Origin: a virus
Lineage: Duplodnaviria; Caudoviricetes
DNA length: 64,000 nucleotides
Direction: 5' to 3' (one strand)
IMG/VR virus record: IMGVR_UViG_3300031857_023573
Span: 64,001-128,000 of that record
The notes under the pieces were generated by a model. The model saw only the letters and a program-made list of their open reading frames with translations. It made no database searches and was not told where the DNA came from. Below, piece after piece: positions 1-64,000 of this stretch; the first letter of the stretch is position 1, and each line of letters starts with the position of its first letter. The translations under genes were made by a program, and so were the position numbers.

Positions 1-657
1 CGTATCTTGGTCTCTTTTAATCTTTATTTCAACTGGTTGATAATATAATGAATCCTCAATAGGAGTTTGATTATCCATATCCCATATATAGAGAAAGACT
101 GCATCATCTTTGTAAGCTAAACCAGCAACTCCACCTTGTTTGATAATCCAAGGTGATGTGAAAGCTCCTCCATTCTGACTTACTGATACCTGCGTTGATT
201 TTCTAGGAAATGCATTTGTCTGAGGGCCTGTAATACTATTAAAACCAACATAAGCTCCTGGACCAGCATAACCACCCCAATCTATATCAAAACCAAGTGT
301 ATTTTCCAATACTTGCACCACAATATCACCAGATGAATCTAATATTGAACCATTCGTCCAATCCGCTGGAACTTCACCAGTAGCTGCAAATACACATCCA
401 CTAGTATTCATTGTCCCGGATATCAATTCAGCAATATTACTGAAATCATCACCCGAAGAATAGGTTCCTATTGTGTAAGTTTCTCCTATTATTAGTCCAC
501 CTAAAAAATAACCAATATCATTACCTGACGTGGGTGTAGTGTCGGTCAATAGAGCTCTATAAATACCATAATTAGTGGAAAAAGTTCCTGTAATTGTAAG
601 ACTTCCATCGATAGTCTGATTTTCTAAATTATTTATAATATATCTTGTAGTTGCCAT
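1..657 (-). CDS. Virion-associated hypothetical protein, partial (runs off window)
   Basis: ATG at 657 abuts the TAA of the upstream gene; frame MATTRYIINNLENQTIDGSL... is open to position 1; G/T/S-rich like its neighbours. Confidence 0.7.
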   Translation of the reverse strand, partial: MATTRYIINNLENQTIDGSLTITGTFSTNYGIYRALLTDTTPTSGNDIGYFLGGLIIGETYTIGTYSSGDDFSNIAELISGTMNTSGCVFAATGEVPADWTNGSILDSSGDIVVQVLENTLGFDIDWGGYAGPGAYVGFNSITGPQTNAFPRKSTQVSVSQNGGAFTSPWIIKQGGVAGLAYKDDAVFLYIWDMDNQTPIEDSLYYQPVEIKIKRDQDT

Positions 658-3600
658 TTATTCGGTTATATTTTTTATTGTTAAAACATCATTCTCATCA
701 TAGTATGATAGTCTTAAATTTCCATCACTTCTTCTAAAAATTGTACAATTGTAGTTACCGTAAACTGATGGTGTTCCTGACACAGTTTCTACTGTGATTT
801 CTATATCAAAACTATAGGTTCCGAATTGAGAAGCTGCAATTGTTAATACATCTGAAACCTGATATTGATTACCCGGTGTACTTATAGTAACACCTGTTAC
901 AACTGAACCTGAAACGGTCAAGTCAAAAGTAGCCCCTGTTCCACTTCCCCCAGATACTGTAAGTCCAACATAATTACCATCTGTGCCAGGTATAGAAGGT
1001 GATAATCCAGTATTATCAGATATTGTAAGTATGTTGTTATAATATTCTTTAAAATTATAATTATATAAATTTTGTGTCTTAACATCATTCATTTGAAAGT
1101 AATCACCTATTTCATTCTCCTCAAATACATCTGCGATATTATTATCGTAAAAATACTCACCGATAGTATTATATCGAAAATCATTACCAATCTTATTTCC
1201 TCTTGATAGGCCGCCTCCGAATCCAAAATCATTTTCAATATTGTTGTCATAAAAATCATTACCTATTAAATTATAGGAGAAATTGTTTGATATATTGTTA
1301 AGTGAGAAGCCATTACCAACTTTATTGTTTTGTGAGCCAGTTCCAATCACGTTGTCTGCACAATCCATACCAAAAACATTTTTAATAAACCCATTATAAA
1401 TTTCGTTAGTAGCAAAATTATCACCTATAATATTTTTATAGGTATCACCTACAACGAAATTTCCTTTAAAGTCATTAGAAATTTGATTTTTGATGAAGTC
1501 ATATTCTCCAATTAGTTCAGAACTTCCGATAGTATTGTTATTGAAGTCATTTCCTATCCTATTATTACTAAATACATTGTAAATACTGTTATCAACTACT
1601 CCACTACCGATGAAGTTATATTGAAAATAACTAAAAATTATATTATTGTTAAAATCCGATTCTATTTGATTATATCCAAAATTATCTTTAATCTGGTTTG
1701 ATTCAAATGAGTGTCCTATTCTATTATTATTAAAATTGTTACCAATTTTATTATCATTAAAATAATCACCTATATTGTTCTGATAGAAACTACCCATTAA
1801 ATTTTGTTGAAAATCTTTTCCAACATTATTTCCTTCGAATGAAGATATTCCAATGTTGTCTTGAAATCTCTTACCAATTTTGTTATTTGTGAAAGCTTGG
1901 AAAAATGTATTGTCTCTGAAACCCATTCCTATTTTCAGATTTCGTACACTAGATGTAAATATATTATTTTCAACATCACCATTTTGCCACCATCCACCAT
2001 CAGGACTTCCAACACCATCAATGTGAATATCATAAACGCCATCGCCATAAAGAGGGAATACTGGGAAGTCTTTATAATTACCAGTTGTAATTTGACTACC
2101 AAGTGCATGTACAGTATCTGTTAGGCCCAAGTAATTTGCACTAAGATTTAACCAATTGTAAGAACCACTTAAATCCATTTGCCATCTTCTGTATTTTATT
2201 CCTCTAAAATCAAAAGGTACTACAATATCATTTGATCTATCAGTTCTTTTAGTGACACATCCTGTTATTTCTTCTGTTGGATTAATAGTATACACATATA
2301 GACTAGAGGACTGATAAGATAAAAAGTCATTATAAGTCAAGTCAGGTAACATTACTCTAATTCCATCATCGCTGATTAGAATCTCATTTATAATAATTGT
2401 ATTGTATGAGTTATTGTATCTTGGTGCTGATCTTATAGGTGTAACTGGTTCGAAAACACAATCTATTTGACTGTTTCCTAATTCAGCATAGATTGAGAAA
2501 TAATGACCATATTGTACACTATAACCTGTCGGCACATCAAAATAAACCTGACTGTTATCAGCATCCCACATCAAGTCAAAACCAGTAACCTCTGACTCAT
2601 CAGGTAGAGTATTATTGTTAGTGATTTCTAAAGGAAATCCTAGATTATTACAATATGGTAGATACTCAAGTACGTCATTCGGATAAGTCTCAGATAAAAC
2701 TACTGGATCGAACTCATAAGATGAAATTGCACGAAGTAAAAGAACCTCGGAATTTTCAGACGTGTAGACTTCTCTAGCAACATAACCAGATGGTGTCTCT
2801 TGATTGTGTAATTTAATTATTTTACTTACCGGTTCATCTTGATAATTGACTATATCTCCAGCTACAATAACATAATCATTATCAAAAGCGTTTACATATT
2901 TTATCGCCTGAAAGAAACCATTATAAGTTGCAAAATCAGAGTCTATACTTCCATCACTACTCAGTTTAACAAAAGATTGATTTCTGACATTGTTGAGGTA
3001 TGAAAATTGTCCACCTACTGCAATTGTATTATCTGGTAGTTGTTTTACATCAAATACTGATCCGTCAAAACCAAATCCGTTTCCGGTGGAAGTGAGATTA
3101 TTATAAAAAGATTGGTCTTCTGTTCCATTAGAATTTAATCTAACCAACCTACGTCTTGTGGAAGAAGTTAGGCCTGTGAATTGACCACCGACTAGTATGC
3201 TATCATTGGATTGTATGAAAACCGAAATTAAAGGACCATTAAAACCAAGTCCGATATTATTAGTAAATTCCTCTTCTACGTACCCTGTTGACTCTAATTT
3301 AAGGATGTAATTTGCTGTGTTCCCATTATATGAGGTGAAACTACCTCCCAAAACTATAGTTCCGTCGTTGGAGTTATATCCAATAGAATTTAGACCACCA
3401 TTTAATCCTGAGTTATTTCCAGTATCTATAAAATTCGTATAGAAAGTTTCATCTTCAAGTCCATCAGAACCTAATCTGACAAGGTAGGTTCTAGACGACC
3501 CATTAAATTGATTGAAATAGCCACCAACTAAAATTTTACCATCATCTTGTAATTCGAGAGTTCTAATCTGGTCGTTAAACCCAGTTCCGTCTCCAGTCGA

Positions 3601-4770
3601 TGCAACTCCATCTTCATAGAACGCTGTGTCTTCAGTTCCATTTGAGTTCAATCTTACTATCCCATTTCTTGTATTTCCATTGAATGATGTGAAGTTACCA
3701 GCGACTATAATTTTACCACTAGGTTCTACAATAATACTGAATACAGTTCCACTAAATCCAGTACCTAGATTTGTATTAAATGTTGTGTCTGGACTACCAT
3801 CCGGATTCATTTTAAATAAATAACTCATGGTCATACCGCCAACTTGGTCGAATTCTCCACCAACTATCAGACCATTATCTGTTGCTAAATCAACTGTCCA
3901 AATGTTGCTGTTAAAAACAACATTATTATTTGACATAGTTGCACTAAATTCTTTGTATAATCTACCAGCTTTCACGTTTGCAGCTGATGTGTTATTAATA
4001 GCGTTACTATATCCATGTATAAAGTTTTTTGAAGTATAGTCGGTCAATCTGTAAATTGAATTTGCAACTAAGGATTGTGAAGTAATTGCAGATATTAACT
4101 CAGAGTATGTGATATCAGTAACACTAACTGTAAGTCCAGCTCCAGATTCACCATTAAATGCAGTCGATTGAGTTGTTCCGTCTGGAAATTCTAAATATCC
4201 GAGTTTATCAAATTTAAAATTCTTAGTTTCACTAAATCCGTCATAGAAATTGATGGATATAGATTGTTCTCCATAGTCATTACTAGCTGAAACTAGAATA
4301 TCACTTTTTCTACCAGCCCCGTCCTGTGCATAAATATTAACAAAACTATTATTGATACCATCTAGATTTAGTTGAACTTGAGCCTGTGTCGATTCATTCC
4401 CATCAACTTTTACTTTATATGTGTTACCACCATCAATTGTAGGAAAACTAGTCTCATAATAAGTCATTCCGGTCAGCTCTAAATACCCATTAGTATCTAT
4501 ATTAGTAAGTATTGTTGATACATCACCTGATATTAATCTATCTGAAGTACCACCTCCACCACCTGCAGGACCAGCTGGTCCTTGTGGACCTGGTGAACCT
4601 GCTGGTCCTTGTGGTCCCGGAGCTCCAGTTGCTCCACCACCAGCTTGAATAGTTTCACCATCTTCACCCTTTTCGCTGAAATTTGGCCCATCAAATCCGA
4701 TGTATTTAAAACCAGCTGGTGGATTGGGCAATGCATTAAAATCAGTTTCTTGAAATAATATTCTTCTCAT
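658..4770 (-). CDS. Large tail-fibre/receptor-binding-like protein: short collagen segment, delta-60-type beta-propeller repeats, Asn-rich beta-helix repeats
   Basis: GPQGPAGSPGPQGPAG; repeats of type GFNxxVxxxxxQxDGKILVGGxF; many NNxIGNxF repeats; C-terminal GGSGTGATFDLTV module. Confidence 0.75.
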   Translation of the reverse strand: MRRILFQETDFNALPNPPAGFKYIGFDGPNFSEKGEDGETIQAGGGATGAPGPQGPAGSPGPQGPAGPAGGGGGTSDRLISGDVSTILTNIDTNGYLELTGMTYYETSFPTIDGGNTYKVKVDGNESTQAQVQLNLDGINNSFVNIYAQDGAGRKSDILVSASNDYGEQSISINFYDGFSETKNFKFDKLGYLEFPDGTTQSTAFNGESGAGLTVSVTDITYSELISAITSQSLVANSIYRLTDYTSKNFIHGYSNAINNTSAANVKAGRLYKEFSATMSNNNVVFNSNIWTVDLATDNGLIVGGEFDQVGGMTMSYLFKMNPDGSPDTTFNTNLGTGFSGTVFSIIVEPSGKIIVAGNFTSFNGNTRNGIVRLNSNGTEDTAFYEDGVASTGDGTGFNDQIRTLELQDDGKILVGGYFNQFNGSSRTYLVRLGSDGLEDETFYTNFIDTGNNSGLNGGLNSIGYNSNDGTIVLGGSFTSYNGNTANYILKLESTGYVEEEFTNNIGLGFNGPLISVFIQSNDSILVGGQFTGLTSSTRRRLVRLNSNGTEDQSFYNNLTSTGNGFGFDGSVFDVKQLPDNTIAVGGQFSYLNNVRNQSFVKLSSDGSIDSDFATYNGFFQAIKYVNAFDNDYVIVAGDIVNYQDEPVSKIIKLHNQETPSGYVAREVYTSENSEVLLLRAISSYEFDPVVLSETYPNDVLEYLPYCNNLGFPLEITNNNTLPDESEVTGFDLMWDADNSQVYFDVPTGYSVQYGHYFSIYAELGNSQIDCVFEPVTPIRSAPRYNNSYNTIIINEILISDDGIRVMLPDLTYNDFLSYQSSSLYVYTINPTEEITGCVTKRTDRSNDIVVPFDFRGIKYRRWQMDLSGSYNWLNLSANYLGLTDTVHALGSQITTGNYKDFPVFPLYGDGVYDIHIDGVGSPDGGWWQNGDVENNIFTSSVRNLKIGMGFRDNTFFQAFTNNKIGKRFQDNIGISSFEGNNVGKDFQQNLMGSFYQNNIGDYFNDNKIGNNFNNNRIGHSFESNQIKDNFGYNQIESDFNNNIIFSYFQYNFIGSGVVDNSIYNVFSNNRIGNDFNNNTIGSSELIGEYDFIKNQISNDFKGNFVVGDTYKNIIGDNFATNEIYNGFIKNVFGMDCADNVIGTGSQNNKVGNGFSLNNISNNFSYNLIGNDFYDNNIENDFGFGGGLSRGNKIGNDFRYNTIGEYFYDNNIADVFEENEIGDYFQMNDVKTQNLYNYNFKEYYNNILTISDNTGLSPSIPGTDGNYVGLTVSGGSGTGATFDLTVSGSVVTGVTISTPGNQYQVSDVLTIAASQFGTYSFDIEITVETVSGTPSVYGNYNCTIFRRSDGNLRLSYYDENDVLTIKNITE

Positions 4771-4852
4771 ATTGTATCAGTTAATATTTTATTACCATAT
4801 ATATTAAATATGAAATGAATTAAAATAAAACTAACTTGGAAATAATTGAAGT

Positions 4853-6907
4853 TTATAGTGAGTAAGTAGACCTATTTGCTTCAAAATTTTGAGAAACATC
4901 CGCCGCACTGAGAGCGGATGAATATATTCTAACAATACCAATTTGTCCATTAAAATATTGTGAAAATTCTCCGTTATTATAAGAACCAATATAAAGATTA
5001 CTTGTTGTGTTTAATAAATTACCTATCGTAGAAGATACTGTTCCTATTGAACTTCCGTTTATATATGTTGTGAAAGTATCTCCAGTATTTGAGTAAACAT
5101 ATACAGCTTGATACCAAGTACTAGTAGTTATTGTATAACCTGTTGAATTAGAGTAGTGTGTGTTTAATGTTCCACCAAGTCCATTTCCAATTTGTGAATA
5201 TACTGAAGAAGATGAATTTATTCTTACTGAATATGACACATCAATTGCACCACCACCTGTATCGAACTTTCCAAGAATTACTTGAGATCCAGAAACATTA
5301 TCAACTTTGAACCAAACTTCCATCGTCCAGTTACCAGTTCCGGGCTCTAAAAGAGCATTATCTGATATTGATATTTGTGAACTAGTACCATTGAAGTCAA
5401 AGTATTTTTTGTTGAAGGTCACATTTGATAAAGTTCCACTTAACGAGTTTCCAGAGAGGTCACTAACTGTTGAGCCTGTTCCAGAATAAGATGTTAAAAG
5501 TGATGGATTGAAGTATAATTTTAAATTAGAGGTGATAAAATTTGTACCGTTGTATACGGGACTAAGTGCATCATAGTTTTGTTTAATTTGCTCTACTGTA
5601 AGTTTTGAGTTATATAACATCATATTTGCAACATATCCAAAAGGTTGAGAAACTCCAAGATTATTACCTAATCCATCGTGTAAATTTCCACCAGATCCGT
5701 AAGAAATTGAACTTCCAACTTGAGAACCGTTTATGTAAAATGCTTGAGATGAATTATCACCAACAACAGAATATTGAGTCCATACGTCAACAAATGGAGA
5801 CAGATCATATCCCGAACTTCTAAAGGCGCTATCCCAATATCCTAAGGTATTTGTACCATTTGGAATTGTAATTGGTGTATAACGTGGGGATTTAGTATAA
5901 AGTAAGGTTCTAAATGATGTGTTATCATTGATAGCTCTTGCCCAAATGACATATGTATATCCAGTCGTTGATAATGTAGGGCCAGTACCATCCACTGCTA
6001 TTTTTTTATCACCAGTAGTACAGTCAAAGCATTTTATTCCATAAATCACAGCCGATGTGGCACCTGTGGTCAGAGAGTGTGTGTAATTATTTCCACTGAT
6101 ATCAAAAACTGATCCACCACTAAAACTTTGTGGATCGTTCGCGTCCAACCAAATTAATAAATCATTTGTGTGTATATAATTTGATTTAGTTGAATTATAA
6201 TTATTTAAAACCTGTTGTTGTGAAAGCGCGGTGTTATAAACATGAAAAGCTCCGAATTTTGCTTTTGCATATGTACCGTCTCCTAAATTTGTGGTATCAG
6301 CGGCACCTATTGCGTAGAAAAGTCCAGCACCACTCCCATTGTTATATGGTGTTTGTCTGATTCCGGTTGTTGTTCCAGCGACCTGTCCATTTATGTATCC
6401 TTTCATAGTCAGTCCATCATATGTCAGACCAACATAATACCAATTATGTGAAGATATAGGAATTGAAGATATAAAGGTCAATCCTGGCCAAAGAAAGAAT
6501 TCTAAATCACCGTTGACAATTTCGATCTGTGAATCGTGCCAAACAGAACTCAGAGTTGATGTTCCTTGTTCTGTAATTAATACACCGTTATCCATAGGAT
6601 ATACCCATAAAAAATACGATATTATTGTAGAAGTGTTTGGTGGTGACAACTTTGAATTGAGTGAGGTACTAGTTATTATGTAATCATTTGTACCATCTAT
6701 ATTTAAATAACCGTTAGATGAATAAACTGGACCATTTATCAAAGTCGCGTTACTATTTTCAACTAAATCATCTATAGTAGTTAAACCATAGTAGGTATTA
6801 CTATTGTACATTTCATATCTTAAAATTAATCCAGGAAGCGTGAATCCCCTTATAGAGGTGAAGAGTTTAGATAATGGTCCTGAGAAACTTGAAAGTCTAT
6901 TTAGCAT
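4853..6907 (-). CDS. LamG/concanavalin-A-like multi-domain protein (about 3 domains), virion-associated
   Basis: Three units with LxLYxDA/NP..SYSG.G..DLSGN, WY..V....YING and IYxxALSxxxVxxNY motifs. Confidence 0.8.
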   Translation of the reverse strand: MLNRLSSFSGPLSKLFTSIRGFTLPGLILRYEMYNSNTYYGLTTIDDLVENSNATLINGPVYSSNGYLNIDGTNDYIITSTSLNSKLSPPNTSTIISYFLWVYPMDNGVLITEQGTSTLSSVWHDSQIEIVNGDLEFFLWPGLTFISSIPISSHNWYYVGLTYDGLTMKGYINGQVAGTTTGIRQTPYNNGSGAGLFYAIGAADTTNLGDGTYAKAKFGAFHVYNTALSQQQVLNNYNSTKSNYIHTNDLLIWLDANDPQSFSGGSVFDISGNNYTHSLTTGATSAVIYGIKCFDCTTGDKKIAVDGTGPTLSTTGYTYVIWARAINDNTSFRTLLYTKSPRYTPITIPNGTNTLGYWDSAFRSSGYDLSPFVDVWTQYSVVGDNSSQAFYINGSQVGSSISYGSGGNLHDGLGNNLGVSQPFGYVANMMLYNSKLTVEQIKQNYDALSPVYNGTNFITSNLKLYFNPSLLTSYSGTGSTVSDLSGNSLSGTLSNVTFNKKYFDFNGTSSQISISDNALLEPGTGNWTMEVWFKVDNVSGSQVILGKFDTGGGAIDVSYSVRINSSSSVYSQIGNGLGGTLNTHYSNSTGYTITTSTWYQAVYVYSNTGDTFTTYINGSSIGTVSSTIGNLLNTTSNLYIGSYNNGEFSQYFNGQIGIVRIYSSALSAADVSQNFEANRSTYSL

Positions 6908-6909
6908 AA

Positions 6910-9195
6910 TTAATCAAAAGCATTTATTTGTCCAAGAACTTGAGTCCAAGAACCACTACTTCTAATAAATGTAAATCCAACTATATCTATCCCGTTTGGT
7001 GTTCCAGAAGCGGTTCCACCTGACCACTTAATGGTCTCACTAGCGCCACCATTTATTGTAACGGAAGTTGGTATATATGCAGTTGATCCTTGATTTATAA
7101 CTAATGTCGTTGTAATTGCTCTATTATCAGTAGTTGGGACATTAATAAAATTTGCGGAGAAATTTGTATTCGTAGATGAGTGATACCAATTTGCACCTGT
7201 AGAAAAATCGTAAACAACTGTAGACGCAGTCGCATTAATAGATGTTTCTATTACTTCAGATACTTGTTGGAATATTGTATGACCTGTAAACACCGAATTT
7301 CCAGTTACTGAAAAAGTAGAACCATCAAATGTTAAATTAGATTCAGCGTTTGATCCAGTCGCGGTACCATCTGATGTGATGATTCTACCAAGTCCGTAAT
7401 TAGTGATACTAAGTTGAGGTCCTTGTGGACCAGTGACACCTATTTCACCATTTGGCCCAGTGGGTCCAATTTCACCTTGTGGTCCAGTAGGTCCAGTTTC
7501 GCCTTGTGGACCAGTTGCGCCTATTTCACCATTTGGTCCAGTAGGTCCAGTTTCGCCTTGTGGACCAGTTGCACCTATTTCACCATTTGGTCCAGTTTCG
7601 CCTTGTGGACCAGTTGCACCTATTTCACCATTTGGTCCAGTAGGTCCAGTTTCGCCTTGTGGACCAGTAGGTCCATCATTACCATTAGTACCATTCGTTC
7701 CAGTAGGTCCTGGCACACTTACAACATTATTTACCGCATTATCTACATATTCTTTATCTACAAGTGATCTGTTAACAAATCCAGACGAGTAATCTGTAAA
7801 ATATACAAGTCCTTGTGATGCTGATGCGTCACTTCCGATTGATATTAACGATGAATCACCTGTTAATGCTAAAACACCGCCAGCTGAGATTGTAATATCA
7901 TTACTGGCGATAACTTGTACGCCATCAGATGAGTCAAAACTTATAAAGTCTGAGACTGTATCAAAGACAGAAGATGTGAAAGAAATATAGTCGAAACCAA
8001 CTGCAATCAAATCATTATAGTTACCCTGGAAATTCAAACTACTTACTAGTGTTCCGCCTACACTTAATGTACCACCAATATTTTGAAGGCCATTGCCATA
8101 ATTACTTGGTGTTACTCCTGATCCAACATCTTGTGTTCTACCAGTAATGTTTATATACCAAGCACTGAAAGTCGCTATTTCATTATTACTGTCGGTCACT
8201 CCAAACCCTTCGGAGTAAGAAACGACTAATGATAATTCACCGGTTGCTCTATCATATGAGTCTACTAAACCTTCGAAGAAGATACTTGAAAGTTCTTCTA
8301 CATAGTCATCTTGATAGTAATTCTGAACAAGTGTATTATAAACTTGAGCGTATTCACCAGAAACAAATCCAAGTTTTCTCTGAGTGAACAGATTTGCAAT
8401 TGCTCCTGGTTCTGGTATCTGTAAAGGAGTGCTTGAGGTGCCGTGTAAATGTCCAGTAATTGGTGAACCGTTTTGTAAAATATCACCATCAATAGGTATT
8501 ATTAAATTACCATTATAGATAGTATAGACATATTCAATTGGTGATGCAGTTGCTGACCAGTCATATGTCTTAAAAGAAAGAGAGCTACTTTGTGTAGCTT
8601 CCATAGTGAAAGAAATCTGTGCTCTTTCAAATTCGGTGTTTTCAAACTCAGATGAAGTAGGTCCAAGTTCAATTGGACTAGTACCTGACCAAACTCTCAA
8701 AAGTGGATTAGAACCAGTCGCGGTAAAATTTGTAAATCTTAATGAGCTTCCACTATCTAAATACAAATGGTGACCATCCATCGACATATCACCTTGTGAT
8801 TCAAATCTACCAAGTTCATTTGGAATTAGTGGCTTCTCAGTCAAATCGTTATAAGATGTGACAGTTGAATATGAGAAACCTGCGAGTGATTGAGTTATAG
8901 TCTCTAAAACAAAGTTTTTTACTTCAGCATCAATAAAAAGTGGTGATCTTTCTTTTAAAATATCAACTTGAGTTTGTATTCTCGAAAGAGCTATTCTTGC
9001 TTCATTTGTTGTTGAAAAATCTAGATCAATTGTGTGAGATTTAGTGATAATCTTCACAAGATTATTAATAGCTCTTAATGATGTTATCGAATAAGCATTT
9101 ATAGTATGCTTAATTACACCAGTAGTATCTTTGATTTTTAATAAATTATCTGTATCTGATACCTGAACTAAAAAATTGTCTAGTTTATATGCCAT
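6910..9195 (-). CDS. Collagen-like tail fibre protein
   Basis: Long Gly-X-Y tract ([21 protein letters not shown]...); phage-fibre-like C-terminal domain. Confidence 0.8.
7411..7700 (-). repeat. Near-identical 45/54-nt tandem repeats encoding the collagen tract
   Basis: Unit ggtccagtaggtccagtttcgccttgtggaccagttgcacctatttcaccattt and a 9-nt shorter variant recur on the + strand. Confidence 0.85.
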
Positions 9196-9210
9196 TATTT
9201 AAAGTAATTT

Positions 9211-10371
9211 TTAAGCTGTTATATTTAAATTTATAATTACTCCATCTAAGTAATTTTGAGCAATATCTGAAAAATCAAATGACATTGAATGTGTTCCAAT
9301 ACCAGTAATCGATGAGACTAAATTACTTTCAGTTCCTGTCAAGATTATATTGGATGCAGTTATTGCCATAATACCATCTCTGTTATCAACAATTTGATCA
9401 ATTAAAAGATCAATCAAATTAGACTTACTAATCACACTAGATACACCGTAAGTAGAGAGTGATATTGAAGTCGAGAAAGTGTATCCTGTAACACTGTAAG
9501 AACTTCCACCTGCATAGGTAGGAACGTCAACAGATATATCAGACAAAATCAAATCACCAGTTCCTCCAACAAATTCATTGAAGTGCATAACTGGGTCTAT
9601 ACTATCCGAAAGTGGATCAATATCGCCAATATTTATTTGAGGGTTAGAAAGTACATAAGTAAGAAGTGATTGAGCTTGTACAGCATCCTGTTCTGTAACA
9701 AATGATAAAAGTAATGTACCAAGTGTATCATCATCAATAGTCAAAATTGAGGCAGTTCTTGTAACTGAATTTATAGTTGATAAGTTAATATAGACAAGTG
9801 GTCTTGCGTTTACATCAACAATTACTATTGATTCTCCAACAATATAAGTTTGAATGTCTGTATATTGAAGATCTGTAAATGAGGTTCCACTTTGATTAAG
9901 TGTATCATTAAAGAATGAATAAGTATCATCAATTACCGCAACCATTACATCTAAAACAACTGCATATTTTGAATTAGGATTAGTTAAATAAAGTTGTTTA
10001 ATTCTATTCGATGAGTTACCAGTTAATACAATTAACTGATTAAATGAATGTCTCGAAGCCAAGTCGTCATAATAATAGTAATCTATATAATTATCTTCTT
10101 CATTTACTGATTTAGTATTATAAGTAGCTTTGATTGCTAAAAAAGTCGCATTATCACCTAATCCAAGATGATTAAGTAGAAAGTTAGCTTGACCGGCTTT
10201 TAGGATTACTCTACTTTTAAGTAATTGTTTGTATGGTATTCTGATATCACCACCTAAAAGTCTTTCAACTGTGTTAACTCCCTCGATTGCAACGAAATCA
10301 GACCCTTGTAATTTGATATATTGACTTGTAGCGCCAAATATTGAAGTATTTCCAGGACATCCTATACACAT
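9211..10371 (-). CDS. Hypothetical virion protein
   Basis: 386-aa ORF in the structural operon, preceded by AATATATA. Confidence 0.6.
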   Translation of the reverse strand: MCIGCPGNTSIFGATSQYIKLQGSDFVAIEGVNTVERLLGGDIRIPYKQLLKSRVILKAGQANFLLNHLGLGDNATFLAIKATYNTKSVNEEDNYIDYYYYDDLASRHSFNQLIVLTGNSSNRIKQLYLTNPNSKYAVVLDVMVAVIDDTYSFFNDTLNQSGTSFTDLQYTDIQTYIVGESIVIVDVNARPLVYINLSTINSVTRTASILTIDDDTLGTLLLSFVTEQDAVQAQSLLTYVLSNPQINIGDIDPLSDSIDPVMHFNEFVGGTGDLILSDISVDVPTYAGGSSYSVTGYTFSTSISLSTYGVSSVISKSNLIDLLIDQIVDNRDGIMAITASNIILTGTESNLVSSITGIGTHSMSFDFSDIAQNYLDGVIINLNITA

Positions 10372-10423
10372 GTGCAGAGTTTAAATTTAACTTATATATT
10401 AAATAGAAAAACTTTAAACTCAA

Positions 10424-13240
10424 TTAATATTGAATATCTCTTACGTCTATTTGATATTTTTCCGAGATAGGAATTTGATCTAACTCATTAATACGAGTTA
10501 TTCTAATCATTAGACCTTTATTTATGTCTAAATATGGTAAATTTGAAAGAAGTGAGCTACTTGCACTGTGTAAAGTAAGTGGTAGTTGACCACTAACATA
10601 ATCCATAAAATCTGAATTTACTGAAACATCAAGTGTAATTGTTGATGATGTGGCACTCACTGATGTTACAGAATATTGTCCAGAAAAATCAAATACTGAG
10701 CTTGTACCCACAAAAAGATTATTTAATGTAAAAACATCACCTTGTTTTATTGAATTATAAACAATGTTTGCATCAGTATCAAAACTTAATTCAAGAAGAT
10801 TATTTGATGTTACTGTTATATCTTTAGTAAAATCAACATTAAATTTAAAATTTTTCCAAGTCTTTGCAGAGTTTGGTTGAGAGGTTATTGAATTATAAAA
10901 AACAGGCAAATCTATATCACTTACTACTAATGTTTCAATTAAAGAAGTATTTGCAGCTCCAGTCGCTATTGATCCGCTACCTTCTAGAAAATCAAGATTT
11001 ACTGTTGATGTGCCGGTCGGATCACTAACACTTCCAAGTCCAAGAGGGTTAATTGTTGATATAAAAATATCTAACTTCTTATTCTGTGTACTCAAATCAG
11101 AGCCAGTGATGAAAATATCAACACTTTGCCTAAACTCAAGGTCTGATGTCATGAGAAGTTTTAATTTACCATCATTTGGTAATAATAATGATACTTCATC
11201 ATTATTTATTATGTTTACTGAAAAGTCCTTATATCTCGGTACAGTAACACTAACAGGTACCGCACCGTCAGCATTGTACATATCAGTGGTGTTATAGTTT
11301 TCAATCTTAAAATACCTTCTATCAATACTATTATATCTTATAAAAGGTGGACTAGTCTCTGAAACCAATTCAACTTCGATGGTATTCGATGAGAAAGACT
11401 GCATAGTGCTATAACTTTTCAAAAGTTCTTCTAAATTCGAAATTTTAGAATTTATTGTAGCGAAATCTCTCTGAGAATAAATTAGTTGTTTAACACTCAA
11501 AATTTGATCTTTTAATGATGAGTGCTCACTAATAATATTCAAAAAACTATCATTTACTGAAGCTAATCTCTTCATAGCTTCATTGAAAAGAGTCATACTG
11601 AATACAGAATTTACGGATTCTGGATTATAAGCCTCGATTGGATTGTCATTAATTATATTAAAGTTGAGATTAAGAGCAAATGCATATGATGTACCATCTT
11701 GATTACCATTTGCAACTAGTTTTCTATATGTTGGGAATCTTATCCCGATTTCAGCATCTTTTGGATTATTGTCTGGGTTGTCTAAGAAAGAAATACCGTA
11801 TAGATTTGTTTTCTTAGTACCATTTTGATCTTCTACTGTATAATACCACAAAATTGCATTAAATTCAAAATCTTGCGGTGGTTGATTATTTACCTCCAGT
11901 CCATTAAATTGGTCAAAGTTTGAAAGCTGTCTATCTGGTAGATTCATCTTTACATAGTGAGCTGTATCTAAATCAATAACAACTCCATCTATATTACTTC
12001 CATCAACAATTGGCGTATTAATATCGCCACTAACACCGTAAAAATCACCACTTCTTCTTAAAGAATCACCATTCGATGTTTCATATGTAAAATCTTCTGT
12101 ATCAAATTGTCCATAATAAGAACCTGGATAGTTCTGTGGAGTATTTACTATTGGTGATGAGAAAAGTTCAGATCCAAGTATCTCTGGTTGATATTGACTC
12201 GGTATAATAGGAAAAGACATTCCTGGAGTGTAGTTGTTATCTGCCAGAGTTCTAAATAAAATATCAGGAGTTCTACCGGTGTGATCAGGTACGTGAGCAT
12301 AAACCTCTGTGTAGGCTTTATTTGCCTCTTGAACGTTTGATATACCATTAACCTCACCAATGTATTTCACAAGTGGATGATATACTAAATTACCATAACT
12401 TAAACCACCTGGTGAGGCACTACTTCCACTAAATGGGAAATCTATCACAACTAATTGATTGCCACAACAACCACCATCAGTAATTTCTAGAACTGTTACT
12501 TGAATAGGTCCGGGCCATTCCGTATATACTCCAACCCCAAATAGGGCATCTAATAGATCTTGATTAGTGATATCACCATCAAGTATAATTGTATCACCTG
12601 GTTGAAATCCAGTTTCGTTCTGAAAAGTAAGAGCAAGTGCTTGATCACCTATAGAAACTAATTGACCATCTATAGTAGCTGTGAAGTCACCGAATTGAAT
12701 AAAAACATATTGAGATGTTTGTCTTTCTCTCCATAAATATTCTCTAAAATAAGTATCATCGGTAACACTATTTCTTGAAAATTCTTCTAAAGTGTCTATG
12801 TATTCGTCTTGTGGTAGAGCTGGTTCGAATTCAATAAGACCTAGTTTTCTACACCATTTCCAGAATATTTTTTCAGCAGTTGTTTCAAGTGCCGTATTGT
12901 CATAATAATATTCTGTGTTATTTAGTCTTGATTCTCTTATTGTAATTTCGTGATTTGCTACGTAATTTCTTAGTGATTCGATTACTTGATCTTTGAATGT
13001 TTCAGCTACTGTCAAAGATGAGCTATTAAATGTTGTTGTAAAATCCCAGGTTATTCTTTCTGATTGGGTACCACCAGGTGATGAGGTATTTTGTATTGGA
13101 AAATCCAATAAAACATACTTTGAGAAGTACATTTTATAATTTGAATTTTGGTACGCTGCTGATATATCTTCGGCTGCACCTGGAAAAGCATAAAAAGATG
13201 TTCCGTTGGTTTTAAGAAATTTATAAAGTGGTGTAACCAT
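10424..13240 (-). CDS. Large hypothetical virion protein
   Basis: 938-aa ORF with a central coiled coil, preceded by AATATATA. Confidence 0.6.
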   Translation of the reverse strand: MVTPLYKFLKTNGTSFYAFPGAAEDISAAYQNSNYKMYFSKYVLLDFPIQNTSSPGGTQSERITWDFTTTFNSSSLTVAETFKDQVIESLRNYVANHEITIRESRLNNTEYYYDNTALETTAEKIFWKWCRKLGLIEFEPALPQDEYIDTLEEFSRNSVTDDTYFREYLWRERQTSQYVFIQFGDFTATIDGQLVSIGDQALALTFQNETGFQPGDTIILDGDITNQDLLDALFGVGVYTEWPGPIQVTVLEITDGGCCGNQLVVIDFPFSGSSASPGGLSYGNLVYHPLVKYIGEVNGISNVQEANKAYTEVYAHVPDHTGRTPDILFRTLADNNYTPGMSFPIIPSQYQPEILGSELFSSPIVNTPQNYPGSYYGQFDTEDFTYETSNGDSLRRSGDFYGVSGDINTPIVDGSNIDGVVIDLDTAHYVKMNLPDRQLSNFDQFNGLEVNNQPPQDFEFNAILWYYTVEDQNGTKKTNLYGISFLDNPDNNPKDAEIGIRFPTYRKLVANGNQDGTSYAFALNLNFNIINDNPIEAYNPESVNSVFSMTLFNEAMKRLASVNDSFLNIISEHSSLKDQILSVKQLIYSQRDFATINSKISNLEELLKSYSTMQSFSSNTIEVELVSETSPPFIRYNSIDRRYFKIENYNTTDMYNADGAVPVSVTVPRYKDFSVNIINNDEVSLLLPNDGKLKLLMTSDLEFRQSVDIFITGSDLSTQNKKLDIFISTINPLGLGSVSDPTGTSTVNLDFLEGSGSIATGAANTSLIETLVVSDIDLPVFYNSITSQPNSAKTWKNFKFNVDFTKDITVTSNNLLELSFDTDANIVYNSIKQGDVFTLNNLFVGTSSVFDFSGQYSVTSVSATSSTITLDVSVNSDFMDYVSGQLPLTLHSASSSLLSNLPYLDINKGLMIRITRINELDQIPISEKYQIDVRDIQY

Positions 13241-13321
13241 TTTTTACAACTCAGTTTTTTGTATATATATTTAGATTGGTGGGCTCCAGAAACAATCCTA
13301 ATTTTTTTCATATAAATTAAA

Positions 13322-13765
13322 ATGTTTATACAAATTTTAGGTCATATTTTCTATTTCATTGGACTTTTTGTTCTTATTATGTCTTTTTCAAATATGTTCA
13401 ATTTTTTGAAATTCATCACAATAAAGAACTGGTTCGACTCTTTCAAAAAGATAACCGGGAAAGATGCTAAAAAATCTGACTTCAGAAGTCCAGAAGACTA
13501 TAACATTTTCTCAATTTATGTTACTTTTATCTTTGCTGAATTTTTCTGGCTTTTATTCGGACTTGCAACTTCTAGTTGGTATATTTTCCTACCACTTTTA
13601 ACATTAGACATGTGTTACAAGTTTTTTGTTTCTTCAACTTCTAATTTATTATCATTAAAGAAAGTAATAGGTCAGACATTTAGTTGTATAAAATTCTCAA
13701 TAATATTAATTCTAATATTAAATCACTTTCATTTACATATAAATTGGATTGAATTATTTAGATAA
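13322..13765 (+). CDS. Small integral membrane protein (3-4 TM)
   Basis: Hydrophobic segments flanking a basic loop. Confidence 0.65.
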   Translation: MFIQILGHIFYFIGLFVLIMSFSNMFNFLKFITIKNWFDSFKKITGKDAKKSDFRSPEDYNIFSIYVTFIFAEFFWLLFGLATSSWYIFLPLLTLDMCYKFFVSSTSNLLSLKKVIGQTFSCIKFSIILILILNHFHLHINWIELFR

Positions 13766-14107
13766 CTCTTTTACAAATTCAACAACGGCAGCTTGAGTTC
13801 CATTAATTGTATATTCATATAGACCGAAACTACCAGTTTCAGAAGCTGGTTTATCAAAAAATTTAACATCATTTAAGCACTCATCTATTTGATTTCTATA
13901 TTTAAGATAAAAATCATAGATATCTGAATCATTTATAAATCCTTCTATTTTTACTTCTTTAGGATCTTTGATAAAAGATTCAACAAATGATTTAAATTCA
14001 CCACCAGATTTTTCGATAGTTTTTTCAATCATCTTTTTTACTTCCTCGATGACTTCTTGAAACTTATTTGCTTCAATCGCTTCTGTAAATTTTCTTATTC
14101 TATTCAT
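13754..14107 (-). CDS. Hypothetical protein, weak capsid-targeting-like N-terminus
   Basis: MNRIRKFTEAIEA; AATATATA directly upstream. Confidence 0.6.
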   Translation of the reverse strand: MNRIRKFTEAIEANKFQEVIEEVKKMIEKTIEKSGGEFKSFVESFIKDPKEVKIEGFINDSDIYDFYLKYRNQIDECLNDVKFFDKPASETGSFGLYEYTINGTQAAVVEFVKELSK

Positions 14108-14117
14108 ATACTATATA

Positions 14118-17100
14118 TTAACCCCAAACACCATTAAACCATCCATTATACCAAATACCTCCGTTAAAGTACCCTTCATCAAAAACTCCGTTAAACCATA
14201 TTCCAGAGTTCCAGGTTGATGCTTTGAAACTTGAAACACATTTTATACCGAGGTTATTTGATATTCCTGTATCAACAGACATTATATCTACCAATAGTTG
14301 ATCCACAAAAACTTCAGTTCTATTAAGATCTTCATCAATATTTGTATCAAGTACAGTATATTTTCTTGGGTTATTTGTTGAACCAAAATCAGAGTATACA
14401 CCAGTTATAAGGTTATCAACAATATAGAAAATATCACCTATATTAAACCTATAAACGCCACTCAGTGTGAATCTATTGTCGTCAGTGTTTATTCTAATAA
14501 TATTAACTTCATTTGATATACCACCTTGCCACAATGAAGAGTTAAAGTTGATATTATAAACATCACCACCGTAGAATACACCACCGCTAAAAACACCAGT
14601 GTACCATTTTGAATATTTATGAATTTCAGAAACATCTGGTAAACCTTGGTCGTTTATATTTAGGAATGAATGGAATTGTCCTTTTATAAATTTACCACCA
14701 TACCATATAGAATTTCTACTATTAAATGACTTTGTTCCAAATCTTGAGATTTTACCTCCTTGTTCATTAAACTCACCATCATACCAGATACCATTTTCAA
14801 AATCACCACCGTTAAATTTACCATCTAACCAGTATGATAGACTACTATCTGTGTTGAAAATTCCGTTATACCAAGTTCCGAGTACCCAAGTACCGCCAAG
14901 GAACTGACCATTATTCCAAGTGCCATCATTCCAAGTTCCATCAAACCATCTACCACTGCCCCAAGTACCTCCATACCATCTACCACTATACCAGGATCCA
15001 TTTTCCCAACTTCCACCAAACCATCTGCCACCATACCACGTAGAGTTAAACTCATCAGTTCTTAAATTATCAACTTTAACACTTAAAAGTTTATCTGTAA
15101 TTTGTTTAGATGTCCACACCCCATCATACCAGTCTCCAGATTTCCAAGTACCAGAAATCCAAGTACCACCAAACCATCTTCCACCTTCCCAGATGCCTCT
15201 ATACCAAATAAGGTTTTGATCTTGATCCATTCCGATTATTGCATCAGAGACTTCAGCATCTAGTATCCAGTAGTATTTTTCAGTCAGACTTACTAAATCC
15301 AGTCCATCAATTAATCTGAATCTAAATTTATTAAAATCAACATTTTCTAACTTGTACTTATCATCTACTAATTTGTACATTTCTGTTGTGATTTCAACAG
15401 ATTGTTTAACTTTTTTATCACCAACTCCCAAATCGAATATATCAACGGGTTGAAAATTCAAAAATGGATCTTTCCTCGTAACAGAAGCGACTAAATTGTC
15501 AAGAGGAAATACTCCAGCGAATGGTACATTTAGTTCTATAAAATAATCATCAATTACATTCACTGTATGAAAGCCAAGGTATTCTGTGTGGTTTGGTGTA
15601 CTTGCTGTTGCAGTTTTTATAGTAACTGCATCACCAGTTTTTAACCCGTGTTTATCACCAAATGCAATTTGATATAATCCATTTACAGAACTAAAAATTC
15701 CATTCACATCTAACAACAGATCTCGATCTAATTTAGTCATCTGTATTGCAAGGTTTCCCTCGAAATCGGTATACACTATTCCAGAAACATTCTTAATTAC
15801 ATCTAAATCTGCGGTAAGTGCCTTAGTATATGAGTCAGTTGGAATTTTAAACTTAATTGGTGTTTGATAATTTGTGAACGTAAAACCAGGTTCAATTTCA
15901 ATTTCAGACCAAATATTACCGTCTGAATCATCATACGGTCTATGAATGTTATTCATATATTGTAAATCTTCTGATATCTGTCTTAAAGTTCTTCTACTGT
16001 GTATTGTAATTGCCGAGGTATCATTTGTGCCTTCGAATTTTTGATGAAAAACTATAACATAATATGGTTCGGTGTATGTAGTATTATCGTAATATTTATC
16101 AACTATTAACAGTCGATTTGTAGTATGAACAACACCCGAAGGCGGATAACCTGTTCCTTGTTTCACTTGAATATCAACAAATGTCCATAAAAGAAACGAG
16201 TCCCAAATTGGCTTTAAATTAATACCAAAAAATAGTTTATTACTTTCAGATTGACCAGAATATGGATTTGGTATGAAGTCTACGTAAATTAAATTGTCAT
16301 TTACAACACTTGTATCTGCAATTCCGGAATCTGGTCCAGGTATATCATCATATTTTGGCAAAACCAAAAACTCTTTACTAGGAACAAATATTGAGTCATC
16401 AATAAAATTCAAGTAACTTAATAAATTATACGTAGGTGTATAACCAAAATTCAAGAATTGAGATTTATATCTTATATCATCTTGTAGCAAATATCCAGAA
16501 GTATTCAAAACTTGTACATTTGCTTGTAAATTGTAGTAAGCTGAATATTGACTATACTTACCAGTAATTTGAAAAGACTGTGTTAATCCCACTGGTGAAG
16601 CAACTGGTACCGGATAGTCTGACTCTTTTACTTCGATTTCATATGCATATGAGATGTAGTGTTTTTTGAAGTTATCTAGAAATAGTGAGTTGTAGTTCAA
16701 CTCGGTTATAGTAAGTGAAATATCTCCTGAACCACCTATTTGATTAGTTGTTGATAAATAAATAATATCACCAACTGAGTATTTGTAACCAGGATTGTTT
16801 ACTGCAATACTTACAACATTTCCAGCTCCGTTTATCTGTACATCAAAAGTCGCACTATATCCAATTGCACTTGTTGACGATAGATTTTTATAAGATCCTT
16901 GATTGTAACCAGCGCCAACAAAAGTTTGTGTGAATGTCCCAATACCTCCTGTAGTTGTTGGATATTTATTTAAATTTGTTACAGATATTAAGGTACTTTC
17001 ATTTAGATTATTTAGTATATTCTGATTAAAGTTCGTATAAAAATATTGAAAGTGTCTAGCATTACCACCTACTATTTGCGTGAAAACTTTGTTTATTATA

Positions 17101-19607
17101 AATCTTCCAGTTACTACATCAGATTCTATGTAAATTACATCTCCTTTTTTAGGTGCGGTATCACCACTAGGTATTATAACTAACCATATACCTAGAAATC
17201 CATAAAAATATAAGCTTCTGATGACTGCAGGTGCTGATATCGCAGTTACTCCTTCTCTATACCTACTAGTTTCTGACGGCATTAGAGGTTGAATCTGTGA
17301 GTATTGAATTGTCACATTAGTTGATGAATAGGTAAATACGCCGGATAAACTATCTGAACTATTAAATTCAAAAGAAGGTTCAACCTTGAATCCATCTGAT
17401 AAGTGAGTATAATATTCAAAAGTTTTTAGTGAGTCTTTCCAGTATGTAATCCAGTTTGTTTCTAGGTAACTTTGAGAACCAGAATCATAAATTTCGTTTG
17501 TATTTCTTCCGAAGTTTATAGAAGTTTCAGTTACTGCAGAAGCATCTACAAGATAGCTGACAGGAATTAAAAACCTTTCTGGTAGTCTATATTGACCAAA
17601 ATCATCAAACCAGTTAAGTTTTGAACCCTGATCGTAATTCATGAAAAGCAGTCTTGGCTTTAATTTATCGAAAAATGTACTATCATAAACATCTGTGCGA
17701 GTCGGTGTGTTTGAGTAGTTAGAAGTCAACCACAGAGATTCATTACCTGTTAATATAAGCTCAGAATCATTGTAGTTATAGAGTTTATTTACTCCAGACT
17801 GTGTGAAAAAATTAGCGAAAGTATTTGTTAAAATATTACTTTCTGAGTTTGAAAATGTTACACCACCAGCAAATGGGTTAACTCTATAAATATTTGTGAA
17901 GTTTGAGAAGTATAAGTTAGGTGATCTATAAATAACACTATTAATATCACCATATGTGAGATTAGTTCCTAAATGTATAAAACTACCGTTTTCATTTACC
18001 ACATTCTGTAAGTCATAAAGATACAGATTGTTATTTGTACTTGAAATTGCTATGAATGATGCTGTTGCTGTATCAAAAGTCGATGGTATTCTTTCGAAAT
18101 ATTCCAAATCTGTGATATCATCAACTAAAAGGTATTCATCATCAGCGTCAACAAATTTAGAAACTCTTCTTTTAAAAGCGGTCCAGTTTCCTGACTCATA
18201 AAAAAAGTCAATAAATACTCCATTATCACCACCAACATAAAATCTATCTATGTTCAAATAAAGAGCAATATTATAATTATACTTGTCGAAATCAACAAGG
18301 TTAATTCTAGTCCAAGAATCACCACCATCATCGGTTATCCAGAGCTGATTAAATTTACCAACTACAACACCTTTTAAATCATTATAAAATGAAACAGAGT
18401 TTAGTGTAGTTATAACTTTACCCTCGTTTTGATATATCCTCGGATCTCTCGGTGTACCGGGTTTTGGTGGCACGAGAGTTTCTTCTAGTTTTACTTTTTC
18501 AATTGTAAAGTCTATTTTGTTAACCCTTAAAAGAGTACCATCATCTCCACATATCCAGTAATATTTTGATGATTGCGCTATTCCTCTTAGGGCGGTTTTA
18601 TACTTTGAACCTATAATATTAGTATATCCTTCTTGATCTACTAAAATCCCCCCGAACTCACCAACACTAATTGATCTTTCTGGTATTGTATAAACTATAT
18701 CATCTACTGTTATGCTTTGTGTTCCGTGTTTGAACGTATCATTTAGTACTAGCTCGAATAGATTATTATAATCCATTCTATTTCTTAAAACATAATTTTT
18801 TTTCTGTGTAAAGTAAACTGATTCGTTTTTCTGATATTCAGGGAAAAACCCATTTGTTAATCTTGAAAGTGACCAATAAGTCTCTCTATTTGATGTTCCT
18901 AGTTTTACACAGATTGAATATTTAATTAAGTTTTCATAAAGATCTAAATCACTTGTTCTAACAAGCCTTGAGTTTGTATACGTGTAGATTCCATTTTCGC
19001 TTGTATATACTTGATAAGTAATATTTGTACCAACCTCATCGATAATTCGATAAAATCCTTGAAAATAAGTATCTGGATTAGTTGAACTTGGTAGTGTTAT
19101 ATTAGTTACTTGGTCTTTTACAAGTACTCTATGACCCTCTTTTAGAGTAACACTATCAATTACAAAATTTGTTATCGATTGAGTTAAATTTTCATATCTT
19201 TGGTTTGTTGCAACATCTACATAAAAAAGATTTTTATACTGACTTTCAATTAATCTTGTTGGTGTGAAAAGATTTTTTAAAGTAAGTCCATATTCAGGTA
19301 GAAACTTTTCTAAAAGGTCATATTGTGAAGCTGTTGATATAATTGGTACTTCATTATCTACAGCACCACCATAAGGATTTAGATAGGGAGATAAAAATGT
19401 TGTATAGTTATAGTTTCTTAATATTTTATTAGATAACATCTCGTAGATATCATCTAAATTATTCATAGTTACAAACGTAGATCCACTAAGAACCTTTTGA
19501 TAGAATCTTAAAGATTTTAGATCTTGTTTAAGTGAGTCAAAGTCTGATCTATCTAAAGTATCAACTTTTGCGGTCCATTTATTTGTATCATTATTTAAAA
19601 TCCACAT
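14118..19607 (-). CDS. Very large virion protein with BNR/Ycf48-like propeller segment and C-terminal GxW pentapeptide repeats
   Basis: WITDDGGDSWT BNR-like motif; WxxGxWxxGxW repeats at about 14550-15210. Confidence 0.7.
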   Translation of the reverse strand: MWILNNDTNKWTAKVDTLDRSDFDSLKQDLKSLRFYQKVLSGSTFVTMNNLDDIYEMLSNKILRNYNYTTFLSPYLNPYGGAVDNEVPIISTASQYDLLEKFLPEYGLTLKNLFTPTRLIESQYKNLFYVDVATNQRYENLTQSITNFVIDSVTLKEGHRVLVKDQVTNITLPSSTNPDTYFQGFYRIIDEVGTNITYQVYTSENGIYTYTNSRLVRTSDLDLYENLIKYSICVKLGTSNRETYWSLSRLTNGFFPEYQKNESVYFTQKKNYVLRNRMDYNNLFELVLNDTFKHGTQSITVDDIVYTIPERSISVGEFGGILVDQEGYTNIIGSKYKTALRGIAQSSKYYWICGDDGTLLRVNKIDFTIEKVKLEETLVPPKPGTPRDPRIYQNEGKVITTLNSVSFYNDLKGVVVGKFNQLWITDDGGDSWTRINLVDFDKYNYNIALYLNIDRFYVGGDNGVFIDFFYESGNWTAFKRRVSKFVDADDEYLLVDDITDLEYFERIPSTFDTATASFIAISSTNNNLYLYDLQNVVNENGSFIHLGTNLTYGDINSVIYRSPNLYFSNFTNIYRVNPFAGGVTFSNSESNILTNTFANFFTQSGVNKLYNYNDSELILTGNESLWLTSNYSNTPTRTDVYDSTFFDKLKPRLLFMNYDQGSKLNWFDDFGQYRLPERFLIPVSYLVDASAVTETSINFGRNTNEIYDSGSQSYLETNWITYWKDSLKTFEYYTHLSDGFKVEPSFEFNSSDSLSGVFTYSSTNVTIQYSQIQPLMPSETSRYREGVTAISAPAVIRSLYFYGFLGIWLVIIPSGDTAPKKGDVIYIESDVVTGRFIINKVFTQIVGGNARHFQYFYTNFNQNILNNLNESTLISVTNLNKYPTTTGGIGTFTQTFVGAGYNQGSYKNLSSTSAIGYSATFDVQINGAGNVVSIAVNNPGYKYSVGDIIYLSTTNQIGGSGDISLTITELNYNSLFLDNFKKHYISYAYEIEVKESDYPVPVASPVGLTQSFQITGKYSQYSAYYNLQANVQVLNTSGYLLQDDIRYKSQFLNFGYTPTYNLLSYLNFIDDSIFVPSKEFLVLPKYDDIPGPDSGIADTSVVNDNLIYVDFIPNPYSGQSESNKLFFGINLKPIWDSFLLWTFVDIQVKQGTGYPPSGVVHTTNRLLIVDKYYDNTTYTEPYYVIVFHQKFEGTNDTSAITIHSRRTLRQISEDLQYMNNIHRPYDDSDGNIWSEIEIEPGFTFTNYQTPIKFKIPTDSYTKALTADLDVIKNVSGIVYTDFEGNLAIQMTKLDRDLLLDVNGIFSSVNGLYQIAFGDKHGLKTGDAVTIKTATASTPNHTEYLGFHTVNVIDDYFIELNVPFAGVFPLDNLVASVTRKDPFLNFQPVDIFDLGVGDKKVKQSVEITTEMYKLVDDKYKLENVDFNKFRFRLIDGLDLVSLTEKYYWILDAEVSDAIIGMDQDQNLIWYRGIWEGGRWFGGTWISGTWKSGDWYDGVWTSKQITDKLLSVKVDNLRTDEFNSTWYGGRWFGGSWENGSWYSGRWYGGTWGSGRWFDGTWNDGTWNNGQFLGGTWVLGTWYNGIFNTDSSLSYWLDGKFNGGDFENGIWYDGEFNEQGGKISRFGTKSFNSRNSIWYGGKFIKGQFHSFLNINDQGLPDVSEIHKYSKWYTGVFSGGVFYGGDVYNINFNSSLWQGGISNEVNIIRINTDDNRFTLSGVYRFNIGDIFYIVDNLITGVYSDFGSTNNPRKYTVLDTNIDEDLNRTEVFVDQLLVDIMSVDTGISNNLGIKCVSSFKASTWNSGIWFNGVFDEGYFNGGIWYNGWFNGVWG

Positions 19608-19608
19608 A

Positions 19609-19824
19609 TTATCTCTTAACTTTTAATTTCCAAGTAACTGTTTTTGTATTCACATCTATGTAGTTTGTAGAAATCGTTACTTTAGATTTCTGTAAAATTT
19701 GTTTAATTTCGTCTATAAATTCATCATACTTATAGATGTCAGAAATATACTCTCCTACATCAATGAGAAACTCATCGTTATCTGAGAAAATCAAATTATA
19801 TACTAATTCGTCTTTATATTTCAT
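19609..19824 (-). CDS. Hypothetical protein
   Basis: 71-aa ORF after AATATATA, abutting the next gene. Confidence 0.6.
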   Translation of the reverse strand: MKYKDELVYNLIFSDNDEFLIDVGEYISDIYKYDEFIDEIKQILQKSKVTISTNYIDVNTKTVTWKLKVKR

Positions 19825-19853
19825 AAACTATATATTAAAGACGTTGTTTTTTA

Positions 19854-21725
19854 TCAAAAGTTTGGATTTTCTGACCGATATTTATCATATCTGTTAGTCA
19901 ATTCAATCAAAAACTTATTTCTTACAATATCTTCATTTTTGAATTCGAACATGAAGAGATCTTCCATTCCATCTGTCATTTTGATAAAATCAACATACCC
20001 AGAATCTCTCCTTTTTACATCATACTGTGATGTATCTCCCATCATAACTGCTTTTGAGTCTTTACCAAGACGTGTGGACCAAAGCATAAGTTGCTTGATA
20101 GATGCGTTTTGACATTCGTCGAGTAACATAATACAGTTATCATAGGTTGAACCTCTCATGTACGCAAGTGGTTCAAAAGTAATTTCTTCTATTGAAAAAA
20201 GCCAATCTATAGTTCCTCTATCTAAAATTTTACAGAAATTGGTATAATATGACTGCTTGTATGGATCAATCTTTTCATCTACTGTTCCCGGCAGAAGTCC
20301 AAGTTGCTCACCACTTTCTTGAATTGGTTTTGTTATTATGATTTTATCAATTTTTCTATCTGCAAGTAGTGAGAGTGCTGTGTAACACGTTGTAAAAGTG
20401 TTGTGAGTCACAATGTAATCATTTGTAAGATAAAGATGACTAGAGTGTTCGACTTTAATACACTTTGCTTCTTTTTTTCCGATGAATTTAGCACCAATGA
20501 TATATCTTGTAGGTCTGTATTTAGTTTTAGAAACTACTTTTTCAGATTTTCTTTTAAGTAGAAATGGATTAATATCTGGATTCATAGTTACAGTAATTGA
20601 GTATGAATTTTTTCCCATAATTTTTTCACCATCTTTATAATAGTATCCTTGAGTAGACTTTCTTTCAGTTGCAATTCCACCTAAAGATTGAACAAGTTCT
20701 TTGACATCATTAACTAATCTTTTTGATGTTGATGAAAAACTAACATATGTCCCATCATTAGAAACTGTGCCATCTGTGTCCATAATTCCTCTAAGTAGAG
20801 AAATTCTATTTTCCACAGTATTAAATTTATAAACATCTGGAATAAATTTATCACTAGACAAATTTCCCCATAGTTCAATTTTTTTAAGATATTGTTTTAT
20901 TTTGTTTGTACGAGAATCTTCTTTTTTGATAAGTGCATAGTCGTACTTTGTTCTTTTTGATACTTTAATATCACTATCTAAAAGACTCGTAATTGTATCA
21001 ATAATTTCACTATCTGCAGTTGTGAACCCAACGTGGTGTCTTAGGCAACCATCACCAATTAGACAACCCATAATATATGGGTGTATTTCTAATTCCTGTT
21101 CTATGAACTCAACTGGGTTCGTAATTGGTATTGTGTGGTTTATTCTACCTCTTTTTGTATAGAGTGTTTCTATTATTTCACTTGTTGTTTTTACAGTCCC
21201 TGGCTTTTGTTCTCTGTATCTAGTTCTTTGGCCATTTACTGTTTTTGTCCACTTTCTATTATTTCTATCATTTTCAGACTGTGTAACCCAAAGATGGTCG
21301 AGACAACATTCTACTGTCGTATTATCCGAAAACTTGAGTTCCCAAATATCTTTTTTACCTTGTGGAAAAACTCCAACAATATTGGTCTCTTTACCATCAA
21401 TTGATACTACTTTATCACCGATTTCAAGCTGACCCATAGTAGTCCATCCGGTCGGTGTTAAGACTGGTGAATCGAGAGGTTGTGCCTTACTAGTTCCAGC
21501 AGGGCCGTGAACCACAGTAAGGGTATTGTTTCTAATACCTTTATAAAGATCAGTTTGCTTGTCAGATAATCTTACACCAGTTGAATTTTGGAAAGACTCT
21601 TTGGTTAGAGAAGCTCTTTTTCTTTGAAGTTTATCAACTTCATATTCTCTTAAGCTTTCATCAATCTCTCTTTGAACTTGAGTTCGTTGACTTTGCTTTG
21701 TTTTAGAACGTTGTTGTCGAGCCAT
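19854..21725 (-). CDS. phoH: PhoH-like ATPase interrupted by an intein
   Basis: GPAGTSK/T P-loop, LPGTVDEK, PLAYMRG, LLDECQN, GDTSQYD motifs. Confidence 0.92.
   Translation of the reverse strand: MARQQRSKTKQSQRTQVQREIDESLREYEVDKLQRKRASLTKESFQNSTGVRLSDKQTDLYKGIRNNTLTVVHGPAGTSKAQPLDSPVLTPTGWTTMGQLEIGDKVVSIDGKETNIVGVFPQGKKDIWELKFSDNTTVECCLDHLWVTQSENDRNNRKWTKTVNGQRTRYREQKPGTVKTTSEIIETLYTKRGRINHTIPITNPVEFIEQELEIHPYIMGCLIGDGCLRHHVGFTTADSEIIDTITSLLDSDIKVSKRTKYDYALIKKEDSRTNKIKQYLKKIELWGNLSSDKFIPDVYKFNTVENRISLLRGIMDTDGTVSNDGTYVSFSSTSKRLVNDVKELVQSLGGIATERKSTQGYYYKDGEKIMGKNSYSITVTMNPDINPFLLKRKSEKVVSKTKYRPTRYIIGAKFIGKKEAKCIKVEHSSHLYLTNDYIVTHNTFTTCYTALSLLADRKIDKIIITKPIQESGEQLGLLPGTVDEKIDPYKQSYYTNFCKILDRGTIDWLFSIEEITFEPLAYMRGSTYDNCIMLLDECQNASIKQLMLWSTRLGKDSKAVMMGDTSQYDVKRRDSGYVDFIKMTDGMEDLFMFEFKNEDIVRNKFLIELTNRYDKYRSENPNF
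20400..21485 (-). mobile_element. Intein (362 aa) with LAGLIDADG homing endonuclease, class 3 signature
   Basis: Begins AQPLDSPVLTP after GTSK and ends IVTHN before T; DHLW (block B), KCIKV (block F); LIGDG and IMDTDG endonuclease motifs. Confidence 0.9.
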
Positions 21726-21775
21726 AGATTTTTATTTTTATATATTCAAATAACTATGACCTCGAAAAAAATAAA

Positions 21776-21798
21776 AAACCTCAAAAAAATTGAGGTTT
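21776..21798 (-). terminator. Intrinsic terminator
   Basis: aaacctcaa/ttgaggttt stem followed by a U-tract on the minus strand. Confidence 0.7.
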
Positions 21799-22747
21799 AT
21801 TGTTCATCTTCATACCATTCATCGTATTCTGGTTCAGGCTCTTCTTCTATTCTTTCAAGTCCACCATCGTTTTGAACTAGTATATAATCCCATCTAAATG
21901 ATCCGGAATTAGACAGGTATCCATTCACAGTATCAAAGTATTTAAAAGTATCGATATATGGGTAGTAATTAAACTGTTTGTTTTCTAATTTTATTTTAAG
22001 ATCAAGTTTTTTTGGTTCACCATCAACTACAAAAATACGTTCTGATTTAGCAGATTGTTCCCACTTATAAATATATCCGTTTTCTTTTGCCCAAGTTTTG
22101 AATGCTTCTACTTCATGATCATAGACTGAATAGATTCTATCCATGACTTTATAAGAATTTCCGTCTTTATCTACAGCAGATTCCCAGAGAAGAGCTCTTG
22201 TTATAAGTCTATCATTTTCATCTACGTGAATTAGCATCTTTACTTGCTGTGGATTATTTGAGTAGATACTCATGAATTTGTTTTTTTCTGGGTATCTCAT
22301 GCAAGAATGCCAGAGAGTACCGGGTGTCAAACCATTCGGGGTGGAGTAGTTGTCTTCTAAGTACCATTTTTTAATTTCTTGACCTTCTACTATTTTAAAC
22401 TCATTAATATTTGAGTTAAAATAGCTTTTATAGATATTGACATAGAATTCAATATCAGAGTCTTTTACATTAAAAAGATTAATAGCTTCTTTTCTCAAGA
22501 ACTTTTTAATAAATCTGCCGATTTTCATTTTAGTTCTATACTTTGACTCATTGGCGTCATTAATTGAAACTAATTTACTAGATGGAATAAATGAAATAAA
22601 ATCATCGTTTTCAACTTTGATAAAATCCCCTTCTTTTTTTACGAATCTTTCTGATTCAAAAGTTAGAATAGCACTTATTTTTGAGATTTGTAGAGTATCT
22701 CTTGTAAAGTTTCTAAACTTATCATCTAAATTGAATTGTAGCATCAT
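21797..22747 (-). CDS. Hypothetical phage protein
   Basis: 316 aa with SCMRY, RALLW and MDRIY blocks; acidic tail. Confidence 0.65.
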   Translation of the reverse strand: MMLQFNLDDKFRNFTRDTLQISKISAILTFESERFVKKEGDFIKVENDDFISFIPSSKLVSINDANESKYRTKMKIGRFIKKFLRKEAINLFNVKDSDIEFYVNIYKSYFNSNINEFKIVEGQEIKKWYLEDNYSTPNGLTPGTLWHSCMRYPEKNKFMSIYSNNPQQVKMLIHVDENDRLITRALLWESAVDKDGNSYKVMDRIYSVYDHEVEAFKTWAKENGYIYKWEQSAKSERIFVVDGEPKKLDLKIKLENKQFNYYPYIDTFKYFDTVNGYLSNSGSFRWDYILVQNDGGLERIEEEPEPEYDEWYEDEQ

Positions 22748-22760
22748 AATATATAGTTTT

Positions 22761-22985
22761 ATGAACTTTTTATTTGAGTTTAAAAATTATTATAATCCTG
22801 GTGATATCGTACTTATCGAATATTGGTACAACGGTATGATAACACCTGTAAAAATTTTAGAAAAAGTTTCTAAAAAGTCTTATTTAATCTCTCACAACAT
22901 TCCCCAGTCTAAAATACATTTGGCACCTGATGAAATTATTAAATCATCAGATATTATTGACACTTTTAATAAACAAGTGAATTAA
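22761..22985 (+). CDS. Small SH3/KOW-like hypothetical protein
   Basis: ATG 22761 directly after AATATATA; YNPGDIVLIEY; the longer 22551 start in the track overlaps the opposite gene. Confidence 0.55.
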   Translation: MNFLFEFKNYYNPGDIVLIEYWYNGMITPVKILEKVSKKSYLISHNIPQSKIHLAPDEIIKSSDIIDTFNKQVN

Positions 22986-24120
22986 CCATTACCTCGTAAG
23001 AGATTCTATCATCTGGATTATTCATGTCTAAATACTGATTTTTAATTACTTCAATTTCTTCTTTTGAAAGTGAAGTATTCAAAAACTTGTCTTTCACACT
23101 TTCGTATTTATAGTCAACATCAGTTGTAGTTTTAAAACTAGTTACTTCCATTTCTTTTAACTGGCCTTTTCCAGAGTCATAGTAAGTTCTTGCCTTTCTT
23201 TGCTTTGACATTCCTGAATTATGATAATAATCTTCATCATCATAGTATTGTCCGTAGTCATAATTATGATAGTTCTTATTTGACCAAGATTTAGGCTTTC
23301 TTGAGAATCCTCTTGAATTCCAAGATGTAGCGGTTCTTGAGTCATAAGAATCCCAGTCATATAGGGATTCTTTTTTATTTTTATCTCTTTTTGTTGGTAG
23401 ATTTTCCCAGTCAACATTCAAACAAGCAACTGCTAGCTTGTGTAGATGTAAAATATCTTGACTTTCATTGAAAGTATGTTCTGAGTTATATCCAACTGAG
23501 ATATTAGTACATTCTGAAATTTGAGATACGAATTCAGCTGAGTCTGTATAAACACCAGTTGAATCTGTTTTGTAGGAAAGACCACCTTTATTTAGTTCTT
23601 TTGCTAGAGCTTTTGCAAATTCATCTGAACAGCTTCTAGTTGAAGATTGGTGTGTAATAACTGAATTATTTCCTCTTCGGTCGAATGAAATAATACGGTC
23701 CCAGTTTTGTTCTATTGTTTTAGATCGAAGTGATGATCCGATACAACCAACTTCTTCACCAAAGAAGAAGTAGTAGAGTCCAGGTATTTGGTGTTTCATC
23801 ATCCAAAGCATGATTGTGACACCTGCTTTATCATCAGCTCCTAAGATTGATTTTCCGTCAGTTTTGATGATATTTCCTTGAAATTGATGTTTTACTTCAA
23901 CTTGGTCTTTACAAGCGGTATCAAGGTGGCTTGCAAAAATTGTTCTGCTTTCACCTATTTTGAAAAAATAATTGCCGTGAATATCTTTTTCTAAGTTTTT
24001 TGGGAAAACTCCTGCTTCGGTCATTTCCTCTACTAACTCGTCTTCATACCCATATGGATAGGTCTTTGACGTTAGTTTAATAAATGTGTTTTTAATAAAA
24101 TTGAAAGATTCTTTACTCAT
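22966..24120 (-). CDS. M28/M20-like zinc peptidase
   Basis: ASHLDT, GADDKAG, GEEVG, SFDRRG, EHT metal-ligand motifs. Confidence 0.8.
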   Translation of the reverse strand: MSKESFNFIKNTFIKLTSKTYPYGYEDELVEEMTEAGVFPKNLEKDIHGNYFFKIGESRTIFASHLDTACKDQVEVKHQFQGNIIKTDGKSILGADDKAGVTIMLWMMKHQIPGLYYFFFGEEVGCIGSSLRSKTIEQNWDRIISFDRRGNNSVITHQSSTRSCSDEFAKALAKELNKGGLSYKTDSTGVYTDSAEFVSQISECTNISVGYNSEHTFNESQDILHLHKLAVACLNVDWENLPTKRDKNKKESLYDWDSYDSRTATSWNSRGFSRKPKSWSNKNYHNYDYGQYYDDEDYYHNSGMSKQRKARTYYDSGKGQLKEMEVTSFKTTTDVDYKYESVKDKFLNTSLSKEEIEVIKNQYLDMNNPDDRISYEVMVNSLVY

Positions 24121-24311
24121 TAGAGCTAATATAAGATAAATATATCAAAAATCCAAATTTGTTGAAGTCTTTTTTGGTAAAGGTTTCTGAAAAATAGTGT
24201 CAAAATTACTCATAAAAAATCCGAATACCGAATTTAAACAAAAATATTTTTTGATATATAACAACATGATTCTTGGAACATGATTTCAAGAACCAAAAAA
24301 TAAATATCAAT

Positions 24312-24953
24312 ATGATAAAAACAATTAAAAGTTTGATGCTGGTATTGACAATGGTATTTGCCTTCAATTTTGCAAGTGCTCAAAATACCTGTTGTACTAA
24401 AAATGGTACTAACGTTCTACCAGAAGCAGGCGAATTCTCAATTGGAATAGATGCAGTTCCAGTTTTAAACTATTTCGGAAATTTCTTTAACAACTCTGGA
24501 AACACAGCAGCTGTTGGTTTCCAACAAGCTGGTGTTATCACTGGTTCTTATATGAAGACTGCAAATACTTCATATCGTGGAAAATTAGCTATCAACTATG
24601 CTACTTCAACTGTAGATTCTACTGATACCCAATCAGCTGGTGTTAATGTAGGAGCTGGTATTTTGAAGTATCGTGGCAAAACTCGTCTACAAGGTTACTA
24701 TGGTGCTGAAGTAGGACTTGGTTTTGGTAGCGGTAAAGTTACAGTAAGTGGTACTGAAACTGAAACACCTTCAACTCTTGGTGTTAATGCTCGTGCATTT
24801 GTTGGAGCTCAATATTTCTTTGCTCCAAAAATGTCAGTTGGAACAGAATACGGTTGGGGACCTGGTTTCTCTAAAGTGGGTGACAATAAATCATCTTTCA
24901 ACCTTGGTGTTGATAACATGGGTGGTTCTATCTACTTGAACCTTTTCTTCTAA
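24312..24953 (+). CDS. Outer-membrane beta-barrel protein with signal peptide
   Basis: MIKTIKSLMLVLTMVFAFNFASA signal; about 8 amphipathic strands; C-terminal IYLNLFF. Confidence 0.8.
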   Translation: MIKTIKSLMLVLTMVFAFNFASAQNTCCTKNGTNVLPEAGEFSIGIDAVPVLNYFGNFFNNSGNTAAVGFQQAGVITGSYMKTANTSYRGKLAINYATSTVDSTDTQSAGVNVGAGILKYRGKTRLQGYYGAEVGLGFGSGKVTVSGTETETPSTLGVNARAFVGAQYFFAPKMSVGTEYGWGPGFSKVGDNKSSFNLGVDNMGGSIYLNLFF

Positions 24954-24978
24954 TATTATACACATATAATAAATGCAT

Positions 24979-25010
24979 CAAAGAGGCTTCGAAAGAGGCC
25001 TCTTTTTTTT
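24979..25010 (+). terminator. Intrinsic terminator
   Basis: aaagaggc/gcctcttt stem plus T-tract. Confidence 0.85.
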
Positions 25011-25032
25011 TAAACTAACCCTTGAATTCCTA

Positions 25033-25138
25033 CTATATAACTTAGCTGTTCGTCAATCTTATGTCGAGTGTTCAGTGTGACACTTTTAAGAGTTTGAAAA
25101 GACTCAAAGATATAGGATAAAAAATAAAAAGAATAACT
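25033..25138 (+). promoter_or_regulatory. Structured 5' leader
   Basis: tctta-agtgt/acact-taaga hairpin; GAGUUU-GAAA-AGACUC GNRA hairpin; 11-nt complement to the 3' UTR. Confidence 0.5.
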
Positions 25139-26068
25139 ATGAAAGTTAAACAAACAAAAGGCACTAATTTGCCAAGTGCTTGGATCGTAAGTCCAAAAGA
25201 TAAAGGCAGAAAATCAATCAAGGGAGATAAAATCTATCTCGATGATAATCAAGAATTTGAAATCGAAATCTTCAACCCCTTAAAAGAATCAGTACTAGCT
25301 GATATTCGTTTAAACGGTAGTTCAATTGCTAAAACCGGTCTAGTTATCAAACCAGGCCAAAGAGTCTACTTAGATTGTTTTGTTGATGATAGAAAGAAAT
25401 TTATATTTCAAACCTATCAAATCGATGGAAGTCAAGAATCAATTGATGCAACCTCTGATAACGGTCTACTTGAAGTATTTTTCTACAAAGAACAAGCAGT
25501 CACACTTCAAAACTGGGCTGATAGATTTCATAAAGTTGTAATTCATGAATACTATCCAGTGTATCCTGTATACACAAGATGGTATCCTTACTCCGGAACT
25601 ATTTTGACTGGTGGTATAACTACTGACACAATTACTTCTGGAACAACTTTAACCAACACAAACGGTTCAAATGCTATTTTTAGTACAAATAGTGGAAATT
25701 TTACTGTTGGTAACAGTTATAATTCTGGAACTCTTACTTCTTGCAATACTGCTTATTACAATTCACCAGTAGCTGATCCTCTTGAAACCGGTAGAGTTGA
25801 AAAAGGTGAGAAATCTAATCAGCAATTTGTTGATGTTGATATGGAGTTTGAAAAGAACCACATACACCATCTTGTATATCAACTTCTACCAAGCTCAAGG
25901 AAACCAAAAGAAGTTAAAGATTTTTCAAAAAATTATGATAAAAAAACAAACAGAAATTCAGATGACACAATTGAGTTAATTAAAAAGCTCTCTGATTTAC
26001 ACTCAGCTGGCATCTTAACAGATGAAGAGTTTTCTAATAAAAAGTCTGAACTACTCAGTAAAATTTAA
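25139..26068 (+). CDS. Hypothetical protein with C-terminal SHOCT domain
   Basis: LIKKLSDLHSAGILTDEEFSNKKSELL; T/S/N-rich middle region. Confidence 0.75.
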   Translation: MKVKQTKGTNLPSAWIVSPKDKGRKSIKGDKIYLDDNQEFEIEIFNPLKESVLADIRLNGSSIAKTGLVIKPGQRVYLDCFVDDRKKFIFQTYQIDGSQESIDATSDNGLLEVFFYKEQAVTLQNWADRFHKVVIHEYYPVYPVYTRWYPYSGTILTGGITTDTITSGTTLTNTNGSNAIFSTNSGNFTVGNSYNSGTLTSCNTAYYNSPVADPLETGRVEKGEKSNQQFVDVDMEFEKNHIHHLVYQLLPSSRKPKEVKDFSKNYDKKTNRNSDDTIELIKKLSDLHSAGILTDEEFSNKKSELLSKI

Positions 26069-26094
26069 AGAACCAAACGAACAGCTATAAATCT

Positions 26095-26124
26095 AAAAAG
26101 AGAGTCATTTGACTCTCTTTTTTT
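26095..26124 (+). terminator. Intrinsic terminator (bidirectional geometry)
   Basis: aaaaagagagtc-attt-gactctcttttt. Confidence 0.85.
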
Positions 26125-26136
26125 ATATATACTCTT

Positions 26137-27510
26137 ATGAGACTTAAAAAGTATCTAGAATTTATCAAAGAATCTGTAAAAAACGATTCAATGTACTGGA
26201 TTAGTGAAGATGAAATTAAAGATATTTTCAAATTCATTACTGATGAAGGTTATCCACTCAGTATCACAAAAGTGCTTTTTGGCCATTCTGGATATTCTGA
26301 GCACGGTAACAATCACATTAGAAATTCAAAAGAATTAGTCTTGTTTGATATAAACCAAGATGATGTTGTACTAAGAGGTGAAGAGTATATGCCTGGATAT
26401 AGAATATCAATCATTATAAGTCAGTCTAAAGGTGACAATGTAACAGATGAATTTCGAAGTGCTATTTCTCAATTAAAAGGCGAAGGGTATGTAGTTGATA
26501 CAGTTGAAGATGAAGATGGTAAGACTAATTTGGAAAATATACACCTTTTAGATGGTTCTATTGTGACTTGGATACCAGAAACTCCTAACAAACCATTTAC
26601 TACCGATCCAGATGAGATGTCAGATGGTGATGTTTATATCAGTTCTTCTGAACTTGTCATTTTAGTTCATCAACCAGAAGAGGTTAAATTTACCGAGAAA
26701 ATGTTGGCTGAAATCTATGACTGGAAATGTGATAGAATAGAAGGCGACAAAATCTACTGTCATGTTGATATAGAAGATATGGCAAGATCTGTTCTTTCAA
26801 GAAGAGATTATGAAAGATGGGGTAAAATGCTAGAAGAAGGAATCGATATTGACAACTACTATGGAGAAGGCTACTATCCAGACATAAGTAGTGTTTTTCA
26901 ATATACACTAAACAAAGAAGCAACTACTCTATTAGTAAAAGTAATTATTAAAGAGTTAGGCGGCCTTGAATCAGCTCTCACTGAACTTGAAGGTGAAGAG
27001 ATCTATGAAAGTCTTTCTGGAAAGTCCGAAGACGAGGTTATTGATATTCTTTTAAAAGAAAGATTTAAAAGAAGTTTAGAAAAACTATCACAAGATTCTG
27101 AAATAATGTCAACAGTTAGAGAAACTATTGCAGATTGGGAAAGACAAGCACATTGTGACGCAAATTGGGATGAATTGATATCTGAATTTGATGAAATTGT
27201 ATCAGATGTCACTGAATATACTAAACTTGAAAAAGAAGTTGATAAGTACTACATGAAGAAAGACACTCGTGAAAAAGTTTGGTATAAATCAGTAGTGACT
27301 CATTATGAGATACCATTTCAAGATAAATGGATTGAAGAGTATGGAAAGTCACTTAGAGGATATTCACTTGATGCACTATTTCAAGAATGGTGTTCTGATG
27401 AATATTTAGATTACAAATTGGAACCAAGATTTAATGACTGGGGTGACGTTGATTCTGATGCCCTAAATAAAGAGATTATATCAATATTAAACTACAATTT
27501 AAAGTCCTAA
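26137..27510 (+). CDS. Acidic hypothetical protein, putative internal head protein
   Basis: N-terminus MRLKKYLEFIKES resembles the T4 capsid-targeting sequence. Confidence 0.6.
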   Translation: MRLKKYLEFIKESVKNDSMYWISEDEIKDIFKFITDEGYPLSITKVLFGHSGYSEHGNNHIRNSKELVLFDINQDDVVLRGEEYMPGYRISIIISQSKGDNVTDEFRSAISQLKGEGYVVDTVEDEDGKTNLENIHLLDGSIVTWIPETPNKPFTTDPDEMSDGDVYISSSELVILVHQPEEVKFTEKMLAEIYDWKCDRIEGDKIYCHVDIEDMARSVLSRRDYERWGKMLEEGIDIDNYYGEGYYPDISSVFQYTLNKEATTLLVKVIIKELGGLESALTELEGEEIYESLSGKSEDEVIDILLKERFKRSLEKLSQDSEIMSTVRETIADWERQAHCDANWDELISEFDEIVSDVTEYTKLEKEVDKYYMKKDTREKVWYKSVVTHYEIPFQDKWIEEYGKSLRGYSLDALFQEWCSDEYLDYKLEPRFNDWGDVDSDALNKEIISILNYNLKS

Positions 27511-27687
27511 AGTTGACTTAGCTGCAAGATATTGCTTTTCAGAAAGAACTTTAAACTCTTTACCATCTAACATTTCCTTTTTACAGTATTTAGAAGATAA
27601 CGCTTTCTTCAAAGAAGATATAAAGGTGTTTGTACCTTCATATTTTTTTATTAACTTATTTAGTTGGATTTTCTCTTCGATTGTCAT
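27499..27687 (-). CDS. Small hypothetical protein
   Basis: 62-aa ORF with TATATTTG 4 nt upstream. Confidence 0.65.
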   Translation of the reverse strand: MTIEEKIQLNKLIKKYEGTNTFISSLKKALSSKYCKKEMLDGKEFKVLSEKQYLAAKSTLGL

Positions 27688-27720
27688 GTCTCAAATATAC
27701 AAAATTTTTATATATAAATC

Positions 27721-28224
27721 ATGTTAAATTTTAACGATTTTATAGAAGAATCTTATCTTGAATCAAATTTTGCACCAATATATCATTTTACAAATAATTA
27801 CTACCTTCTTACAATTTTAAGAGAAAATGTTTTAAAAGTTGGTTGGTTTGATAATCCTTTCTTTGGTAAGAATGTTAAAATTGTTTCATTTACTCGAAAT
27901 AATAAACTGAATGTAGGTAATTATAAAACTGATTTAAATGTGATACTATGTGTTGATAAAAATAAAATGTTATTAGATGGGTATAAATTATATCCATATG
28001 ATTACTTCATTCAAAGTGGCAAAGAGATCCATACAAAATCTAATATTTTAAGATCTAAACCTTTTGAATTTGAAGAGGCTTCAAATGTTGATATTATCAA
28101 CATAGATAAGTATATTATATATGTTGATTTTCTAGAAGACTCTCTATTTGACTCATCAACATCTATCAACATTTTAAAGAAAAAAAATATACCAATTTAT
28201 GAAGCCGGTAGAAGATTATTTTGA
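27721..28224 (+). CDS. Putative ADP-ribosyltransferase-fold protein with capsid-targeting-like N-terminus
   Basis: YHFT ... VSFTR ... EFEE spacing; MLNFNDFIEES. Confidence 0.45.
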   Translation: MLNFNDFIEESYLESNFAPIYHFTNNYYLLTILRENVLKVGWFDNPFFGKNVKIVSFTRNNKLNVGNYKTDLNVILCVDKNKMLLDGYKLYPYDYFIQSGKEIHTKSNILRSKPFEFEEASNVDIINIDKYIIYVDFLEDSLFDSSTSINILKKKNIPIYEAGRRLF

Positions 28225-28402
28225 GTATTTAAAAATAGAATTATCAAAGTATGATTCTCCTTTTTTTAAAGTTGTTCTTGAAAAGATAGAAAATTGGAAA
28301 GATTATGAAAATCTAAGTGGAGTCAATAAAATGTTGTTTTTTCTACTAGATGTAGAAAATGTTAAGATAGCAACTTTTACAGAGTGGCAAAGAATAGATT
28401 AA
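28199..28402 (+). CDS. Hypothetical protein
   Basis: 67-aa ORF overlapping the previous stop region. Confidence 0.5.
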   Translation: MKPVEDYFEYLKIELSKYDSPFFKVVLEKIENWKDYENLSGVNKMLFFLLDVENVKIATFTEWQRID

Positions 28403-28965
28403 CTTATATTCAAATAATCTTTCATTTGTCCGATCATATACTGGGTAATTAGATCAGAAGCATTTATTGAATTTAAATACTTAACATCTACTTTCACTGA
28501 TTGAGATTTCTTCTCTGTTTCTGAACCATCTCCAGTTGGCATAATCTCGTGATAATCTCTTTCCATTAATTGAATAATACAAGGATGATATTTAGAAGAA
28601 TTACCCTTTGAAACATAAAGTGGTTTCATAAATTCTACCTTATAATCTGGACTTATTACAAGACCAGCCTCTTCTTCAATTTCTCTGAGTATTGCCCTTT
28701 CAGGTGATTCACCAGCTTCAATACCACCACTTAAAACTGTAACGTGATATTCTTGACCATCTCTATATTTGAAAGTAGGAATATACTCATGTCTAAGAAT
28801 TATTTGATTTGTTTCAGCCAAATAAGGTATACAAATAACAAAATCTGATTCTTTTATTATAGACCATCCTTCATAGTCTAAAAGTTTCATATAATCATTT
28901 TCAAAAAGAACTTTTTCTTTTTGTTCGTAGTCAGATTTGGGTTTGAGTTTTGAGAATTGTTGCAT
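28399..28965 (-). CDS. NUDIX hydrolase (ADP-ribose pyrophosphatase-like)
   Basis: Nudix box GGIEAGESPERAILREIEEEAGL. Confidence 0.88.
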   Translation of the reverse strand: MQQFSKLKPKSDYEQKEKVLFENDYMKLLDYEGWSIIKESDFVICIPYLAETNQIILRHEYIPTFKYRDGQEYHVTVLSGGIEAGESPERAILREIEEEAGLVISPDYKVEFMKPLYVSKGNSSKYHPCIIQLMERDYHEIMPTGDGSETEKKSQSVKVDVKYLNSINASDLITQYMIGQMKDYLNIS

Positions 28966-28975
28966 AAATTATATA

Positions 28976-29377
28976 TTATAAACCAGAGTTTATTTTTTCC
29001 CACTTTAAATCAGAATTTAACTTAAAAGTGCCTAGGTATTCCATTTTCCACTCGCTGGGTCCAATTAGTGAAATGAATTTCTTACCATCATTCAGATACA
29101 AATGATATATTTCTCCAACAACTGGTTCAAATCTTAAATCTGATTCATAGATAATTTTATTCCACTCAAATTCTTCAATAAGATTATCCCATTCACGTTT
29201 TAATTTTTCAAAACGGTCTTTAAACTCATGATTGACTTTAGATACTCCTCTATTTACAAATGAACTGGTATTCTCAGGTTTTATAGCAGCAGATCCAACA
29301 TGATGTGGATATGGTAAGAGTCCTGGATTAGTAGCGGCTTTATCTCTTAGTCGTTCTAATTCTTTATCAGTGAGCAT
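28976..29377 (-). CDS. DUF2452-like protein
   Basis: YPHHVGSAAIKP, FEPVVGEIYHLY, SLIGPSEW pattern recalled from this family; not searched. Confidence 0.55.
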   Translation of the reverse strand: MLTDKELERLRDKAATNPGLLPYPHHVGSAAIKPENTSSFVNRGVSKVNHEFKDRFEKLKREWDNLIEEFEWNKIIYESDLRFEPVVGEIYHLYLNDGKKFISLIGPSEWKMEYLGTFKLNSDLKWEKINSGL

Positions 29378-29549
29378 TTAGTTTTTCGTTTATTAATTCT
29401 TCAATATATGATTTTATTGATTTTTTATTCTTAATTTCTAACTTCAATCTATCGATCAATTCACGATTCAGCTGAACATTTATATTCTCTTTGTTGTATT
29501 TATCACCGTAATTTCGCTTTGACTTTTTAATATTTTCCTCGACACTCAT
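29367..29549 (-). CDS. Small ribbon-helix-helix-like DNA-binding protein
   Basis: INVQLNRELIDRL...SIKSYIEELI; divergent from the endonuclease. Confidence 0.5.
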   Translation of the reverse strand: MSVEENIKKSKRNYGDKYNKENINVQLNRELIDRLKLEIKNKKSIKSYIEELINEKLNAH

Positions 29550-29606
29550 ATAGGGAAGTTAATTTTATTTATATATATCTTATAAATAAAAAAACATTGA
29601 TGGTTT

Positions 29607-30680
29607 ATGATGTCCTGTAAAATAACATATATTTATGGTCTATTTGAAATTGGTACTGAAGAGGAGATACGATATGTTGGTAAAACTGACAATCCATCTA
29701 AAAGACTTAGAGACCACAGAAATGATAAGAATTCAACAAGTCACAAATCTTGTTGGATCAAAAGTGTTTTCAATAAAGGAGGTGATATTGGATTAAAAGT
29801 TTTTAAAGTAGTCAACCATGATAATTGGAAGGATGAAGAAATTAAATTTATAAAAGAAATGTCGACTAAATTCAAACTTGTAAATTTGACCGATGGTGGT
29901 GACGGTCGCATGGATAATATTTATAACAGAACCTTTGCTGAGTGTAAACTGTGGTTAGAATCTAATAAACCCGAGTGGATAGTAGGAATGAAAGAATACA
30001 AAAAATGGTCAAAAATGAATGATTTTCCAGACTTTTTACCGAAGGCACCGAATCGTGTTTTTACTGACTGGACCACTTGGGGCGATTATTTGGGAACAGG
30101 AAGTATTCATACGATGAAGAGAAAAGATATTTATCTAAGTTATGAGGAAGCGAAAAAATACTTGAAAGAAAACTTCGATTTAAAAAGTTCAGTTGACTTT
30201 AAAAAAGAAAAAATTCCAGTATTTATTCCCAAAAAGCCCTATAATGTTTATACTTGTTGGAAAGGATGGCATGAATTTTTAGATTATGTTCCCTTTAAAA
30301 GAATAAATGCTGAATATCTTGACTATGATTCTGCCAAGTTATGGATAAGTGAAAATTTTGGTCCTATAACATCAAAAAATTATAGAGAAAAATCCAAAAA
30401 TAATGAGATATCAATTTTTTTACCGAGAAAACCGGAGAGAGTCTATGAAAATTTCAAATGGGGTGAATTTCTATCTACTAACGGCAGGAAAAAGAATAAA
30501 AGTTTCTATTTGAGTTACAATGAATCTGTGAGTATTGTTCATACTTTGAATATAAAAACCAATGCAGAATGGCGAAAATGGTGTAAAAACAAACCAAAAG
30601 AATTTGTTAGAATACCATCTTCGCCAAGTACTGTTTATAAAGGAGAGTGGAAAAACTGGTTCGAATGGTTAGGAAATTGA
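29607..30680 (+). CDS. GIY-YIG homing-type endonuclease with four integrase-repeat-like units
   Basis: YIYGL..IRYVGKT..RLRDH; repeats YxEAK...PxxPxxVYxxWxxWxxFLG. Confidence 0.85.
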   Translation: MMSCKITYIYGLFEIGTEEEIRYVGKTDNPSKRLRDHRNDKNSTSHKSCWIKSVFNKGGDIGLKVFKVVNHDNWKDEEIKFIKEMSTKFKLVNLTDGGDGRMDNIYNRTFAECKLWLESNKPEWIVGMKEYKKWSKMNDFPDFLPKAPNRVFTDWTTWGDYLGTGSIHTMKRKDIYLSYEEAKKYLKENFDLKSSVDFKKEKIPVFIPKKPYNVYTCWKGWHEFLDYVPFKRINAEYLDYDSAKLWISENFGPITSKNYREKSKNNEISIFLPRKPERVYENFKWGEFLSTNGRKKNKSFYLSYNESVSIVHTLNIKTNAEWRKWCKNKPKEFVRIPSSPSTVYKGEWKNWFEWLGN

Positions 30681-31403
30681 ACCTTTAGATAGAACTTCTT
30701 TATTATAATATTGTTCGAATCCATCCAATTGTTTTTCTACACTATCATTTTTATCTAAACCAATAATCTCATCTATTAAACCAAAGTCGAGAGCTTCTTT
30801 TGAATTAAACCACCTGTCTCTTCTTGATGACTCTAACATATCTTCAAAAGTTTTTCCACAATTTTTAGCAAGTAATTTAAAGAGTATATAGTTATACTTG
30901 TGTGACTCAAGATGTGATATAGTAGAGTCTTGTATATTTCCACCATATTGTGATGATACCATATGAGTCATAACTTTTGAATAAATCAATGATGAACGCT
31001 TTCCTTTAGTCCCAGAGCTTAATAGCACCGATCCCATACTAGCACACATTCCGATATTAACAGTTGCAACATCACAAGAGATATAGTTCATTAAGTCAAC
31101 TATACCGAGTCCACATAGAACTGAACCACCAGGTGAATTAATGTAAAGAGTAATATCTTTCTTTTCAACAGAATCTAGAAAAAGTAACTGTGCTTGAACA
31201 ATATCTGACATGTGTTGATCAACTGGACCAGAAACCCACAAAATACGGTCTCTCATCAAGCGACTAAAGATATCTATTTGCGTGGCGCGCATTTCACGCT
31301 CCTCCAAGATATAAGGAGTCAATCCATTTTCATATTGATCAAGTGCAGTAGAAGATACACCCTCACTTTTTGCAAATTTTCTAAATTCTTTTCCTAAGTT
31401 CAT
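30669..31403 (-). CDS. clpP: ATP-dependent Clp protease proteolytic subunit
   Basis: DIFSRLMRDRI, YINSPGGSV, GMCASMG, VMTHMV, RDRWF. Confidence 0.95.
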   Translation of the reverse strand: MNLGKEFRKFAKSEGVSSTALDQYENGLTPYILEEREMRATQIDIFSRLMRDRILWVSGPVDQHMSDIVQAQLLFLDSVEKKDITLYINSPGGSVLCGLGIVDLMNYISCDVATVNIGMCASMGSVLLSSGTKGKRSSLIYSKVMTHMVSSQYGGNIQDSTISHLESHKYNYILFKLLAKNCGKTFEDMLESSRRDRWFNSKEALDFGLIDEIIGLDKNDSVEKQLDGFEQYYNKEVLSKGSIS

Positions 31404-31463
31404 AAATATAAATTTTTTATTAAAAATTATAAGTACGAATTAGATGAAAGTTGAAGGAATAAA

Positions 31464-31913
31464 TTAAATAACATGAGAAAGATACTGACCTTCTTTTAAT
31501 TTAATTTTTTTACAGCCAATTTGATTCTCAAGTTCCTCAATCCAATTTTTCCAATTATCATTTAATAGTTTAATAAATGATTCTGAACTATTTCTATCTT
31601 TGTATCGTTGAATATACTCGTCTTTTATTAAGATATCTGGATAAACGAGTGTGAAATCTATTTTATTATTAACAAGAGCCTCTCTAACTTCTTTATGTGA
31701 TGAAACCATAATAACATCTACCTTACCGATATTACTTTTGATATGTTCAATGTAATTTCTTGGGAAATCAGATTTATCAAATTTACTTGAATCAGAATCT
31801 AAAACAATTTTATCACTATTTGTTCTGAAAAAGTGTGATTTTCCACATCCTGGGAAAGCAGATATAACTAGAGTATCTTTTGTATTATAATCTGTATAGT
31901 TTTTTAATTTCAT
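31464..31913 (-). CDS. Small P-loop kinase-like protein
   Basis: VISAFPGCGKS Walker A. Confidence 0.7.
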   Translation of the reverse strand: MKLKNYTDYNTKDTLVISAFPGCGKSHFFRTNSDKIVLDSDSSKFDKSDFPRNYIEHIKSNIGKVDVIMVSSHKEVREALVNNKIDFTLVYPDILIKDEYIQRYKDRNSSESFIKLLNDNWKNWIEELENQIGCKKIKLKEGQYLSHVI

Positions 31914-31914
31914 A

Positions 31915-32553
31915 TTAGTATTTATAATTTTTAGTTGCCACCCTGCTTTTTATCTGACTTTTTGTATTATTGTTTTCAGTAGTTCCAACTTCTAACTTAC
32001 CACTTTTTCTTTTGAGAACTAATCCTTCTACAACAGGAGCTTTTGTAAATTCACTAAAAATACTGGAAAAACCACTATTATAACTTTTCACTCTATAGAT
32101 ATTTTCAGTGATTGAATACAAATATTCTTTGTCTGAATTATGGGTACCATACAAGTCATCTAAAATACTGACTCTTTCGCTAAAAGTAGATCCTACTAAA
32201 TAATTAGAATCACAAACTAAAATATCAAAAATAATCAATTTATGATTGAAACTTTCACCAGTTTCATCTTGTTTATTTTTATTTAAATATTCTCCGTTGA
32301 TCACAAGCCATTTTCCTGGCTCACATTTATAAATTGAATTAATTTCAGATTGAGATAAGTTGAAATTACTTAATCGAGAGTTATGTCGATTCATAACGAC
32401 TGTTTGCACACCGTTAGTATAAATTGTAGTATTGCTGCCATTTAATTTTGGCTGAGCAATTAGTGAATTATTATCCCAGAAGCTCAAATCTTCTGGATTC
32501 ACTGCATTTTTTGGACGTGGTGGAAAGATGTAAGAATATTTTTCGTACTTCAT
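31915..32553 (-). CDS. Stand-alone ATP-dependent ligase nucleotidyltransferase domain (RNA/DNA ligase-like)
   Basis: QPKLNG (I), INGEY (III), IIFDIL (IIIa), EGLVLK (IV); no OB domain. Confidence 0.75.
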   Translation of the reverse strand: MKYEKYSYIFPPRPKNAVNPEDLSFWDNNSLIAQPKLNGSNTTIYTNGVQTVVMNRHNSRLSNFNLSQSEINSIYKCEPGKWLVINGEYLNKNKQDETGESFNHKLIIFDILVCDSNYLVGSTFSERVSILDDLYGTHNSDKEYLYSITENIYRVKSYNSGFSSIFSEFTKAPVVEGLVLKRKSGKLEVGTTENNNTKSQIKSRVATKNYKY

Positions 32554-32574
32554 AAGTACAAATATAAGGAAAAG

Positions 32575-32919
32575 TTATTGTGAAGTAAAATATTTCAAAG
32601 CATTTGATAAACTTATTACAGACTTTTTAAGTTCTTCACCTCTATCATAACCTTCAGAATCGGCATAGATTTTAGCATTTTCGGAAGAAATCTCAACTGC
32701 ATCATCAGCACTTACATTATCATTATTTACACTTGCATACATTTCGGCAAGACTAGATTGAACCTTTAACTCGGCTTCTTTTTGTGTCAAAGTGTATTTT
32801 TCAGAAATAAATTTATTAAACTTCATTATTTCATCTGCACTTGAAAGAATAGCAACTTTAACTTCCTCGTCAAAAGGTAGTAATTTTACTAATGTTTTGA
32901 TATCTTCAATATTGTTCAT
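32575..32919 (-). CDS. Hypothetical protein
   Basis: 114-aa helical ORF. Confidence 0.6.
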   Translation of the reverse strand: MNNIEDIKTLVKLLPFDEEVKVAILSSADEIMKFNKFISEKYTLTQKEAELKVQSSLAEMYASVNNDNVSADDAVEISSENAKIYADSEGYDRGEELKKSVISLSNALKYFTSQ

Positions 32920-33038
32920 ATCTCACTATTAAATTGTTCAAGAAGATTCTTTTCATTCCAATCTCGTTGAAGTTCCGTGTATAAGAGGTATTTTTCTGCA
33001 GAATCAAACCTTACATCGTCGAAAAGAAAATCATCCAT
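32916..33038 (-). CDS. Small ORF not in the track (40 aa, MDDFLFDDVRFDSAEKYLL...)
   Basis: Follows a TATATTTG promoter; its stop overlaps the next start (ATGA). Confidence 0.55.
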   Translation of the reverse strand: MDDFLFDDVRFDSAEKYLLYTELQRDWNEKNLLEQFNSEI

Positions 33039-33074
33039 AATATTTGTATTTATTTCTACAAATATAGTTTAAAA

Positions 33075-33866
33075 TTAAATAGAATACAAGTATTCAAATC
33101 TAAATTGAAACTTTTTTAAAGTATCTGGATTTAAATCAAAGTAGTTTGGAAGCCAACCTTCCAGTCTTGACCACTCTTCCCTTGTAACGTCACCAACAGG
33201 ATAAGAGTCACAAAGTACTTTACATACCAATCTTTCTTCAGACTTTGCCCACTTAAATATTACATTTTCACCCATTTTAAACTTCTCAGATCGTGTAGTT
33301 GCAGTTCTTAACCCTAGTTTTATTGCTTCAAATGTTGTATAGACACCTCTTTCTAGTAATTCATGTCTAAATTGACCAGGTACTAATTGACTATGACCTA
33401 ACTTATTATGCTCATAGCTCATCGATAGCTCTTTAGCATTTTTTAGCTCGGTTGGTTTAGGTACTATTTTACCTAGTTCATTATGATATCCGAACTTTTT
33501 AAGAAGAATATCACACAGAAAATCGTAAGTTTTTGGTGCTTTTTCTTTTAATTTAGCTCTATCAGTTCCATAACCGCCTTCTGAAAATATTATAGTCGCA
33601 CCAAATAGAAGTTCGTCTAAGATTTTGTTTATATCTTCTAATATTTTCTTTTTATTACTTTCAAACTCCTTATCTGTATAATAGGCACCTTTATCTGTAG
33701 ATGGTTTCTTTTTTGTTCTAATACCGATTGTATTAGGCTCGTTTCTTATAATGGCCTGACCACCCAAACCAGATCTTTGATCATTATCACCATAGACATA
33801 GATTTTCTGAGGATTTTTTGCAACATCTTCTATACCCCAGAATCCTTTAAAAACTTGTATCATCAT
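33075..33866 (-). CDS. Two-domain protein: N-terminal YVYGDN/GGQA domain plus C-terminal ASCH-like domain
   Basis: IYVYGDNDQRSGLGGQAIIR.EPNTIGIRTK; AIKLGLRTATTR. Confidence 0.55.
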   Translation of the reverse strand: MMIQVFKGFWGIEDVAKNPQKIYVYGDNDQRSGLGGQAIIRNEPNTIGIRTKKKPSTDKGAYYTDKEFESNKKKILEDINKILDELLFGATIIFSEGGYGTDRAKLKEKAPKTYDFLCDILLKKFGYHNELGKIVPKPTELKNAKELSMSYEHNKLGHSQLVPGQFRHELLERGVYTTFEAIKLGLRTATTRSEKFKMGENVIFKWAKSEERLVCKVLCDSYPVGDVTREEWSRLEGWLPNYFDLNPDTLKKFQFRFEYLYSI

Positions 33867-34227
33867 TGAGAACCTTTTTTAGCTGAAGGTCTCTTAGTTT
33901 TTGTTTTATGGCTGTATCGCTTACCCCATCTGAAATAACTTCGAGAACCTCATTACATCTATTTATTAGATTTTCAAAATTATTAAAATTCACAACTCCA
34001 GGATTTGCCGAATATTTCGAGCCTTGCCAGATAACGTCTACCTTATTAATTTTATCAGCAAGGATCCAAGTGGTAACATTATCAAACGAGAACTGGTGTC
34101 TAATTGATTCGAGTGTTTCTCTAGCCTGGTTGCGAGTCAGATCAGTAATATCAACATAGATTACGAATATAGGATTTTCTAAATTTAAACTACTCATTTC
34201 TTCTTGGGTTTTAAGACCATGTGCCAT
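33847..34227 (-). CDS. Hypothetical protein
   Basis: 126 aa, overlaps both neighbours. Confidence 0.6.
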   Translation of the reverse strand: MAHGLKTQEEMSSLNLENPIFVIYVDITDLTRNQARETLESIRHQFSFDNVTTWILADKINKVDVIWQGSKYSANPGVVNFNNFENLINRCNEVLEVISDGVSDTAIKQKLRDLQLKKVLNDDTSF

Positions 34228-34739
34228 CTAGAACCCTCAAGTTTTGGCATCGTTTCTGGAACTCCAAGTGACTCTACAAGTGTTGCAAACTTCAACATAA
34301 CCAACTGACCTTTGTCTGCCATATGATGTTGACGACCTTTGAGTAGAAGTGACAATTTTACTTTATTTCCTTCTTCTAGAAACTCAGAAGCCTTTTTAGA
34401 TTTGACTTCTAAATCATGGTCTGCTATATTGACAGAAAGTGAAATTTCTTTAACTTCAGATTTTTTTTGATTTTTCTTATTCTCTTTTTCGCGTTTTTCA
34501 ACTTCATATAAAAATTTACCGTAATCTTCAATTTTAACAACTGGTGGATTGGCATTTTCCGATATTAGAATAAGGTCTTTTTCATTTGCCTCGGCAAGTT
34601 TTGAAGCTTCATATGAAGACATTATAGCTCCTTGGCCTATTTCTCCAGTCACACGAACTTGTGGAAATCTTACTTCACCATTGATTTTGTGTTTTCTCTC
34701 TTTTAATGGAGGTCTTTTTCGATTATTGTTATTGTTCAT
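34194..34739 (-). CDS. infC: Translation initiation factor IF-3
   Basis: INGEVR..QVRV, DLILIS....PPVVKI.DYGKFLYE, VKEI, DHDLEVK, GNKVK, KGRQ. Confidence 0.95.
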   Translation of the reverse strand: MNNNNNRKRPPLKERKHKINGEVRFPQVRVTGEIGQGAIMSSYEASKLAEANEKDLILISENANPPVVKIEDYGKFLYEVEKREKENKKNQKKSEVKEISLSVNIADHDLEVKSKKASEFLEEGNKVKLSLLLKGRQHHMADKGQLVMLKFATLVESLGVPETMPKLEGSRWHMVLKPKKK

Positions 34740-34980
34740 AAGTTATTACTTCAAATGCAGAAAGTCCCTGAGCTATCTCTGGACTTAAAAATTAAGATAT
34801 TTCTTTTTATATTGACTTCGGCCATTTAAAAATGAGAATTTGGTTGATAGATAGTATCAACTGTGACCAAACTATTTAGATTTCTATTCATCTTTAAGAT
34901 ATAACGCCAATTATATTATCTAAAATTTAAATTGTTTAAAAATTTAAAAAAATATTAATGTATATATTGGGAAAAATAAA

Positions 34981-35315
34981 GAAGAAAAGAGGAACTTCTG
35001 TCAAGTACGGTCGAAATCCGAGAACCTAATTCTTGACTTTTAGTGGTCTTACCACTTGGGATTGCCTTTTAATGGTTTCATCAACCTTGGTTTAGCAGTG
35101 TTACCATTCTGCTTATTTTTCTTCCTTAACAGTAGTTTTTAAATTGTTTCGTTTAGTCTCACACTGTTATAGAGTCTAAATTTATCGGCTTTTTTATAAT
35201 TACCTATAAACGTTACCGAACCGCTTGTAGTTCACCTTTTATTTTGTTAAATATGTTTACTATTTACCACGATGGTTCATGATTTTTCATCAAAGGCGTA
35301 AACTTATTAACTCAT
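34981..35315 (-). ncRNA. Unassigned structured RNA with tmRNA-like pseudoknots; strand inferred from context
   Basis: No ORF; several helices, two H-type pseudoknots and a short GELQAVR-stop frame; directly downstream of smpB. Confidence 0.6.
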
Positions 35316-35376
35316 TACTTACCATCATATAATACAAGACTACTTCAAATAGTAAAAATTCATCTTGTAATTTTTG

Positions 35377-35808
35377 TTACAAATCATTTCTTCTTAGATC
35401 TCTATCAGTATCTCTTTTCTTAATATCTTGTCTTTTATCCCAGTCTTTTTTTCCACGACAAACTCCCATTTTTACTTTGAATCTACCATTAACAGTAAAG
35501 ACTTCAAGTGGAATTAAGGTGATACCTTTAGTCTCGGTCAATTTTGAGATTTTAGAAATTTCTTTTTTATTTAAAAGTAATTTTTTATCTCTAAGTTCAT
35601 CGTGATTTTGAAGTGATGATTCTTTATACTTTGCGATACTAAGGTTTTTAACCCAGAGTTCACCATCTTTAAAATAAATGAATGAATCTCCGAAATTAAG
35701 ACTGTTTGATCTTAAAGACTTCACTTCTGAACCAACAAGTACTAGTCCAGCTGTGAAGTCTTCGATCACTTGAAAATTAAAATATGCTTTTTTGTTTACG
35801 ATCTTCAT
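35377..35808 (-). CDS. smpB: SsrA-binding protein SmpB
   Basis: NKKAYFNF, AGLVLVGSEVKSLR, H...R.KKLLL, GKKDWDKR; probable start MKIVNKK. Confidence 0.95.
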   Translation of the reverse strand: MKIVNKKAYFNFQVIEDFTAGLVLVGSEVKSLRSNSLNFGDSFIYFKDGELWVKNLSIAKYKESSLQNHDELRDKKLLLNKKEISKISKLTETKGITLIPLEVFTVNGRFKVKMGVCRGKKDWDKRQDIKKRDTDRDLRRNDL

Positions 35809-35852
35809 AATAATTGCTAATATAAACAAAAATATCTAAATTAAAAATTATT

Positions 35853-37163
35853 TTAATATCTATATTGTTCAGATTTGAAAGGTCCTTGAGAACTAACTCC
35901 AATATATTTTGATTGTTCCTCGGTGAGAATATCTAGTTCGCATCCGATTTTCTCAAGGTGTAAAAATGCTACTTTTTCATCTAAATGTTTTGGTAGAGTA
36001 TAAACCTTATTTTCATATTTATCCGAATTAGTCCACAATTCTATTTGTGCGAGAGTTTGATTAGTGAAAGAGTTACTCATTACAAAAGATGGGTGACCAG
36101 TTGCACATCCAAGATTAACTAATCTACCTTCAGCTAGAATAATTATATCTTTGTTATCTATTGTGTACTTATCAACTTGAGGTTTGATAGTGTCTTTTGT
36201 CGATCCGTAATTTTTATTAAGCCAGTTCATGTCTATTTCGTTGTCGAAGTGACCAATATTACAAACTATAGCATTGTGCTTCATCGACTTAAAATGTCTG
36301 TCGATTATGATATTTTTATTACCAGTAGCGGTGACAATAATGTCCGCCATTTTGACAGCAGTATCCATTTTTAATACCTGATATCCATCCATTGCTGCTT
36401 GAAGTGCACAAATAGGATCAATCTCAGTGATAATTACTCTAACACCTTGTGAAGAGAGTGACTGTGCTGAACCTTTACCGACATCTCCATAACCAGCAAC
36501 AACCGCAACTTTACCAGCCATCATAATATCAGTTGCTCTTCTTATTGAATCTACTAGTGATTCTCTACAACCATACTTGTTATCAAACTTTGATTTTGTT
36601 ACAGAGTCATTGATATTTATTGCTGGTGTATAAAGAGTGCCATTTTTTACTCTCTCATGTAGTCTCAAAACACCAGTCGTAGTTTCTTCGGATAATCCTT
36701 TGATTCCATTAACAAGTTCTGGATATCTATCAAATACCATATTAGTAAGATCTCCGCCATCATCTAAAATCATATTGAGTGGTTCTCCACCTTCAAAAGC
36801 GAATAGTGTTTGTTCAATACACCAATCAAACTCTTCTTCAGACATACCTTTCCAAGCATAGACGGGAATACCAGCCTTTGCGATGGCAGCGGCAGCATGA
36901 TCCTGAGTTGAGAATATATTGCAAGAAGACCAACTTACCTCAGCTCCCAAATGTTTTAGAGTTTCTATTAGAACTGCTGTTTGAATTGTCATATGTAAAC
37001 ATCCGGCAATTCTGCTTCCTTTTAATGGTTTAGTGTCACCATATTCTTTTCTAAGAGACATTAGTCCAGGCATTTCTAGCTCAGCCAGTGCAATTTCTTT
37101 TCTTCCCCATTCTGATAAGGAAATGTCTTTTACTTTAAATTTTTGTGATAAAGTTTGATTCAT
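35853..37163 (-). CDS. ahcY: S-adenosyl-L-homocysteine hydrolase
   Basis: [48 protein letters not shown]. Confidence 0.97.
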
Positions 37164-37174
37164 TTTTGTTTTTT

Positions 37175-37501
37175 TTAATTTTCAAGATTTTTGTCGATTA
37201 AATCTTTGATTTGTTGCTTACTCACCATCCCGACATGACGTTCAACGATTTTACCATCTTTGTAAAGAAGAAGTGTTGGAATATTTCTAACTCCAAGTTC
37301 TCTAACTTTATCAGTACTTTCATCTGAGTCGATTTTTCCAAATCGAACATTTGAATATTCACTTGATAACTCATCAATAATTGGTGAAATAACCTTACAG
37401 GGACCACACCACTCGGCCTTTACATCAACAAGTGCAAGACCGTCTGATGTAAATTCATCGAAGTTTTCAGTGTTTAACTTTGTTACATTAATTATAGTCA
37501 T
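37175..37501 (-). CDS. trxA: Thioredoxin
   Basis: WCGPCK active site; VRNIPT. Confidence 0.93.
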
Positions 37502-37519
37502 AACTTATTTTGATTTAAT

Positions 37520-38113
37520 TTATTTATACATTTCATCAAGAATTTCAAATTCTCGACTGGTTTCACTAATTAGTATAGCTCTCCCATTTCTGATTTGACT
37601 CTTAATGGTACTAAGATTTTTTCCTAACTGGTCTGCAATATCTTTATATTGCATTTTTTGAATTTCTCTCATTTCAATTACTTGACGATAAGGTTCTTTC
37701 AAGTTTCTGATGTGACGCTTCATGATTTCAGCCTTTTTTGTGTTCAAATCATGTAGATACTCCTCTGATTCTTCTTCTTGAATGAAGTCTTTCATAGTGG
37801 TTCCTTCTTCATCAATTTCTATATCAAGAGACATAGTTTTTTTGGAATTTTTGATGTCTTGTAACATCAAGTTTCTTGCTATTGTAAATAGCCAAGTTGA
37901 AAATTGTGACTTTTCTTTTTCATACTTATCGATCTTCTCAAATGCGATAAGAAATGAATCTGTTGAAATGTCTTGAGCTTTTTGTTGATCATTACACATT
38001 CTAGATGTGTAGTAGATTAATTTTGGGTAATACTTCTCGTAGAAAAAAGAGAAGTCTTTACCTGTTCGTTCTCTAAAGAGTTGTTCTTGTTCTGGGAAAA
38101 ATGTTGAAATCAT
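37520..38113 (-). CDS. RNA polymerase sigma-70 family (ECF-type) factor
   Basis: AQDISTDSF, FSTWLFTIARN (region 2); YKDIADQLG.NLSTIKSQIRNGR (region 4). Confidence 0.9.
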   Translation of the reverse strand: MISTFFPEQEQLFRERTGKDFSFFYEKYYPKLIYYTSRMCNDQQKAQDISTDSFLIAFEKIDKYEKEKSQFSTWLFTIARNLMLQDIKNSKKTMSLDIEIDEEGTTMKDFIQEEESEEYLHDLNTKKAEIMKRHIRNLKEPYRQVIEMREIQKMQYKDIADQLGKNLSTIKSQIRNGRAILISETSREFEILDEMYK

Positions 38114-38246
38114 AAATGCCGTTTAATTTATTTTTAATTCAGTAAATAACCGATAATTGCCGTCAAAATGTAGAATATTTAATTTGCGAATATAATACAT
38201 CCATGTTTATATTTTTTATATATCTAAAGTTTTTATTTCCTTTAAA

Positions 38247-40073
38247 TTATTTTAAAATTTCTTCTAAGTCTTGCACAGTAATGGTTTTAATACCAAGTTC
38301 TTGAGCCTTCTTTTCTTTAGAAGATCCAGATCCTGTAACTTTCATAACAAGATGTGTTGTGTTTTTACTAACGCTACTTCCAATTTTACCACCTCGAGAT
38401 TCAATAACTGATTCTAAATCAGGTCGTCTTACTCCAGTAAATACAAATGAAGTGCCAACTAAATCTACAGAAACTTGTTGAATAACCTTTTTTTGTTCAA
38501 TAGTAATAGGAAGATCTTTAACAAACTCAAAAAATCTGTCATATCCATCGATATAAGATTGAGCAGAAATATCAGCAAATCCTTCAATTTCTAGAACCTG
38601 ATCGATGCTAGGTTTAGTATTAAAGTGCTCAAGTAATGCTAGTTTTTTACTACCAAGTGCTCTAAAGATACCAGTAGCATGTTGGAGCTTAGAGAGACTA
38701 ACACTTGAAGTTGCCTTTTTGATAGAGTTAATTACAATTTGAGCCTTTCTTTTTCCAAAACGGTCAATTTTCTCTAAGTCTGACTCTGTAAGTTTTAGAA
38801 TATCCTCTATCGTTTTATGTCCAACATCCCAAAGTTGTTTAATAACACCTTCTCCAAAATTATCTGTCTCAAGTATTTCAAAAAATGAAACAAGTTGTTT
38901 AAATTTCTGATCGTCAGTTTCATTAAGTGTAACAAGTTCAACTCCATTCTCATTCCAATCAATATTTGGAATATCAGGCATTCTAAATTCAACTTTTTGA
39001 ATTACATCTGCAATAATCGGAATTACCATTCCAGATCGCTTTACTAAAACTTTAGCTCCGACACCGAGTCCCATATCTTTTACAAAACGAGCATTATTTC
39101 CAGTCACATTTGAAACGGTCACACCATCAAGTCGAACTGGTTTGATATGTAAAGTTGGTTTTAGATATCCTTGTTTTGAAATATTCCAAGAAATATCGAT
39201 TATCTCAGACTCAGCAGATTGTTCAAAACTTGGATGTTTGAATGCTCGAGCCCAAACAGGGTTATTAGATGATGTTTCACGGCCTAATTTATTCTGTAAA
39301 TTAAGATCATTAATTTCAATAATAAGACCATCAATTTCATATTCTAAACCAAACTTATGAAATAAACTTATGAGCAATTCTTCTGTAAGTTCGGATATCT
39401 TACAAATATGATACTGTACTTTAATTTCTTGACAGGTATTCAATGACTCGATCAAATCTTGTTTTGTCGAGAAGCAGTCTTTATTGAAAACTGCACCATA
39501 TTTAATAAAATTGCAATCTTTAAGAGACTGTTGTGTATCCTTTGAGTTCAAAAGACCAGCGACTAAGTTTCTAGGATTGGCAAATTCTTGAGAATACTTA
39601 TCAGTAAATGTCTTTTTAGACATCATGACCTCGCCATATGTGAAGTCAAATTCTTGACCATTTGAATTAAGATGGTTGCCAATCAGTTTGTAGTGTTCAT
39701 TTGATTTTTGACCAAATTGTCCATCACCACGAGTGAAAGCATCATTAGTCTTTTCATTTACACAAAGAGAAAGTCCATCAAATTTAGGAGTTATAACAAC
39801 AAATTCAGATTTTGAAATCCCTTTGAGTCGTGACCAATCTTCAATATCATCAATTGATTTTATTTTATTCATTGATGCCATTTCAATCGGTAGACGACTT
39901 TTGCGAGATTCGTCTTGAATTTCATGTCCTACTTTTGCTAGTATTTCATTTTCAGGATCAAGAGCTTTCAATTCATCTACTAAAATATCATATTGAGAAT
40001 CTGACATAATTGGTTCACCAAGACGATATTTTTGATTGGCTACTATAATTTTTTCTACTAGTTCGTTAATCAT
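38247..40073 (-). CDS. ligA: NAD+-dependent DNA ligase, no zinc finger
   Basis: YRLGEPIMSDSQYD, PKFDGLS, TRGDG, RNLVAG, HhH motifs and C-terminal BRCT. Confidence 0.95.
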   Translation of the reverse strand: MINELVEKIIVANQKYRLGEPIMSDSQYDILVDELKALDPENEILAKVGHEIQDESRKSRLPIEMASMNKIKSIDDIEDWSRLKGISKSEFVVITPKFDGLSLCVNEKTNDAFTRGDGQFGQKSNEHYKLIGNHLNSNGQEFDFTYGEVMMSKKTFTDKYSQEFANPRNLVAGLLNSKDTQQSLKDCNFIKYGAVFNKDCFSTKQDLIESLNTCQEIKVQYHICKISELTEELLISLFHKFGLEYEIDGLIIEINDLNLQNKLGRETSSNNPVWARAFKHPSFEQSAESEIIDISWNISKQGYLKPTLHIKPVRLDGVTVSNVTGNNARFVKDMGLGVGAKVLVKRSGMVIPIIADVIQKVEFRMPDIPNIDWNENGVELVTLNETDDQKFKQLVSFFEILETDNFGEGVIKQLWDVGHKTIEDILKLTESDLEKIDRFGKRKAQIVINSIKKATSSVSLSKLQHATGIFRALGSKKLALLEHFNTKPSIDQVLEIEGFADISAQSYIDGYDRFFEFVKDLPITIEQKKVIQQVSVDLVGTSFVFTGVRRPDLESVIESRGGKIGSSVSKNTTHLVMKVTGSGSSKEKKAQELGIKTITVQDLEEILK

Positions 40074-40078
40074 ATATA

Positions 40079-40086
40079 CAAATATA
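40079..40086 (-). promoter_or_regulatory. -7 element TATATTTG
   Basis: 5 nt upstream of the ligA ATG. Confidence 0.65.
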
Positions 40087-40134
40087 AGGAAATATTTATT
40101 TAAAAAAACATTCTGTGAGAAAAATCTATTAATT

Positions 40135-40142
40135 AATATATA
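40135..40142 (+). promoter_or_regulatory. Putative late promoter AATATATA (representative of 14 exact sites)
   Basis: Recurs just upstream of structural and putative virion genes on both strands. Confidence 0.55.
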
Positions 40143-40161
40143 AAAAAAATTAGATTTTAAT

Positions 40162-43100
40162 ATGGGAATTAGGAGCTCTTTTGCTACTGTAGCTGACCAA
40201 ATAACTGCATATAATAAGAATATTGTCGATACATTAACAAAAATTAATGCGCTTACAACTACAAAAGAGCCTTCTGTTGATATTCAAATTATCGATGTTG
40301 AGGGTGTACTTAGAAGCTACAGTCTACCATCTTTTACTTTCTTAAAAACTGAAATTGAAAGACTTAATAATTCTTTGAATTCACTTTACAGTATCGATAC
40401 CGGAGGTGCACTAATTCAAACTACTACAACTAATAAGTTCAAAAAAATAATTACTGTAGACCTAAACAGAGAACCTAACCCTATTAATGATCTTGGTGCA
40501 ATTACTCAATTTAGATCTCAAAAAAACTGGTTCTTTGACTCAATGCTTAATCCAGCTCTTTTTGTTGAGTTTGATTTAAGTGGTAAAATCGAAAATAATG
40601 TAAGAAAAATTCTATCAAGAAGATATATCATTGATTTTTCTAAAGACTCCGATGGTAATTTTACAAATCTAGGTCAGTCTGCTATAAATAGCTTTAATCA
40701 GCTCTATCGTGGTAAAAGTGATATTGATATTCAAGATTTTGAAACTTGGCATAGAACAACACCTGGTGTTGTTAGTCCACTTGAACCAAATTACGATGAA
40801 CAAGTATTTGATATTGACCCTAATTCTGTTTTATTTGATGGGATGTTTAACGTATTAACAATTGAAGAGGATACCTTGAATAGAAAACTTTGGTATCATC
40901 TTAATACCCTTGACTATCTTATAAATGACACACTTGAAATTAGGCAATTATCAATTGATGATGAACTCATAATAAATCAAGAAGTATCTAATACTCGTTA
41001 CAAAGTTGTAGAAATTTCAACTACTGAATCTAATTACAGAATAAGAGTAGAAAGAATTGAAGGTCTTCAACCCATACCGGTTGGTATAGGTACTTTGAAG
41101 ATATACTCACCAGTAGTTTATTCAAAAAGAGTTAAAATTAGTGTTGGATACAATGAGAGAGATGTGATTTTTATTAAACCAATGAATGCCGATAATAATC
41201 TTATGGCAAAAGATTGGTCTAGAGGCACTGGTTTCTACACGAATGATTTAAGATTAGTTTCAAACAGTCCTGAAAATGGTTCTACTATGGAACAATTTTA
41301 CATAGACTATGTTTATGATTACGGTGAAGTTTTACAGGACTTTGTTGCTAAAAAGACACCAAATAAGTTAGCTGGTACGCCTAACATAGCTGTTCTGAAT
41401 ACAGATAATTTTAAAGTTGTTCAAATAAATAAACACCTTACTGATACGCCTGATGCTAACTTAATTAAAGTAAAACACAATTATTCGATTTCTTTAAAAA
41501 ACGAAATTAGACAACTACAAGATGCAATTGATGCGAGAAATACAAAGGCCAAAACAAATCGATTTACATCAAAGGCATCTGAAAATCAATTTAAGTTAGA
41601 AATAAAAGAGCTCGAGAACAAAAAATCTTCTAAGCAAAAGCTTTTAGCAACAACAACTCAAGAGATTATCGATCTATCGAGAACTCCAACCTCAAAGGTT
41701 GAGCCTAAATATAGACTACGTGGTTTCTGGAATATTCCAGAGGCGGTAATAACAAGAGGCACTCTACCTCAGGAAATTGTACAATTTAGAGTTCAATATA
41801 GATATATTTCTAAAGATGGTAGAGAACCAGTAGTTGAGACTTTTAATATTACTCAAAATAATCAACAGAAAACTGCAGCTTTCTCAAACTGGAATGAGTT
41901 TAAAACTGATGTTAGAAAAAGAACACTAGACAAAGCAACGGGTACTTATACTTGGCAAATTGAGGATCTAGAAAGTGCAGACACACCTAATATTAATCAA
42001 ATTGACATCGCTATAAATGTTAACGAAAAGGTTGAGATGAGAGTAAAATCTATTTCAGAAGTTGGTTGGCCAGAGTCTCCAGTTGAATCTGAATGGAGTG
42101 ATATTCTTACAGTTCAGTTTCCAGATGACTTAAATAATGTCTTAAATGATAATGATTTCATATTAAAAGAGGCCTCTAAAGAAGAACTTAAAGTTAGCAT
42201 GCAAACCGAACTTACAGCTAGAGGATTGGATGAACACTTATCTGAGACAGCGGTAATAAACAATAAGACTTTCCATCATACTGCTGAAAAAATTGTTTCT
42301 GGATTTAAAGATGAAAATGGTGTCAATCTAGACCTATTTGAGTATCTAAGTAAACTAGAAAATAGAGTAAGAGCACTCGAAGAAAGAATCAAGAGAGCTA
42401 AAGGTGAACTCGAAGTTGTTATTATTAGAAGTAATCAAGAATTCGTCGTATCTAATAACTCAGAGACAGCTTTCAATGTTGAACTTGAAGAATATCTTGA
42501 AGCATACACAGCGGCCGGCGCACCAACAGGTAGAATATATGAAAACAATGTTTATGTCATAAAAGACTTTGCAATCGTTCTAAGAAACGTAGCTGTTGAT
42601 TCAGCTCTTGGACTTTTATCGAATAGAGATTATGCAGGTTCGAGTATTTATAATACTGCTGCTCCTCAGGTATTCTGGGTTAATAGCCAAGATGAACTTC
42701 TTTTCAGTGACGTGACAGGAACAAGTAAAACTCAACTACCAAATCAGTACATTTGGGCTTTAAATTATGACTCTATTACACAAACTAGTTTGGTAAAATT
42801 AAGTGAGAATATTGGTAACTCATTTACCACATTGAATAATAATTCATTGACTAATGTGCTTAGTCTTACAGAATACAATATAGGATATTCAGATAACTCT
42901 TCATTATCTTTCTTATCTAGCAACAATTCGTTGCTTGATACTTCAAAGTGGGTAGATACTGTTGAAACAGTTGCATCTACTGAGAAACTACTATCAAGTA
43001 TACATCCAGCTATTCCAGATTTGCAAAATCTTGTTGAGTCAAATGAAGATAAAGTTAAGAGTATAGCTGGTGGTCAAGAAGTTATAATACCACTTCACAT

Positions 43101-43326
43101 CTACTTTAAAATGAACTCATTAAACTCAACTAAGACTGGTAAGAACTACGAATATATTGACTTGAATTTGAAACAAAACACAATTAAACATATCAAGAAA
43201 GTTAAATTCTTTGTTGAAGATGAAAGCCAAAATAGGCCATTTATATTTAGTGTGAAATTCACTTTAAATAGAAGTAAAGTTGCATTTGCTTCTAAGCCTA
43301 AGAACTATCAAACAAAAATTAAGTAA
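40162..43326 (+). CDS. Large hypothetical virion protein
   Basis: 1054 aa with coiled coils, AATATATA upstream. Confidence 0.6.
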   Translation: MGIRSSFATVADQITAYNKNIVDTLTKINALTTTKEPSVDIQIIDVEGVLRSYSLPSFTFLKTEIERLNNSLNSLYSIDTGGALIQTTTTNKFKKIITVDLNREPNPINDLGAITQFRSQKNWFFDSMLNPALFVEFDLSGKIENNVRKILSRRYIIDFSKDSDGNFTNLGQSAINSFNQLYRGKSDIDIQDFETWHRTTPGVVSPLEPNYDEQVFDIDPNSVLFDGMFNVLTIEEDTLNRKLWYHLNTLDYLINDTLEIRQLSIDDELIINQEVSNTRYKVVEISTTESNYRIRVERIEGLQPIPVGIGTLKIYSPVVYSKRVKISVGYNERDVIFIKPMNADNNLMAKDWSRGTGFYTNDLRLVSNSPENGSTMEQFYIDYVYDYGEVLQDFVAKKTPNKLAGTPNIAVLNTDNFKVVQINKHLTDTPDANLIKVKHNYSISLKNEIRQLQDAIDARNTKAKTNRFTSKASENQFKLEIKELENKKSSKQKLLATTTQEIIDLSRTPTSKVEPKYRLRGFWNIPEAVITRGTLPQEIVQFRVQYRYISKDGREPVVETFNITQNNQQKTAAFSNWNEFKTDVRKRTLDKATGTYTWQIEDLESADTPNINQIDIAINVNEKVEMRVKSISEVGWPESPVESEWSDILTVQFPDDLNNVLNDNDFILKEASKEELKVSMQTELTARGLDEHLSETAVINNKTFHHTAEKIVSGFKDENGVNLDLFEYLSKLENRVRALEERIKRAKGELEVVIIRSNQEFVVSNNSETAFNVELEEYLEAYTAAGAPTGRIYENNVYVIKDFAIVLRNVAVDSALGLLSNRDYAGSSIYNTAAPQVFWVNSQDELLFSDVTGTSKTQLPNQYIWALNYDSITQTSLVKLSENIGNSFTTLNNNSLTNVLSLTEYNIGYSDNSSLSFLSSNNSLLDTSKWVDTVETVASTEKLLSSIHPAIPDLQNLVESNEDKVKSIAGGQEVIIPLHIYFKMNSLNSTKTGKNYEYIDLNLKQNTIKHIKKVKFFVEDESQNRPFIFSVKFTLNRSKVAFASKPKNYQTKIK

Positions 43327-43329
43327 TAA

Positions 43330-46300
43330 ATGAAGAGTTTTTCACTTTTAAGAACGAATGTTGGTCTAACTGCCAATGTTAAAGTGGTTTGTGATTCAAA
43401 TTACAATTTGTATCTTGAGAGTATTGATTCTGCTCCGGAATTGTCGATTAGTCGATTAAAGAAAATGCAATTCAACAAAAATAACTTTTTTGACGAATTA
43501 GTGCCTTACTTTTTTAAGGACTTTCCGGTGGATATAGCTTATCAAGTAATTTATTATGAAGATGTTGATAATATGTCTCAAGATTTTGCAAGTCAATATG
43601 ACGACACTTATAACATGGGCGCTAGAAATATAGTTGATAATAAAAATTACCCAGAAGAATACGAATATTTTGCACCACTATATGTTTTTAAGGCTCAAAT
43701 TCCAAAATATTTTATAATTTTTAGAGTAGATGGACCTGGTCTTGAAGATTTAGATCAATCTAATTTCAGACAAGATTTTTTAAAAAAATTCAAAACAGTT
43801 AAGATTTTTGACTTGACTAAAAACACAGCACTTGGCGAGTGGATAGAGAGAAATTTCAAAAACAATATCTCTTTTCCAAACTCATCTCTTGAAATAGACT
43901 TCAGAAATTTAGAATTTTCAAAATGGATAGGTATTGACTATGAAACTGGTGGATTTACATACAAGTCTAGTTTTTTAGAAAACTCGCTTGAAAATGAGAA
44001 TACACTTTTTGATTTTGAAAGATTTTTCTTTGATGGATATCGAGTAAACAAACTTATACATCCTCAAATTGTAAACTTTTCTTTCCTATTTGATGATACA
44101 CCAGCAACACCAAACAATTTAAGAAAATGGTCACTAAATAGATATTCGGGGTTTTATCTAGATGATTTGGAATTAATTGATACTATCACACCATTTACAT
44201 CTCCTAGACTTAAAACAGATGTGGAAATATTAGAAGAGAATGTCTTGTATTCACCATCTGGTGACCCATTTGAATTTGGGTTTCAAGATGGTCAAGATAA
44301 CTGGGTAGAATGGAGAGGTAACTTTTACAAAGTTGAAAAATTTACCGAAAAAACTGAAAATGTTCTATCAAAAACTATAAGTAAAAACACACCGAAAAGA
44401 ACACTTAATAGAAACGTTAAAAAGACCTCTGTTTCTAAATCTCTAGGTCAGGAAACACTTCAAATAGAAGGTTATAATACTGTAGAAACTGTTAAATATA
44501 GAATTATTTCAGAATACGAATTAGTAGGTCTAGAGTCTGAATTAAATCAAAAAACTTGCTACGTTGACCAAAATTGTCTAATTTTAAGACTAGATGGTAC
44601 AAATTATGTGGTTGACGAATTTGATTTTGCTGATATCAACGTGATTCAAATTGGGGATAGATTTCACAATTTAATACTTGATGAAGACGGAAATCTTAAA
44701 ATTTTATCAGATTATGGATTTCTCTGGTCTCAAAATTATAGATTTGAATATTTCATAAATGGTGCACAACCAGGATATAACAACATTATTGATTTAGAGA
44801 TTAAAACTGGTAATAATCCATTTGGCTTTAAAATTTACAGATTGAAGTTTACTGATATTAAGGATTTTGACACCAATATTGTTGATACCGAGTTTTCAAA
44901 ATTTGAATACGAAAAGCTTGATGATGTCACACTTACTGAAGAACCAAAGATGTATACTACAGATTTGAGAGTAAATTCAAATCCAGCTCCTTTTAATGAC
45001 TACTTCTACAAAGATCAAGTTTATAACATGCCTTGTTCGTCTGACTATACTGCAAACTTAGAGACATTCAGAATAGTCGATGGTGATCTTAGCGAACTCT
45101 GGAGAATGAATCCGGTACATTGTAGATTTGGATATCAAGGTTCGATCTCCACTGGAGATTATCCATATTTATTGAATAATAATGATATACATGAGAATTT
45201 TAATAGAAGTGCTGATACTTTTGAATCAGTTCCTAATAGAAGAGTGAGAAACTTGGATTATTTCTATTCAATAAATTCTGGCGACCCATCTTACTTACAT
45301 CATTCACTACATATTGAAAGAAATTATGAAAACATTCAAGATACTTCTTTTAGATTTGAAGTAGATAAGTATTTAAATTTACACAATTATACACCAAGTG
45401 GTGGTACTATTTCAACTACTTATTCTTCAGATTATTTTAGTTACTTTTTCGGAAGTACGCAAAGTTTTTTGAACGGTCAAATTCTCAAAAAAGTAGAAAA
45501 GTGGTCTTTATTCGATAAGGGTGACAAGGCAAACCCAAATACAACATTATTCAAAGGACTTAAATTTAAGATTTTTGAAGTAGAGAAAATTATAAAAGGA
45601 GACCTATCACTTGATGAGGTCAACCTTTTTACTTCAAATTCTTTTGAGGACTATAAATTTTCTGTATTATTAAGTCAGAATTTACAAGGTGTTGATATTA
45701 ATGGTGAACTTTACGATACCGTAGAATGGGGAGAATTTCAAGCTATTCAGGATAATTTTGGATTTTTATCGTTTAGAACTTCTGATAGTGCAACACCATC
45801 AAATGTTGTAGTAGGTGATAGAGTTAAGATTAAGCAGTACTATCCAAAAATGGAATTTACTTATGATGACTTAGCAACTGTCACTCATGTAGGTACACTA
45901 AGTTATGGTGGTTATGGATTTGAAACTAATAAAGAGTTTTTATTTACAACTGCTAGTGTAGGTGGTTCAACTGGCAGTGGTACTACTTTTAGCATAGACG
46001 TTGGATCTGCCTATAGTGCATTTCCGAACATAGTAATTAGTCTAACTGTCTTTGCTGGCCATGGTGTTACAAGTCCAACTGATTTCACTATTATAGACTT
46101 GAATACATCTAGTGGACCAGCTACTGACTGGATTGGACAAACTTTAAACTTTTCACCATTCAGTCCAACTCAACTTATTGCTACTACTGCTTTACCTCTT
46201 TCAACAAATGCATTCACAGATGGTGTATTGGGTGACATAGGAGTTTCAGCAAGTGTAATTCAAACACCAACTGCATCAAATACTAGTGGTTATTACAGTG

Positions 46301-48009
46301 TAAATTTTGAGTGGAAAGTTATTAGAAATTGGGAATTAGATACTCAATATTACACAAACGATTATGTATTATATGATGACGTTCTTTATAGAGTCACTAA
46401 TAATAGTTTAGTTGAGGATCCTAATGAAGATCCCACGACTTTGACTGGTTTTTATACAGCAACAACATCAAAACAACCCTTTTGGTCACCAAATGCATCT
46501 TATGCTGAGGGTGATTGGTGTTTTAGACAAGGTGATTTTTATGTAAGAACTAGTGTTGGAGATGGAATAGATTTTTATAATACAGTCAGTCTTTATCAAC
46601 CAGGTGATATAATTAATTGGAAAGGTAGATTTTATGAGTCTAAACTAGAGTCTATAAAAAAGACACCTCAGAAAAATAAGAGAAATAATTTTATATCTGA
46701 AGATTTTGAAAAGTATTGGATAGAAGTTCCAAATCCAAAAGAATGGTATGCTATAAATAGTCTACAAGATTTTACACCTCCATCTAATAGATGGGAACCA
46801 ATTCCAATTTGGGATCCAGCATCTGAATACTCACAGAATCAATATGTTGTTTATGACGAATCACTTTATCAAGCAAATAGTAATATCCTACAGGTAGAAG
46901 GTGACGGAATAACTGATAGCTTTCAGACACCTGATGTCAACACACTATGGACTAGAATTTTTAGCTTTAGACAAGACTCGGAAGCTCAATATTCACCAGT
47001 CAATAACTCAGTGATTAGAATTGGAGAGAGTTATTATTTAAATACTTTTAGTAGTGGCAGCACACTTGATAGTGGTATTACAATTTACATAAATAAAAAA
47101 TGGAAAAATATACTAGTAAACATAAATATAAATGACGGAACTACTTTAAATATTGATAATTCTATAAGAGATCTATTATATAAAGACATAAATACCAGAC
47201 TTACCGCCGCTTCATTTATAAGACAATTCAATGATTTAGATACTAAGTATGACTTTGCAGATTATACATCATACGTAATAATTGAAGAAGATGGTACTAT
47301 TTCAAAGTATAATTTCAATAATGATATAGAAAATTTACCCTATTTACTTCTATGTGAAGAGCCTGATCAGTTTGAATTGAAAAATAATACTTTAAGTTAT
47401 TCACCTATTAATATTCCTTCAACCGAAATAAAATCAATAAGATATCTTGTAAATGGTAAAATCGATAGTATAGAAAGACTTAACTATTATAATGAAATTC
47501 CACTCGCTTGTGAGATTGAAAGAAATGTTGATGAAATTGGATTTGGTAAAAACTATAATGGCAGGAGAGATATTACAGTATCAAGAGATGCTAGTGTTAA
47601 ACCAAAAAGTAATGCCAATATATCCGAAACTTTTTTTAGACACAGTGGTAACTATATGCCAATATTCTATGACTTGCAACTTTTCAAACCAATTGGTGAG
47701 TTCGATACAAATTATGGCAACTATAAATTTGATGAGAACTTAACATTTTTTGGAATAATGCGTCAGAGAATCATTACAAAAGTAAATAGAAAAGAAAATA
47801 TACTTAAACTTAGAAATAATGATAGTTTAAAGTCAATATATCCAATGTTAGACGAATTCGGATATACAGTTCTTGACTTCTTTATATTCAAGTCAACTTG
47901 GGATTATTTTTATCACGTAGAGTGTTTGAATTTGAATATTAACTTACCTATTATTGATAAGAAGCTGATCTTTAATAGATTCAAAAATAAAGAAATAACT
48001 AGAAAGTAA
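43330..48009 (+). CDS. Very large virion protein with four CBM5/12-like aromatic repeats
   Basis: WELDTQYYTNDYVLY, WSPNASYAEGDWCF, YNTVSLYQPGDIINW, WDPASEYSQNQYVVY. Confidence 0.65.
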   Translation: MKSFSLLRTNVGLTANVKVVCDSNYNLYLESIDSAPELSISRLKKMQFNKNNFFDELVPYFFKDFPVDIAYQVIYYEDVDNMSQDFASQYDDTYNMGARNIVDNKNYPEEYEYFAPLYVFKAQIPKYFIIFRVDGPGLEDLDQSNFRQDFLKKFKTVKIFDLTKNTALGEWIERNFKNNISFPNSSLEIDFRNLEFSKWIGIDYETGGFTYKSSFLENSLENENTLFDFERFFFDGYRVNKLIHPQIVNFSFLFDDTPATPNNLRKWSLNRYSGFYLDDLELIDTITPFTSPRLKTDVEILEENVLYSPSGDPFEFGFQDGQDNWVEWRGNFYKVEKFTEKTENVLSKTISKNTPKRTLNRNVKKTSVSKSLGQETLQIEGYNTVETVKYRIISEYELVGLESELNQKTCYVDQNCLILRLDGTNYVVDEFDFADINVIQIGDRFHNLILDEDGNLKILSDYGFLWSQNYRFEYFINGAQPGYNNIIDLEIKTGNNPFGFKIYRLKFTDIKDFDTNIVDTEFSKFEYEKLDDVTLTEEPKMYTTDLRVNSNPAPFNDYFYKDQVYNMPCSSDYTANLETFRIVDGDLSELWRMNPVHCRFGYQGSISTGDYPYLLNNNDIHENFNRSADTFESVPNRRVRNLDYFYSINSGDPSYLHHSLHIERNYENIQDTSFRFEVDKYLNLHNYTPSGGTISTTYSSDYFSYFFGSTQSFLNGQILKKVEKWSLFDKGDKANPNTTLFKGLKFKIFEVEKIIKGDLSLDEVNLFTSNSFEDYKFSVLLSQNLQGVDINGELYDTVEWGEFQAIQDNFGFLSFRTSDSATPSNVVVGDRVKIKQYYPKMEFTYDDLATVTHVGTLSYGGYGFETNKEFLFTTASVGGSTGSGTTFSIDVGSAYSAFPNIVISLTVFAGHGVTSPTDFTIIDLNTSSGPATDWIGQTLNFSPFSPTQLIATTALPLSTNAFTDGVLGDIGVSASVIQTPTASNTSGYYSVNFEWKVIRNWELDTQYYTNDYVLYDDVLYRVTNNSLVEDPNEDPTTLTGFYTATTSKQPFWSPNASYAEGDWCFRQGDFYVRTSVGDGIDFYNTVSLYQPGDIINWKGRFYESKLESIKKTPQKNKRNNFISEDFEKYWIEVPNPKEWYAINSLQDFTPPSNRWEPIPIWDPASEYSQNQYVVYDESLYQANSNILQVEGDGITDSFQTPDVNTLWTRIFSFRQDSEAQYSPVNNSVIRIGESYYLNTFSSGSTLDSGITIYINKKWKNILVNININDGTTLNIDNSIRDLLYKDINTRLTAASFIRQFNDLDTKYDFADYTSYVIIEEDGTISKYNFNNDIENLPYLLLCEEPDQFELKNNTLSYSPINIPSTEIKSIRYLVNGKIDSIERLNYYNEIPLACEIERNVDEIGFGKNYNGRRDITVSRDASVKPKSNANISETFFRHSGNYMPIFYDLQLFKPIGEFDTNYGNYKFDENLTFFGIMRQRIITKVNRKENILKLRNNDSLKSIYPMLDEFGYTVLDFFIFKSTWDYFYHVECLNLNINLPIIDKKLIFNRFKNKEITRK

Positions 48010-48707
48010 TGAGAAGAACATACATTTCACCAGAATTTGATTATAAAAAGGTATTTGGTACTTTTAATATGAAAGAGGAGTCTAGTTTTTTTGGTTCAAA
48101 AATGTTAGAAATTGAAGACTCATTGCAACTTCAAGATCAATCAATTGTTTACTATCAAAATTCAAAAGGTGAACAAATAGATTTAGATATAGAAAAATTA
48201 TCACCACCCATCGTCTATAGTGTTTCAGAAGATTTCAAGGCAAATCACACGTTAGTTTTAGATGATTCACAATCTGATTTTTTAAGAAATACTACTACAA
48301 GATACATCTTAACTATAAATCTAGAAACAATTTTAGAAAACTTTTTATTTGCTACTCTAAAGCAATATAGAACTTTTGACGGTGTTAAAAGTAGCATGTG
48401 TTATAGTGGTGATATAAACTTTTCATTGAAACAATATGTTATAAAAAATGTTGTTGATAGATATAAATTTGATAGAGTAGAACTTTATTTAAATTATGTT
48501 GATTTGAGAGATCAAAACATCAGAAGATATAACAACACTTGGGCAATTAATCCATCAGCTATTAGCATTGAATCAAACAAGTTAAAGAATGTTCAGACTG
48601 AGACTGAATATGATTTTTCTTCAATAAGACTGACTTTCAATCAACAAAAAAGTAGTCAGCTTTTTTCATTTGAATATTACTTCAAACTTTTCTGGGAAAA
48701 ATTATAA
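48009..48707 (+). CDS. Hypothetical protein
   Basis: 232 aa, coupled to the upstream gene. Confidence 0.6.
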   Translation: MRRTYISPEFDYKKVFGTFNMKEESSFFGSKMLEIEDSLQLQDQSIVYYQNSKGEQIDLDIEKLSPPIVYSVSEDFKANHTLVLDDSQSDFLRNTTTRYILTINLETILENFLFATLKQYRTFDGVKSSMCYSGDINFSLKQYVIKNVVDRYKFDRVELYLNYVDLRDQNIRRYNNTWAINPSAISIESNKLKNVQTETEYDFSSIRLTFNQQKSSQLFSFEYYFKLFWEKL

Positions 48708-48715
48708 ATTTATAT

Positions 48716-49084
48716 ATGGGTGATCTCACAAATATAAATTTACTAATATTATTTAAAATATTTAAAGATAGACCACATCATTTATCTAGATTCCTTATTG
48801 AGAATGGTGCTTTTAATCAGAGTTTCCTTGATAGACTTAATAAAAACGGAAAATTGTCAGAAATAAAAAATATTGAAGAAATAAAAAAAGACTTTGATAA
48901 TATTGATGATATGAAGGAATTTTATTCTTCATTAATTAACTCACAAACACCTAGAAAAAAGACTAGTTCTGAAATAACTACAGAAATTAATACTAAAATT
49001 TCGACTGCCATAAGTAATGAAAATTATGAAGAAGCTGCCAGACTTAGAGATTTTCTCAATAAATTAAATCAAAAAAAAAAATAA
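48716..49084 (+). CDS. Protein with C-terminal UVR coiled-coil motif
   Basis: AISNENYEEAARLRD. Confidence 0.7.
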   Translation: MGDLTNINLLILFKIFKDRPHHLSRFLIENGAFNQSFLDRLNKNGKLSEIKNIEEIKKDFDNIDDMKEFYSSLINSQTPRKKTSSEITTEINTKISTAISNENYEEAARLRDFLNKLNQKKK

Positions 49085-49152
49085 TAAGTGAGTTAAAAAC
49101 TTATGACTTAACTGGACTATAAACACTAATTAATCTTTTAAAAAATAAAAAT

Positions 49153-50268
49153 ATGTTAGAATTAGAAGTAGAAACACAAGAAATTGTTGAAAATGAAACG
49201 GACTTTTGGACCCGACTAGAATATGAAGAAGCCAAAAGACGTGGTAAAAAAGTAAAAACAACTGATCCAGAGTTATTGAGACTTGAAAAAATATATGATG
49301 AATTTATTTATCAAATCCCAGTAAAGAATTCAATCGTCAACGCGAAGTATGAAGGCGTGATATCAAATCAACACTGTTTTTCAGTTGTTGGATATAAAGA
49401 CTATATTCGAGTTGAAGAAAGGGCATCTGAAAGTAAGTATTTGAAAAATACTAATGAAGGAGACATGATTGACGTTTTGATTACACATGTTAATAATGAT
49501 ATCTTTATGATTGAAGGTTCAATTGCGAATATTTACGAAAATGCAGCACACCTATCACTCAAGTCACTTGATGAAGATGTGGTTATTATGGCAAATGTGA
49601 AGTCAATAAATCCAGCTGGATATGATATTGAAATCGTACACGAAGGAATTACACTTCCTGGTTTTATGCCAAACACACTTGCAGGTATAAATAAACTTTA
49701 TGATCCAGATTCAATCGTTGGTAAAACATTTGAAGTTATGGTTGAATCTTTCTCAAAAGAAGAAGGTACTTATATTGTAAGTCGTCGTAAATATTTGAGA
49801 ACCTTAATCGCAGATGCTATTGACTCACTTAATCGTGATGAAGTTTACACAGGTCACGTAACCGGGACAACTCCTTTTGGAATCTTTGTTGAATTCAATG
49901 AGTGTTTGACTGGTATGATCCACAAGGCTAATGTTCTTGAAGAATGGCAAGACCGACTCTCTGAAATTAAACCAGGTACTCAAATACAGTTTTATGTAAA
50001 AGAAATTGTAAAAGAGAAAATTATCCTGACTCAAATTCTAAGAGAAACCCTTTGGGACACTATTAAAAACGGTCAAGTACTTGATGGCATGGTACGAGAT
50101 ATCAAACAATTTGGTGTACTTGTATCGCTAGATCAGGAAACTATGGGACTTATTCACACATCAGAGCTTGAAAGACTTGGTAAGAAATTCCAAGACAAAC
50201 AAGAACTAAAAGTTAAAGTTCTGGCAGTAGACCGTCAAAATAGAAAGATTTTCTTGACAGTCGCCTAA
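49153..50268 (+). CDS. rpsA: Ribosomal protein bS1-like protein (about four S1 domains)
   Basis: GFMP, IVSRRKYL, GHVTGTTPFGIFVE, GMIH, GMVRDIKQFGVLV, GLIHTSEL, VKVLAVD. Confidence 0.82.
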   Translation: MLELEVETQEIVENETDFWTRLEYEEAKRRGKKVKTTDPELLRLEKIYDEFIYQIPVKNSIVNAKYEGVISNQHCFSVVGYKDYIRVEERASESKYLKNTNEGDMIDVLITHVNNDIFMIEGSIANIYENAAHLSLKSLDEDVVIMANVKSINPAGYDIEIVHEGITLPGFMPNTLAGINKLYDPDSIVGKTFEVMVESFSKEEGTYIVSRRKYLRTLIADAIDSLNRDEVYTGHVTGTTPFGIFVEFNECLTGMIHKANVLEEWQDRLSEIKPGTQIQFYVKEIVKEKIILTQILRETLWDTIKNGQVLDGMVRDIKQFGVLVSLDQETMGLIHTSELERLGKKFQDKQELKVKVLAVDRQNRKIFLTVA

Positions 50269-50286
50269 TCACAGTTAAGTAAAAAT

Positions 50287-50316
50287 AAAAAAACCAGTCA
50301 TATGACTGGTTTTTTT
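50287..50316. terminator. Bidirectional terminator between convergent genes
   Basis: Palindrome aaaaaaaccagtcatatgactggttttttt. Confidence 0.88.
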
Positions 50317-50317
50317 A

Positions 50318-50482
50318 TTAAAATTCAATTTTTGAATTCTTTCTGGAATATGTTTTTTTACTTTTAAAAGTCTGATTTTTAAAAATATTATATTTACCAC
50401 AGGCAATCAATTCAGATCTGTGACGAGATTTTTCTGACTTAATAATTTGTTGTTTTGATATTGTAATTTTAGAAGCAGTCAT
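50318..50482 (-). CDS. Small basic protein, ArfA-like C-terminus
   Basis: 54 aa; IFKNQTFKSKKTYSRKNSK; own TATATTTG promoter. Confidence 0.5.
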   Translation of the reverse strand: MTASKITISKQQIIKSEKSRHRSELIACGKYNIFKNQTFKSKKTYSRKNSKIEF

Positions 50483-50504
50483 TTTATACTTGTAATTTAT
50501 TTTA

Positions 50505-50536
50505 CAAATATAAAGAAGAAACAATAAAAGTACAAA
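50505..50536 (-). promoter_or_regulatory. Bacteroidota-type promoter (TTTG-N20-TATATTTG)
   Basis: Both elements upstream of the ArfA-like ORF. Confidence 0.7.
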
Positions 50537-50542
50537 TAATTT

Positions 50543-51142
50543 CTAAATCAGACTACTTGGTAGATAAAGTAAAGTTGGATTTTTCTTCTGTATTTCTACA
50601 TCAGAAAACTCTTTGTGAAATTCTAAAACATCAAATCTTTTTGTAATTAGATGATATCCATTTTTTGTTGGTATAATTTCCTCGATTTTATCACCAACTG
50701 GTCTTAGACTTTTGATAAAAGACTTTACATCTTCTAATTTAGAAATATCTTTTGAATCTATATCAACAACCCATCTTTTTTCATGTGTTTTAAGTTGACC
50801 AACTACTGAATCGAAAAGATGGTTTTGAATATGTTGACCATTTTTAATTCTTTGAGCAAGAGTGATCATCATTTCAAGTGAAACATCCTTATGATTTTGT
50901 TTTTGAACGTGTATGTAAGCTCTTGCTTTGAATATCTCACATAAAGATTTAATCTCTTCATATCGATGGTTTAGATACTCGGCACTCTCAATACAATAAG
51001 TTTTTATTGTTCTAACAGATTGATGATTGTGTCTTTCAATTTCGGGCTGATCCTTTTTTCTTTTGAGAATAAAGAGCATATAAAAGTCATCTTCTTTTTC
51101 AAAGTTTAAAAGTGGTTTTATTATTTCTAAATTATCAATCAT
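50543..51142 (-). CDS. AEP (primase-polymerase) superfamily-like protein
   Basis: WVVDID and TKNGYH motifs. Confidence 0.55.
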   Translation of the reverse strand: MIDNLEIIKPLLNFEKEDDFYMLFILKRKKDQPEIERHNHQSVRTIKTYCIESAEYLNHRYEEIKSLCEIFKARAYIHVQKQNHKDVSLEMMITLAQRIKNGQHIQNHLFDSVVGQLKTHEKRWVVDIDSKDISKLEDVKSFIKSLRPVGDKIEEIIPTKNGYHLITKRFDVLEFHKEFSDVEIQKKNPTLLYLPSSLI

Positions 51143-51834
51143 TTAAGGCTATTTTCGTACATTTTTAGTACTTCAGATAATGGTAATTGTAAGATATTTT
51201 CAAAATCTGATTTTTTGAGAGACTGAGTTTTGTTTTTAGCAATGCCCCAATCAACTACATCTAATTGGTGTCGATAGGGATCAATTATAGATTTAGCAAT
51301 TGTCTCAACAAGAATCTTGACTTGATTATTTTCTTTCTCAAATTTTCTAACAAAATCAACTGAAAACTTCTCAGGAGTATCAAAAATACTTGAAAGAGCA
51401 ATTTCTCTAATTTCTTGGATAGTTAGTCTTCTGAAAGACCAATTGGTGAATCTTATTGACCTTCCATATCCTTCTAGATTAATCATCGCGTTCCAACTAG
51501 ATGATTCTATAATTTTAGATACTCGATATTTTGCACCCTTTAATAGATACTTGTAACTGTCAACATTACAGACTACAATGTCTCCAACTTTTAAATCTTC
51601 ACAATTAAATCTTTCAACCACATTTGATACAGATTCTTGATTCACATAGTTAATTTGTGGCAAAGGTTTTCCATCTACATCAGTGAAGTCTCGACATAAG
51701 TAGTTACCAAAACCTTTAATTTTAATACGATTTATGGTCCATCTTTGGCCAACAGTAGTGTTGTTGAAAGAATCGGCGATATATTCACCTCCTTTCAAAA
51801 GTTTTTTACTTGATTTTTTACTTATTACTTTCAT
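51139..51834 (-). CDS. Hypothetical protein with SH3-like segments
   Basis: LKVGDIVVC...LLKGAKYRV. Confidence 0.55.
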   Translation of the reverse strand: MKVISKKSSKKLLKGGEYIADSFNNTTVGQRWTINRIKIKGFGNYLCRDFTDVDGKPLPQINYVNQESVSNVVERFNCEDLKVGDIVVCNVDSYKYLLKGAKYRVSKIIESSSWNAMINLEGYGRSIRFTNWSFRRLTIQEIREIALSSIFDTPEKFSVDFVRKFEKENNQVKILVETIAKSIIDPYRHQLDVVDWGIAKNKTQSLKKSDFENILQLPLSEVLKMYENSLK

Positions 51835-51835
51835 A

Positions 51836-52507
51836 TTACATTAAGAATCTTAAATTATTTTGAATTAAACTATCTGTTATTAGTTCTTTATTTTTATCTA
51901 TATCTAGATTTCTTTTGGTGTTTAATTTACTGAGATAAAGATCAACGATTTTTTCATCCATATTATTGATTTGTTCAACAACATCTGGAGCGCTATCATA
52001 GTTATGAATTATATAGTGAGATTTATTATTTTTATCAAGATCTGACATTTCTTTACCTAAAAGATCCCAAATATATTCAACTCTCATACCAGTTTCATAC
52101 TTACAACGCATTGCTCTTTCCTCTTTTGGTGCAAAAACTGAGATCATTCTATCGAACTTCTTTTCCCACTTTCTTTCAAAAATAATTGAGCTCTCAAATA
52201 TAACATAAGCTGAGTATTTGTGTTTCTTTTTAAAAGATTCCCAAGCTTGAAAAAGTTCAAATTCAACTACATCTATTGTTCTATCAAAAATAGAATCACA
52301 AACAAAAGCATTTGGATCAAGAAAGCTATTCTTGTAAACAAAAGATCCAACATTTGACTTAATTGGCTCTTCTACATAGGTTCTAAAATTAAGAATAAAT
52401 TTTAGAACAGTATCTGCATCAAAAACTGGAATTTGTATTTGATTGAATATTTTAGCGACAGTAGATTTACCAGAATATCTAGAACCTGTTAATCCGATTT
52501 CCAACAT
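51836..52507 (-). CDS. coaE: Dephospho-CoA kinase-like protein
   Basis: IGLTG..YSGKSTV, VFDAD, ESSIIFE, VFAPKEER..R. Confidence 0.75.
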   Translation of the reverse strand: MLEIGLTGSRYSGKSTVAKIFNQIQIPVFDADTVLKFILNFRTYVEEPIKSNVGSFVYKNSFLDPNAFVCDSIFDRTIDVVEFELFQAWESFKKKHKYSAYVIFESSIIFERKWEKKFDRMISVFAPKEERAMRCKYETGMRVEYIWDLLGKEMSDLDKNNKSHYIIHNYDSAPDVVEQINNMDEKIVDLYLSKLNTKRNLDIDKNKELITDSLIQNNLRFLM

Positions 52508-52525
52508 ATTTTTATTTTATAAATA

Positions 52526-52558
52526 CAAAGATAAGAAGATTTTTTCAAAAAATCAAAT
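52526..52558 (-). promoter_or_regulatory. Bacteroidota-type promoter (TTTG-N21-TATCTTTG)
   Basis: Both -33 and -7 elements upstream of coaE. Confidence 0.7.
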
Positions 52559-52564
52559 ATTTTA

Positions 52565-53533
52565 GTGAATTATACGCCTCAGCAACTTGGATTTATTCTA
52601 TACAACAACCGATCAGTTGATGGTGTTGTTAAAAACTTCATTGATGAATCGATTAATCCTAATAAACTTATAGATATCGAAAAGAAGTTTGATTGGTGCA
52701 AATCACTTTATCAAAACACTGGGAAAATGGTCGAAGTAGATCTTAGTTTATTAAAATCTAATTCCGAAGATGAAATTATAATGCCTGAACAACTTAGCAG
52801 ACTTTCTGATTTTGTTAGTTTCAATATTGGTAAGTTTAATGAAAGTGAATTTAAATTTCTAAAAAATCGTGGAATTGGTGAGAATATAATAAATTCCTAT
52901 AATATATTAGGACTATCAAACTTTAAAAATATAGATGATTTAAAAACGATTGGTGCTACTTGTCATCCGGTATTAAATGGATTTTTACAAGATGGTATAA
53001 GCGAAGGTGGTATAGTTATACCACTTTTTAAAGGGGAAAATTTAATAAACTGTTCTATCAGGCGGATTTCTGACGTTGGTAAATTAAAATATACTTTAGC
53101 AGTCCCTGACTTACCAGTTTGGGGATTATCAGATATTGGTGAGTGTGAAAACATTTGGATTTGTGAAGGGTTGTTTGATATGTTTGCCTTAAAGTCACAA
53201 GGATTAAAGGCGGTCTCTCCTTCTTCTGCAATGTGGTCTGGAATACAGCTTTATCAATTATTAGAAAAAAAACCTCAAAGTATCACAATTTTCTGTGATA
53301 ATGACAGAGTTGGATTACAAACTGGTATTACTTTGTCTAAATTTTTCACACTATATAAAATTGATTCAAAAACTGTTCATTCAAAAATATGTAAAGATGC
53401 GAGTGAGCATTTTTTTGAAAAGAATCTAAATATAGATGATGTAGAAATAATTAAAATAACTAGAAAAATGATCGAAGAAAAAAATGATAACTCATTTGAC
53501 TTTTTAAAATACTTACAAAAACGAAAATTCTAG
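52565..53533 (+). CDS. TOPRIM-domain (primase-like) protein without N-terminal zinc-binding domain
   Basis: IWICEGLFD and IFCDND motifs; GTG start. Confidence 0.75.
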   Translation: MNYTPQQLGFILYNNRSVDGVVKNFIDESINPNKLIDIEKKFDWCKSLYQNTGKMVEVDLSLLKSNSEDEIIMPEQLSRLSDFVSFNIGKFNESEFKFLKNRGIGENIINSYNILGLSNFKNIDDLKTIGATCHPVLNGFLQDGISEGGIVIPLFKGENLINCSIRRISDVGKLKYTLAVPDLPVWGLSDIGECENIWICEGLFDMFALKSQGLKAVSPSSAMWSGIQLYQLLEKKPQSITIFCDNDRVGLQTGITLSKFFTLYKIDSKTVHSKICKDASEHFFEKNLNIDDVEIIKITRKMIEEKNDNSFDFLKYLQKRKF

Positions 53534-53547
53534 TTAATATATATTCT

Positions 53548-54096
53548 ATGAGTCATTTAAAAAGATTTTATGAATTTATAAATAATTCTGATTCAGATGA
53601 TATATTAGATATTTTACAAGATTTTGCAGAAACTAAACCAAATATTTGGAAGCATCAATTTGTAGAATATACTAATGACTTGCTAGTTGTTTATTTTGAT
53701 AATGTAGATAAAATGAACCGAATCAATTTTGATGAGATTGGGCAAAGACTAGAATCATTTGAATATAAATTAGTATCTTTTTTTGAACAGTCAAATGATT
53801 CAGTTTGGTTTTTGATTATGAGTGATGATCTATATTCTAAATATAGGCAAATGAATTTTAAATTCATCGAGGATTTTTTTAACGATAACAGAGAATTTGG
53901 ACATGAATTGATAGAATACACTACCGGTGACTGTATCGAAATAACTTCAACTGGTGATGAGGTAAACATCTGGTCAATTAGTGATGGTTATGTTGAAAAA
54001 GATTCAGAAAATAGAGTTTGTGCAAATATTTATTTACTCGAAGCACAGCATAGGATTTCTGGTATTATTAAATCTTTATCAGTTAGAGGATTTTAA
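53548..54096 (+). CDS. Acidic hypothetical protein, putative internal head protein
   Basis: MSHLKRFYEFINNS. Confidence 0.55.
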   Translation: MSHLKRFYEFINNSDSDDILDILQDFAETKPNIWKHQFVEYTNDLLVVYFDNVDKMNRINFDEIGQRLESFEYKLVSFFEQSNDSVWFLIMSDDLYSKYRQMNFKFIEDFFNDNREFGHELIEYTTGDCIEITSTGDEVNIWSISDGYVEKDSENRVCANIYLLEAQHRISGIIKSLSVRGF

Positions 54097-54106
54097 TATA
54101 TAAATT

Positions 54107-55072
54107 ATGAAAATCAAAGGGTATAATCAATTTATATTAGAAAATTTTAACTCAAGAAAGTTTGACTCAGATTTCAATGATTTTATGTTCATCTATCAAA
54201 ATGAGATAGTCCCTAAAATTGGTGAGGTAGAGATTTTTACTAACCATATGTTAGATGGTATTTTAGATGAAAATAAAAAGTCTATATTTCATAAGCTTAG
54301 AAAAAGCTTAATTGACGCGAGAAGTGAGTTTGTCGACTCTATAAAATCAGTTTCATATCATGCGGGTAGCTTTAGTAGTTTAGCGTCAAAAATAAATTCT
54401 AACCCAGATGAAGACGTTGAAGAAATGCAAAAGTTGTTAGACAGAGCTGGATTTACGTTAGAAACATTAAAAAAATTATTTAATCCGGTAGTTTCTGTTT
54501 TTACATCTGAAAGTTTTGCCAGATTTATAGAAATACACTCACTTGATGAGCAAAATGGTTATGTTGATATCTATCTTTATAAATTAAATGAGAAATTAGA
54601 CTTAAATACAACTGTTTGGTTAGGTGGTGCAGGCTGGGGAGATGCTCTTAATGATAATCCTGAAGAAGAATATGTTGTTAAATATTCATATGGATATCAC
54701 AAAACACCATATGGTAAGATGCTACTTGATCAGATGAATATATCGAAGGAATCATTTGTTGAGACAGCTTATCTTTATTTGAAAGATTGGATAATTGAAA
54801 ATGTTTCAGATGGGATTCTTAGAGATTTGAAAAAGATGACTCAAATTACTGTCGATATAGATTTAAAATTAGAACAATATATAGATTTAGATGATGATAG
54901 ATTTATAATAAGATATTCTGATCTTTGTGATGATTTTAACAAGATGACAGGTGATAAATATTCAAATAATATCAGTCCAGAATGGTTTAAAGAATCAATT
55001 TTAGCAAATATGTCTGTAATAAGACATCTAAACATACAGGATACAGGAGAGGAACTAATTTTTAATGAGTAA
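54107..55072 (+). CDS. Acidic hypothetical protein, putative internal head protein
   Basis: MKIKGYNQFILEN; AATATATA upstream. Confidence 0.6.
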   Translation: MKIKGYNQFILENFNSRKFDSDFNDFMFIYQNEIVPKIGEVEIFTNHMLDGILDENKKSIFHKLRKSLIDARSEFVDSIKSVSYHAGSFSSLASKINSNPDEDVEEMQKLLDRAGFTLETLKKLFNPVVSVFTSESFARFIEIHSLDEQNGYVDIYLYKLNEKLDLNTTVWLGGAGWGDALNDNPEEEYVVKYSYGYHKTPYGKMLLDQMNISKESFVETAYLYLKDWIIENVSDGILRDLKKMTQITVDIDLKLEQYIDLDDDRFIIRYSDLCDDFNKMTGDKYSNNISPEWFKESILANMSVIRHLNIQDTGEELIFNE

Positions 55073-55862
55073 AATAGCAGCCATATTAAGAGTTCTGACA
55101 TTCATTAATATAGAAATTATTGGAATGGTTATTTTCATGTTAGCTTCTATAATTTTTGGAATAATTTACACGATTAATACAATTGACTATATTGAGTATA
55201 TAGATAAGAAAATCATATCTAATTCAGAAAGTACAATCATACTCTCTAATAACATCAATAAATTAAATCTTATTGATCACACTATAATAAAAAAATCAAC
55301 TCAAGGTGAAGATATACAAAATAATCTAGTCGATTATTTAGCATATAGAGATAGTTTTTTATTAAACGATAGAGAAATTGTAAAATTTGATTCTCTCACA
55401 AATAAAAAAATTGAAATATCCAACAGAATATATCACCTGAATAGTCAACCTATTCATTTAGAAAAAAGAGAATTTGAACTGGTTGATCTCTCTTTAATAA
55501 AAAAAGAGAGTTTGAAAAAGTTAGAATTTTCTGATAAATTTTTGAAAATCACTATTTCTAAATACAAACATCAAATATCTGATGAAGTAAGATTTTTACT
55601 AATTCAATACAATAAATTATCTTATTTAGCCTCTCACTTACTTAATTTCAAAATAGAGCAGAATAATTCAAATAACATAAGATCACAAAAGATACTAGTA
55701 AATAATCTCAAATCTAGATTTATTAATTATATTATAACGATAATTGTTATTTTAATTTTGTTTTTGATAGTACTTATTTTCTTAGTACGTGATATTAAAG
55801 TAAAATCAAAAATTGAGAATAGAAACAAATATTTAATATCTCAACTTTTAAATAGAAAGTAG
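55065..55862 (+). CDS. Two-TM membrane protein with a helical extracytoplasmic domain
   Basis: Hydrophobic N- and C-terminal segments, short cytoplasmic tail. Confidence 0.65.
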   Translation: MSKIAAILRVLTFINIEIIGMVIFMLASIIFGIIYTINTIDYIEYIDKKIISNSESTIILSNNINKLNLIDHTIIKKSTQGEDIQNNLVDYLAYRDSFLLNDREIVKFDSLTNKKIEISNRIYHLNSQPIHLEKREFELVDLSLIKKESLKKLEFSDKFLKITISKYKHQISDEVRFLLIQYNKLSYLASHLLNFKIEQNNSNNIRSQKILVNNLKSRFINYIITIIVILILFLIVLIFLVRDIKVKSKIENRNKYLISQLLNRK

Positions 55863-55907
55863 GTAGTCTTTTGTGTAATATATAAATGTATAAAATTACA
55901 CGAAAAA

Positions 55908-57014
55908 ATGATTATAAATTTAAAATCTCAGTCAAATTTATCAGGCCTTTACGTTGTCTATGAAGGTTCAACTAATATAGAAAAAAAAGGAAACTTTGGG
56001 ATCAGCCATCTTATGGAACACTTAGTTTGCAAGACATTCTTCCATATGATTCAAGATTTTGATAGAGATGGTATTGAGTGGAACGCCTATACTTCATCAA
56101 ATGAAATTGTATTTTACATGACTGGTCTTGATGAAAAAATTGACAAGCATAAAAAGGAATACCTTGAAGCTTTACAAAGTTTTGATATTACAAAAGAGCA
56201 GTTCGAAAATGAGAAAAAAATCGTACTTCAAGAATATGAAGATACATTTAACGATCAGTCACAAGCACATCAACTAAATTTATGTAGAAAATTATTCGGA
56301 GACTACGACCCAATTGGTCTTAAAGAAGACTTAGAAAAACTAAAATTCATGGATTGCTTAAACTTCTATGAAATTCAGTATGCAAAGCCAACTAAAATAA
56401 TTAATGTTTCTAAAACTAAAAAACTAAAAAACTTAGATATTGACTTTAGTGAAAATATAATTGATAAGAAATTTGAATTCGGGAAACACGATGTTACTTT
56501 AGAATTAAACAATGACTTCAAAGACAAAACATCAATAATTTGTCTAAGTCCGTTTATTGAAGAAGATTTTGCCTATGTCCATTTCTTAAATGCTATGATC
56601 TCTTTAGGATTAAAATCACCATTGTATAACGAAATCAGAGAGAAAAGAGGCTTGGTATATTACATACATTGTTTTCAGTCTAGATATAACAAGCAAGGTA
56701 TAATTAGTATCGACACACAGACTTCTAATAAAAACTTTAATGGTGTGATAGATGGAATTGACACTGTTTTAAAAGATACAAAAAAGATATTAAACAAAGA
56801 TAGATTTGAATTGATAAAAGAGTATTATCTTGTTAGAAGAGAAAAAGAAGAGATTCTAAGATATAAAAATGTAAGTCAATGGATTCAACCAAAAGGTTGG
56901 TCAGTTTATGATATTTTAGATACTGTTACATTAAAAGATATTAAGAGAGTCTATGAGAAGTATTATGATTTTAGTAAATTTTATATTTCAAATGACAAAA
57001 AAGAATTCAAATAA
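55908..57014 (+). CDS. M16 family zinc peptidase
   Basis: HLMEH inverted zinc motif, NAYTS, EKKIVLQE, LYNEIREKRGLVY. Confidence 0.9.
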   Translation: MIINLKSQSNLSGLYVVYEGSTNIEKKGNFGISHLMEHLVCKTFFHMIQDFDRDGIEWNAYTSSNEIVFYMTGLDEKIDKHKKEYLEALQSFDITKEQFENEKKIVLQEYEDTFNDQSQAHQLNLCRKLFGDYDPIGLKEDLEKLKFMDCLNFYEIQYAKPTKIINVSKTKKLKNLDIDFSENIIDKKFEFGKHDVTLELNNDFKDKTSIICLSPFIEEDFAYVHFLNAMISLGLKSPLYNEIREKRGLVYYIHCFQSRYNKQGIISIDTQTSNKNFNGVIDGIDTVLKDTKKILNKDRFELIKEYYLVRREKEEILRYKNVSQWIQPKGWSVYDILDTVTLKDIKRVYEKYYDFSKFYISNDKKEFK

Positions 57015-57016
57015 AG

Positions 57017-57229
57017 ATGAATACAATTGAAGACGTTGTTCAACAAATTGGTAGAGAATACGTTGAAAAAAGAATGGAAATCGAAGGAATTTGGCAATTT
57101 GAATTTGATACCTCAAAGAATAGAAAATTGAAACAAGTTCAAATAGATGAAATAGATAGAATTTATAAAGAAAAGCTCAGAGAGCAAAAAATAGAACATA
57201 TTTTATATGATACCGTACTTAGGAAATAA
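57017..57229 (+). CDS. Small hypothetical protein
   Basis: 70 aa; ends LREQKIEHIL. Confidence 0.55.
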   Translation: MNTIEDVVQQIGREYVEKRMEIEGIWQFEFDTSKNRKLKQVQIDEIDRIYKEKLREQKIEHILYDTVLRK

Positions 57230-57959
57230 ATCACAACTGTCTGATTTTTTAAAACAATACGTTCCAAAAAATCCCAAAATTTGGGTTGAGCCTTTTGGTG
57301 GTGTTTTTGGCTTATTCTTCACTTTAGATCTTAAAGAATATCAAGATACGCAGTTTATCTATAACGATATAAACCCTTTGAACTGTGTACTATTTGAGAA
57401 TCTTAAAAAGAAAGAATTCTTGGATAAAGTTAAATCTACGAATGTAACTAAAGAGATTTTTTTAGATGCTTATAATAGTATTGTCAATCAAGAAGAAAAT
57501 AAAAAAGGTAAAAAGGTAATAAACGTATCAAATTCTGAACAAAGAGCACTAGCTTGGCTCATAATACTTTGTTGTGGTGATAGTAAGGAACTTATGACTA
57601 AAGAATTTAAAGGTAATTCAGCATTCGAAATTTTAAAATATAAATTACCTCGATATATTGACTACTTTAAAAGAATTCAAGTATCAAATATTGACTATAA
57701 AGAAGTTCTTAAACAACACGATAGTGAGGATACTTTTTTCTACTTAGATCCACCCTACGTTGGATTTGAGGATTATTACATCAATAGTAAATTCAAAGGT
57801 GAGTCTCATAATGAACTTTCTAAAGAAGTTAAAGACTTAAAAGGTAAGTGGTTACTAAGCTACTATAAGTTTGACAAACTAGAAGAGATGTATTCAAACT
57901 ATAAAATAGTAAGTCAGAGAGGTACTGTATCTGAAGAGTTTTTGATACTTGGTGTTTAA
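57207..57959 (+). CDS. dam: Dam-like N6-adenine DNA methyltransferase
   Basis: YLGNK, WVEPFGG, YNDIN, FYLDPPY. Confidence 0.88.
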   Translation: MIPYLGNKSQLSDFLKQYVPKNPKIWVEPFGGVFGLFFTLDLKEYQDTQFIYNDINPLNCVLFENLKKKEFLDKVKSTNVTKEIFLDAYNSIVNQEENKKGKKVINVSNSEQRALAWLIILCCGDSKELMTKEFKGNSAFEILKYKLPRYIDYFKRIQVSNIDYKEVLKQHDSEDTFFYLDPPYVGFEDYYINSKFKGESHNELSKEVKDLKGKWLLSYYKFDKLEEMYSNYKIVSQRGTVSEEFLILGV

Positions 57960-57962
57960 TTA

Positions 57963-58628
57963 GTGAAAAATATACTTATACATACTAAGTGTGGTGATGG
58001 TTATATTCACGATAATATAACTCACTCTGTCAATATGTTATTGAATTTACTTATAGAATTTAATGTCACTGTGAGTAATAATACAGGTGTATTTGATTTA
58101 GATATATCCGATTATGATTTAATCATTTTTCCAAACACAAATAATGATACATTTGATAATGATGATCAAAGACAAAGGTTTAAATCTTGGTTTCAATCCG
58201 GTGGTAAAGTGTTAGGTATTCACTCTTTTGTGGGAACGGAACGAAATTGGGTATGGTTTAAGAAATTAAAAGGGTGTTCTTTTCTATGGCATCCTGAATT
58301 GCAAATAACTAAAAATATTTTTAATAAACCAGTATCTAACATTCCTACTGAATGGTTTATTGAAGACGAATGTTACTTTGGTGAAGATTATTTTGATGGT
58401 GTTGACGTTATAACCTACCAAGATTTGAGTTTTTTAGACAAATCAGAAATAGAAGAGATAAAAAAGTATTCCGGAAAATGGTTTCCACTATATCCATCTA
58501 CTTGGTATCAAAATTATGATGGTGGTCACGTCTGGGTGACTTCACTTGGACACAACATAGAAACTTATTCAAACGAATTATTTATAAATCATATAAAAAA
58601 TGGAATAGATTTATTAAATGCTAAGTAA
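57963..58628 (+). CDS. ThuA-like (class I glutamine amidotransferase-like) protein
   Basis: GGKVLGIH, FLWHP, DECY, GHVWVTSLGH. Confidence 0.75.
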   Translation: MKNILIHTKCGDGYIHDNITHSVNMLLNLLIEFNVTVSNNTGVFDLDISDYDLIIFPNTNNDTFDNDDQRQRFKSWFQSGGKVLGIHSFVGTERNWVWFKKLKGCSFLWHPELQITKNIFNKPVSNIPTEWFIEDECYFGEDYFDGVDVITYQDLSFLDKSEIEEIKKYSGKWFPLYPSTWYQNYDGGHVWVTSLGHNIETYSNELFINHIKNGIDLLNAK

Positions 58629-59064
58629 AGAATACTGGTCTCAGGATCTTCCAAGACCACTTAGTCCAAATGATGAAGATGTTAGTATCTTTAAAGATAA
58701 TATGATTTCGGGTAGAACTCTTCTACTTGGTTGTACAAGGAAGTTATTAGACTTATCTGATGTACAAATTGACTTAGATCCTTGGTGGATTGGTCCAAAT
58801 ACCATAACTGGAAATTGGTTAGATAATAAAGATTTTTTTGAGAATATTATATGTGATGGTGGTCTTTGTTTTACTAAAGAACTATCAGATAGTATGTTAG
58901 AAATGGCCTCTAAAAATTGTAAAGTTTTTATAAATAGATCATTTACAAGAAAACTACCAATTATGAAGATTGCTGATTACTTTCCACAATCAATTGACTT
59001 TAAAATAATACCTACAAAGACAATAGTAAAAGAAGATTATTCATTTTACATATGGAATTTTTAA
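58618..59064 (+). CDS. Degenerate SAM-dependent methyltransferase-like protein
   Basis: TLLLGCT, VQIDL, FENIICDGGL. Confidence 0.4.
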   Translation: MLSKEYWSQDLPRPLSPNDEDVSIFKDNMISGRTLLLGCTRKLLDLSDVQIDLDPWWIGPNTITGNWLDNKDFFENIICDGGLCFTKELSDSMLEMASKNCKVFINRSFTRKLPIMKIADYFPQSIDFKIIPTKTIVKEDYSFYIWNF

Positions 59065-60086
59065 ACCCGGATAAAGATATTGCTGAGTTATTAGATTATC
59101 TTGAAAGGTCTCAGTGGTCATTTATTCCTAATTTTAATCTAAACGGATTTAAAATAATGAATAGAAGTGATTTGAGAGATATCGAGATGAAGAATGATGT
59201 TGATGTGTCTAAAACATCTGGTTCTACCGGTGAACCTGTTTCAGTTGGTAAATCATATAAAGATTATATTTGGTATAACGCTCTTTCTATAAGGGAGTAT
59301 AGATGGTTAAAGTGGGATGTTACTAAAAATATGGCCATTATAAAGGCTGGTAATAAAATAAATGATTTATCTGGTTGGGGTATACCAAAATCTATAGAAC
59401 CTGTTCAAGGTTTTACGTTTATAAATGGCTTAAAGCCAATTTCTGAATTACAAAAATGGTTAGAAGAAAAAAATCCACATTATATACACTGTCTACCTTC
59501 TGTTTTTAAACAGTTAGATACCAGTAGAATATCAAATTTTATCGATTGGAAAGGAACTGGTGAGATTGGTGGCAAAGCTTATTCAAGTGAAGAATGTGGT
59601 ATAATTGCCTTAACTTGTCCAGATAATCCAAGTGTATATCATGTTATGGAAAATCAAATAGTTGAGGTTGACTCAGAAGGCGCCATAATTATAACTACAA
59701 CTAGCAACAAATACATAAGAAGATACAAACACGGTGACCATATTGAATTAGGAACTTGTACGTGTGGTAGAACTTTACAAACGATAAAAAAGATAAATGG
59801 TCGTGTAAGAAATATGATGTTATTACCTAATGGTGATAAAAAATGGCCTTTAGTTGGTTCTTTAGAGTACGAATCCTTTGGTATAAAAAGATTTAAGATG
59901 GTTCAGACTGAGATTGATCAACTTGAACTAAGTATTATATGTGACGATTTAGGTGGCAGAGAATCTGAACTAATTGAGGTTGTTCAGAAATGGATTGAAT
60001 TTCCTGTTAATGTTGTTATTAAGTATGTTGATGATTTTCCTAATTATAAATTCGAAGAATTTATATCTAGTATAACTACATATTAA
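59052..60086 (+). CDS. Phenylacetate-CoA ligase/CapK-like adenylate-forming enzyme (compact)
   Basis: KTSGSTGEP, YSSEECG, RYKHGD, GRVRNM. Confidence 0.8.
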   Translation: MEFLNPDKDIAELLDYLERSQWSFIPNFNLNGFKIMNRSDLRDIEMKNDVDVSKTSGSTGEPVSVGKSYKDYIWYNALSIREYRWLKWDVTKNMAIIKAGNKINDLSGWGIPKSIEPVQGFTFINGLKPISELQKWLEEKNPHYIHCLPSVFKQLDTSRISNFIDWKGTGEIGGKAYSSEECGIIALTCPDNPSVYHVMENQIVEVDSEGAIIITTTSNKYIRRYKHGDHIELGTCTCGRTLQTIKKINGRVRNMMLLPNGDKKWPLVGSLEYESFGIKRFKMVQTEIDQLELSIICDDLGGRESELIEVVQKWIEFPVNVVIKYVDDFPNYKFEEFISSITTY

Positions 60087-60634
60087 TAATTGGTTTTAAC
60101 CCAGTCAATTAGTTTCAATAAATTTTCAGTATTATGTGTGTATTTATCTAAAAGGCCTTCTAAAAATTGAAGACGACCGATTTTATATTCAGCACCATAT
60201 ACCTTGTATTCCTCATTAATTCCAATTTCCCACTCAAGTAATTTATCAAAATCACTTTCTACTATACTCATGTCAAAATGATTGAATATCTTTGATAGCT
60301 TTTCCTCTGATTTGTGTTCTTTTGTATCTAAAATCATTTGATAAATGTGTTTAGTGTCTTCGTTTTTCTCTTGACAACAGCTAAGAAAGAATTTAGCACT
60401 CTCTTCTTCATTATTTGATTTAGACGGATCATAAACACAGTCATGGAAAAGTGCGCATAAAATAAGCTTTTCATAGTTTTTATGCGAGTCTAGATAACTT
60501 TTTGCCTCATTAATCTGATCGATTAAATCTAAAAGATGATTTTGCGTATGATAGTGTCTGTGTGGTTCATTCCACATAGATAGAAGAACTTTATAGTCTA
60601 GTTTGATATTCCATTTATCTAATAATTCTTGCAT
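60083..60634 (-). CDS. HD-superfamily phosphohydrolase
   Basis: RHYHTQNH, LFHDCVYD, NEEESA, DMSI. Confidence 0.85.
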   Translation of the reverse strand: MQELLDKWNIKLDYKVLLSMWNEPHRHYHTQNHLLDLIDQINEAKSYLDSHKNYEKLILCALFHDCVYDPSKSNNEEESAKFFLSCCQEKNEDTKHIYQMILDTKEHKSEEKLSKIFNHFDMSIVESDFDKLLEWEIGINEEYKVYGAEYKIGRLQFLEGLLDKYTHNTENLLKLIDWVKTNY

Positions 60635-60658
60635 AAAATTATGAATTTTTCTTATATA

Positions 60659-61936
60659 TTAAAAAGGTAAACATTTATCATCAAAGTCAGTTTTTGTCTG
60701 AATATTTAAAATCTTATTTATATCATATTTATTACTAACTATTTCAACTCTTACAGATAGCTCTAAAAGAAGTTTAGTCTGAATATCAAACTCTGTGTCC
60801 GGTTCAATTCTTTTATTATCAAGAAGTGCAAATGCTACACTAGGATCTTCTTTGAATTCCTCAAGTAATTTCTTAACGAATTTAATTTGTTGTGATAATC
60901 TATACCCTTGTAAATTCTTGATTGAGTTAGGAATGTTTTCAATAATTCTTTTAAGTAGATTGAGATCCTCATCACTTGGTTCAATATCAACATAATTTGT
61001 GTATGTAAAAAGTGGTTGTACTTTAGACCAAACTTTAGACAGTAGATCATCATGTTGAATATTTCTAAAATAGAATAAAAAATCATTAGCGTGCCACAAC
61101 TTATTTTTTATATCATCATTAAGTTCGTCTTGAAAAATTGAACTTGGATTAACAACAGTTTCAAGAGTGAAAATTCCAATATCTATGCCCTTTGATTCTT
61201 TAATAATTGTAGAAATTTCTTTTTCTTTAACTATTTTGAAATATTTAGATAATTCGGTCTCATATTTATTGAATATTTTCTCATATTTATCTGAAAAATA
61301 TCTTCTAGTTACACCATTTAGGTGTCTTGAAATTGTAAAGGCTGCAATTTTGATTTCAGTTTCATCTAGTTTTGCATTTAAATCATCACGTTTTTTTGTA
61401 ATTCTAATCGCAGAGTGATGTGGGCTCCCAAGATTTGTAAGTTTAAGTTCACCAGTATTTAGAAACTCTTCAAACTCTTTTGTCCAATAAAAACTATCAG
61501 TATCTATATGATAGGCGATTTGAGTGCAATTTATATCAAATGAATCCACTACAAGCTCTGGACTATCTTGAGTTGCAGAATAATAAACAAAGTTGTAAAG
61601 TCCAATATTTTCTGTTCTCTCTATAAGATAGAAGTCTTTTGTTTTAGAGCCCTCACAAAATCCGGTATAGTCTTTCCAGTAAATTTTTTCTTGACTTCTA
61701 TAGAAGATTTTCTTTCTTTCATTTGTTGTAGTCATCTCGCCTCCAATAGTGTCTTTATCAAATTTATTTTCAAAGACAAAAACATCGATGTCATTCACTA
61801 CAGCAATATTTCCTGAAATCATTTCCCAGATGATATTCCCTAAAGAACCACCTGCGACAATTCCTGTTTTTGGAAAATTATCTTGTTTTGTTTTTAGTAT
61901 ATCAATTGCCTTTCTTGCTAATTTTTCTATGTTCAT
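60659..61936 (-). CDS. Pol-beta-family nucleotidyltransferase (CCA/poly(A) polymerase-like head)
   Basis: IVAGGSL, NDIDVF, FDINCTQ. Confidence 0.65.
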   Translation of the reverse strand: MNIEKLARKAIDILKTKQDNFPKTGIVAGGSLGNIIWEMISGNIAVVNDIDVFVFENKFDKDTIGGEMTTTNERKKIFYRSQEKIYWKDYTGFCEGSKTKDFYLIERTENIGLYNFVYYSATQDSPELVVDSFDINCTQIAYHIDTDSFYWTKEFEEFLNTGELKLTNLGSPHHSAIRITKKRDDLNAKLDETEIKIAAFTISRHLNGVTRRYFSDKYEKIFNKYETELSKYFKIVKEKEISTIIKESKGIDIGIFTLETVVNPSSIFQDELNDDIKNKLWHANDFLFYFRNIQHDDLLSKVWSKVQPLFTYTNYVDIEPSDEDLNLLKRIIENIPNSIKNLQGYRLSQQIKFVKKLLEEFKEDPSVAFALLDNKRIEPDTEFDIQTKLLLELSVRVEIVSNKYDINKILNIQTKTDFDDKCLPF

Positions 61937-61959
61937 TTTTAATAGTTTACTTTAAGATA

Positions 61960-61990
61960 CAAAGATAAAAATAATTTTTAATAAAACAAA
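61960..61990 (-). promoter_or_regulatory. Bacteroidota-type promoter (TTTG-N19-TATCTTTG)
   Basis: Both elements upstream of the nucleotidyltransferase. Confidence 0.7.
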
Positions 61991-62047
61991 TATCTAAGAT
62001 AAAAAACCCTCAATAATATATACTCTAAACTATATAGTTGAGTATAA

Positions 62048-64000
62048 ATGAAAATTCCTGGTAAATCACCAATTAAGACTATTACTAAAAAGTTGTCGAA
62101 TTTAAATACTGAGCAAACTCAGAACTTGAGTTCAGTTACTTCTAAGCCAACTGCCAAGAATATAGTGCAATTAAATACTAAAGAACTTATTTACAAAAAA
62201 AGTAAAAAAAGCTTTTCTGTAAATATTTTAAACTATGTTGAGCCATATATCTTCAAAGGTCAAAGATATACTCTTTTTTACACTGAGTTTGATCATAATT
62301 TAAGATATGGGGATCGAGTTTTTATTACTGGTGGATTTTATGACTCAGATCTTTTAATTCAAAACAACAAATATGATAAAAGAGCAGATGGTTATTTTGT
62401 TTGTTATGTAGATAGAACACAAGTAGTTTTAGATATTGAGTACACTGGAGACTTACCTTATGAAGAGTATGATATAGATGATTATATAAAAGTCTATGTC
62501 GCAAATACTCAAGAGGAATTTGAATATTTTGTTCAAGCAAAATCCGCCAGAGATTTTGACACTCTATCAAATAGATTTAGTCAGTTTGGGTATTTATCAA
62601 ATAATAATTTTCTCTATATAAATGGTACTTTTAGTTTAACTGGTTCAGACTATGGTATATCTGGATTCAAAGATGGTTCTGGTAACATATCACTAATTTA
62701 TTCGAACTCTTTTTTAGTTTTAAGTGGCACGTCCTCTGGTTATTTACAAGACATTTCCGATGAAATATCACTTGGAAATCACTTAGGTTATACTTCGAAA
62801 AAGGTTTTTGATATAGAGTTTGGAACAGTTGAAACGTATATTGTCCCACCATTTATAAAAATAACAATTACACTTACCGAACCACATGGTTTCGATATAG
62901 GTGCATACACCGATACATTCACATTGAGAAATATAACTGGTTCTGGACTAGTCAACACTTTAAATAGTAATTCTCCCGCTTATTCTGTTACGGGTGAAAA
63001 TGAATTGAGTTTTTTTTTAACATCATTTTTTATAACATCAGAAGTAATTACAGGTGGAAGAATAGAGTTTGAGCCAGCAACTTTAGGTAGGGGAAGTCTA
63101 CAAGGTCTAAACTATAAAACCAATGGTAATTTAAAAATTATAAACTCTGATTTTGAATTTCAATCATTTCTCACCGGAACTGTGAAATTTAAAAAGGGTT
63201 ATCCATATTATTTTGATCCAAATACTTTCCGTTGGAAAGTAAATAGACTTCACAAACAACCAATTATTACTGAACAAAATTTCAGAGATGGTGTATTCAA
63301 AAAAGGTGAGTTCAATCAAGGCTTGATGGGTACTCATCAAAAAACTATTCTACATGATGGTTCTCAAGTAAATTTCACTCTTGGTTCAGTTTTAAATGCC
63401 TTTTGGTACTATGGAAATATTGGATTCGGTGAAGGAAATACCCTTTCATATTTTACATCATTCAACGAATTTTTACTACCTGAAATAAAAGCAAATGAGG
63501 GTAATAACAGAGGACTTGGTTATAACCTAATTTATGATTCAACAATACAACGTTCTATAATTGAAAGTGGTCTTTTTTATAATACAAATTTTGGAATAAA
63601 TTCAGATAACATTCACACAATGACTGAATATTATCAAAATATCTCAACTACTTTTAGTGTTGTAACTAAATTTGGTGAGTACTTTAATTGTGAGTTTGAG
63701 CTTTCAAATCTCAGGAATTCAACAGTTTTAACTTGTGATATCAATAACTCAAAAATAGATCTTAGTAAATCGGTAAACTCTGAAATCTCAAGAAGTGTTT
63801 TCTTGAATTCAAAATATAACTCTGATAAAGTAATCAAGATTCTTGATTATGATGAAAGATTTGTAAAACTATATGATGATAGTCCTACAATTCAAGATTA
63901 TAAGTTATATAAATTCTATATAGATGAATCAAGTTATTCAAGACTTACTGAGTTTCAAAATTTTTATTTTGACGGTATCGAAATTTTAAATTCTGATTTA
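62048..64000 (+). CDS. Large virion-type protein, partial
   Basis: ATG 62048 after AATATATA; no stop seen in the portion translated and the track reports no closed ORF here; FxxGxFxxG repeats resemble the 1829-aa protein. Confidence 0.7.
   Translation, partial: MKIPGKSPIKTITKKLSNLNTEQTQNLSSVTSKPTAKNIVQLNTKELIYKKSKKSFSVNILNYVEPYIFKGQRYTLFYTEFDHNLRYGDRVFITGGFYDSDLLIQNNKYDKRADGYFVCYVDRTQVVLDIEYTGDLPYEEYDIDDYIKVYVANTQEEFEYFVQAKSARDFDTLSNRFSQFGYLSNNNFLYINGTFSLTGSDYGISGFKDGSGNISLIYSNSFLVLSGTSSGYLQDISDEISLGNHLGYTSKKVFDIEFGTVETYIVPPFIKITITLTEPHGFDIGAYTDTFTLRNITGSGLVNTLNSNSPAYSVTGENELSFFLTSFFITSEVITGGRIEFEPATLGRGSLQGLNYKTNGNLKIINSDFEFQSFLTGTVKFKKGYPYYFDPNTFRWKVNRLHKQPIITEQNFRDGVFKKGEFNQGLMGTHQKTILHDGSQVNFTLGSVLNAFWYYGNIGFGEGNTLSYFTSFNEFLLPEIKANEGNNRGLGYNLIYDSTIQRSIIESGLFYNTNFGINSDNIHTMTEYYQNISTTFSVVTKFGEYFNCEFELSNLRNSTVLTCDINNSKIDLSKSVNSEISRSVFLNSKYNSDKVIKILDYDERFVKLYDDSPTIQDYKLYKFYIDESSYSRLTEFQNFYFDGIEILNSDL

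Follow-up and report, generated by a model that had tools for sequence, protein, structure and literature searches.

A gene bracketed by two short, mutually complementary sequences can be read in several ways: the sequences may pair in the messenger RNA and hold its two ends together, they may act as DNA sites for inversion or excision, or they may be complementary by chance. In this study, we ask which of these readings applies to one such locus in a stretch of 64,000 nt of viral DNA, which as a whole is termed the window in the following. Positions are those of the window, and features lie on its plus strand unless stated otherwise.

The original prediction described the sequence TAGCTGTTCGT (25043–25053), just after a TATATA motif, as the exact 11-nt reverse complement of ACGAACAGCTA (26077–26087), just before a terminator, and each of these elements was located. 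On its 5′ side, the unit is limited by the intrinsic terminator of the upstream, outer-membrane-protein-like gene (24980–25005), which consists of an 11-pair stem followed by a T-run. The promoter-like TATATA box (25034–25039) is nearly invariant as AATATATA in homologous loci and keeps a fixed distance to the 5′ arm, lying four bases upstream of the conserved arm core (25044–25052; AGCUGUUCG). Downstream of the arm, a leader RNA with a three-way junction (25057–25117), whose helices P1, P2 and P3 are conserved and covarying, is followed by an A-rich translation initiation region without a Shine-Dalgarno sequence (25118–25138), which ends in the gene-specific sequence GAAUAACU (25131–25138). 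The coding sequence (25139–26068) specifies 309 amino acids with a C-terminal SHOCT domain. The 3′ arm lies 9 nt past the end of the stop codon and 7 nt before the stem of the unit's own intrinsic terminator (26095–26122; 12-pair stem and T-run), the position of which is kept in homologous loci. Box, 5′ arm, Y-shaped leader, open reading frame (ORF), 3′ arm and terminator would thereby be joined in one monocistronic mRNA of ~1.08 kb. Further exact copies of the repeat arm were not found elsewhere in the window.

The predicted SHOCT product was recovered with Pfam: PF09851 matches the C-terminal residues 281–306 with 28.4 bits, at a gathering cut-off of 27. AlphaFold (alignment of 46 sequences, mean pLDDT 72) predicts a beta-sandwich formed by residues ~10–120 and 215–251 in addition to the SHOCT helices, and a Ser/Thr/Asn/Gly-rich low-complexity linker (residues 133–210) is predicted to be disordered. 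A search of PDB sequences gave no match, and Foldseek gave none at E ≤0.001, returning generic Ig-like sandwiches only. Matches in PHROGs cover residues 231–307, at or around the SHOCT tail, and all belong to families of unknown function. Nearly all structural neighbors in the ESM Atlas are hypothetical proteins of viruses, and in some of them a zinc ribbon replaces SHOCT. Inside the ORF, a 32-nt direct repeat with 72% identity (25289–25320 and 25763–25794, encoding the LADIRLNG and VADPLETG regions) may be the trace of an internal duplication between two beta-strand regions. Also, a joint that leaves out 418 nt of the ORF (25363–25782) is present in contigs of two DNA runs, with a shorter side of only 21 nt; this joint may come from a relative or from an internal AAACCGGT-type repeat.

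The window has a G+C content of ~30%. Two uncultured phages, 635 and 642 kb in size, are the closest DNA relatives of the window, with 70–72% identity across the gene; further homologous loci are located on freshwater-lake contigs and on viral contigs that reach 493 kb. Judged by the size of these relatives and by the large viral and freshwater-lake contigs that carry the homologous loci, the source is a huge freshwater phage. The gene upstream of the unit (24273–24953), located between a peptidase gene and the unit, is outer-membrane beta-barrel-like, encodes a signal peptide and a C-terminal Phe and has a terminator of its own. At the same place it is absent from the 635-kb and 642-kb phages (L001 and L002), so this spot takes up insertions.

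Viewed in the window alone, the repeat is not exceptional. Exact 11-mer inverted pairs with a spacing of 200–1200 nt occur 81 times in the window versus 67±13 times in Markov shuffles, and a second exact 11-nt inverted pair lies inside the ORF, within the same 1.3 kb. For a match of at least 11 nt between these two flanks, p is ~0.009 per gene, which corresponds to about one case per two windows of this size. The 11-nt repeat of the single sequence is within chance, and its reality is established by comparative data.

For the comparison, we used 110 homologous loci (45–84% protein identity) on contigs of huge phages and lake metagenomes; these loci contain 84 distinct pairs of 5′ and 3′ flanks. 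Separate alignments were made for the 5′ and for the 3′ flanks to keep one from being fitted to the other, and the pairs were then read in the register of the window. Both anchors were present in 79 loci with 65 distinct arm haplotypes, and in these 79 loci the arms lie between promoter box and terminator; locus L021, in which the leader is replaced, was left out. The 9-bp core AGCUGUUCG/CGAACAGCU (offsets −4 to +4) is paired in 58–65 of the 65 haplotypes. Two-sided changes that keep the pair were detected at seven offsets (−6, −4, −3, −2, +3, +4 and +5). At offset +4, for example, the pair is GC in 35, GU in 11, UA in 6, AU in 3 and CG in 3 haplotypes; at offset +3 it is CG in 56 and AU in 7, and at offset −3 GC in 55, AU in 5 and GU in 4. 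Variants of whole arms (5′/3′) include UAUAGCUGUUAU/AUAACAGCUAUA, GCUGUUACAC/GUGUAACAGC, GUAACUGUUCG/CGAACAGUUAC, CAACUGUUCAUAUU/AAUAUGAACAGUUG, UUUUGAGCUGUUC/GAACAGCUCAAAA and UUAGAUGUUCAC/GUGAACAUCUAA. Helices of 9 to 16 bp occur among the haplotypes, and most helices have 9 to 13 bp.

Several controls show that this pairing is specific for the partners of each locus. The mean contiguous helix measures 10.6 bp versus 8.81±0.18 bp with permuted partners, the maximum of 2000 permutations being 9.5 bp. In register, 11.1 of 13 positions are paired, versus 3.5–6.0 when the arms are slid by 1–3 positions. Duplexes between the 5′ segment and the 3′ UTR of the same locus have an energy of −16.5 kcal/mol, compared to −13.4±0.25 kcal/mol for permuted and −7.9 kcal/mol for shuffled partners. 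When pair states were mapped on a protein tree built with FastTree, at least 14 changes from one Watson-Crick pair type to another were required for the core and 20 further ones for the flanks, a count that recombination between gene and UTRs could somewhat inflate. When whole predicted mRNAs (978–1177 nt) were folded, the helix was part of the minimum free energy structure with a pair probability of ~1 in all 14 loci. The two ends thus coevolve in homologous loci, as the original prediction of complementary UTR ends would lead one to expect.

The reading as functionless chance complementarity, passed on by shared ancestry, draws on the p value of only ~0.009 for this gene and on the abundance of such 11-mers in the window. 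The at least 14 independent Watson-Crick-to-Watson-Crick switches of the core stand against it, as does the result that none of the 2000 partner permutations reached the observed helix length; together with the duplex-energy control, this effectively refutes it, and we give it next to no probability. Because matching mutations keep the pairing across relatives, the long-range helix is very probably a real RNA structure under selection. Compensatory mutation that occurred naturally and was repeated many times makes the support for the helix about as strong as comparative data can provide.

The helix is not found with every homologue. One minority lineage (L017, L024, L107, L109, probably L015 and L026, and also L105) keeps gene and leader with no 3′ arm, its terminator following directly after the stop codon. 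Loss of the complementarity despite conservation of the gene is therefore seen in this minority lineage only and not in most lineages. Since the lineage keeps the gene, the helix is dispensable there, and since it also keeps the three-way-junction leader, leader and helix are separable. In L021, a homing-endonuclease-like insertion (1270–1470 of that locus) displaced the promoter, the 5′ arm and the Y-shaped leader, and the gene persists. On this viral contig, the insertion comprises an upstream ORF whose C-terminus is homing-endonuclease-like, and of the two arms only the 3′ arm, AATAACAGCTATA, remains as an orphan. Within the window, a crude scan from TATATA boxes to terminators revealed no other unit closed in this way, with 11 nt of complementarity here versus at most 7 nt in 20 other pairs and with only 7 terminators detected by the terminator finder.

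The original prediction offered two readings of the complementary ends, a panhandle mRNA and DNA sites for inversion or excision. According to the second, the arms act as DNA, either as ends of an invertible or excisable cassette or as paired operator sites for a DNA-binding protein. It is attractive inasmuch as the inverted repeats bracket a self-contained gene unit and the neighboring genes vary between phages. However, both arms are located inside the promoter–terminator unit in every lineage. The inverted order was found in no locus: in each of the 84 distinct flank pairs, the terminator comes after the stop codon, and L021 is the only one in which the gene is not preceded by promoter box and leader. 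In contigs from two DNA runs, each arm is bridged in the reference order without any strand-change joint, although contigs can miss rare forms. Two runs labelled RNA-Seq, in which only small, diverged pieces are present as contigs, are probably DNA. The arm sequences also diverge between lineages and yet stay complementary, for which a site shared by one protein would need co-evolution. For recombinases, five neighboring ORFs were scanned with Pfam (22966–24120, 24273–24953, 26137–27510, 27721–28224 and 28399–28965) and three of these with PHROGs; a peptidase, a NUDIX protein and unknowns were found, and no match to a recombinase family.

The wobble pairs of the long-range helix contribute a further, weaker argument. 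G.U pairs occur in 21 haplotypes versus 10 for A.C, and on the tree there are 13 changes of state for G.U versus 10 for A.C (8 versus 3 in the interior, offsets −3 to +3). This asymmetry is only suggestive of RNA rather than DNA, and the excess of G.U over A.C is not decisive against DNA sites. Taken together, the DNA reading is very improbable: with one orientation in all loci and no strand-change joints in the contigs, inversion or excision sites were not borne out. The panhandle mRNA, in contrast, is strongly supported by compensatory evolution in ~65 haplotypes and by the folding of whole mRNAs.

The leader provides information on the strand that is transcribed. The original prediction listed two leader hairpins, one of them with a GAAA loop, and both are real: they correspond to P2 (25067–25071/25080–25084) and P3 (25090–25095/25100–25105, loop 25096–25099). 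Missing from it was the helix P1 (25057–25065/25109–25117), which encloses P2 and P3. For an alignment of 52 distinct leader sequences, RNAalifold yields the three-way junction. In this alignment, 97.7% of the cells are paired versus 85.8±0.6% in shuffles and 32–51% in slid registers; two-sided changes occur in 14 of the 19 leader pairs, and none of 500 shuffles reaches any of the observed measures. P1 contains one invariant G.U pair (52 of 52 sequences) and a second G.U in 42 of 52, which on the other strand would be C.A. From these pairs it follows that the plus strand acts as RNA from at least 25057 onwards.

A search of Rfam 15 with the region 24000–27000 gave no relevant match to the leader at E values up to 1. 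The covariance model of the leader has one match in the window (113 bits) and exactly one match per genome in five phage genomes of 313–642 kb, always before a homologue of the gene. A candidate second copy on the minus strand (23360–23465; 21.9 bits, E 0.14), inside the peptidase gene, was taken as noise. Since Rfam holds no match and the element is present in single copy per phage genome and always before this gene, the leader is a new, gene-specific and selected cis-RNA three-way junction.

The position of the transcript start was deduced from the spacing of the TATATA box. In the window, a TATATA box ends 2–5 nt upstream of the ATG in 7 of 49 ORFs, in five of them at exactly 4 nt. One of these cases is at 26126–26139, and further boxes precede the ATGs at 27721, 53548 and 54107 on the plus strand and at 28965 and 22747 on the minus strand. 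For the downstream gene, the distance from box end to ATG is 4–6 nt in 44 homologous loci. The TATATA-box genes thus look like leaderless mRNAs transcribed from a phage-specific promoter box, with a predicted +1 about five bases past the box. In the unit itself, the first paired base of the 5′ arm is located 5–7 nt past the box in 36 of 64 haplotypes. From this spacing, and from the same box being found 4–6 nt before the ATG of other genes, we infer a transcript start at about A25044, where the conserved core begins. With such a start, the extreme 5′ end of the message is predicted to be double-stranded.

At the other end, 50 of 64 haplotypes have the 5′-most base of the 3′ arm 11–14 nt past the first base of the stop codon, a distance that is roughly the reach of a terminating ribosome. 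The spacer between arm and terminator is variable (0 to about 9 nt, with 7 nt in the window), and a conserved stacking of the long-range helix on the terminator was rejected on account of this variation.

In the proposed arrangement, the first 9–14 nt of the message would pair with a stretch of the 3′ UTR that ends a few nucleotides short of the terminator hairpin, and the message would be closed end to end. In a complete message, such closure would keep ribonucleases away from both the 5′ end and the 3′ UTR. Protection from nucleases is favored because the layout is almost that of the hbs mRNA of B. subtilis. We therefore consider an end-to-end closed mRNA with a mainly nuclease-protective role to be the best explanation and somewhat probable as such, and give about even chances to stabilization of the full-length message being the main role of the helix.

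The same helix could also lower expression by serving as a ribonuclease processing or decay site, for instance for an RNase III-type cut. There is a precedent in icaR, where the duplex of 5′ and 3′ UTR is a substrate of RNase III (PMC3868564), and helices of 9–16 bp do occur among the haplotypes. Unlike in icaR, however, the helix is situated away from the ribosome-binding region. Also, RNase III usually needs roughly two helical turns, and most of the helices, with 9–13 bp, are below this length. A decay site is thus improbable.

A different role would be that the tail of the message licenses its translation. The nascent 5′ arm would first pair weakly with GAAUAACU before the AUG and hinder initiation; once transcribed, the 3′ UTR, as the better complement, would capture the 5′ arm and free the start, and only complete messages would be translated. 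Some features of the start region fit with this. Apart from one mismatch and one G.U, GAAUAACU (25131–25138) is the complement of AGCUGUUC, and the pre-AUG motif AGAATAACTA (25131–25138) matches the 3′ arm CGAACAGCTA (26078–26087) at 7 of 10 positions, like a weakened copy. GAATA before the ATG is gene-specific, being present in 2 of 46 ORFs of the window. The energy of the duplex between arm and start region is −5.27 versus −4.86±0.11 with permuted partners (reached by 0 of 300) and −2.5 with shuffled ones. When the RNA is truncated at +60, pairing of the arm with positions −12 to +6 has a probability >0.6 in 6 of 10 loci; this pairing is gone in the full-length RNA, and from cut to full-length RNA the accessibility of the start region rises from 0.53–0.67 to 0.79–0.87 in five loci.

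The interaction between arm and start region is weak (−2 to −9 kcal/mol), however, and it is absent in the clades with GUUA arms (L016 and L082 groups; −2.1) and not seen in 3 of 10 loci. In the window itself, the accessibility of the start region barely shifts (0.64 to 0.68). Position-specific compensatory changes between arm and start region were not seen, and a broader first test of this pairing gave no signal (−6.0 versus −5.9), probably being confounded by the sequence of P1. Licensing by the tail is accordingly a minor possibility; it can coexist with stabilization of the message. If true, it would represent a 3′-end-dependent switch in a host without Shine-Dalgarno sites, by which only complete and intact messages are translated. 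More tentatively still, the Y-shaped leader and both arms may form one device, in which the 5′ arm would switch partners, binding the start-codon region in the off state and the 3′ UTR in the on state, and the junction may sense a protein or small molecule; we regard this as unlikely. Circularization of the mRNA, in which a ligase/kinase pair of the phage would join the juxtaposed ends, is hardly to be expected.

The message closed end to end for its protection remains our preferred reading. If the helix sets the stability of the message or licenses its translation, the locus would demonstrate post-transcriptional tuning of a single gene in huge phages, in hosts without Shine-Dalgarno sites; the host of this phage is probably one without Shine-Dalgarno usage. 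It would also provide a compact, portable module for closing an mRNA, since the unit is small (~1.1 kb) and self-contained.

To our knowledge, pairing between the 5′ and 3′ UTR of the same mRNA is experimentally documented in a handful of bacterial messages (hbs, icaR and type I toxins), and we know of no dsDNA phage gene for which it has been established. The closest parallel is hbs of B. subtilis, in which 14 nt of the 5′ UTR form a helix with a sequence located shortly before the terminator; this pairing was demonstrated with engineered compensatory mutants, and it limits cleavage by RNase Y and decay from the 3′ side (Braun, Durand and Condon 2017; PMC5737220). Both messages are monocistronic and have short, fully complementary segments in the two UTRs (14 nt in hbs, 9–14 nt in the phage gene), a structured leader and a 3′ segment just upstream of an intrinsic terminator. 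In both, compensatory changes support the pairing, engineered ones in hbs and natural ones in the phage loci. They differ in the position of the 5′ segment, which in hbs lies within the leader, after hairpin 2, and overlaps the RNase Y site, whereas the phage arm precedes the three-way junction and coincides with the predicted 5′ terminus or lies no more than a few bases from it. Also, hbs rests on mutants in one species, and the phage case on ~65 natural haplotypes at the level of sequence.

Full-length type I toxin mRNAs of the hok and aapA type are closed by pairing of their extreme 5′ terminus with their 3′ end, and the 5′ element can instead pair close to the start of translation. They code for small toxic peptides and stay inert in the closed form until trimming of the 3′ end; the system also includes an antisense RNA. 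The phage gene may resemble them: its 5′ arm pairs with the 3′ end and, judged by the box spacing, would lie at the true 5′ terminus, and this arm may have an alternative partner near the start, a weak signal found in some clades only. Its product, however, is a soluble-looking beta-sandwich/SHOCT protein of 309 amino acids and not a small hydrophobic toxic peptide, and no antisense RNA is evident at the locus. Any switch in the phage gene would also run in reverse logic, with the tail activating.

In the icaR mRNA of Staphylococcus aureus, the 3′ UTR pairs with the Shine-Dalgarno region, thereby blocking initiation and creating an RNase III site (PMC3868564). The phage mRNA shares with it the pairing of the 3′ UTR with its own 5′ UTR, but the partner of the phage 3′ arm (25043–25053) is located ~85 nt upstream of the AUG, and the phage gene has no Shine-Dalgarno site. 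What is new here is an hbs-like long-range interaction in a phage gene, joined to a leader RNA that is absent from Rfam.

Follow-up and report, generated by a model that had tools for sequence, protein, structure and literature searches.

How does a phage come to hold an initiation factor, a trans-translation protein, an S1-like ribosomal protein and a Clp protease in a short stretch of its genome, and do these genes work together? The window analysed here is a stretch of 64,000 nucleotides of the IMG/VR virus record IMGVR_UViG_3300031857_023573, and all positions given below are those of the window. Five open reading frames in it were taken by the first-pass annotation as clpP, infC, smpB, a gene for a four-domain bS1 and a gene for an ArfA-like peptide, forming a coherent toolkit for translation initiation and ribosome rescue. 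The reading which we consider probable is a different one, namely that a huge freshwater phage of an SD-less host carries host-type translation and proteostasis factors that are separately inherited and separately transcribed.

Phage origin and identity of the genes

The DNA is that of a huge freshwater phage which is widespread. The window also holds tail-fibre-like, PhoH-intein and phage peptidase genes, its relatives are IMG/VR viral contigs of 130–597 kb, and its 4.2-kb stretch from IF-3 to the sigma factor is present in runs of 17 studies, mostly of lake, freshwater, estuary and drinking water. Its starts are SD-less, as had been proposed: the SD core was found at positions −16 to −5 for 2 of the 51 starts in the window, which equals the background rate of 3.7%. 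The ribosomes of Bacteroidia ignore the SD (PMC9976891). The host is most likely a member of Bacteroidota, judging from the SD-less starts, the TAnnTTTG boxes, the Bacteroidetes type of the best sigma model, and the SmpB of one relative, which nests within Bacteroidota in the SmpB tree.

The genes for ClpP, IF-3, SmpB and S1 are real, intact and phage-borne. They are neither host DNA nor contamination, as is seen from the phage genes in the window, the viral contigs that are its relatives and the phage clade in which its SmpB is placed. The clpP gene (30669..31403, minus strand) was correctly named; it encodes a ClpP-family serine protease of 244 aa with an N-terminal extension of about 26 aa, which matches PF00574 (CLP_protease) with 176 bits and whose catalytic triad, Ser in GMCASMG, His in MTHM and Asp in RRDRW, aligns with that of the solved ClpP of S. 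pneumoniae (1y7o). The best NCBIfam ClpP equivalog gave 212 bits, under its cut-off of 361, and the ClpP proteins of the relatives form two score classes, the copy of the window being in the lower one. The window was searched for ClpX or another unfoldase with which ClpP could pair, and none was seen; a link between ClpP and tmRNA is one that we only infer.

IF-3 (34194..34739, minus strand; 181 aa, ATG start) has both of its domains (IF3_N 75 bits, IF3_C 91 bits) and is confirmed by TIGR00168 (164 bits; cut-off 60). It is 31–51% identical to the IF-3 of 61 Bacteroidota genomes. On one side infC is flanked by a 640-nt spacer and smpB, on the other by unknown ORFs and DUF7831.

SmpB (35377..35808, minus strand) has 143 aa from the ATG at 35808, or 150 aa from a TTG at 35829. 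Its identity stands with both models above equivalog cut-offs (PF01668 174 bits; NF003843 177 bits against 130), and in a tree including cellular copies it is placed in a phage clade (SH-aLRT 97), with only 41–51% identity to any cellular SmpB. Its C-terminal tail GKK..DKR..IK.RD..R, a motif needed for trans-translation, is invariant across six phage copies, and the gene has a TAnnTTTG box 26 nt upstream. The spacer between smpB and infC (34740..35376, minus strand; no ORF longer than 28 aa) may be an infC leader or a small RNA. It contains GGATTTCGACCG, which we take to resemble the tmRNA 5′ motif; no tRNA or tmRNA was found in it, no Rfam match was obtained at E≤1 (the best are at chance level, E 4.6–9.6), its fold z-score is −1.73, and a comparable spacer after smpB is absent from the relatives.

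The S1 protein and its cassette

The bS1-like protein of 371 aa (49153..50268, plus strand) was characterized by an AlphaFold model, Foldseek and profile searches. The model has N-terminal helices and OB domains at residues 61–123, 145–210, 231–293 and 309–370, the first pair being degenerate and the last pair canonical S1 domains, the only ones recognised by Pfam as S1. The best Foldseek match is the 30S-bound bS1 of E. coli (9gut_B, E 4e-22), and the four-domain S1 of the earlier annotation is upheld. The profile of the phage protein is collinear with residues 61–345 of E. coli bS1; with a Bacteroidota bS1 the hhalign register is shifted by one domain and is therefore ambiguous. The rpsA equivalog models of NCBIfam gave 80–98 bits, far under their cut-offs of 368–900. 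Domains 5 and 6 are missing, and the N-terminal region has 60 residues against about 20 in E. coli bS1.

In bS1 the anchoring part consists of an N-terminal helix and the non-RNA-binding OB1 and OB2, followed by RNA-binding OB domains, and bS21 bridges bS1 to the 16S rRNA (PMC10123108). As modelled, the architecture of the phage S1 matches this ribosome-anchoring half of bS1, and the protein would presumably bind the ribosome and prefer phage mRNAs. S1 is the best-conserved of the genes and a core gene of the phage clade, its relatives forming more than 120 clusters of 357–376 aa at 60–99% identity (46–99% among the phage copies overall). SmpB and S1 both appear to be old phage lineages and not recent captures, since SmpB forms a phage clade so distant from cellular copies and the phage S1 profile reaches at most 61 bits on Bacteroidota bS1. 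The S1 sequence was found with 0–1 mismatches in four freshwater metatranscriptome libraries of four studies, in each as exactly matching contig pieces; the runs had been selected through the S1 gene, and DNA may be present in them.

S1 is preceded by four co-directional genes encoding 1054, 1559, 232 and 122 aa (40162..49084, plus strand), and of 36 related loci 33 show this five-gene order ending in S1; the S1 gene was found in 33 IMG/VR contigs of up to 597 kb, and in 32 of these the conserved upstream cassette is present in whole or in part. The 1054-aa protein matches phrog_29329, CBM_5_12 is present in the 1559-aa protein, and the 122-aa protein has a UVR motif; the atlas leads for the cassette proteins are tail fibre, tail tip or structural, with scores below 0.9. 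The first of the four genes has a phage-type TTAATATATA box 27 nt upstream, and an AAACTT box is conserved in the spacer before S1.

It is conceivable, but on balance unlikely, that S1 acts off the ribosome, as an RNA chaperone, as a cofactor of a phage enzyme or as a virion-associated protein made along with the tail-like genes. Host S1 is known to serve T4 RegB and Q-beta replicase. Such a role would suit a protein whose gene always comes last in a cassette, behind large tail-like genes and a phage-type promoter box at the front, and which is very distant from host bS1 and lacks domains 5 and 6; the use of S1 by phage enzymes is known (PMC13157829), and Al-Shayeb et al. left it open whether the protein works on or off the ribosome (PMC7162821). 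RNase R-like and NUDIX genes lie directly after S1 in one relative, but an RNase R neighbour is seen in only 1 of 37 loci. The domain order, the degenerate N-terminal OB pair and the N-terminal helix are moreover those of the anchoring half of bS1, the AAACTT box suggests that S1 has its own control element, and bS21 occurs together with S1 in 15 of 32 records.

The small basic protein and the linkage of the genes

The 54-aa basic protein (50318..50482, minus strand), with the motif KSKKTYSRKNSK, had been called ArfA-like, and this name did not survive. The ORF alone has no Pfam, NCBIfam or PDB match even at E≤10. Its family has 274 relatives, mostly of 50–60 aa; PF23876 (DUF7230) was matched by 17 of 31 family members and ArfA by one (E 0.026). 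The hhalign of DUF7230 with ArfA gave a probability of 14% (P 0.002, above 300 of 300 column shuffles), but reversed ArfA scored 18.5 against 20.3 for ArfA itself, and with the control almost as high the ArfA identity was rejected, the likeness being that of a shared low-complexity basic patch of 12 residues. A TATATTTG box lies 30 nt upstream of the gene. It is a real, conserved and phage-specific small basic protein.

Co-occurrence was counted in 32 S1-bearing records, and those at least 90% complete (n=6) were taken as near-complete. SmpB is present in 24 of the 32 records (all six near-complete ones), ClpP in 13 (five), the DUF7230 protein in 9 (four), where it is unlinked to S1, and IF-3 in 4 (two); four near-complete records have bS21 and two have tmRNA above the Rfam cut-off. 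Co-occurrence across related phages, on which the toolkit claim could be checked, is therefore uncoupled. In the window the genes lie on both strands with AdoHcy hydrolase, thioredoxin, an ECF sigma factor, DNA ligase and about 8 kb of tail-like genes between them, and they appear to have different promoter types. ClpP, IF-3, SmpB and S1 are scattered single genes and not a linked kit.

It is accordingly improbable that the five genes are one kit in which IF-3 and bS1 choose the starts, SmpB with tmRNA performs rescue, ArfA is the backup and ClpP degrades the tagged products. What stands of the claim is that all five ORFs lie within 20 kb and outside their usual operons, with no rpmI or rplT beside infC in the window; the ArfA identity does not. 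The closest IMG/VR relative (G234) keeps SmpB, IF-3 and ClpP in the same order within 6.5 kb, S1 and SmpB are separated by 13–23 kb in the window, as they are in four of the five large relatives, and the KxKxxYxRKxKH patch of the small protein is like the aligned part of ArfA. However, G234 is the only relative with IF-3 beside smpB and clpP, the small protein is located elsewhere in the relatives' genomes, and neither a tmRNA nor a tag sequence was found in the window.

Among the near-complete relatives, four have SmpB without detectable tmRNA; given this and the window's own lack of a detected tmRNA, the phage SmpB might titrate host tmRNA rather than aid rescue. In the two with both, the genes are far apart in the genome. 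An anti-host role, in which host tmRNA is sequestered or empty mRNA channels are blocked by SmpB, perhaps together with the small basic protein, so that host rescue or rescue-linked defence stops, seems very doubtful: a tmRNA fragment of mycobacteriophage DS6A is regarded as an inhibitor that titrates SmpB (PMC4131195), and the DUF7230 protein occurs in near-complete relatives exactly where tmRNA is undetected (four records against two), but the tail motif for productive trans-translation is invariant, the complementarity may reflect a single evolutionary split, and the half-complete G225 has a weak DUF7230 match (E 1.2e-6) along with a tmRNA match just below the cut-off (46.8 against 47 bits).

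Proposed roles and comparison with known systems

For a phage with separately inherited factors, the following roles are proposed. The N-terminal helix and two degenerate OB domains of S1 would attach to the 30S platform at uS2 in the manner of bS1, and its two canonical domains would capture the A/U-rich, SD-less leaders of the phage, biasing initiation towards phage mRNAs. SmpB, a core gene, may free ribosomes stalled on truncated messages produced by infection, with phage or host tmRNA; IF-3, an accessory gene, may top up 30S recycling and start-site proofreading; and ClpP, whose gene is accessory but frequent and whose triad is intact, may pair with an unfoldase of the host or the phage to make a protease. 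Binding to the ribosome, a bias towards phage mRNA and co-operation between any of the five are what we infer.

Genes for tmRNA are known in the mycobacteriophage Bxz1 group and Bacillus phage G (Hudson, Lau and Williams 2014, PMC4131195). Those phages and ours both carry part of the trans-translation system, but they carry the RNA and the window carries the protein partner SmpB. The freshwater Bacteroidetes phages of up to 331 kb described by Chen et al. 2022 (PMC9723584), with bS21, Clp protease and chaperones, are alike in being freshwater phages with a ribosomal protein and a Clp protease; S1, IF3, SmpB and tmRNA are unmentioned in that paper, and bS21 was not detected in the window. ArfA (PF03889; E. 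coli b4550) is also small (72 aa against 54 aa) and has the basic patch KGKGSYMRKGKH in place of KSKKTYSRKNSK, whereas the N-terminal half of the 54-aa protein is unrelated and its family is phage-borne, with presence in only 2 of 201 Bacteroidota genomes. The phage S1 shares with E. coli bS1 (9gut, 6h4n, 6bu8), its top structural match, the N-terminal helix and tandem OB/S1 domains, two degenerate and then two canonical, collinear with domains 1–4; it has four domains in place of six, and the matched Bacteroidota bS1 frames are of 580–780 aa.

The gene set and the link between S1 and missing SD sites are already published for huge phages: IF3, rpS1, rpS21, SmpB and tmRNA were reported in phages above 200 kb, S1-carrying ones rarely have SD sites, and interception of initiation along with rescue was proposed (Al-Shayeb et al. 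2020, Nature 578:425, PMC7162821). Our phage has the same gene set and the same link. Beyond that paper, the present data add the DUF7230 protein, which is absent from it, pieces of S1 in metatranscriptomes, and a uniform four-OB S1 of 357–376 aa that is core to the clade and sits in a five-gene cassette of fixed order, with SmpB core and IF-3 rare.

Phage origin, spread and putative host

The DNA of the window is that of a phage. The genes for ClpP, IF-3, SmpB, an S1 protein and a 54-aa protein were claimed in the first-pass annotation to be phage-borne and not host DNA, and this is upheld by the phage-type genes of the same window (fibre genes of the collagen and lectin types, a phage peptidase and a PhoH gene interrupted by a LAGLIDADG insert) together with the relatives on viral contigs. 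The LAGLIDADG homing-endonuclease region lying inside the PhoH-like gene (19854-21725, minus strand, 623 aa) resembles an intein. Relatives of the S1 protein, 60-99% identical to it and all of 357-376 aa, fell into more than 120 clusters, on contigs of up to 611 kb, and the protein is encoded on 33 IMG/VR viral contigs, several of which measure 385-597 kb and are rated 95-98% complete. The relatives on viral contigs were recovered with alignment queries, the viral-contig searches with single SmpB or S1 sequences being empty. The 20 kb under study gave no megablast match among GenBank phages. The 4.2-kb stretch from IF-3 to the sigma factor was found nearly intact in the runs of 17 studies, mostly of lakes, fresh water, estuary and drinking water, with no RNA run among the holders listed.

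The Shine-Dalgarno (SD) core was found at -16 to -5 of 2 of 51 start codons, which equals the background of 3.7%, and the leaders are A/T-rich; the earlier point about missing SD signals is correct. TAnnTTTG boxes, which we take to match the Bacteroidota -7 promoter element, were located 13-30 nt before the starts of the genes at 31915-32553, 38247-40073, 35377-35808, 50318-50482 and 51836-52507. In the case of the two ligase genes, 6 nt separate the end of the box, which starts 13 nt upstream, from the ATG, a spacing which suggests that their mRNAs are leaderless or nearly so. An A(A/T)TATATA box is present instead 12-35 nt upstream of other genes, many of which are large or resemble tail genes. 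From the SD-less starts, the TAnnTTTG boxes, the Bacteroidetes-type best sigma model and the nesting of one relative's SmpB among Bacteroidota, we infer that the host phylum is Bacteroidota. The ribosomes of Bacteroidota disregard Shine-Dalgarno sites, as reported for Bacteroidia (PMC9976891), which makes this phylum a useful case for studying how viruses seize protein synthesis through their own translation factors.

SmpB, IF-3 and ClpP

The genes infC, smpB and clpP had been read as real genes, and their profile matches of 164, 174-177 and 176 bits agree with this. The SmpB gene (35377-35808, minus strand) scored 173.9 bits with PF01668, 172.2 with TIGR00086 and 177 with NF003843 against cut-offs of 27, 119 and 130, respectively, and is a full-length equivalog. 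The C-terminal DKR motif of SmpB is required for trans-translation; the window protein has this basic tail, and six phage SmpBs share the pattern GKK..DKR..IK.RD..R without variation. A phylogeny against Bacteroidota had been proposed as a check. When placed in a tree together with 80 cellular SmpBs, the window copy fell in with three copies from phages (SH-aLRT 97) and with a fourth at 89, one relative's SmpB was placed inside Bacteroidota, and the window protein was at most 51% identical to the cellular ones. SmpB is frequent among viral sequences: more than 540 stretches of viral contigs matched it.

Neither ARAGORN nor Rfam detected a tRNA, a tmRNA or any other RNA family in the window. 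All six near-complete relatives (S1-bearing IMG/VR records at least 90% complete) have SmpB, and two of them have a tmRNA above the Rfam cut-off; among all S1-bearing viral records searched for it the count was 2 of 20. Of 60 viral smpB loci scanned with ARAGORN, the 29 closest showed no tmRNA within 4 kb of the gene, and 9 more distant ones had a tmRNA beside it. SmpB is a core gene for which tmRNA often goes undetected, and the question is raised whether the phage SmpB aids or hijacks host rescue. Between smpB and infC there is a spacer of 640 nt (34740-35376, minus strand) with no ORF longer than 28 aa, which contains GGATTTCGACCG within a GTCAAG/CTTGAC stem, reminiscent of the 5' tRNA-like part of tmRNA. 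A reading of the spacer as a tmRNA was not upheld, as it matched no Rfam or ARAGORN model, its fold z-score was just -1.73 and such a spacer after smpB is absent in the relatives; the spacer is left unassigned.

The IF-3 gene (infC; 34194-34739, minus strand) matched IF3_N with 74.7 bits (cut-off 26.9), IF3_C with 90.7 bits (cut-off 34.8) and TIGR00168 with 163.8 bits (cut-off 60, residues 14-181), and is a member of the IF-3 family. Its identity to the IF-3 of 61 Bacteroidota genomes is 31-51%, the comparison sequences being from Bacteroidota only. The position of infC outside its usual operon was confirmed, rpmI and rplT not adjoining it.

ClpP (S14 peptidase; 30669-31403, minus strand) gave 176.5 bits with PF00574 against a cut-off of 20.2, and its catalytic triad (Ser, His, Asp) lines up with that of the solved ClpP 1y7o. 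The model of the ClpP-related head maturation protease was much weaker on it (57 bits), and the NCBIfam ClpP equivalog cut-off was not reached (211.6 versus 361 bits). It has an N-terminal extension of about 26 aa, beginning MNLGKEFRKFAKSE. The ClpP proteins of the relatives fall in two score classes, of about 218-224 and about 177-194 bits, some genomes having both, and the window copy is of the lower-scoring class. No AAA+ unfoldase (ClpX, ClpA or ClpC) turned up in the scanned ORFs of the window. With no tmRNA detected there either, the proposed tie of ClpP to the degradation of tagged proteins is left unsupported. On the opposite strand, the gene of a GIY-YIG domain protein of 357 aa (29607-30680, plus strand), possibly a homing endonuclease, shares 12 nt with the 3' end of clpP.

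The S1 protein and the DUF7230 protein

The S1 protein (49153-50268, plus strand, 371 aa) was identified by a profile match, Pfam S1 detecting domains 3-4 only. Its AlphaFold model (mean pLDDT 76) has helices at 15-29 and 39-50 and OB domains at 61-123, 145-210, 231-293 and 309-370. The top Foldseek result for this model was 9gut_B, the 30S-bound bS1 of E. coli (E 4e-22), and the family profile is collinear with residues 61-345 (domains 1-4) of E. coli bS1. Tandem S1/OB domains of which the first two are degenerate, as expected of bS1, are present; the six-domain length is not, and the window protein scores at best 80-98 bits against NCBIfam rpsA cut-offs of 368-900. Bacteroidota bS1 frames are of 580-780 aa with six domains, whereas the phage protein has 371 aa and four; the phage profile gave at most 61 bits on Bacteroidota bS1 proteins, and hhalign with one of them was off register by one domain. 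The description as a four-domain bS1 is retained for the four OB domains and the bS1-collinear fold and given up for rpsA equivalence, and by its sequence the phage S1 is not an ordinary rpsA. Mean column identity was 71% across 14 diverse phage members, and the N-terminal helix has a nearly invariant Phe18. In bS1, OB1-OB2 do not bind RNA, and the N-terminal helix and OB1 fix the protein to uS2 on the 30S subunit (PMC10123108). The modelled phage S1 appears to have the same layout, with an N-terminal helix and degenerate OB1-OB2. When residues 1-215 of the phage S1 were modelled in complex with the uS2 of Flavobacterium johnsoniae (RS2_FLAJ1), the score, without control runs, was 0.27 against a mark of 0.32, and it is given no weight either way.

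The S1 gene is the last of a five-gene cassette, following tail-like genes for proteins of 1054, 1559, 232 and 122 aa (40162..49084, plus strand), and this order is kept in 33 of 36 related loci. The 1054- and 1559-aa proteins gave weak leads only, to tail fibre, tail tip or structural proteins, and a phage-type TTAATATATA box lies upstream of the first gene. In the short spacer before S1 (49085-49152 in the window), a (T)AAACTT box is kept about 50-65 nt 5' of the S1 start in most relatives (loci L001-L036), commonly followed by TTGTAACT and an A-rich run ahead of the ATG; by this conservation it may serve S1 as a promoter or control element of its own. Contigs of 151-343 nt with 0-1 mismatches to the S1 gene were found in four freshwater metatranscriptome libraries of four studies, which is consistent with S1 expression and short of proof, because the runs were picked by the S1 gene and may contain DNA. 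Metatranscriptome cover is absent over most of the 20 kb and carries no weight on expression. In one locus (L001, S1 74% identical; 11215-13562), a 651-aa RNase R/II-like gene with RNB and S1 domains and a NUDIX gene lie directly 3' of S1. An RNA-decay role for S1 was discarded, the RNase R-like neighbour being absent from the other 36 loci.

The 54-aa ORF (50318-50482, minus strand), which has a normal stop codon and by its sequence conservation is taken as a real gene, had been called ArfA-like; ArfA membership was not borne out, and the protein belongs to DUF7230 (PF23876). An exhaustive search gave six true relatives, a seventh match being a repeat artefact, and a profile search gave 274, mostly of 50-60 aa. 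PF23876 matched 17 of 31 aligned family members (best E 2.5e-6); the window copy alone is below detection and is 65-78% identical to PF23876-carrying proteins. Family members share the nearly invariant pattern ..HKSKKxYxRKxKHK. With E. coli arfA and its relatives used for direct comparison, ArfA (PF03889, gathering 25.5 bits) gave no match to the window protein at E<=10 and matched 1 of the 31 members (E 0.026). By hhalign the likeness covered the basic patch only (KSKKtYtRKdKhK against KGKGSYxRKGKH; 19 columns, probability 14%, P 0.002). The score of 20.3 exceeded all 300 of 300 column shuffles (mean 9.1); reversed ArfA nonetheless scored 18.5, and the likeness is thus that of a low-complexity basic patch round an aromatic residue and not of common descent. 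PDB sequence searches with the protein and its profile gave no match, and no mention of DUF7230 was found in the literature searched.

[quoted passage not shown] Its KGKGSYxRK-type segment is said to occupy the empty mRNA channel, and a similar mode of action is conceivable for the DUF7230 protein. In its full form, this idea would make DUF7230 proteins phage-made ArfA-like ribosome-binding peptides, which insert the KSKKxYxRKxKHK tail into the mRNA channel left vacant when ribosomes stall, for release or for a block of host rescue, and stand in for tmRNA where SmpB lacks a detectable one; we regard it as improbable. Four near-complete relatives have DUF7230 without a tmRNA above the Rfam cut-off and two have tmRNA without DUF7230 (records G001-G005 and G235), a complementarity which may be a single phylogenetic split, and one half-complete record (G225) has a weak DUF7230 match together with a tmRNA match just below the cut-off. 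Of the 32 related phage records 9 have the gene, with no linkage to S1, and it was found in only 2 of 201 Bacteroidota genomes; the Pfam DUF7230 search of genomes was silent even in phage relatives matched by the family-specific profile and is uninformative. As small basic proteins of a phage-specific family, the DUF7230 proteins could be assayed on stalled ribosomes.

Co-occurrence of the genes and comparison with known phages

The five genes had been interpreted as a coherent toolkit, and the co-occurrence check across relatives speaks against this. Among the 32 S1-bearing viral records, SmpB was present in 24 (6 of 6 near-complete), bS21 in 15 (4 of 6), ClpP in 13 (5 of 6), the DUF7230 protein in 9 (4 of 6) and IF-3 in only 4 (2 of 6). 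SmpB, IF-3 and ClpP lie side by side as in the window only in G234, the closest IMG/VR relative; in the other relatives IF-3 and ClpP are hundreds of kilobases from SmpB. The distance between S1 and SmpB is 13-23 kb in most relatives and 141 kb in one. These counts and distances indicate two core genes, S1 and SmpB, with accessory ones, and not a module. In the window the five are interspersed with unrelated genes (RNA/DNA-ligase-like, DUF7831, AdoHcy hydrolase, thioredoxin, ECF-type sigma factor and NAD-dependent DNA ligase) and with large genes that span about 8 kb, and they are inherited, and apparently also transcribed, separately. The phage also encodes the S-adenosylhomocysteine hydrolase (35853-37163, minus strand) and a D12-class adenine methyltransferase (57207-57959, plus strand), which suggests phage upkeep of methyl-cycle flux for DNA methylation.

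Overall, the observation in the first-pass annotation largely holds and its interpretation holds in part: the SD-less phage carries these genes as a loose assortment, of a type already known. IF1/IF3, rpS1, rpS21, tmRNA and SmpB were reported in huge phages by Al-Shayeb et al. 2020, who found SD sites to be rare in those carrying S1 and proposed that initiation is intercepted and, in addition, that ribosomes are rescued (PMC7162821). Clp protease and bS21 are known in freshwater Bacteroidetes phages (PMC9723584), phage tmRNAs are on record (PMC4131195), and so is phage bS1 (PMC13157829). The gene set and the link between S1 and the lack of SD sites being known, the window adds no new principle. 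Al-Shayeb et al. 2020 did not decide between action of S1 on the ribosome and off it (PMC7162821), and the uniform four-domain S1, which is core to a widespread freshwater clade of huge phages and is detectable in metatranscriptomes, is a good candidate for the on-ribosome question.
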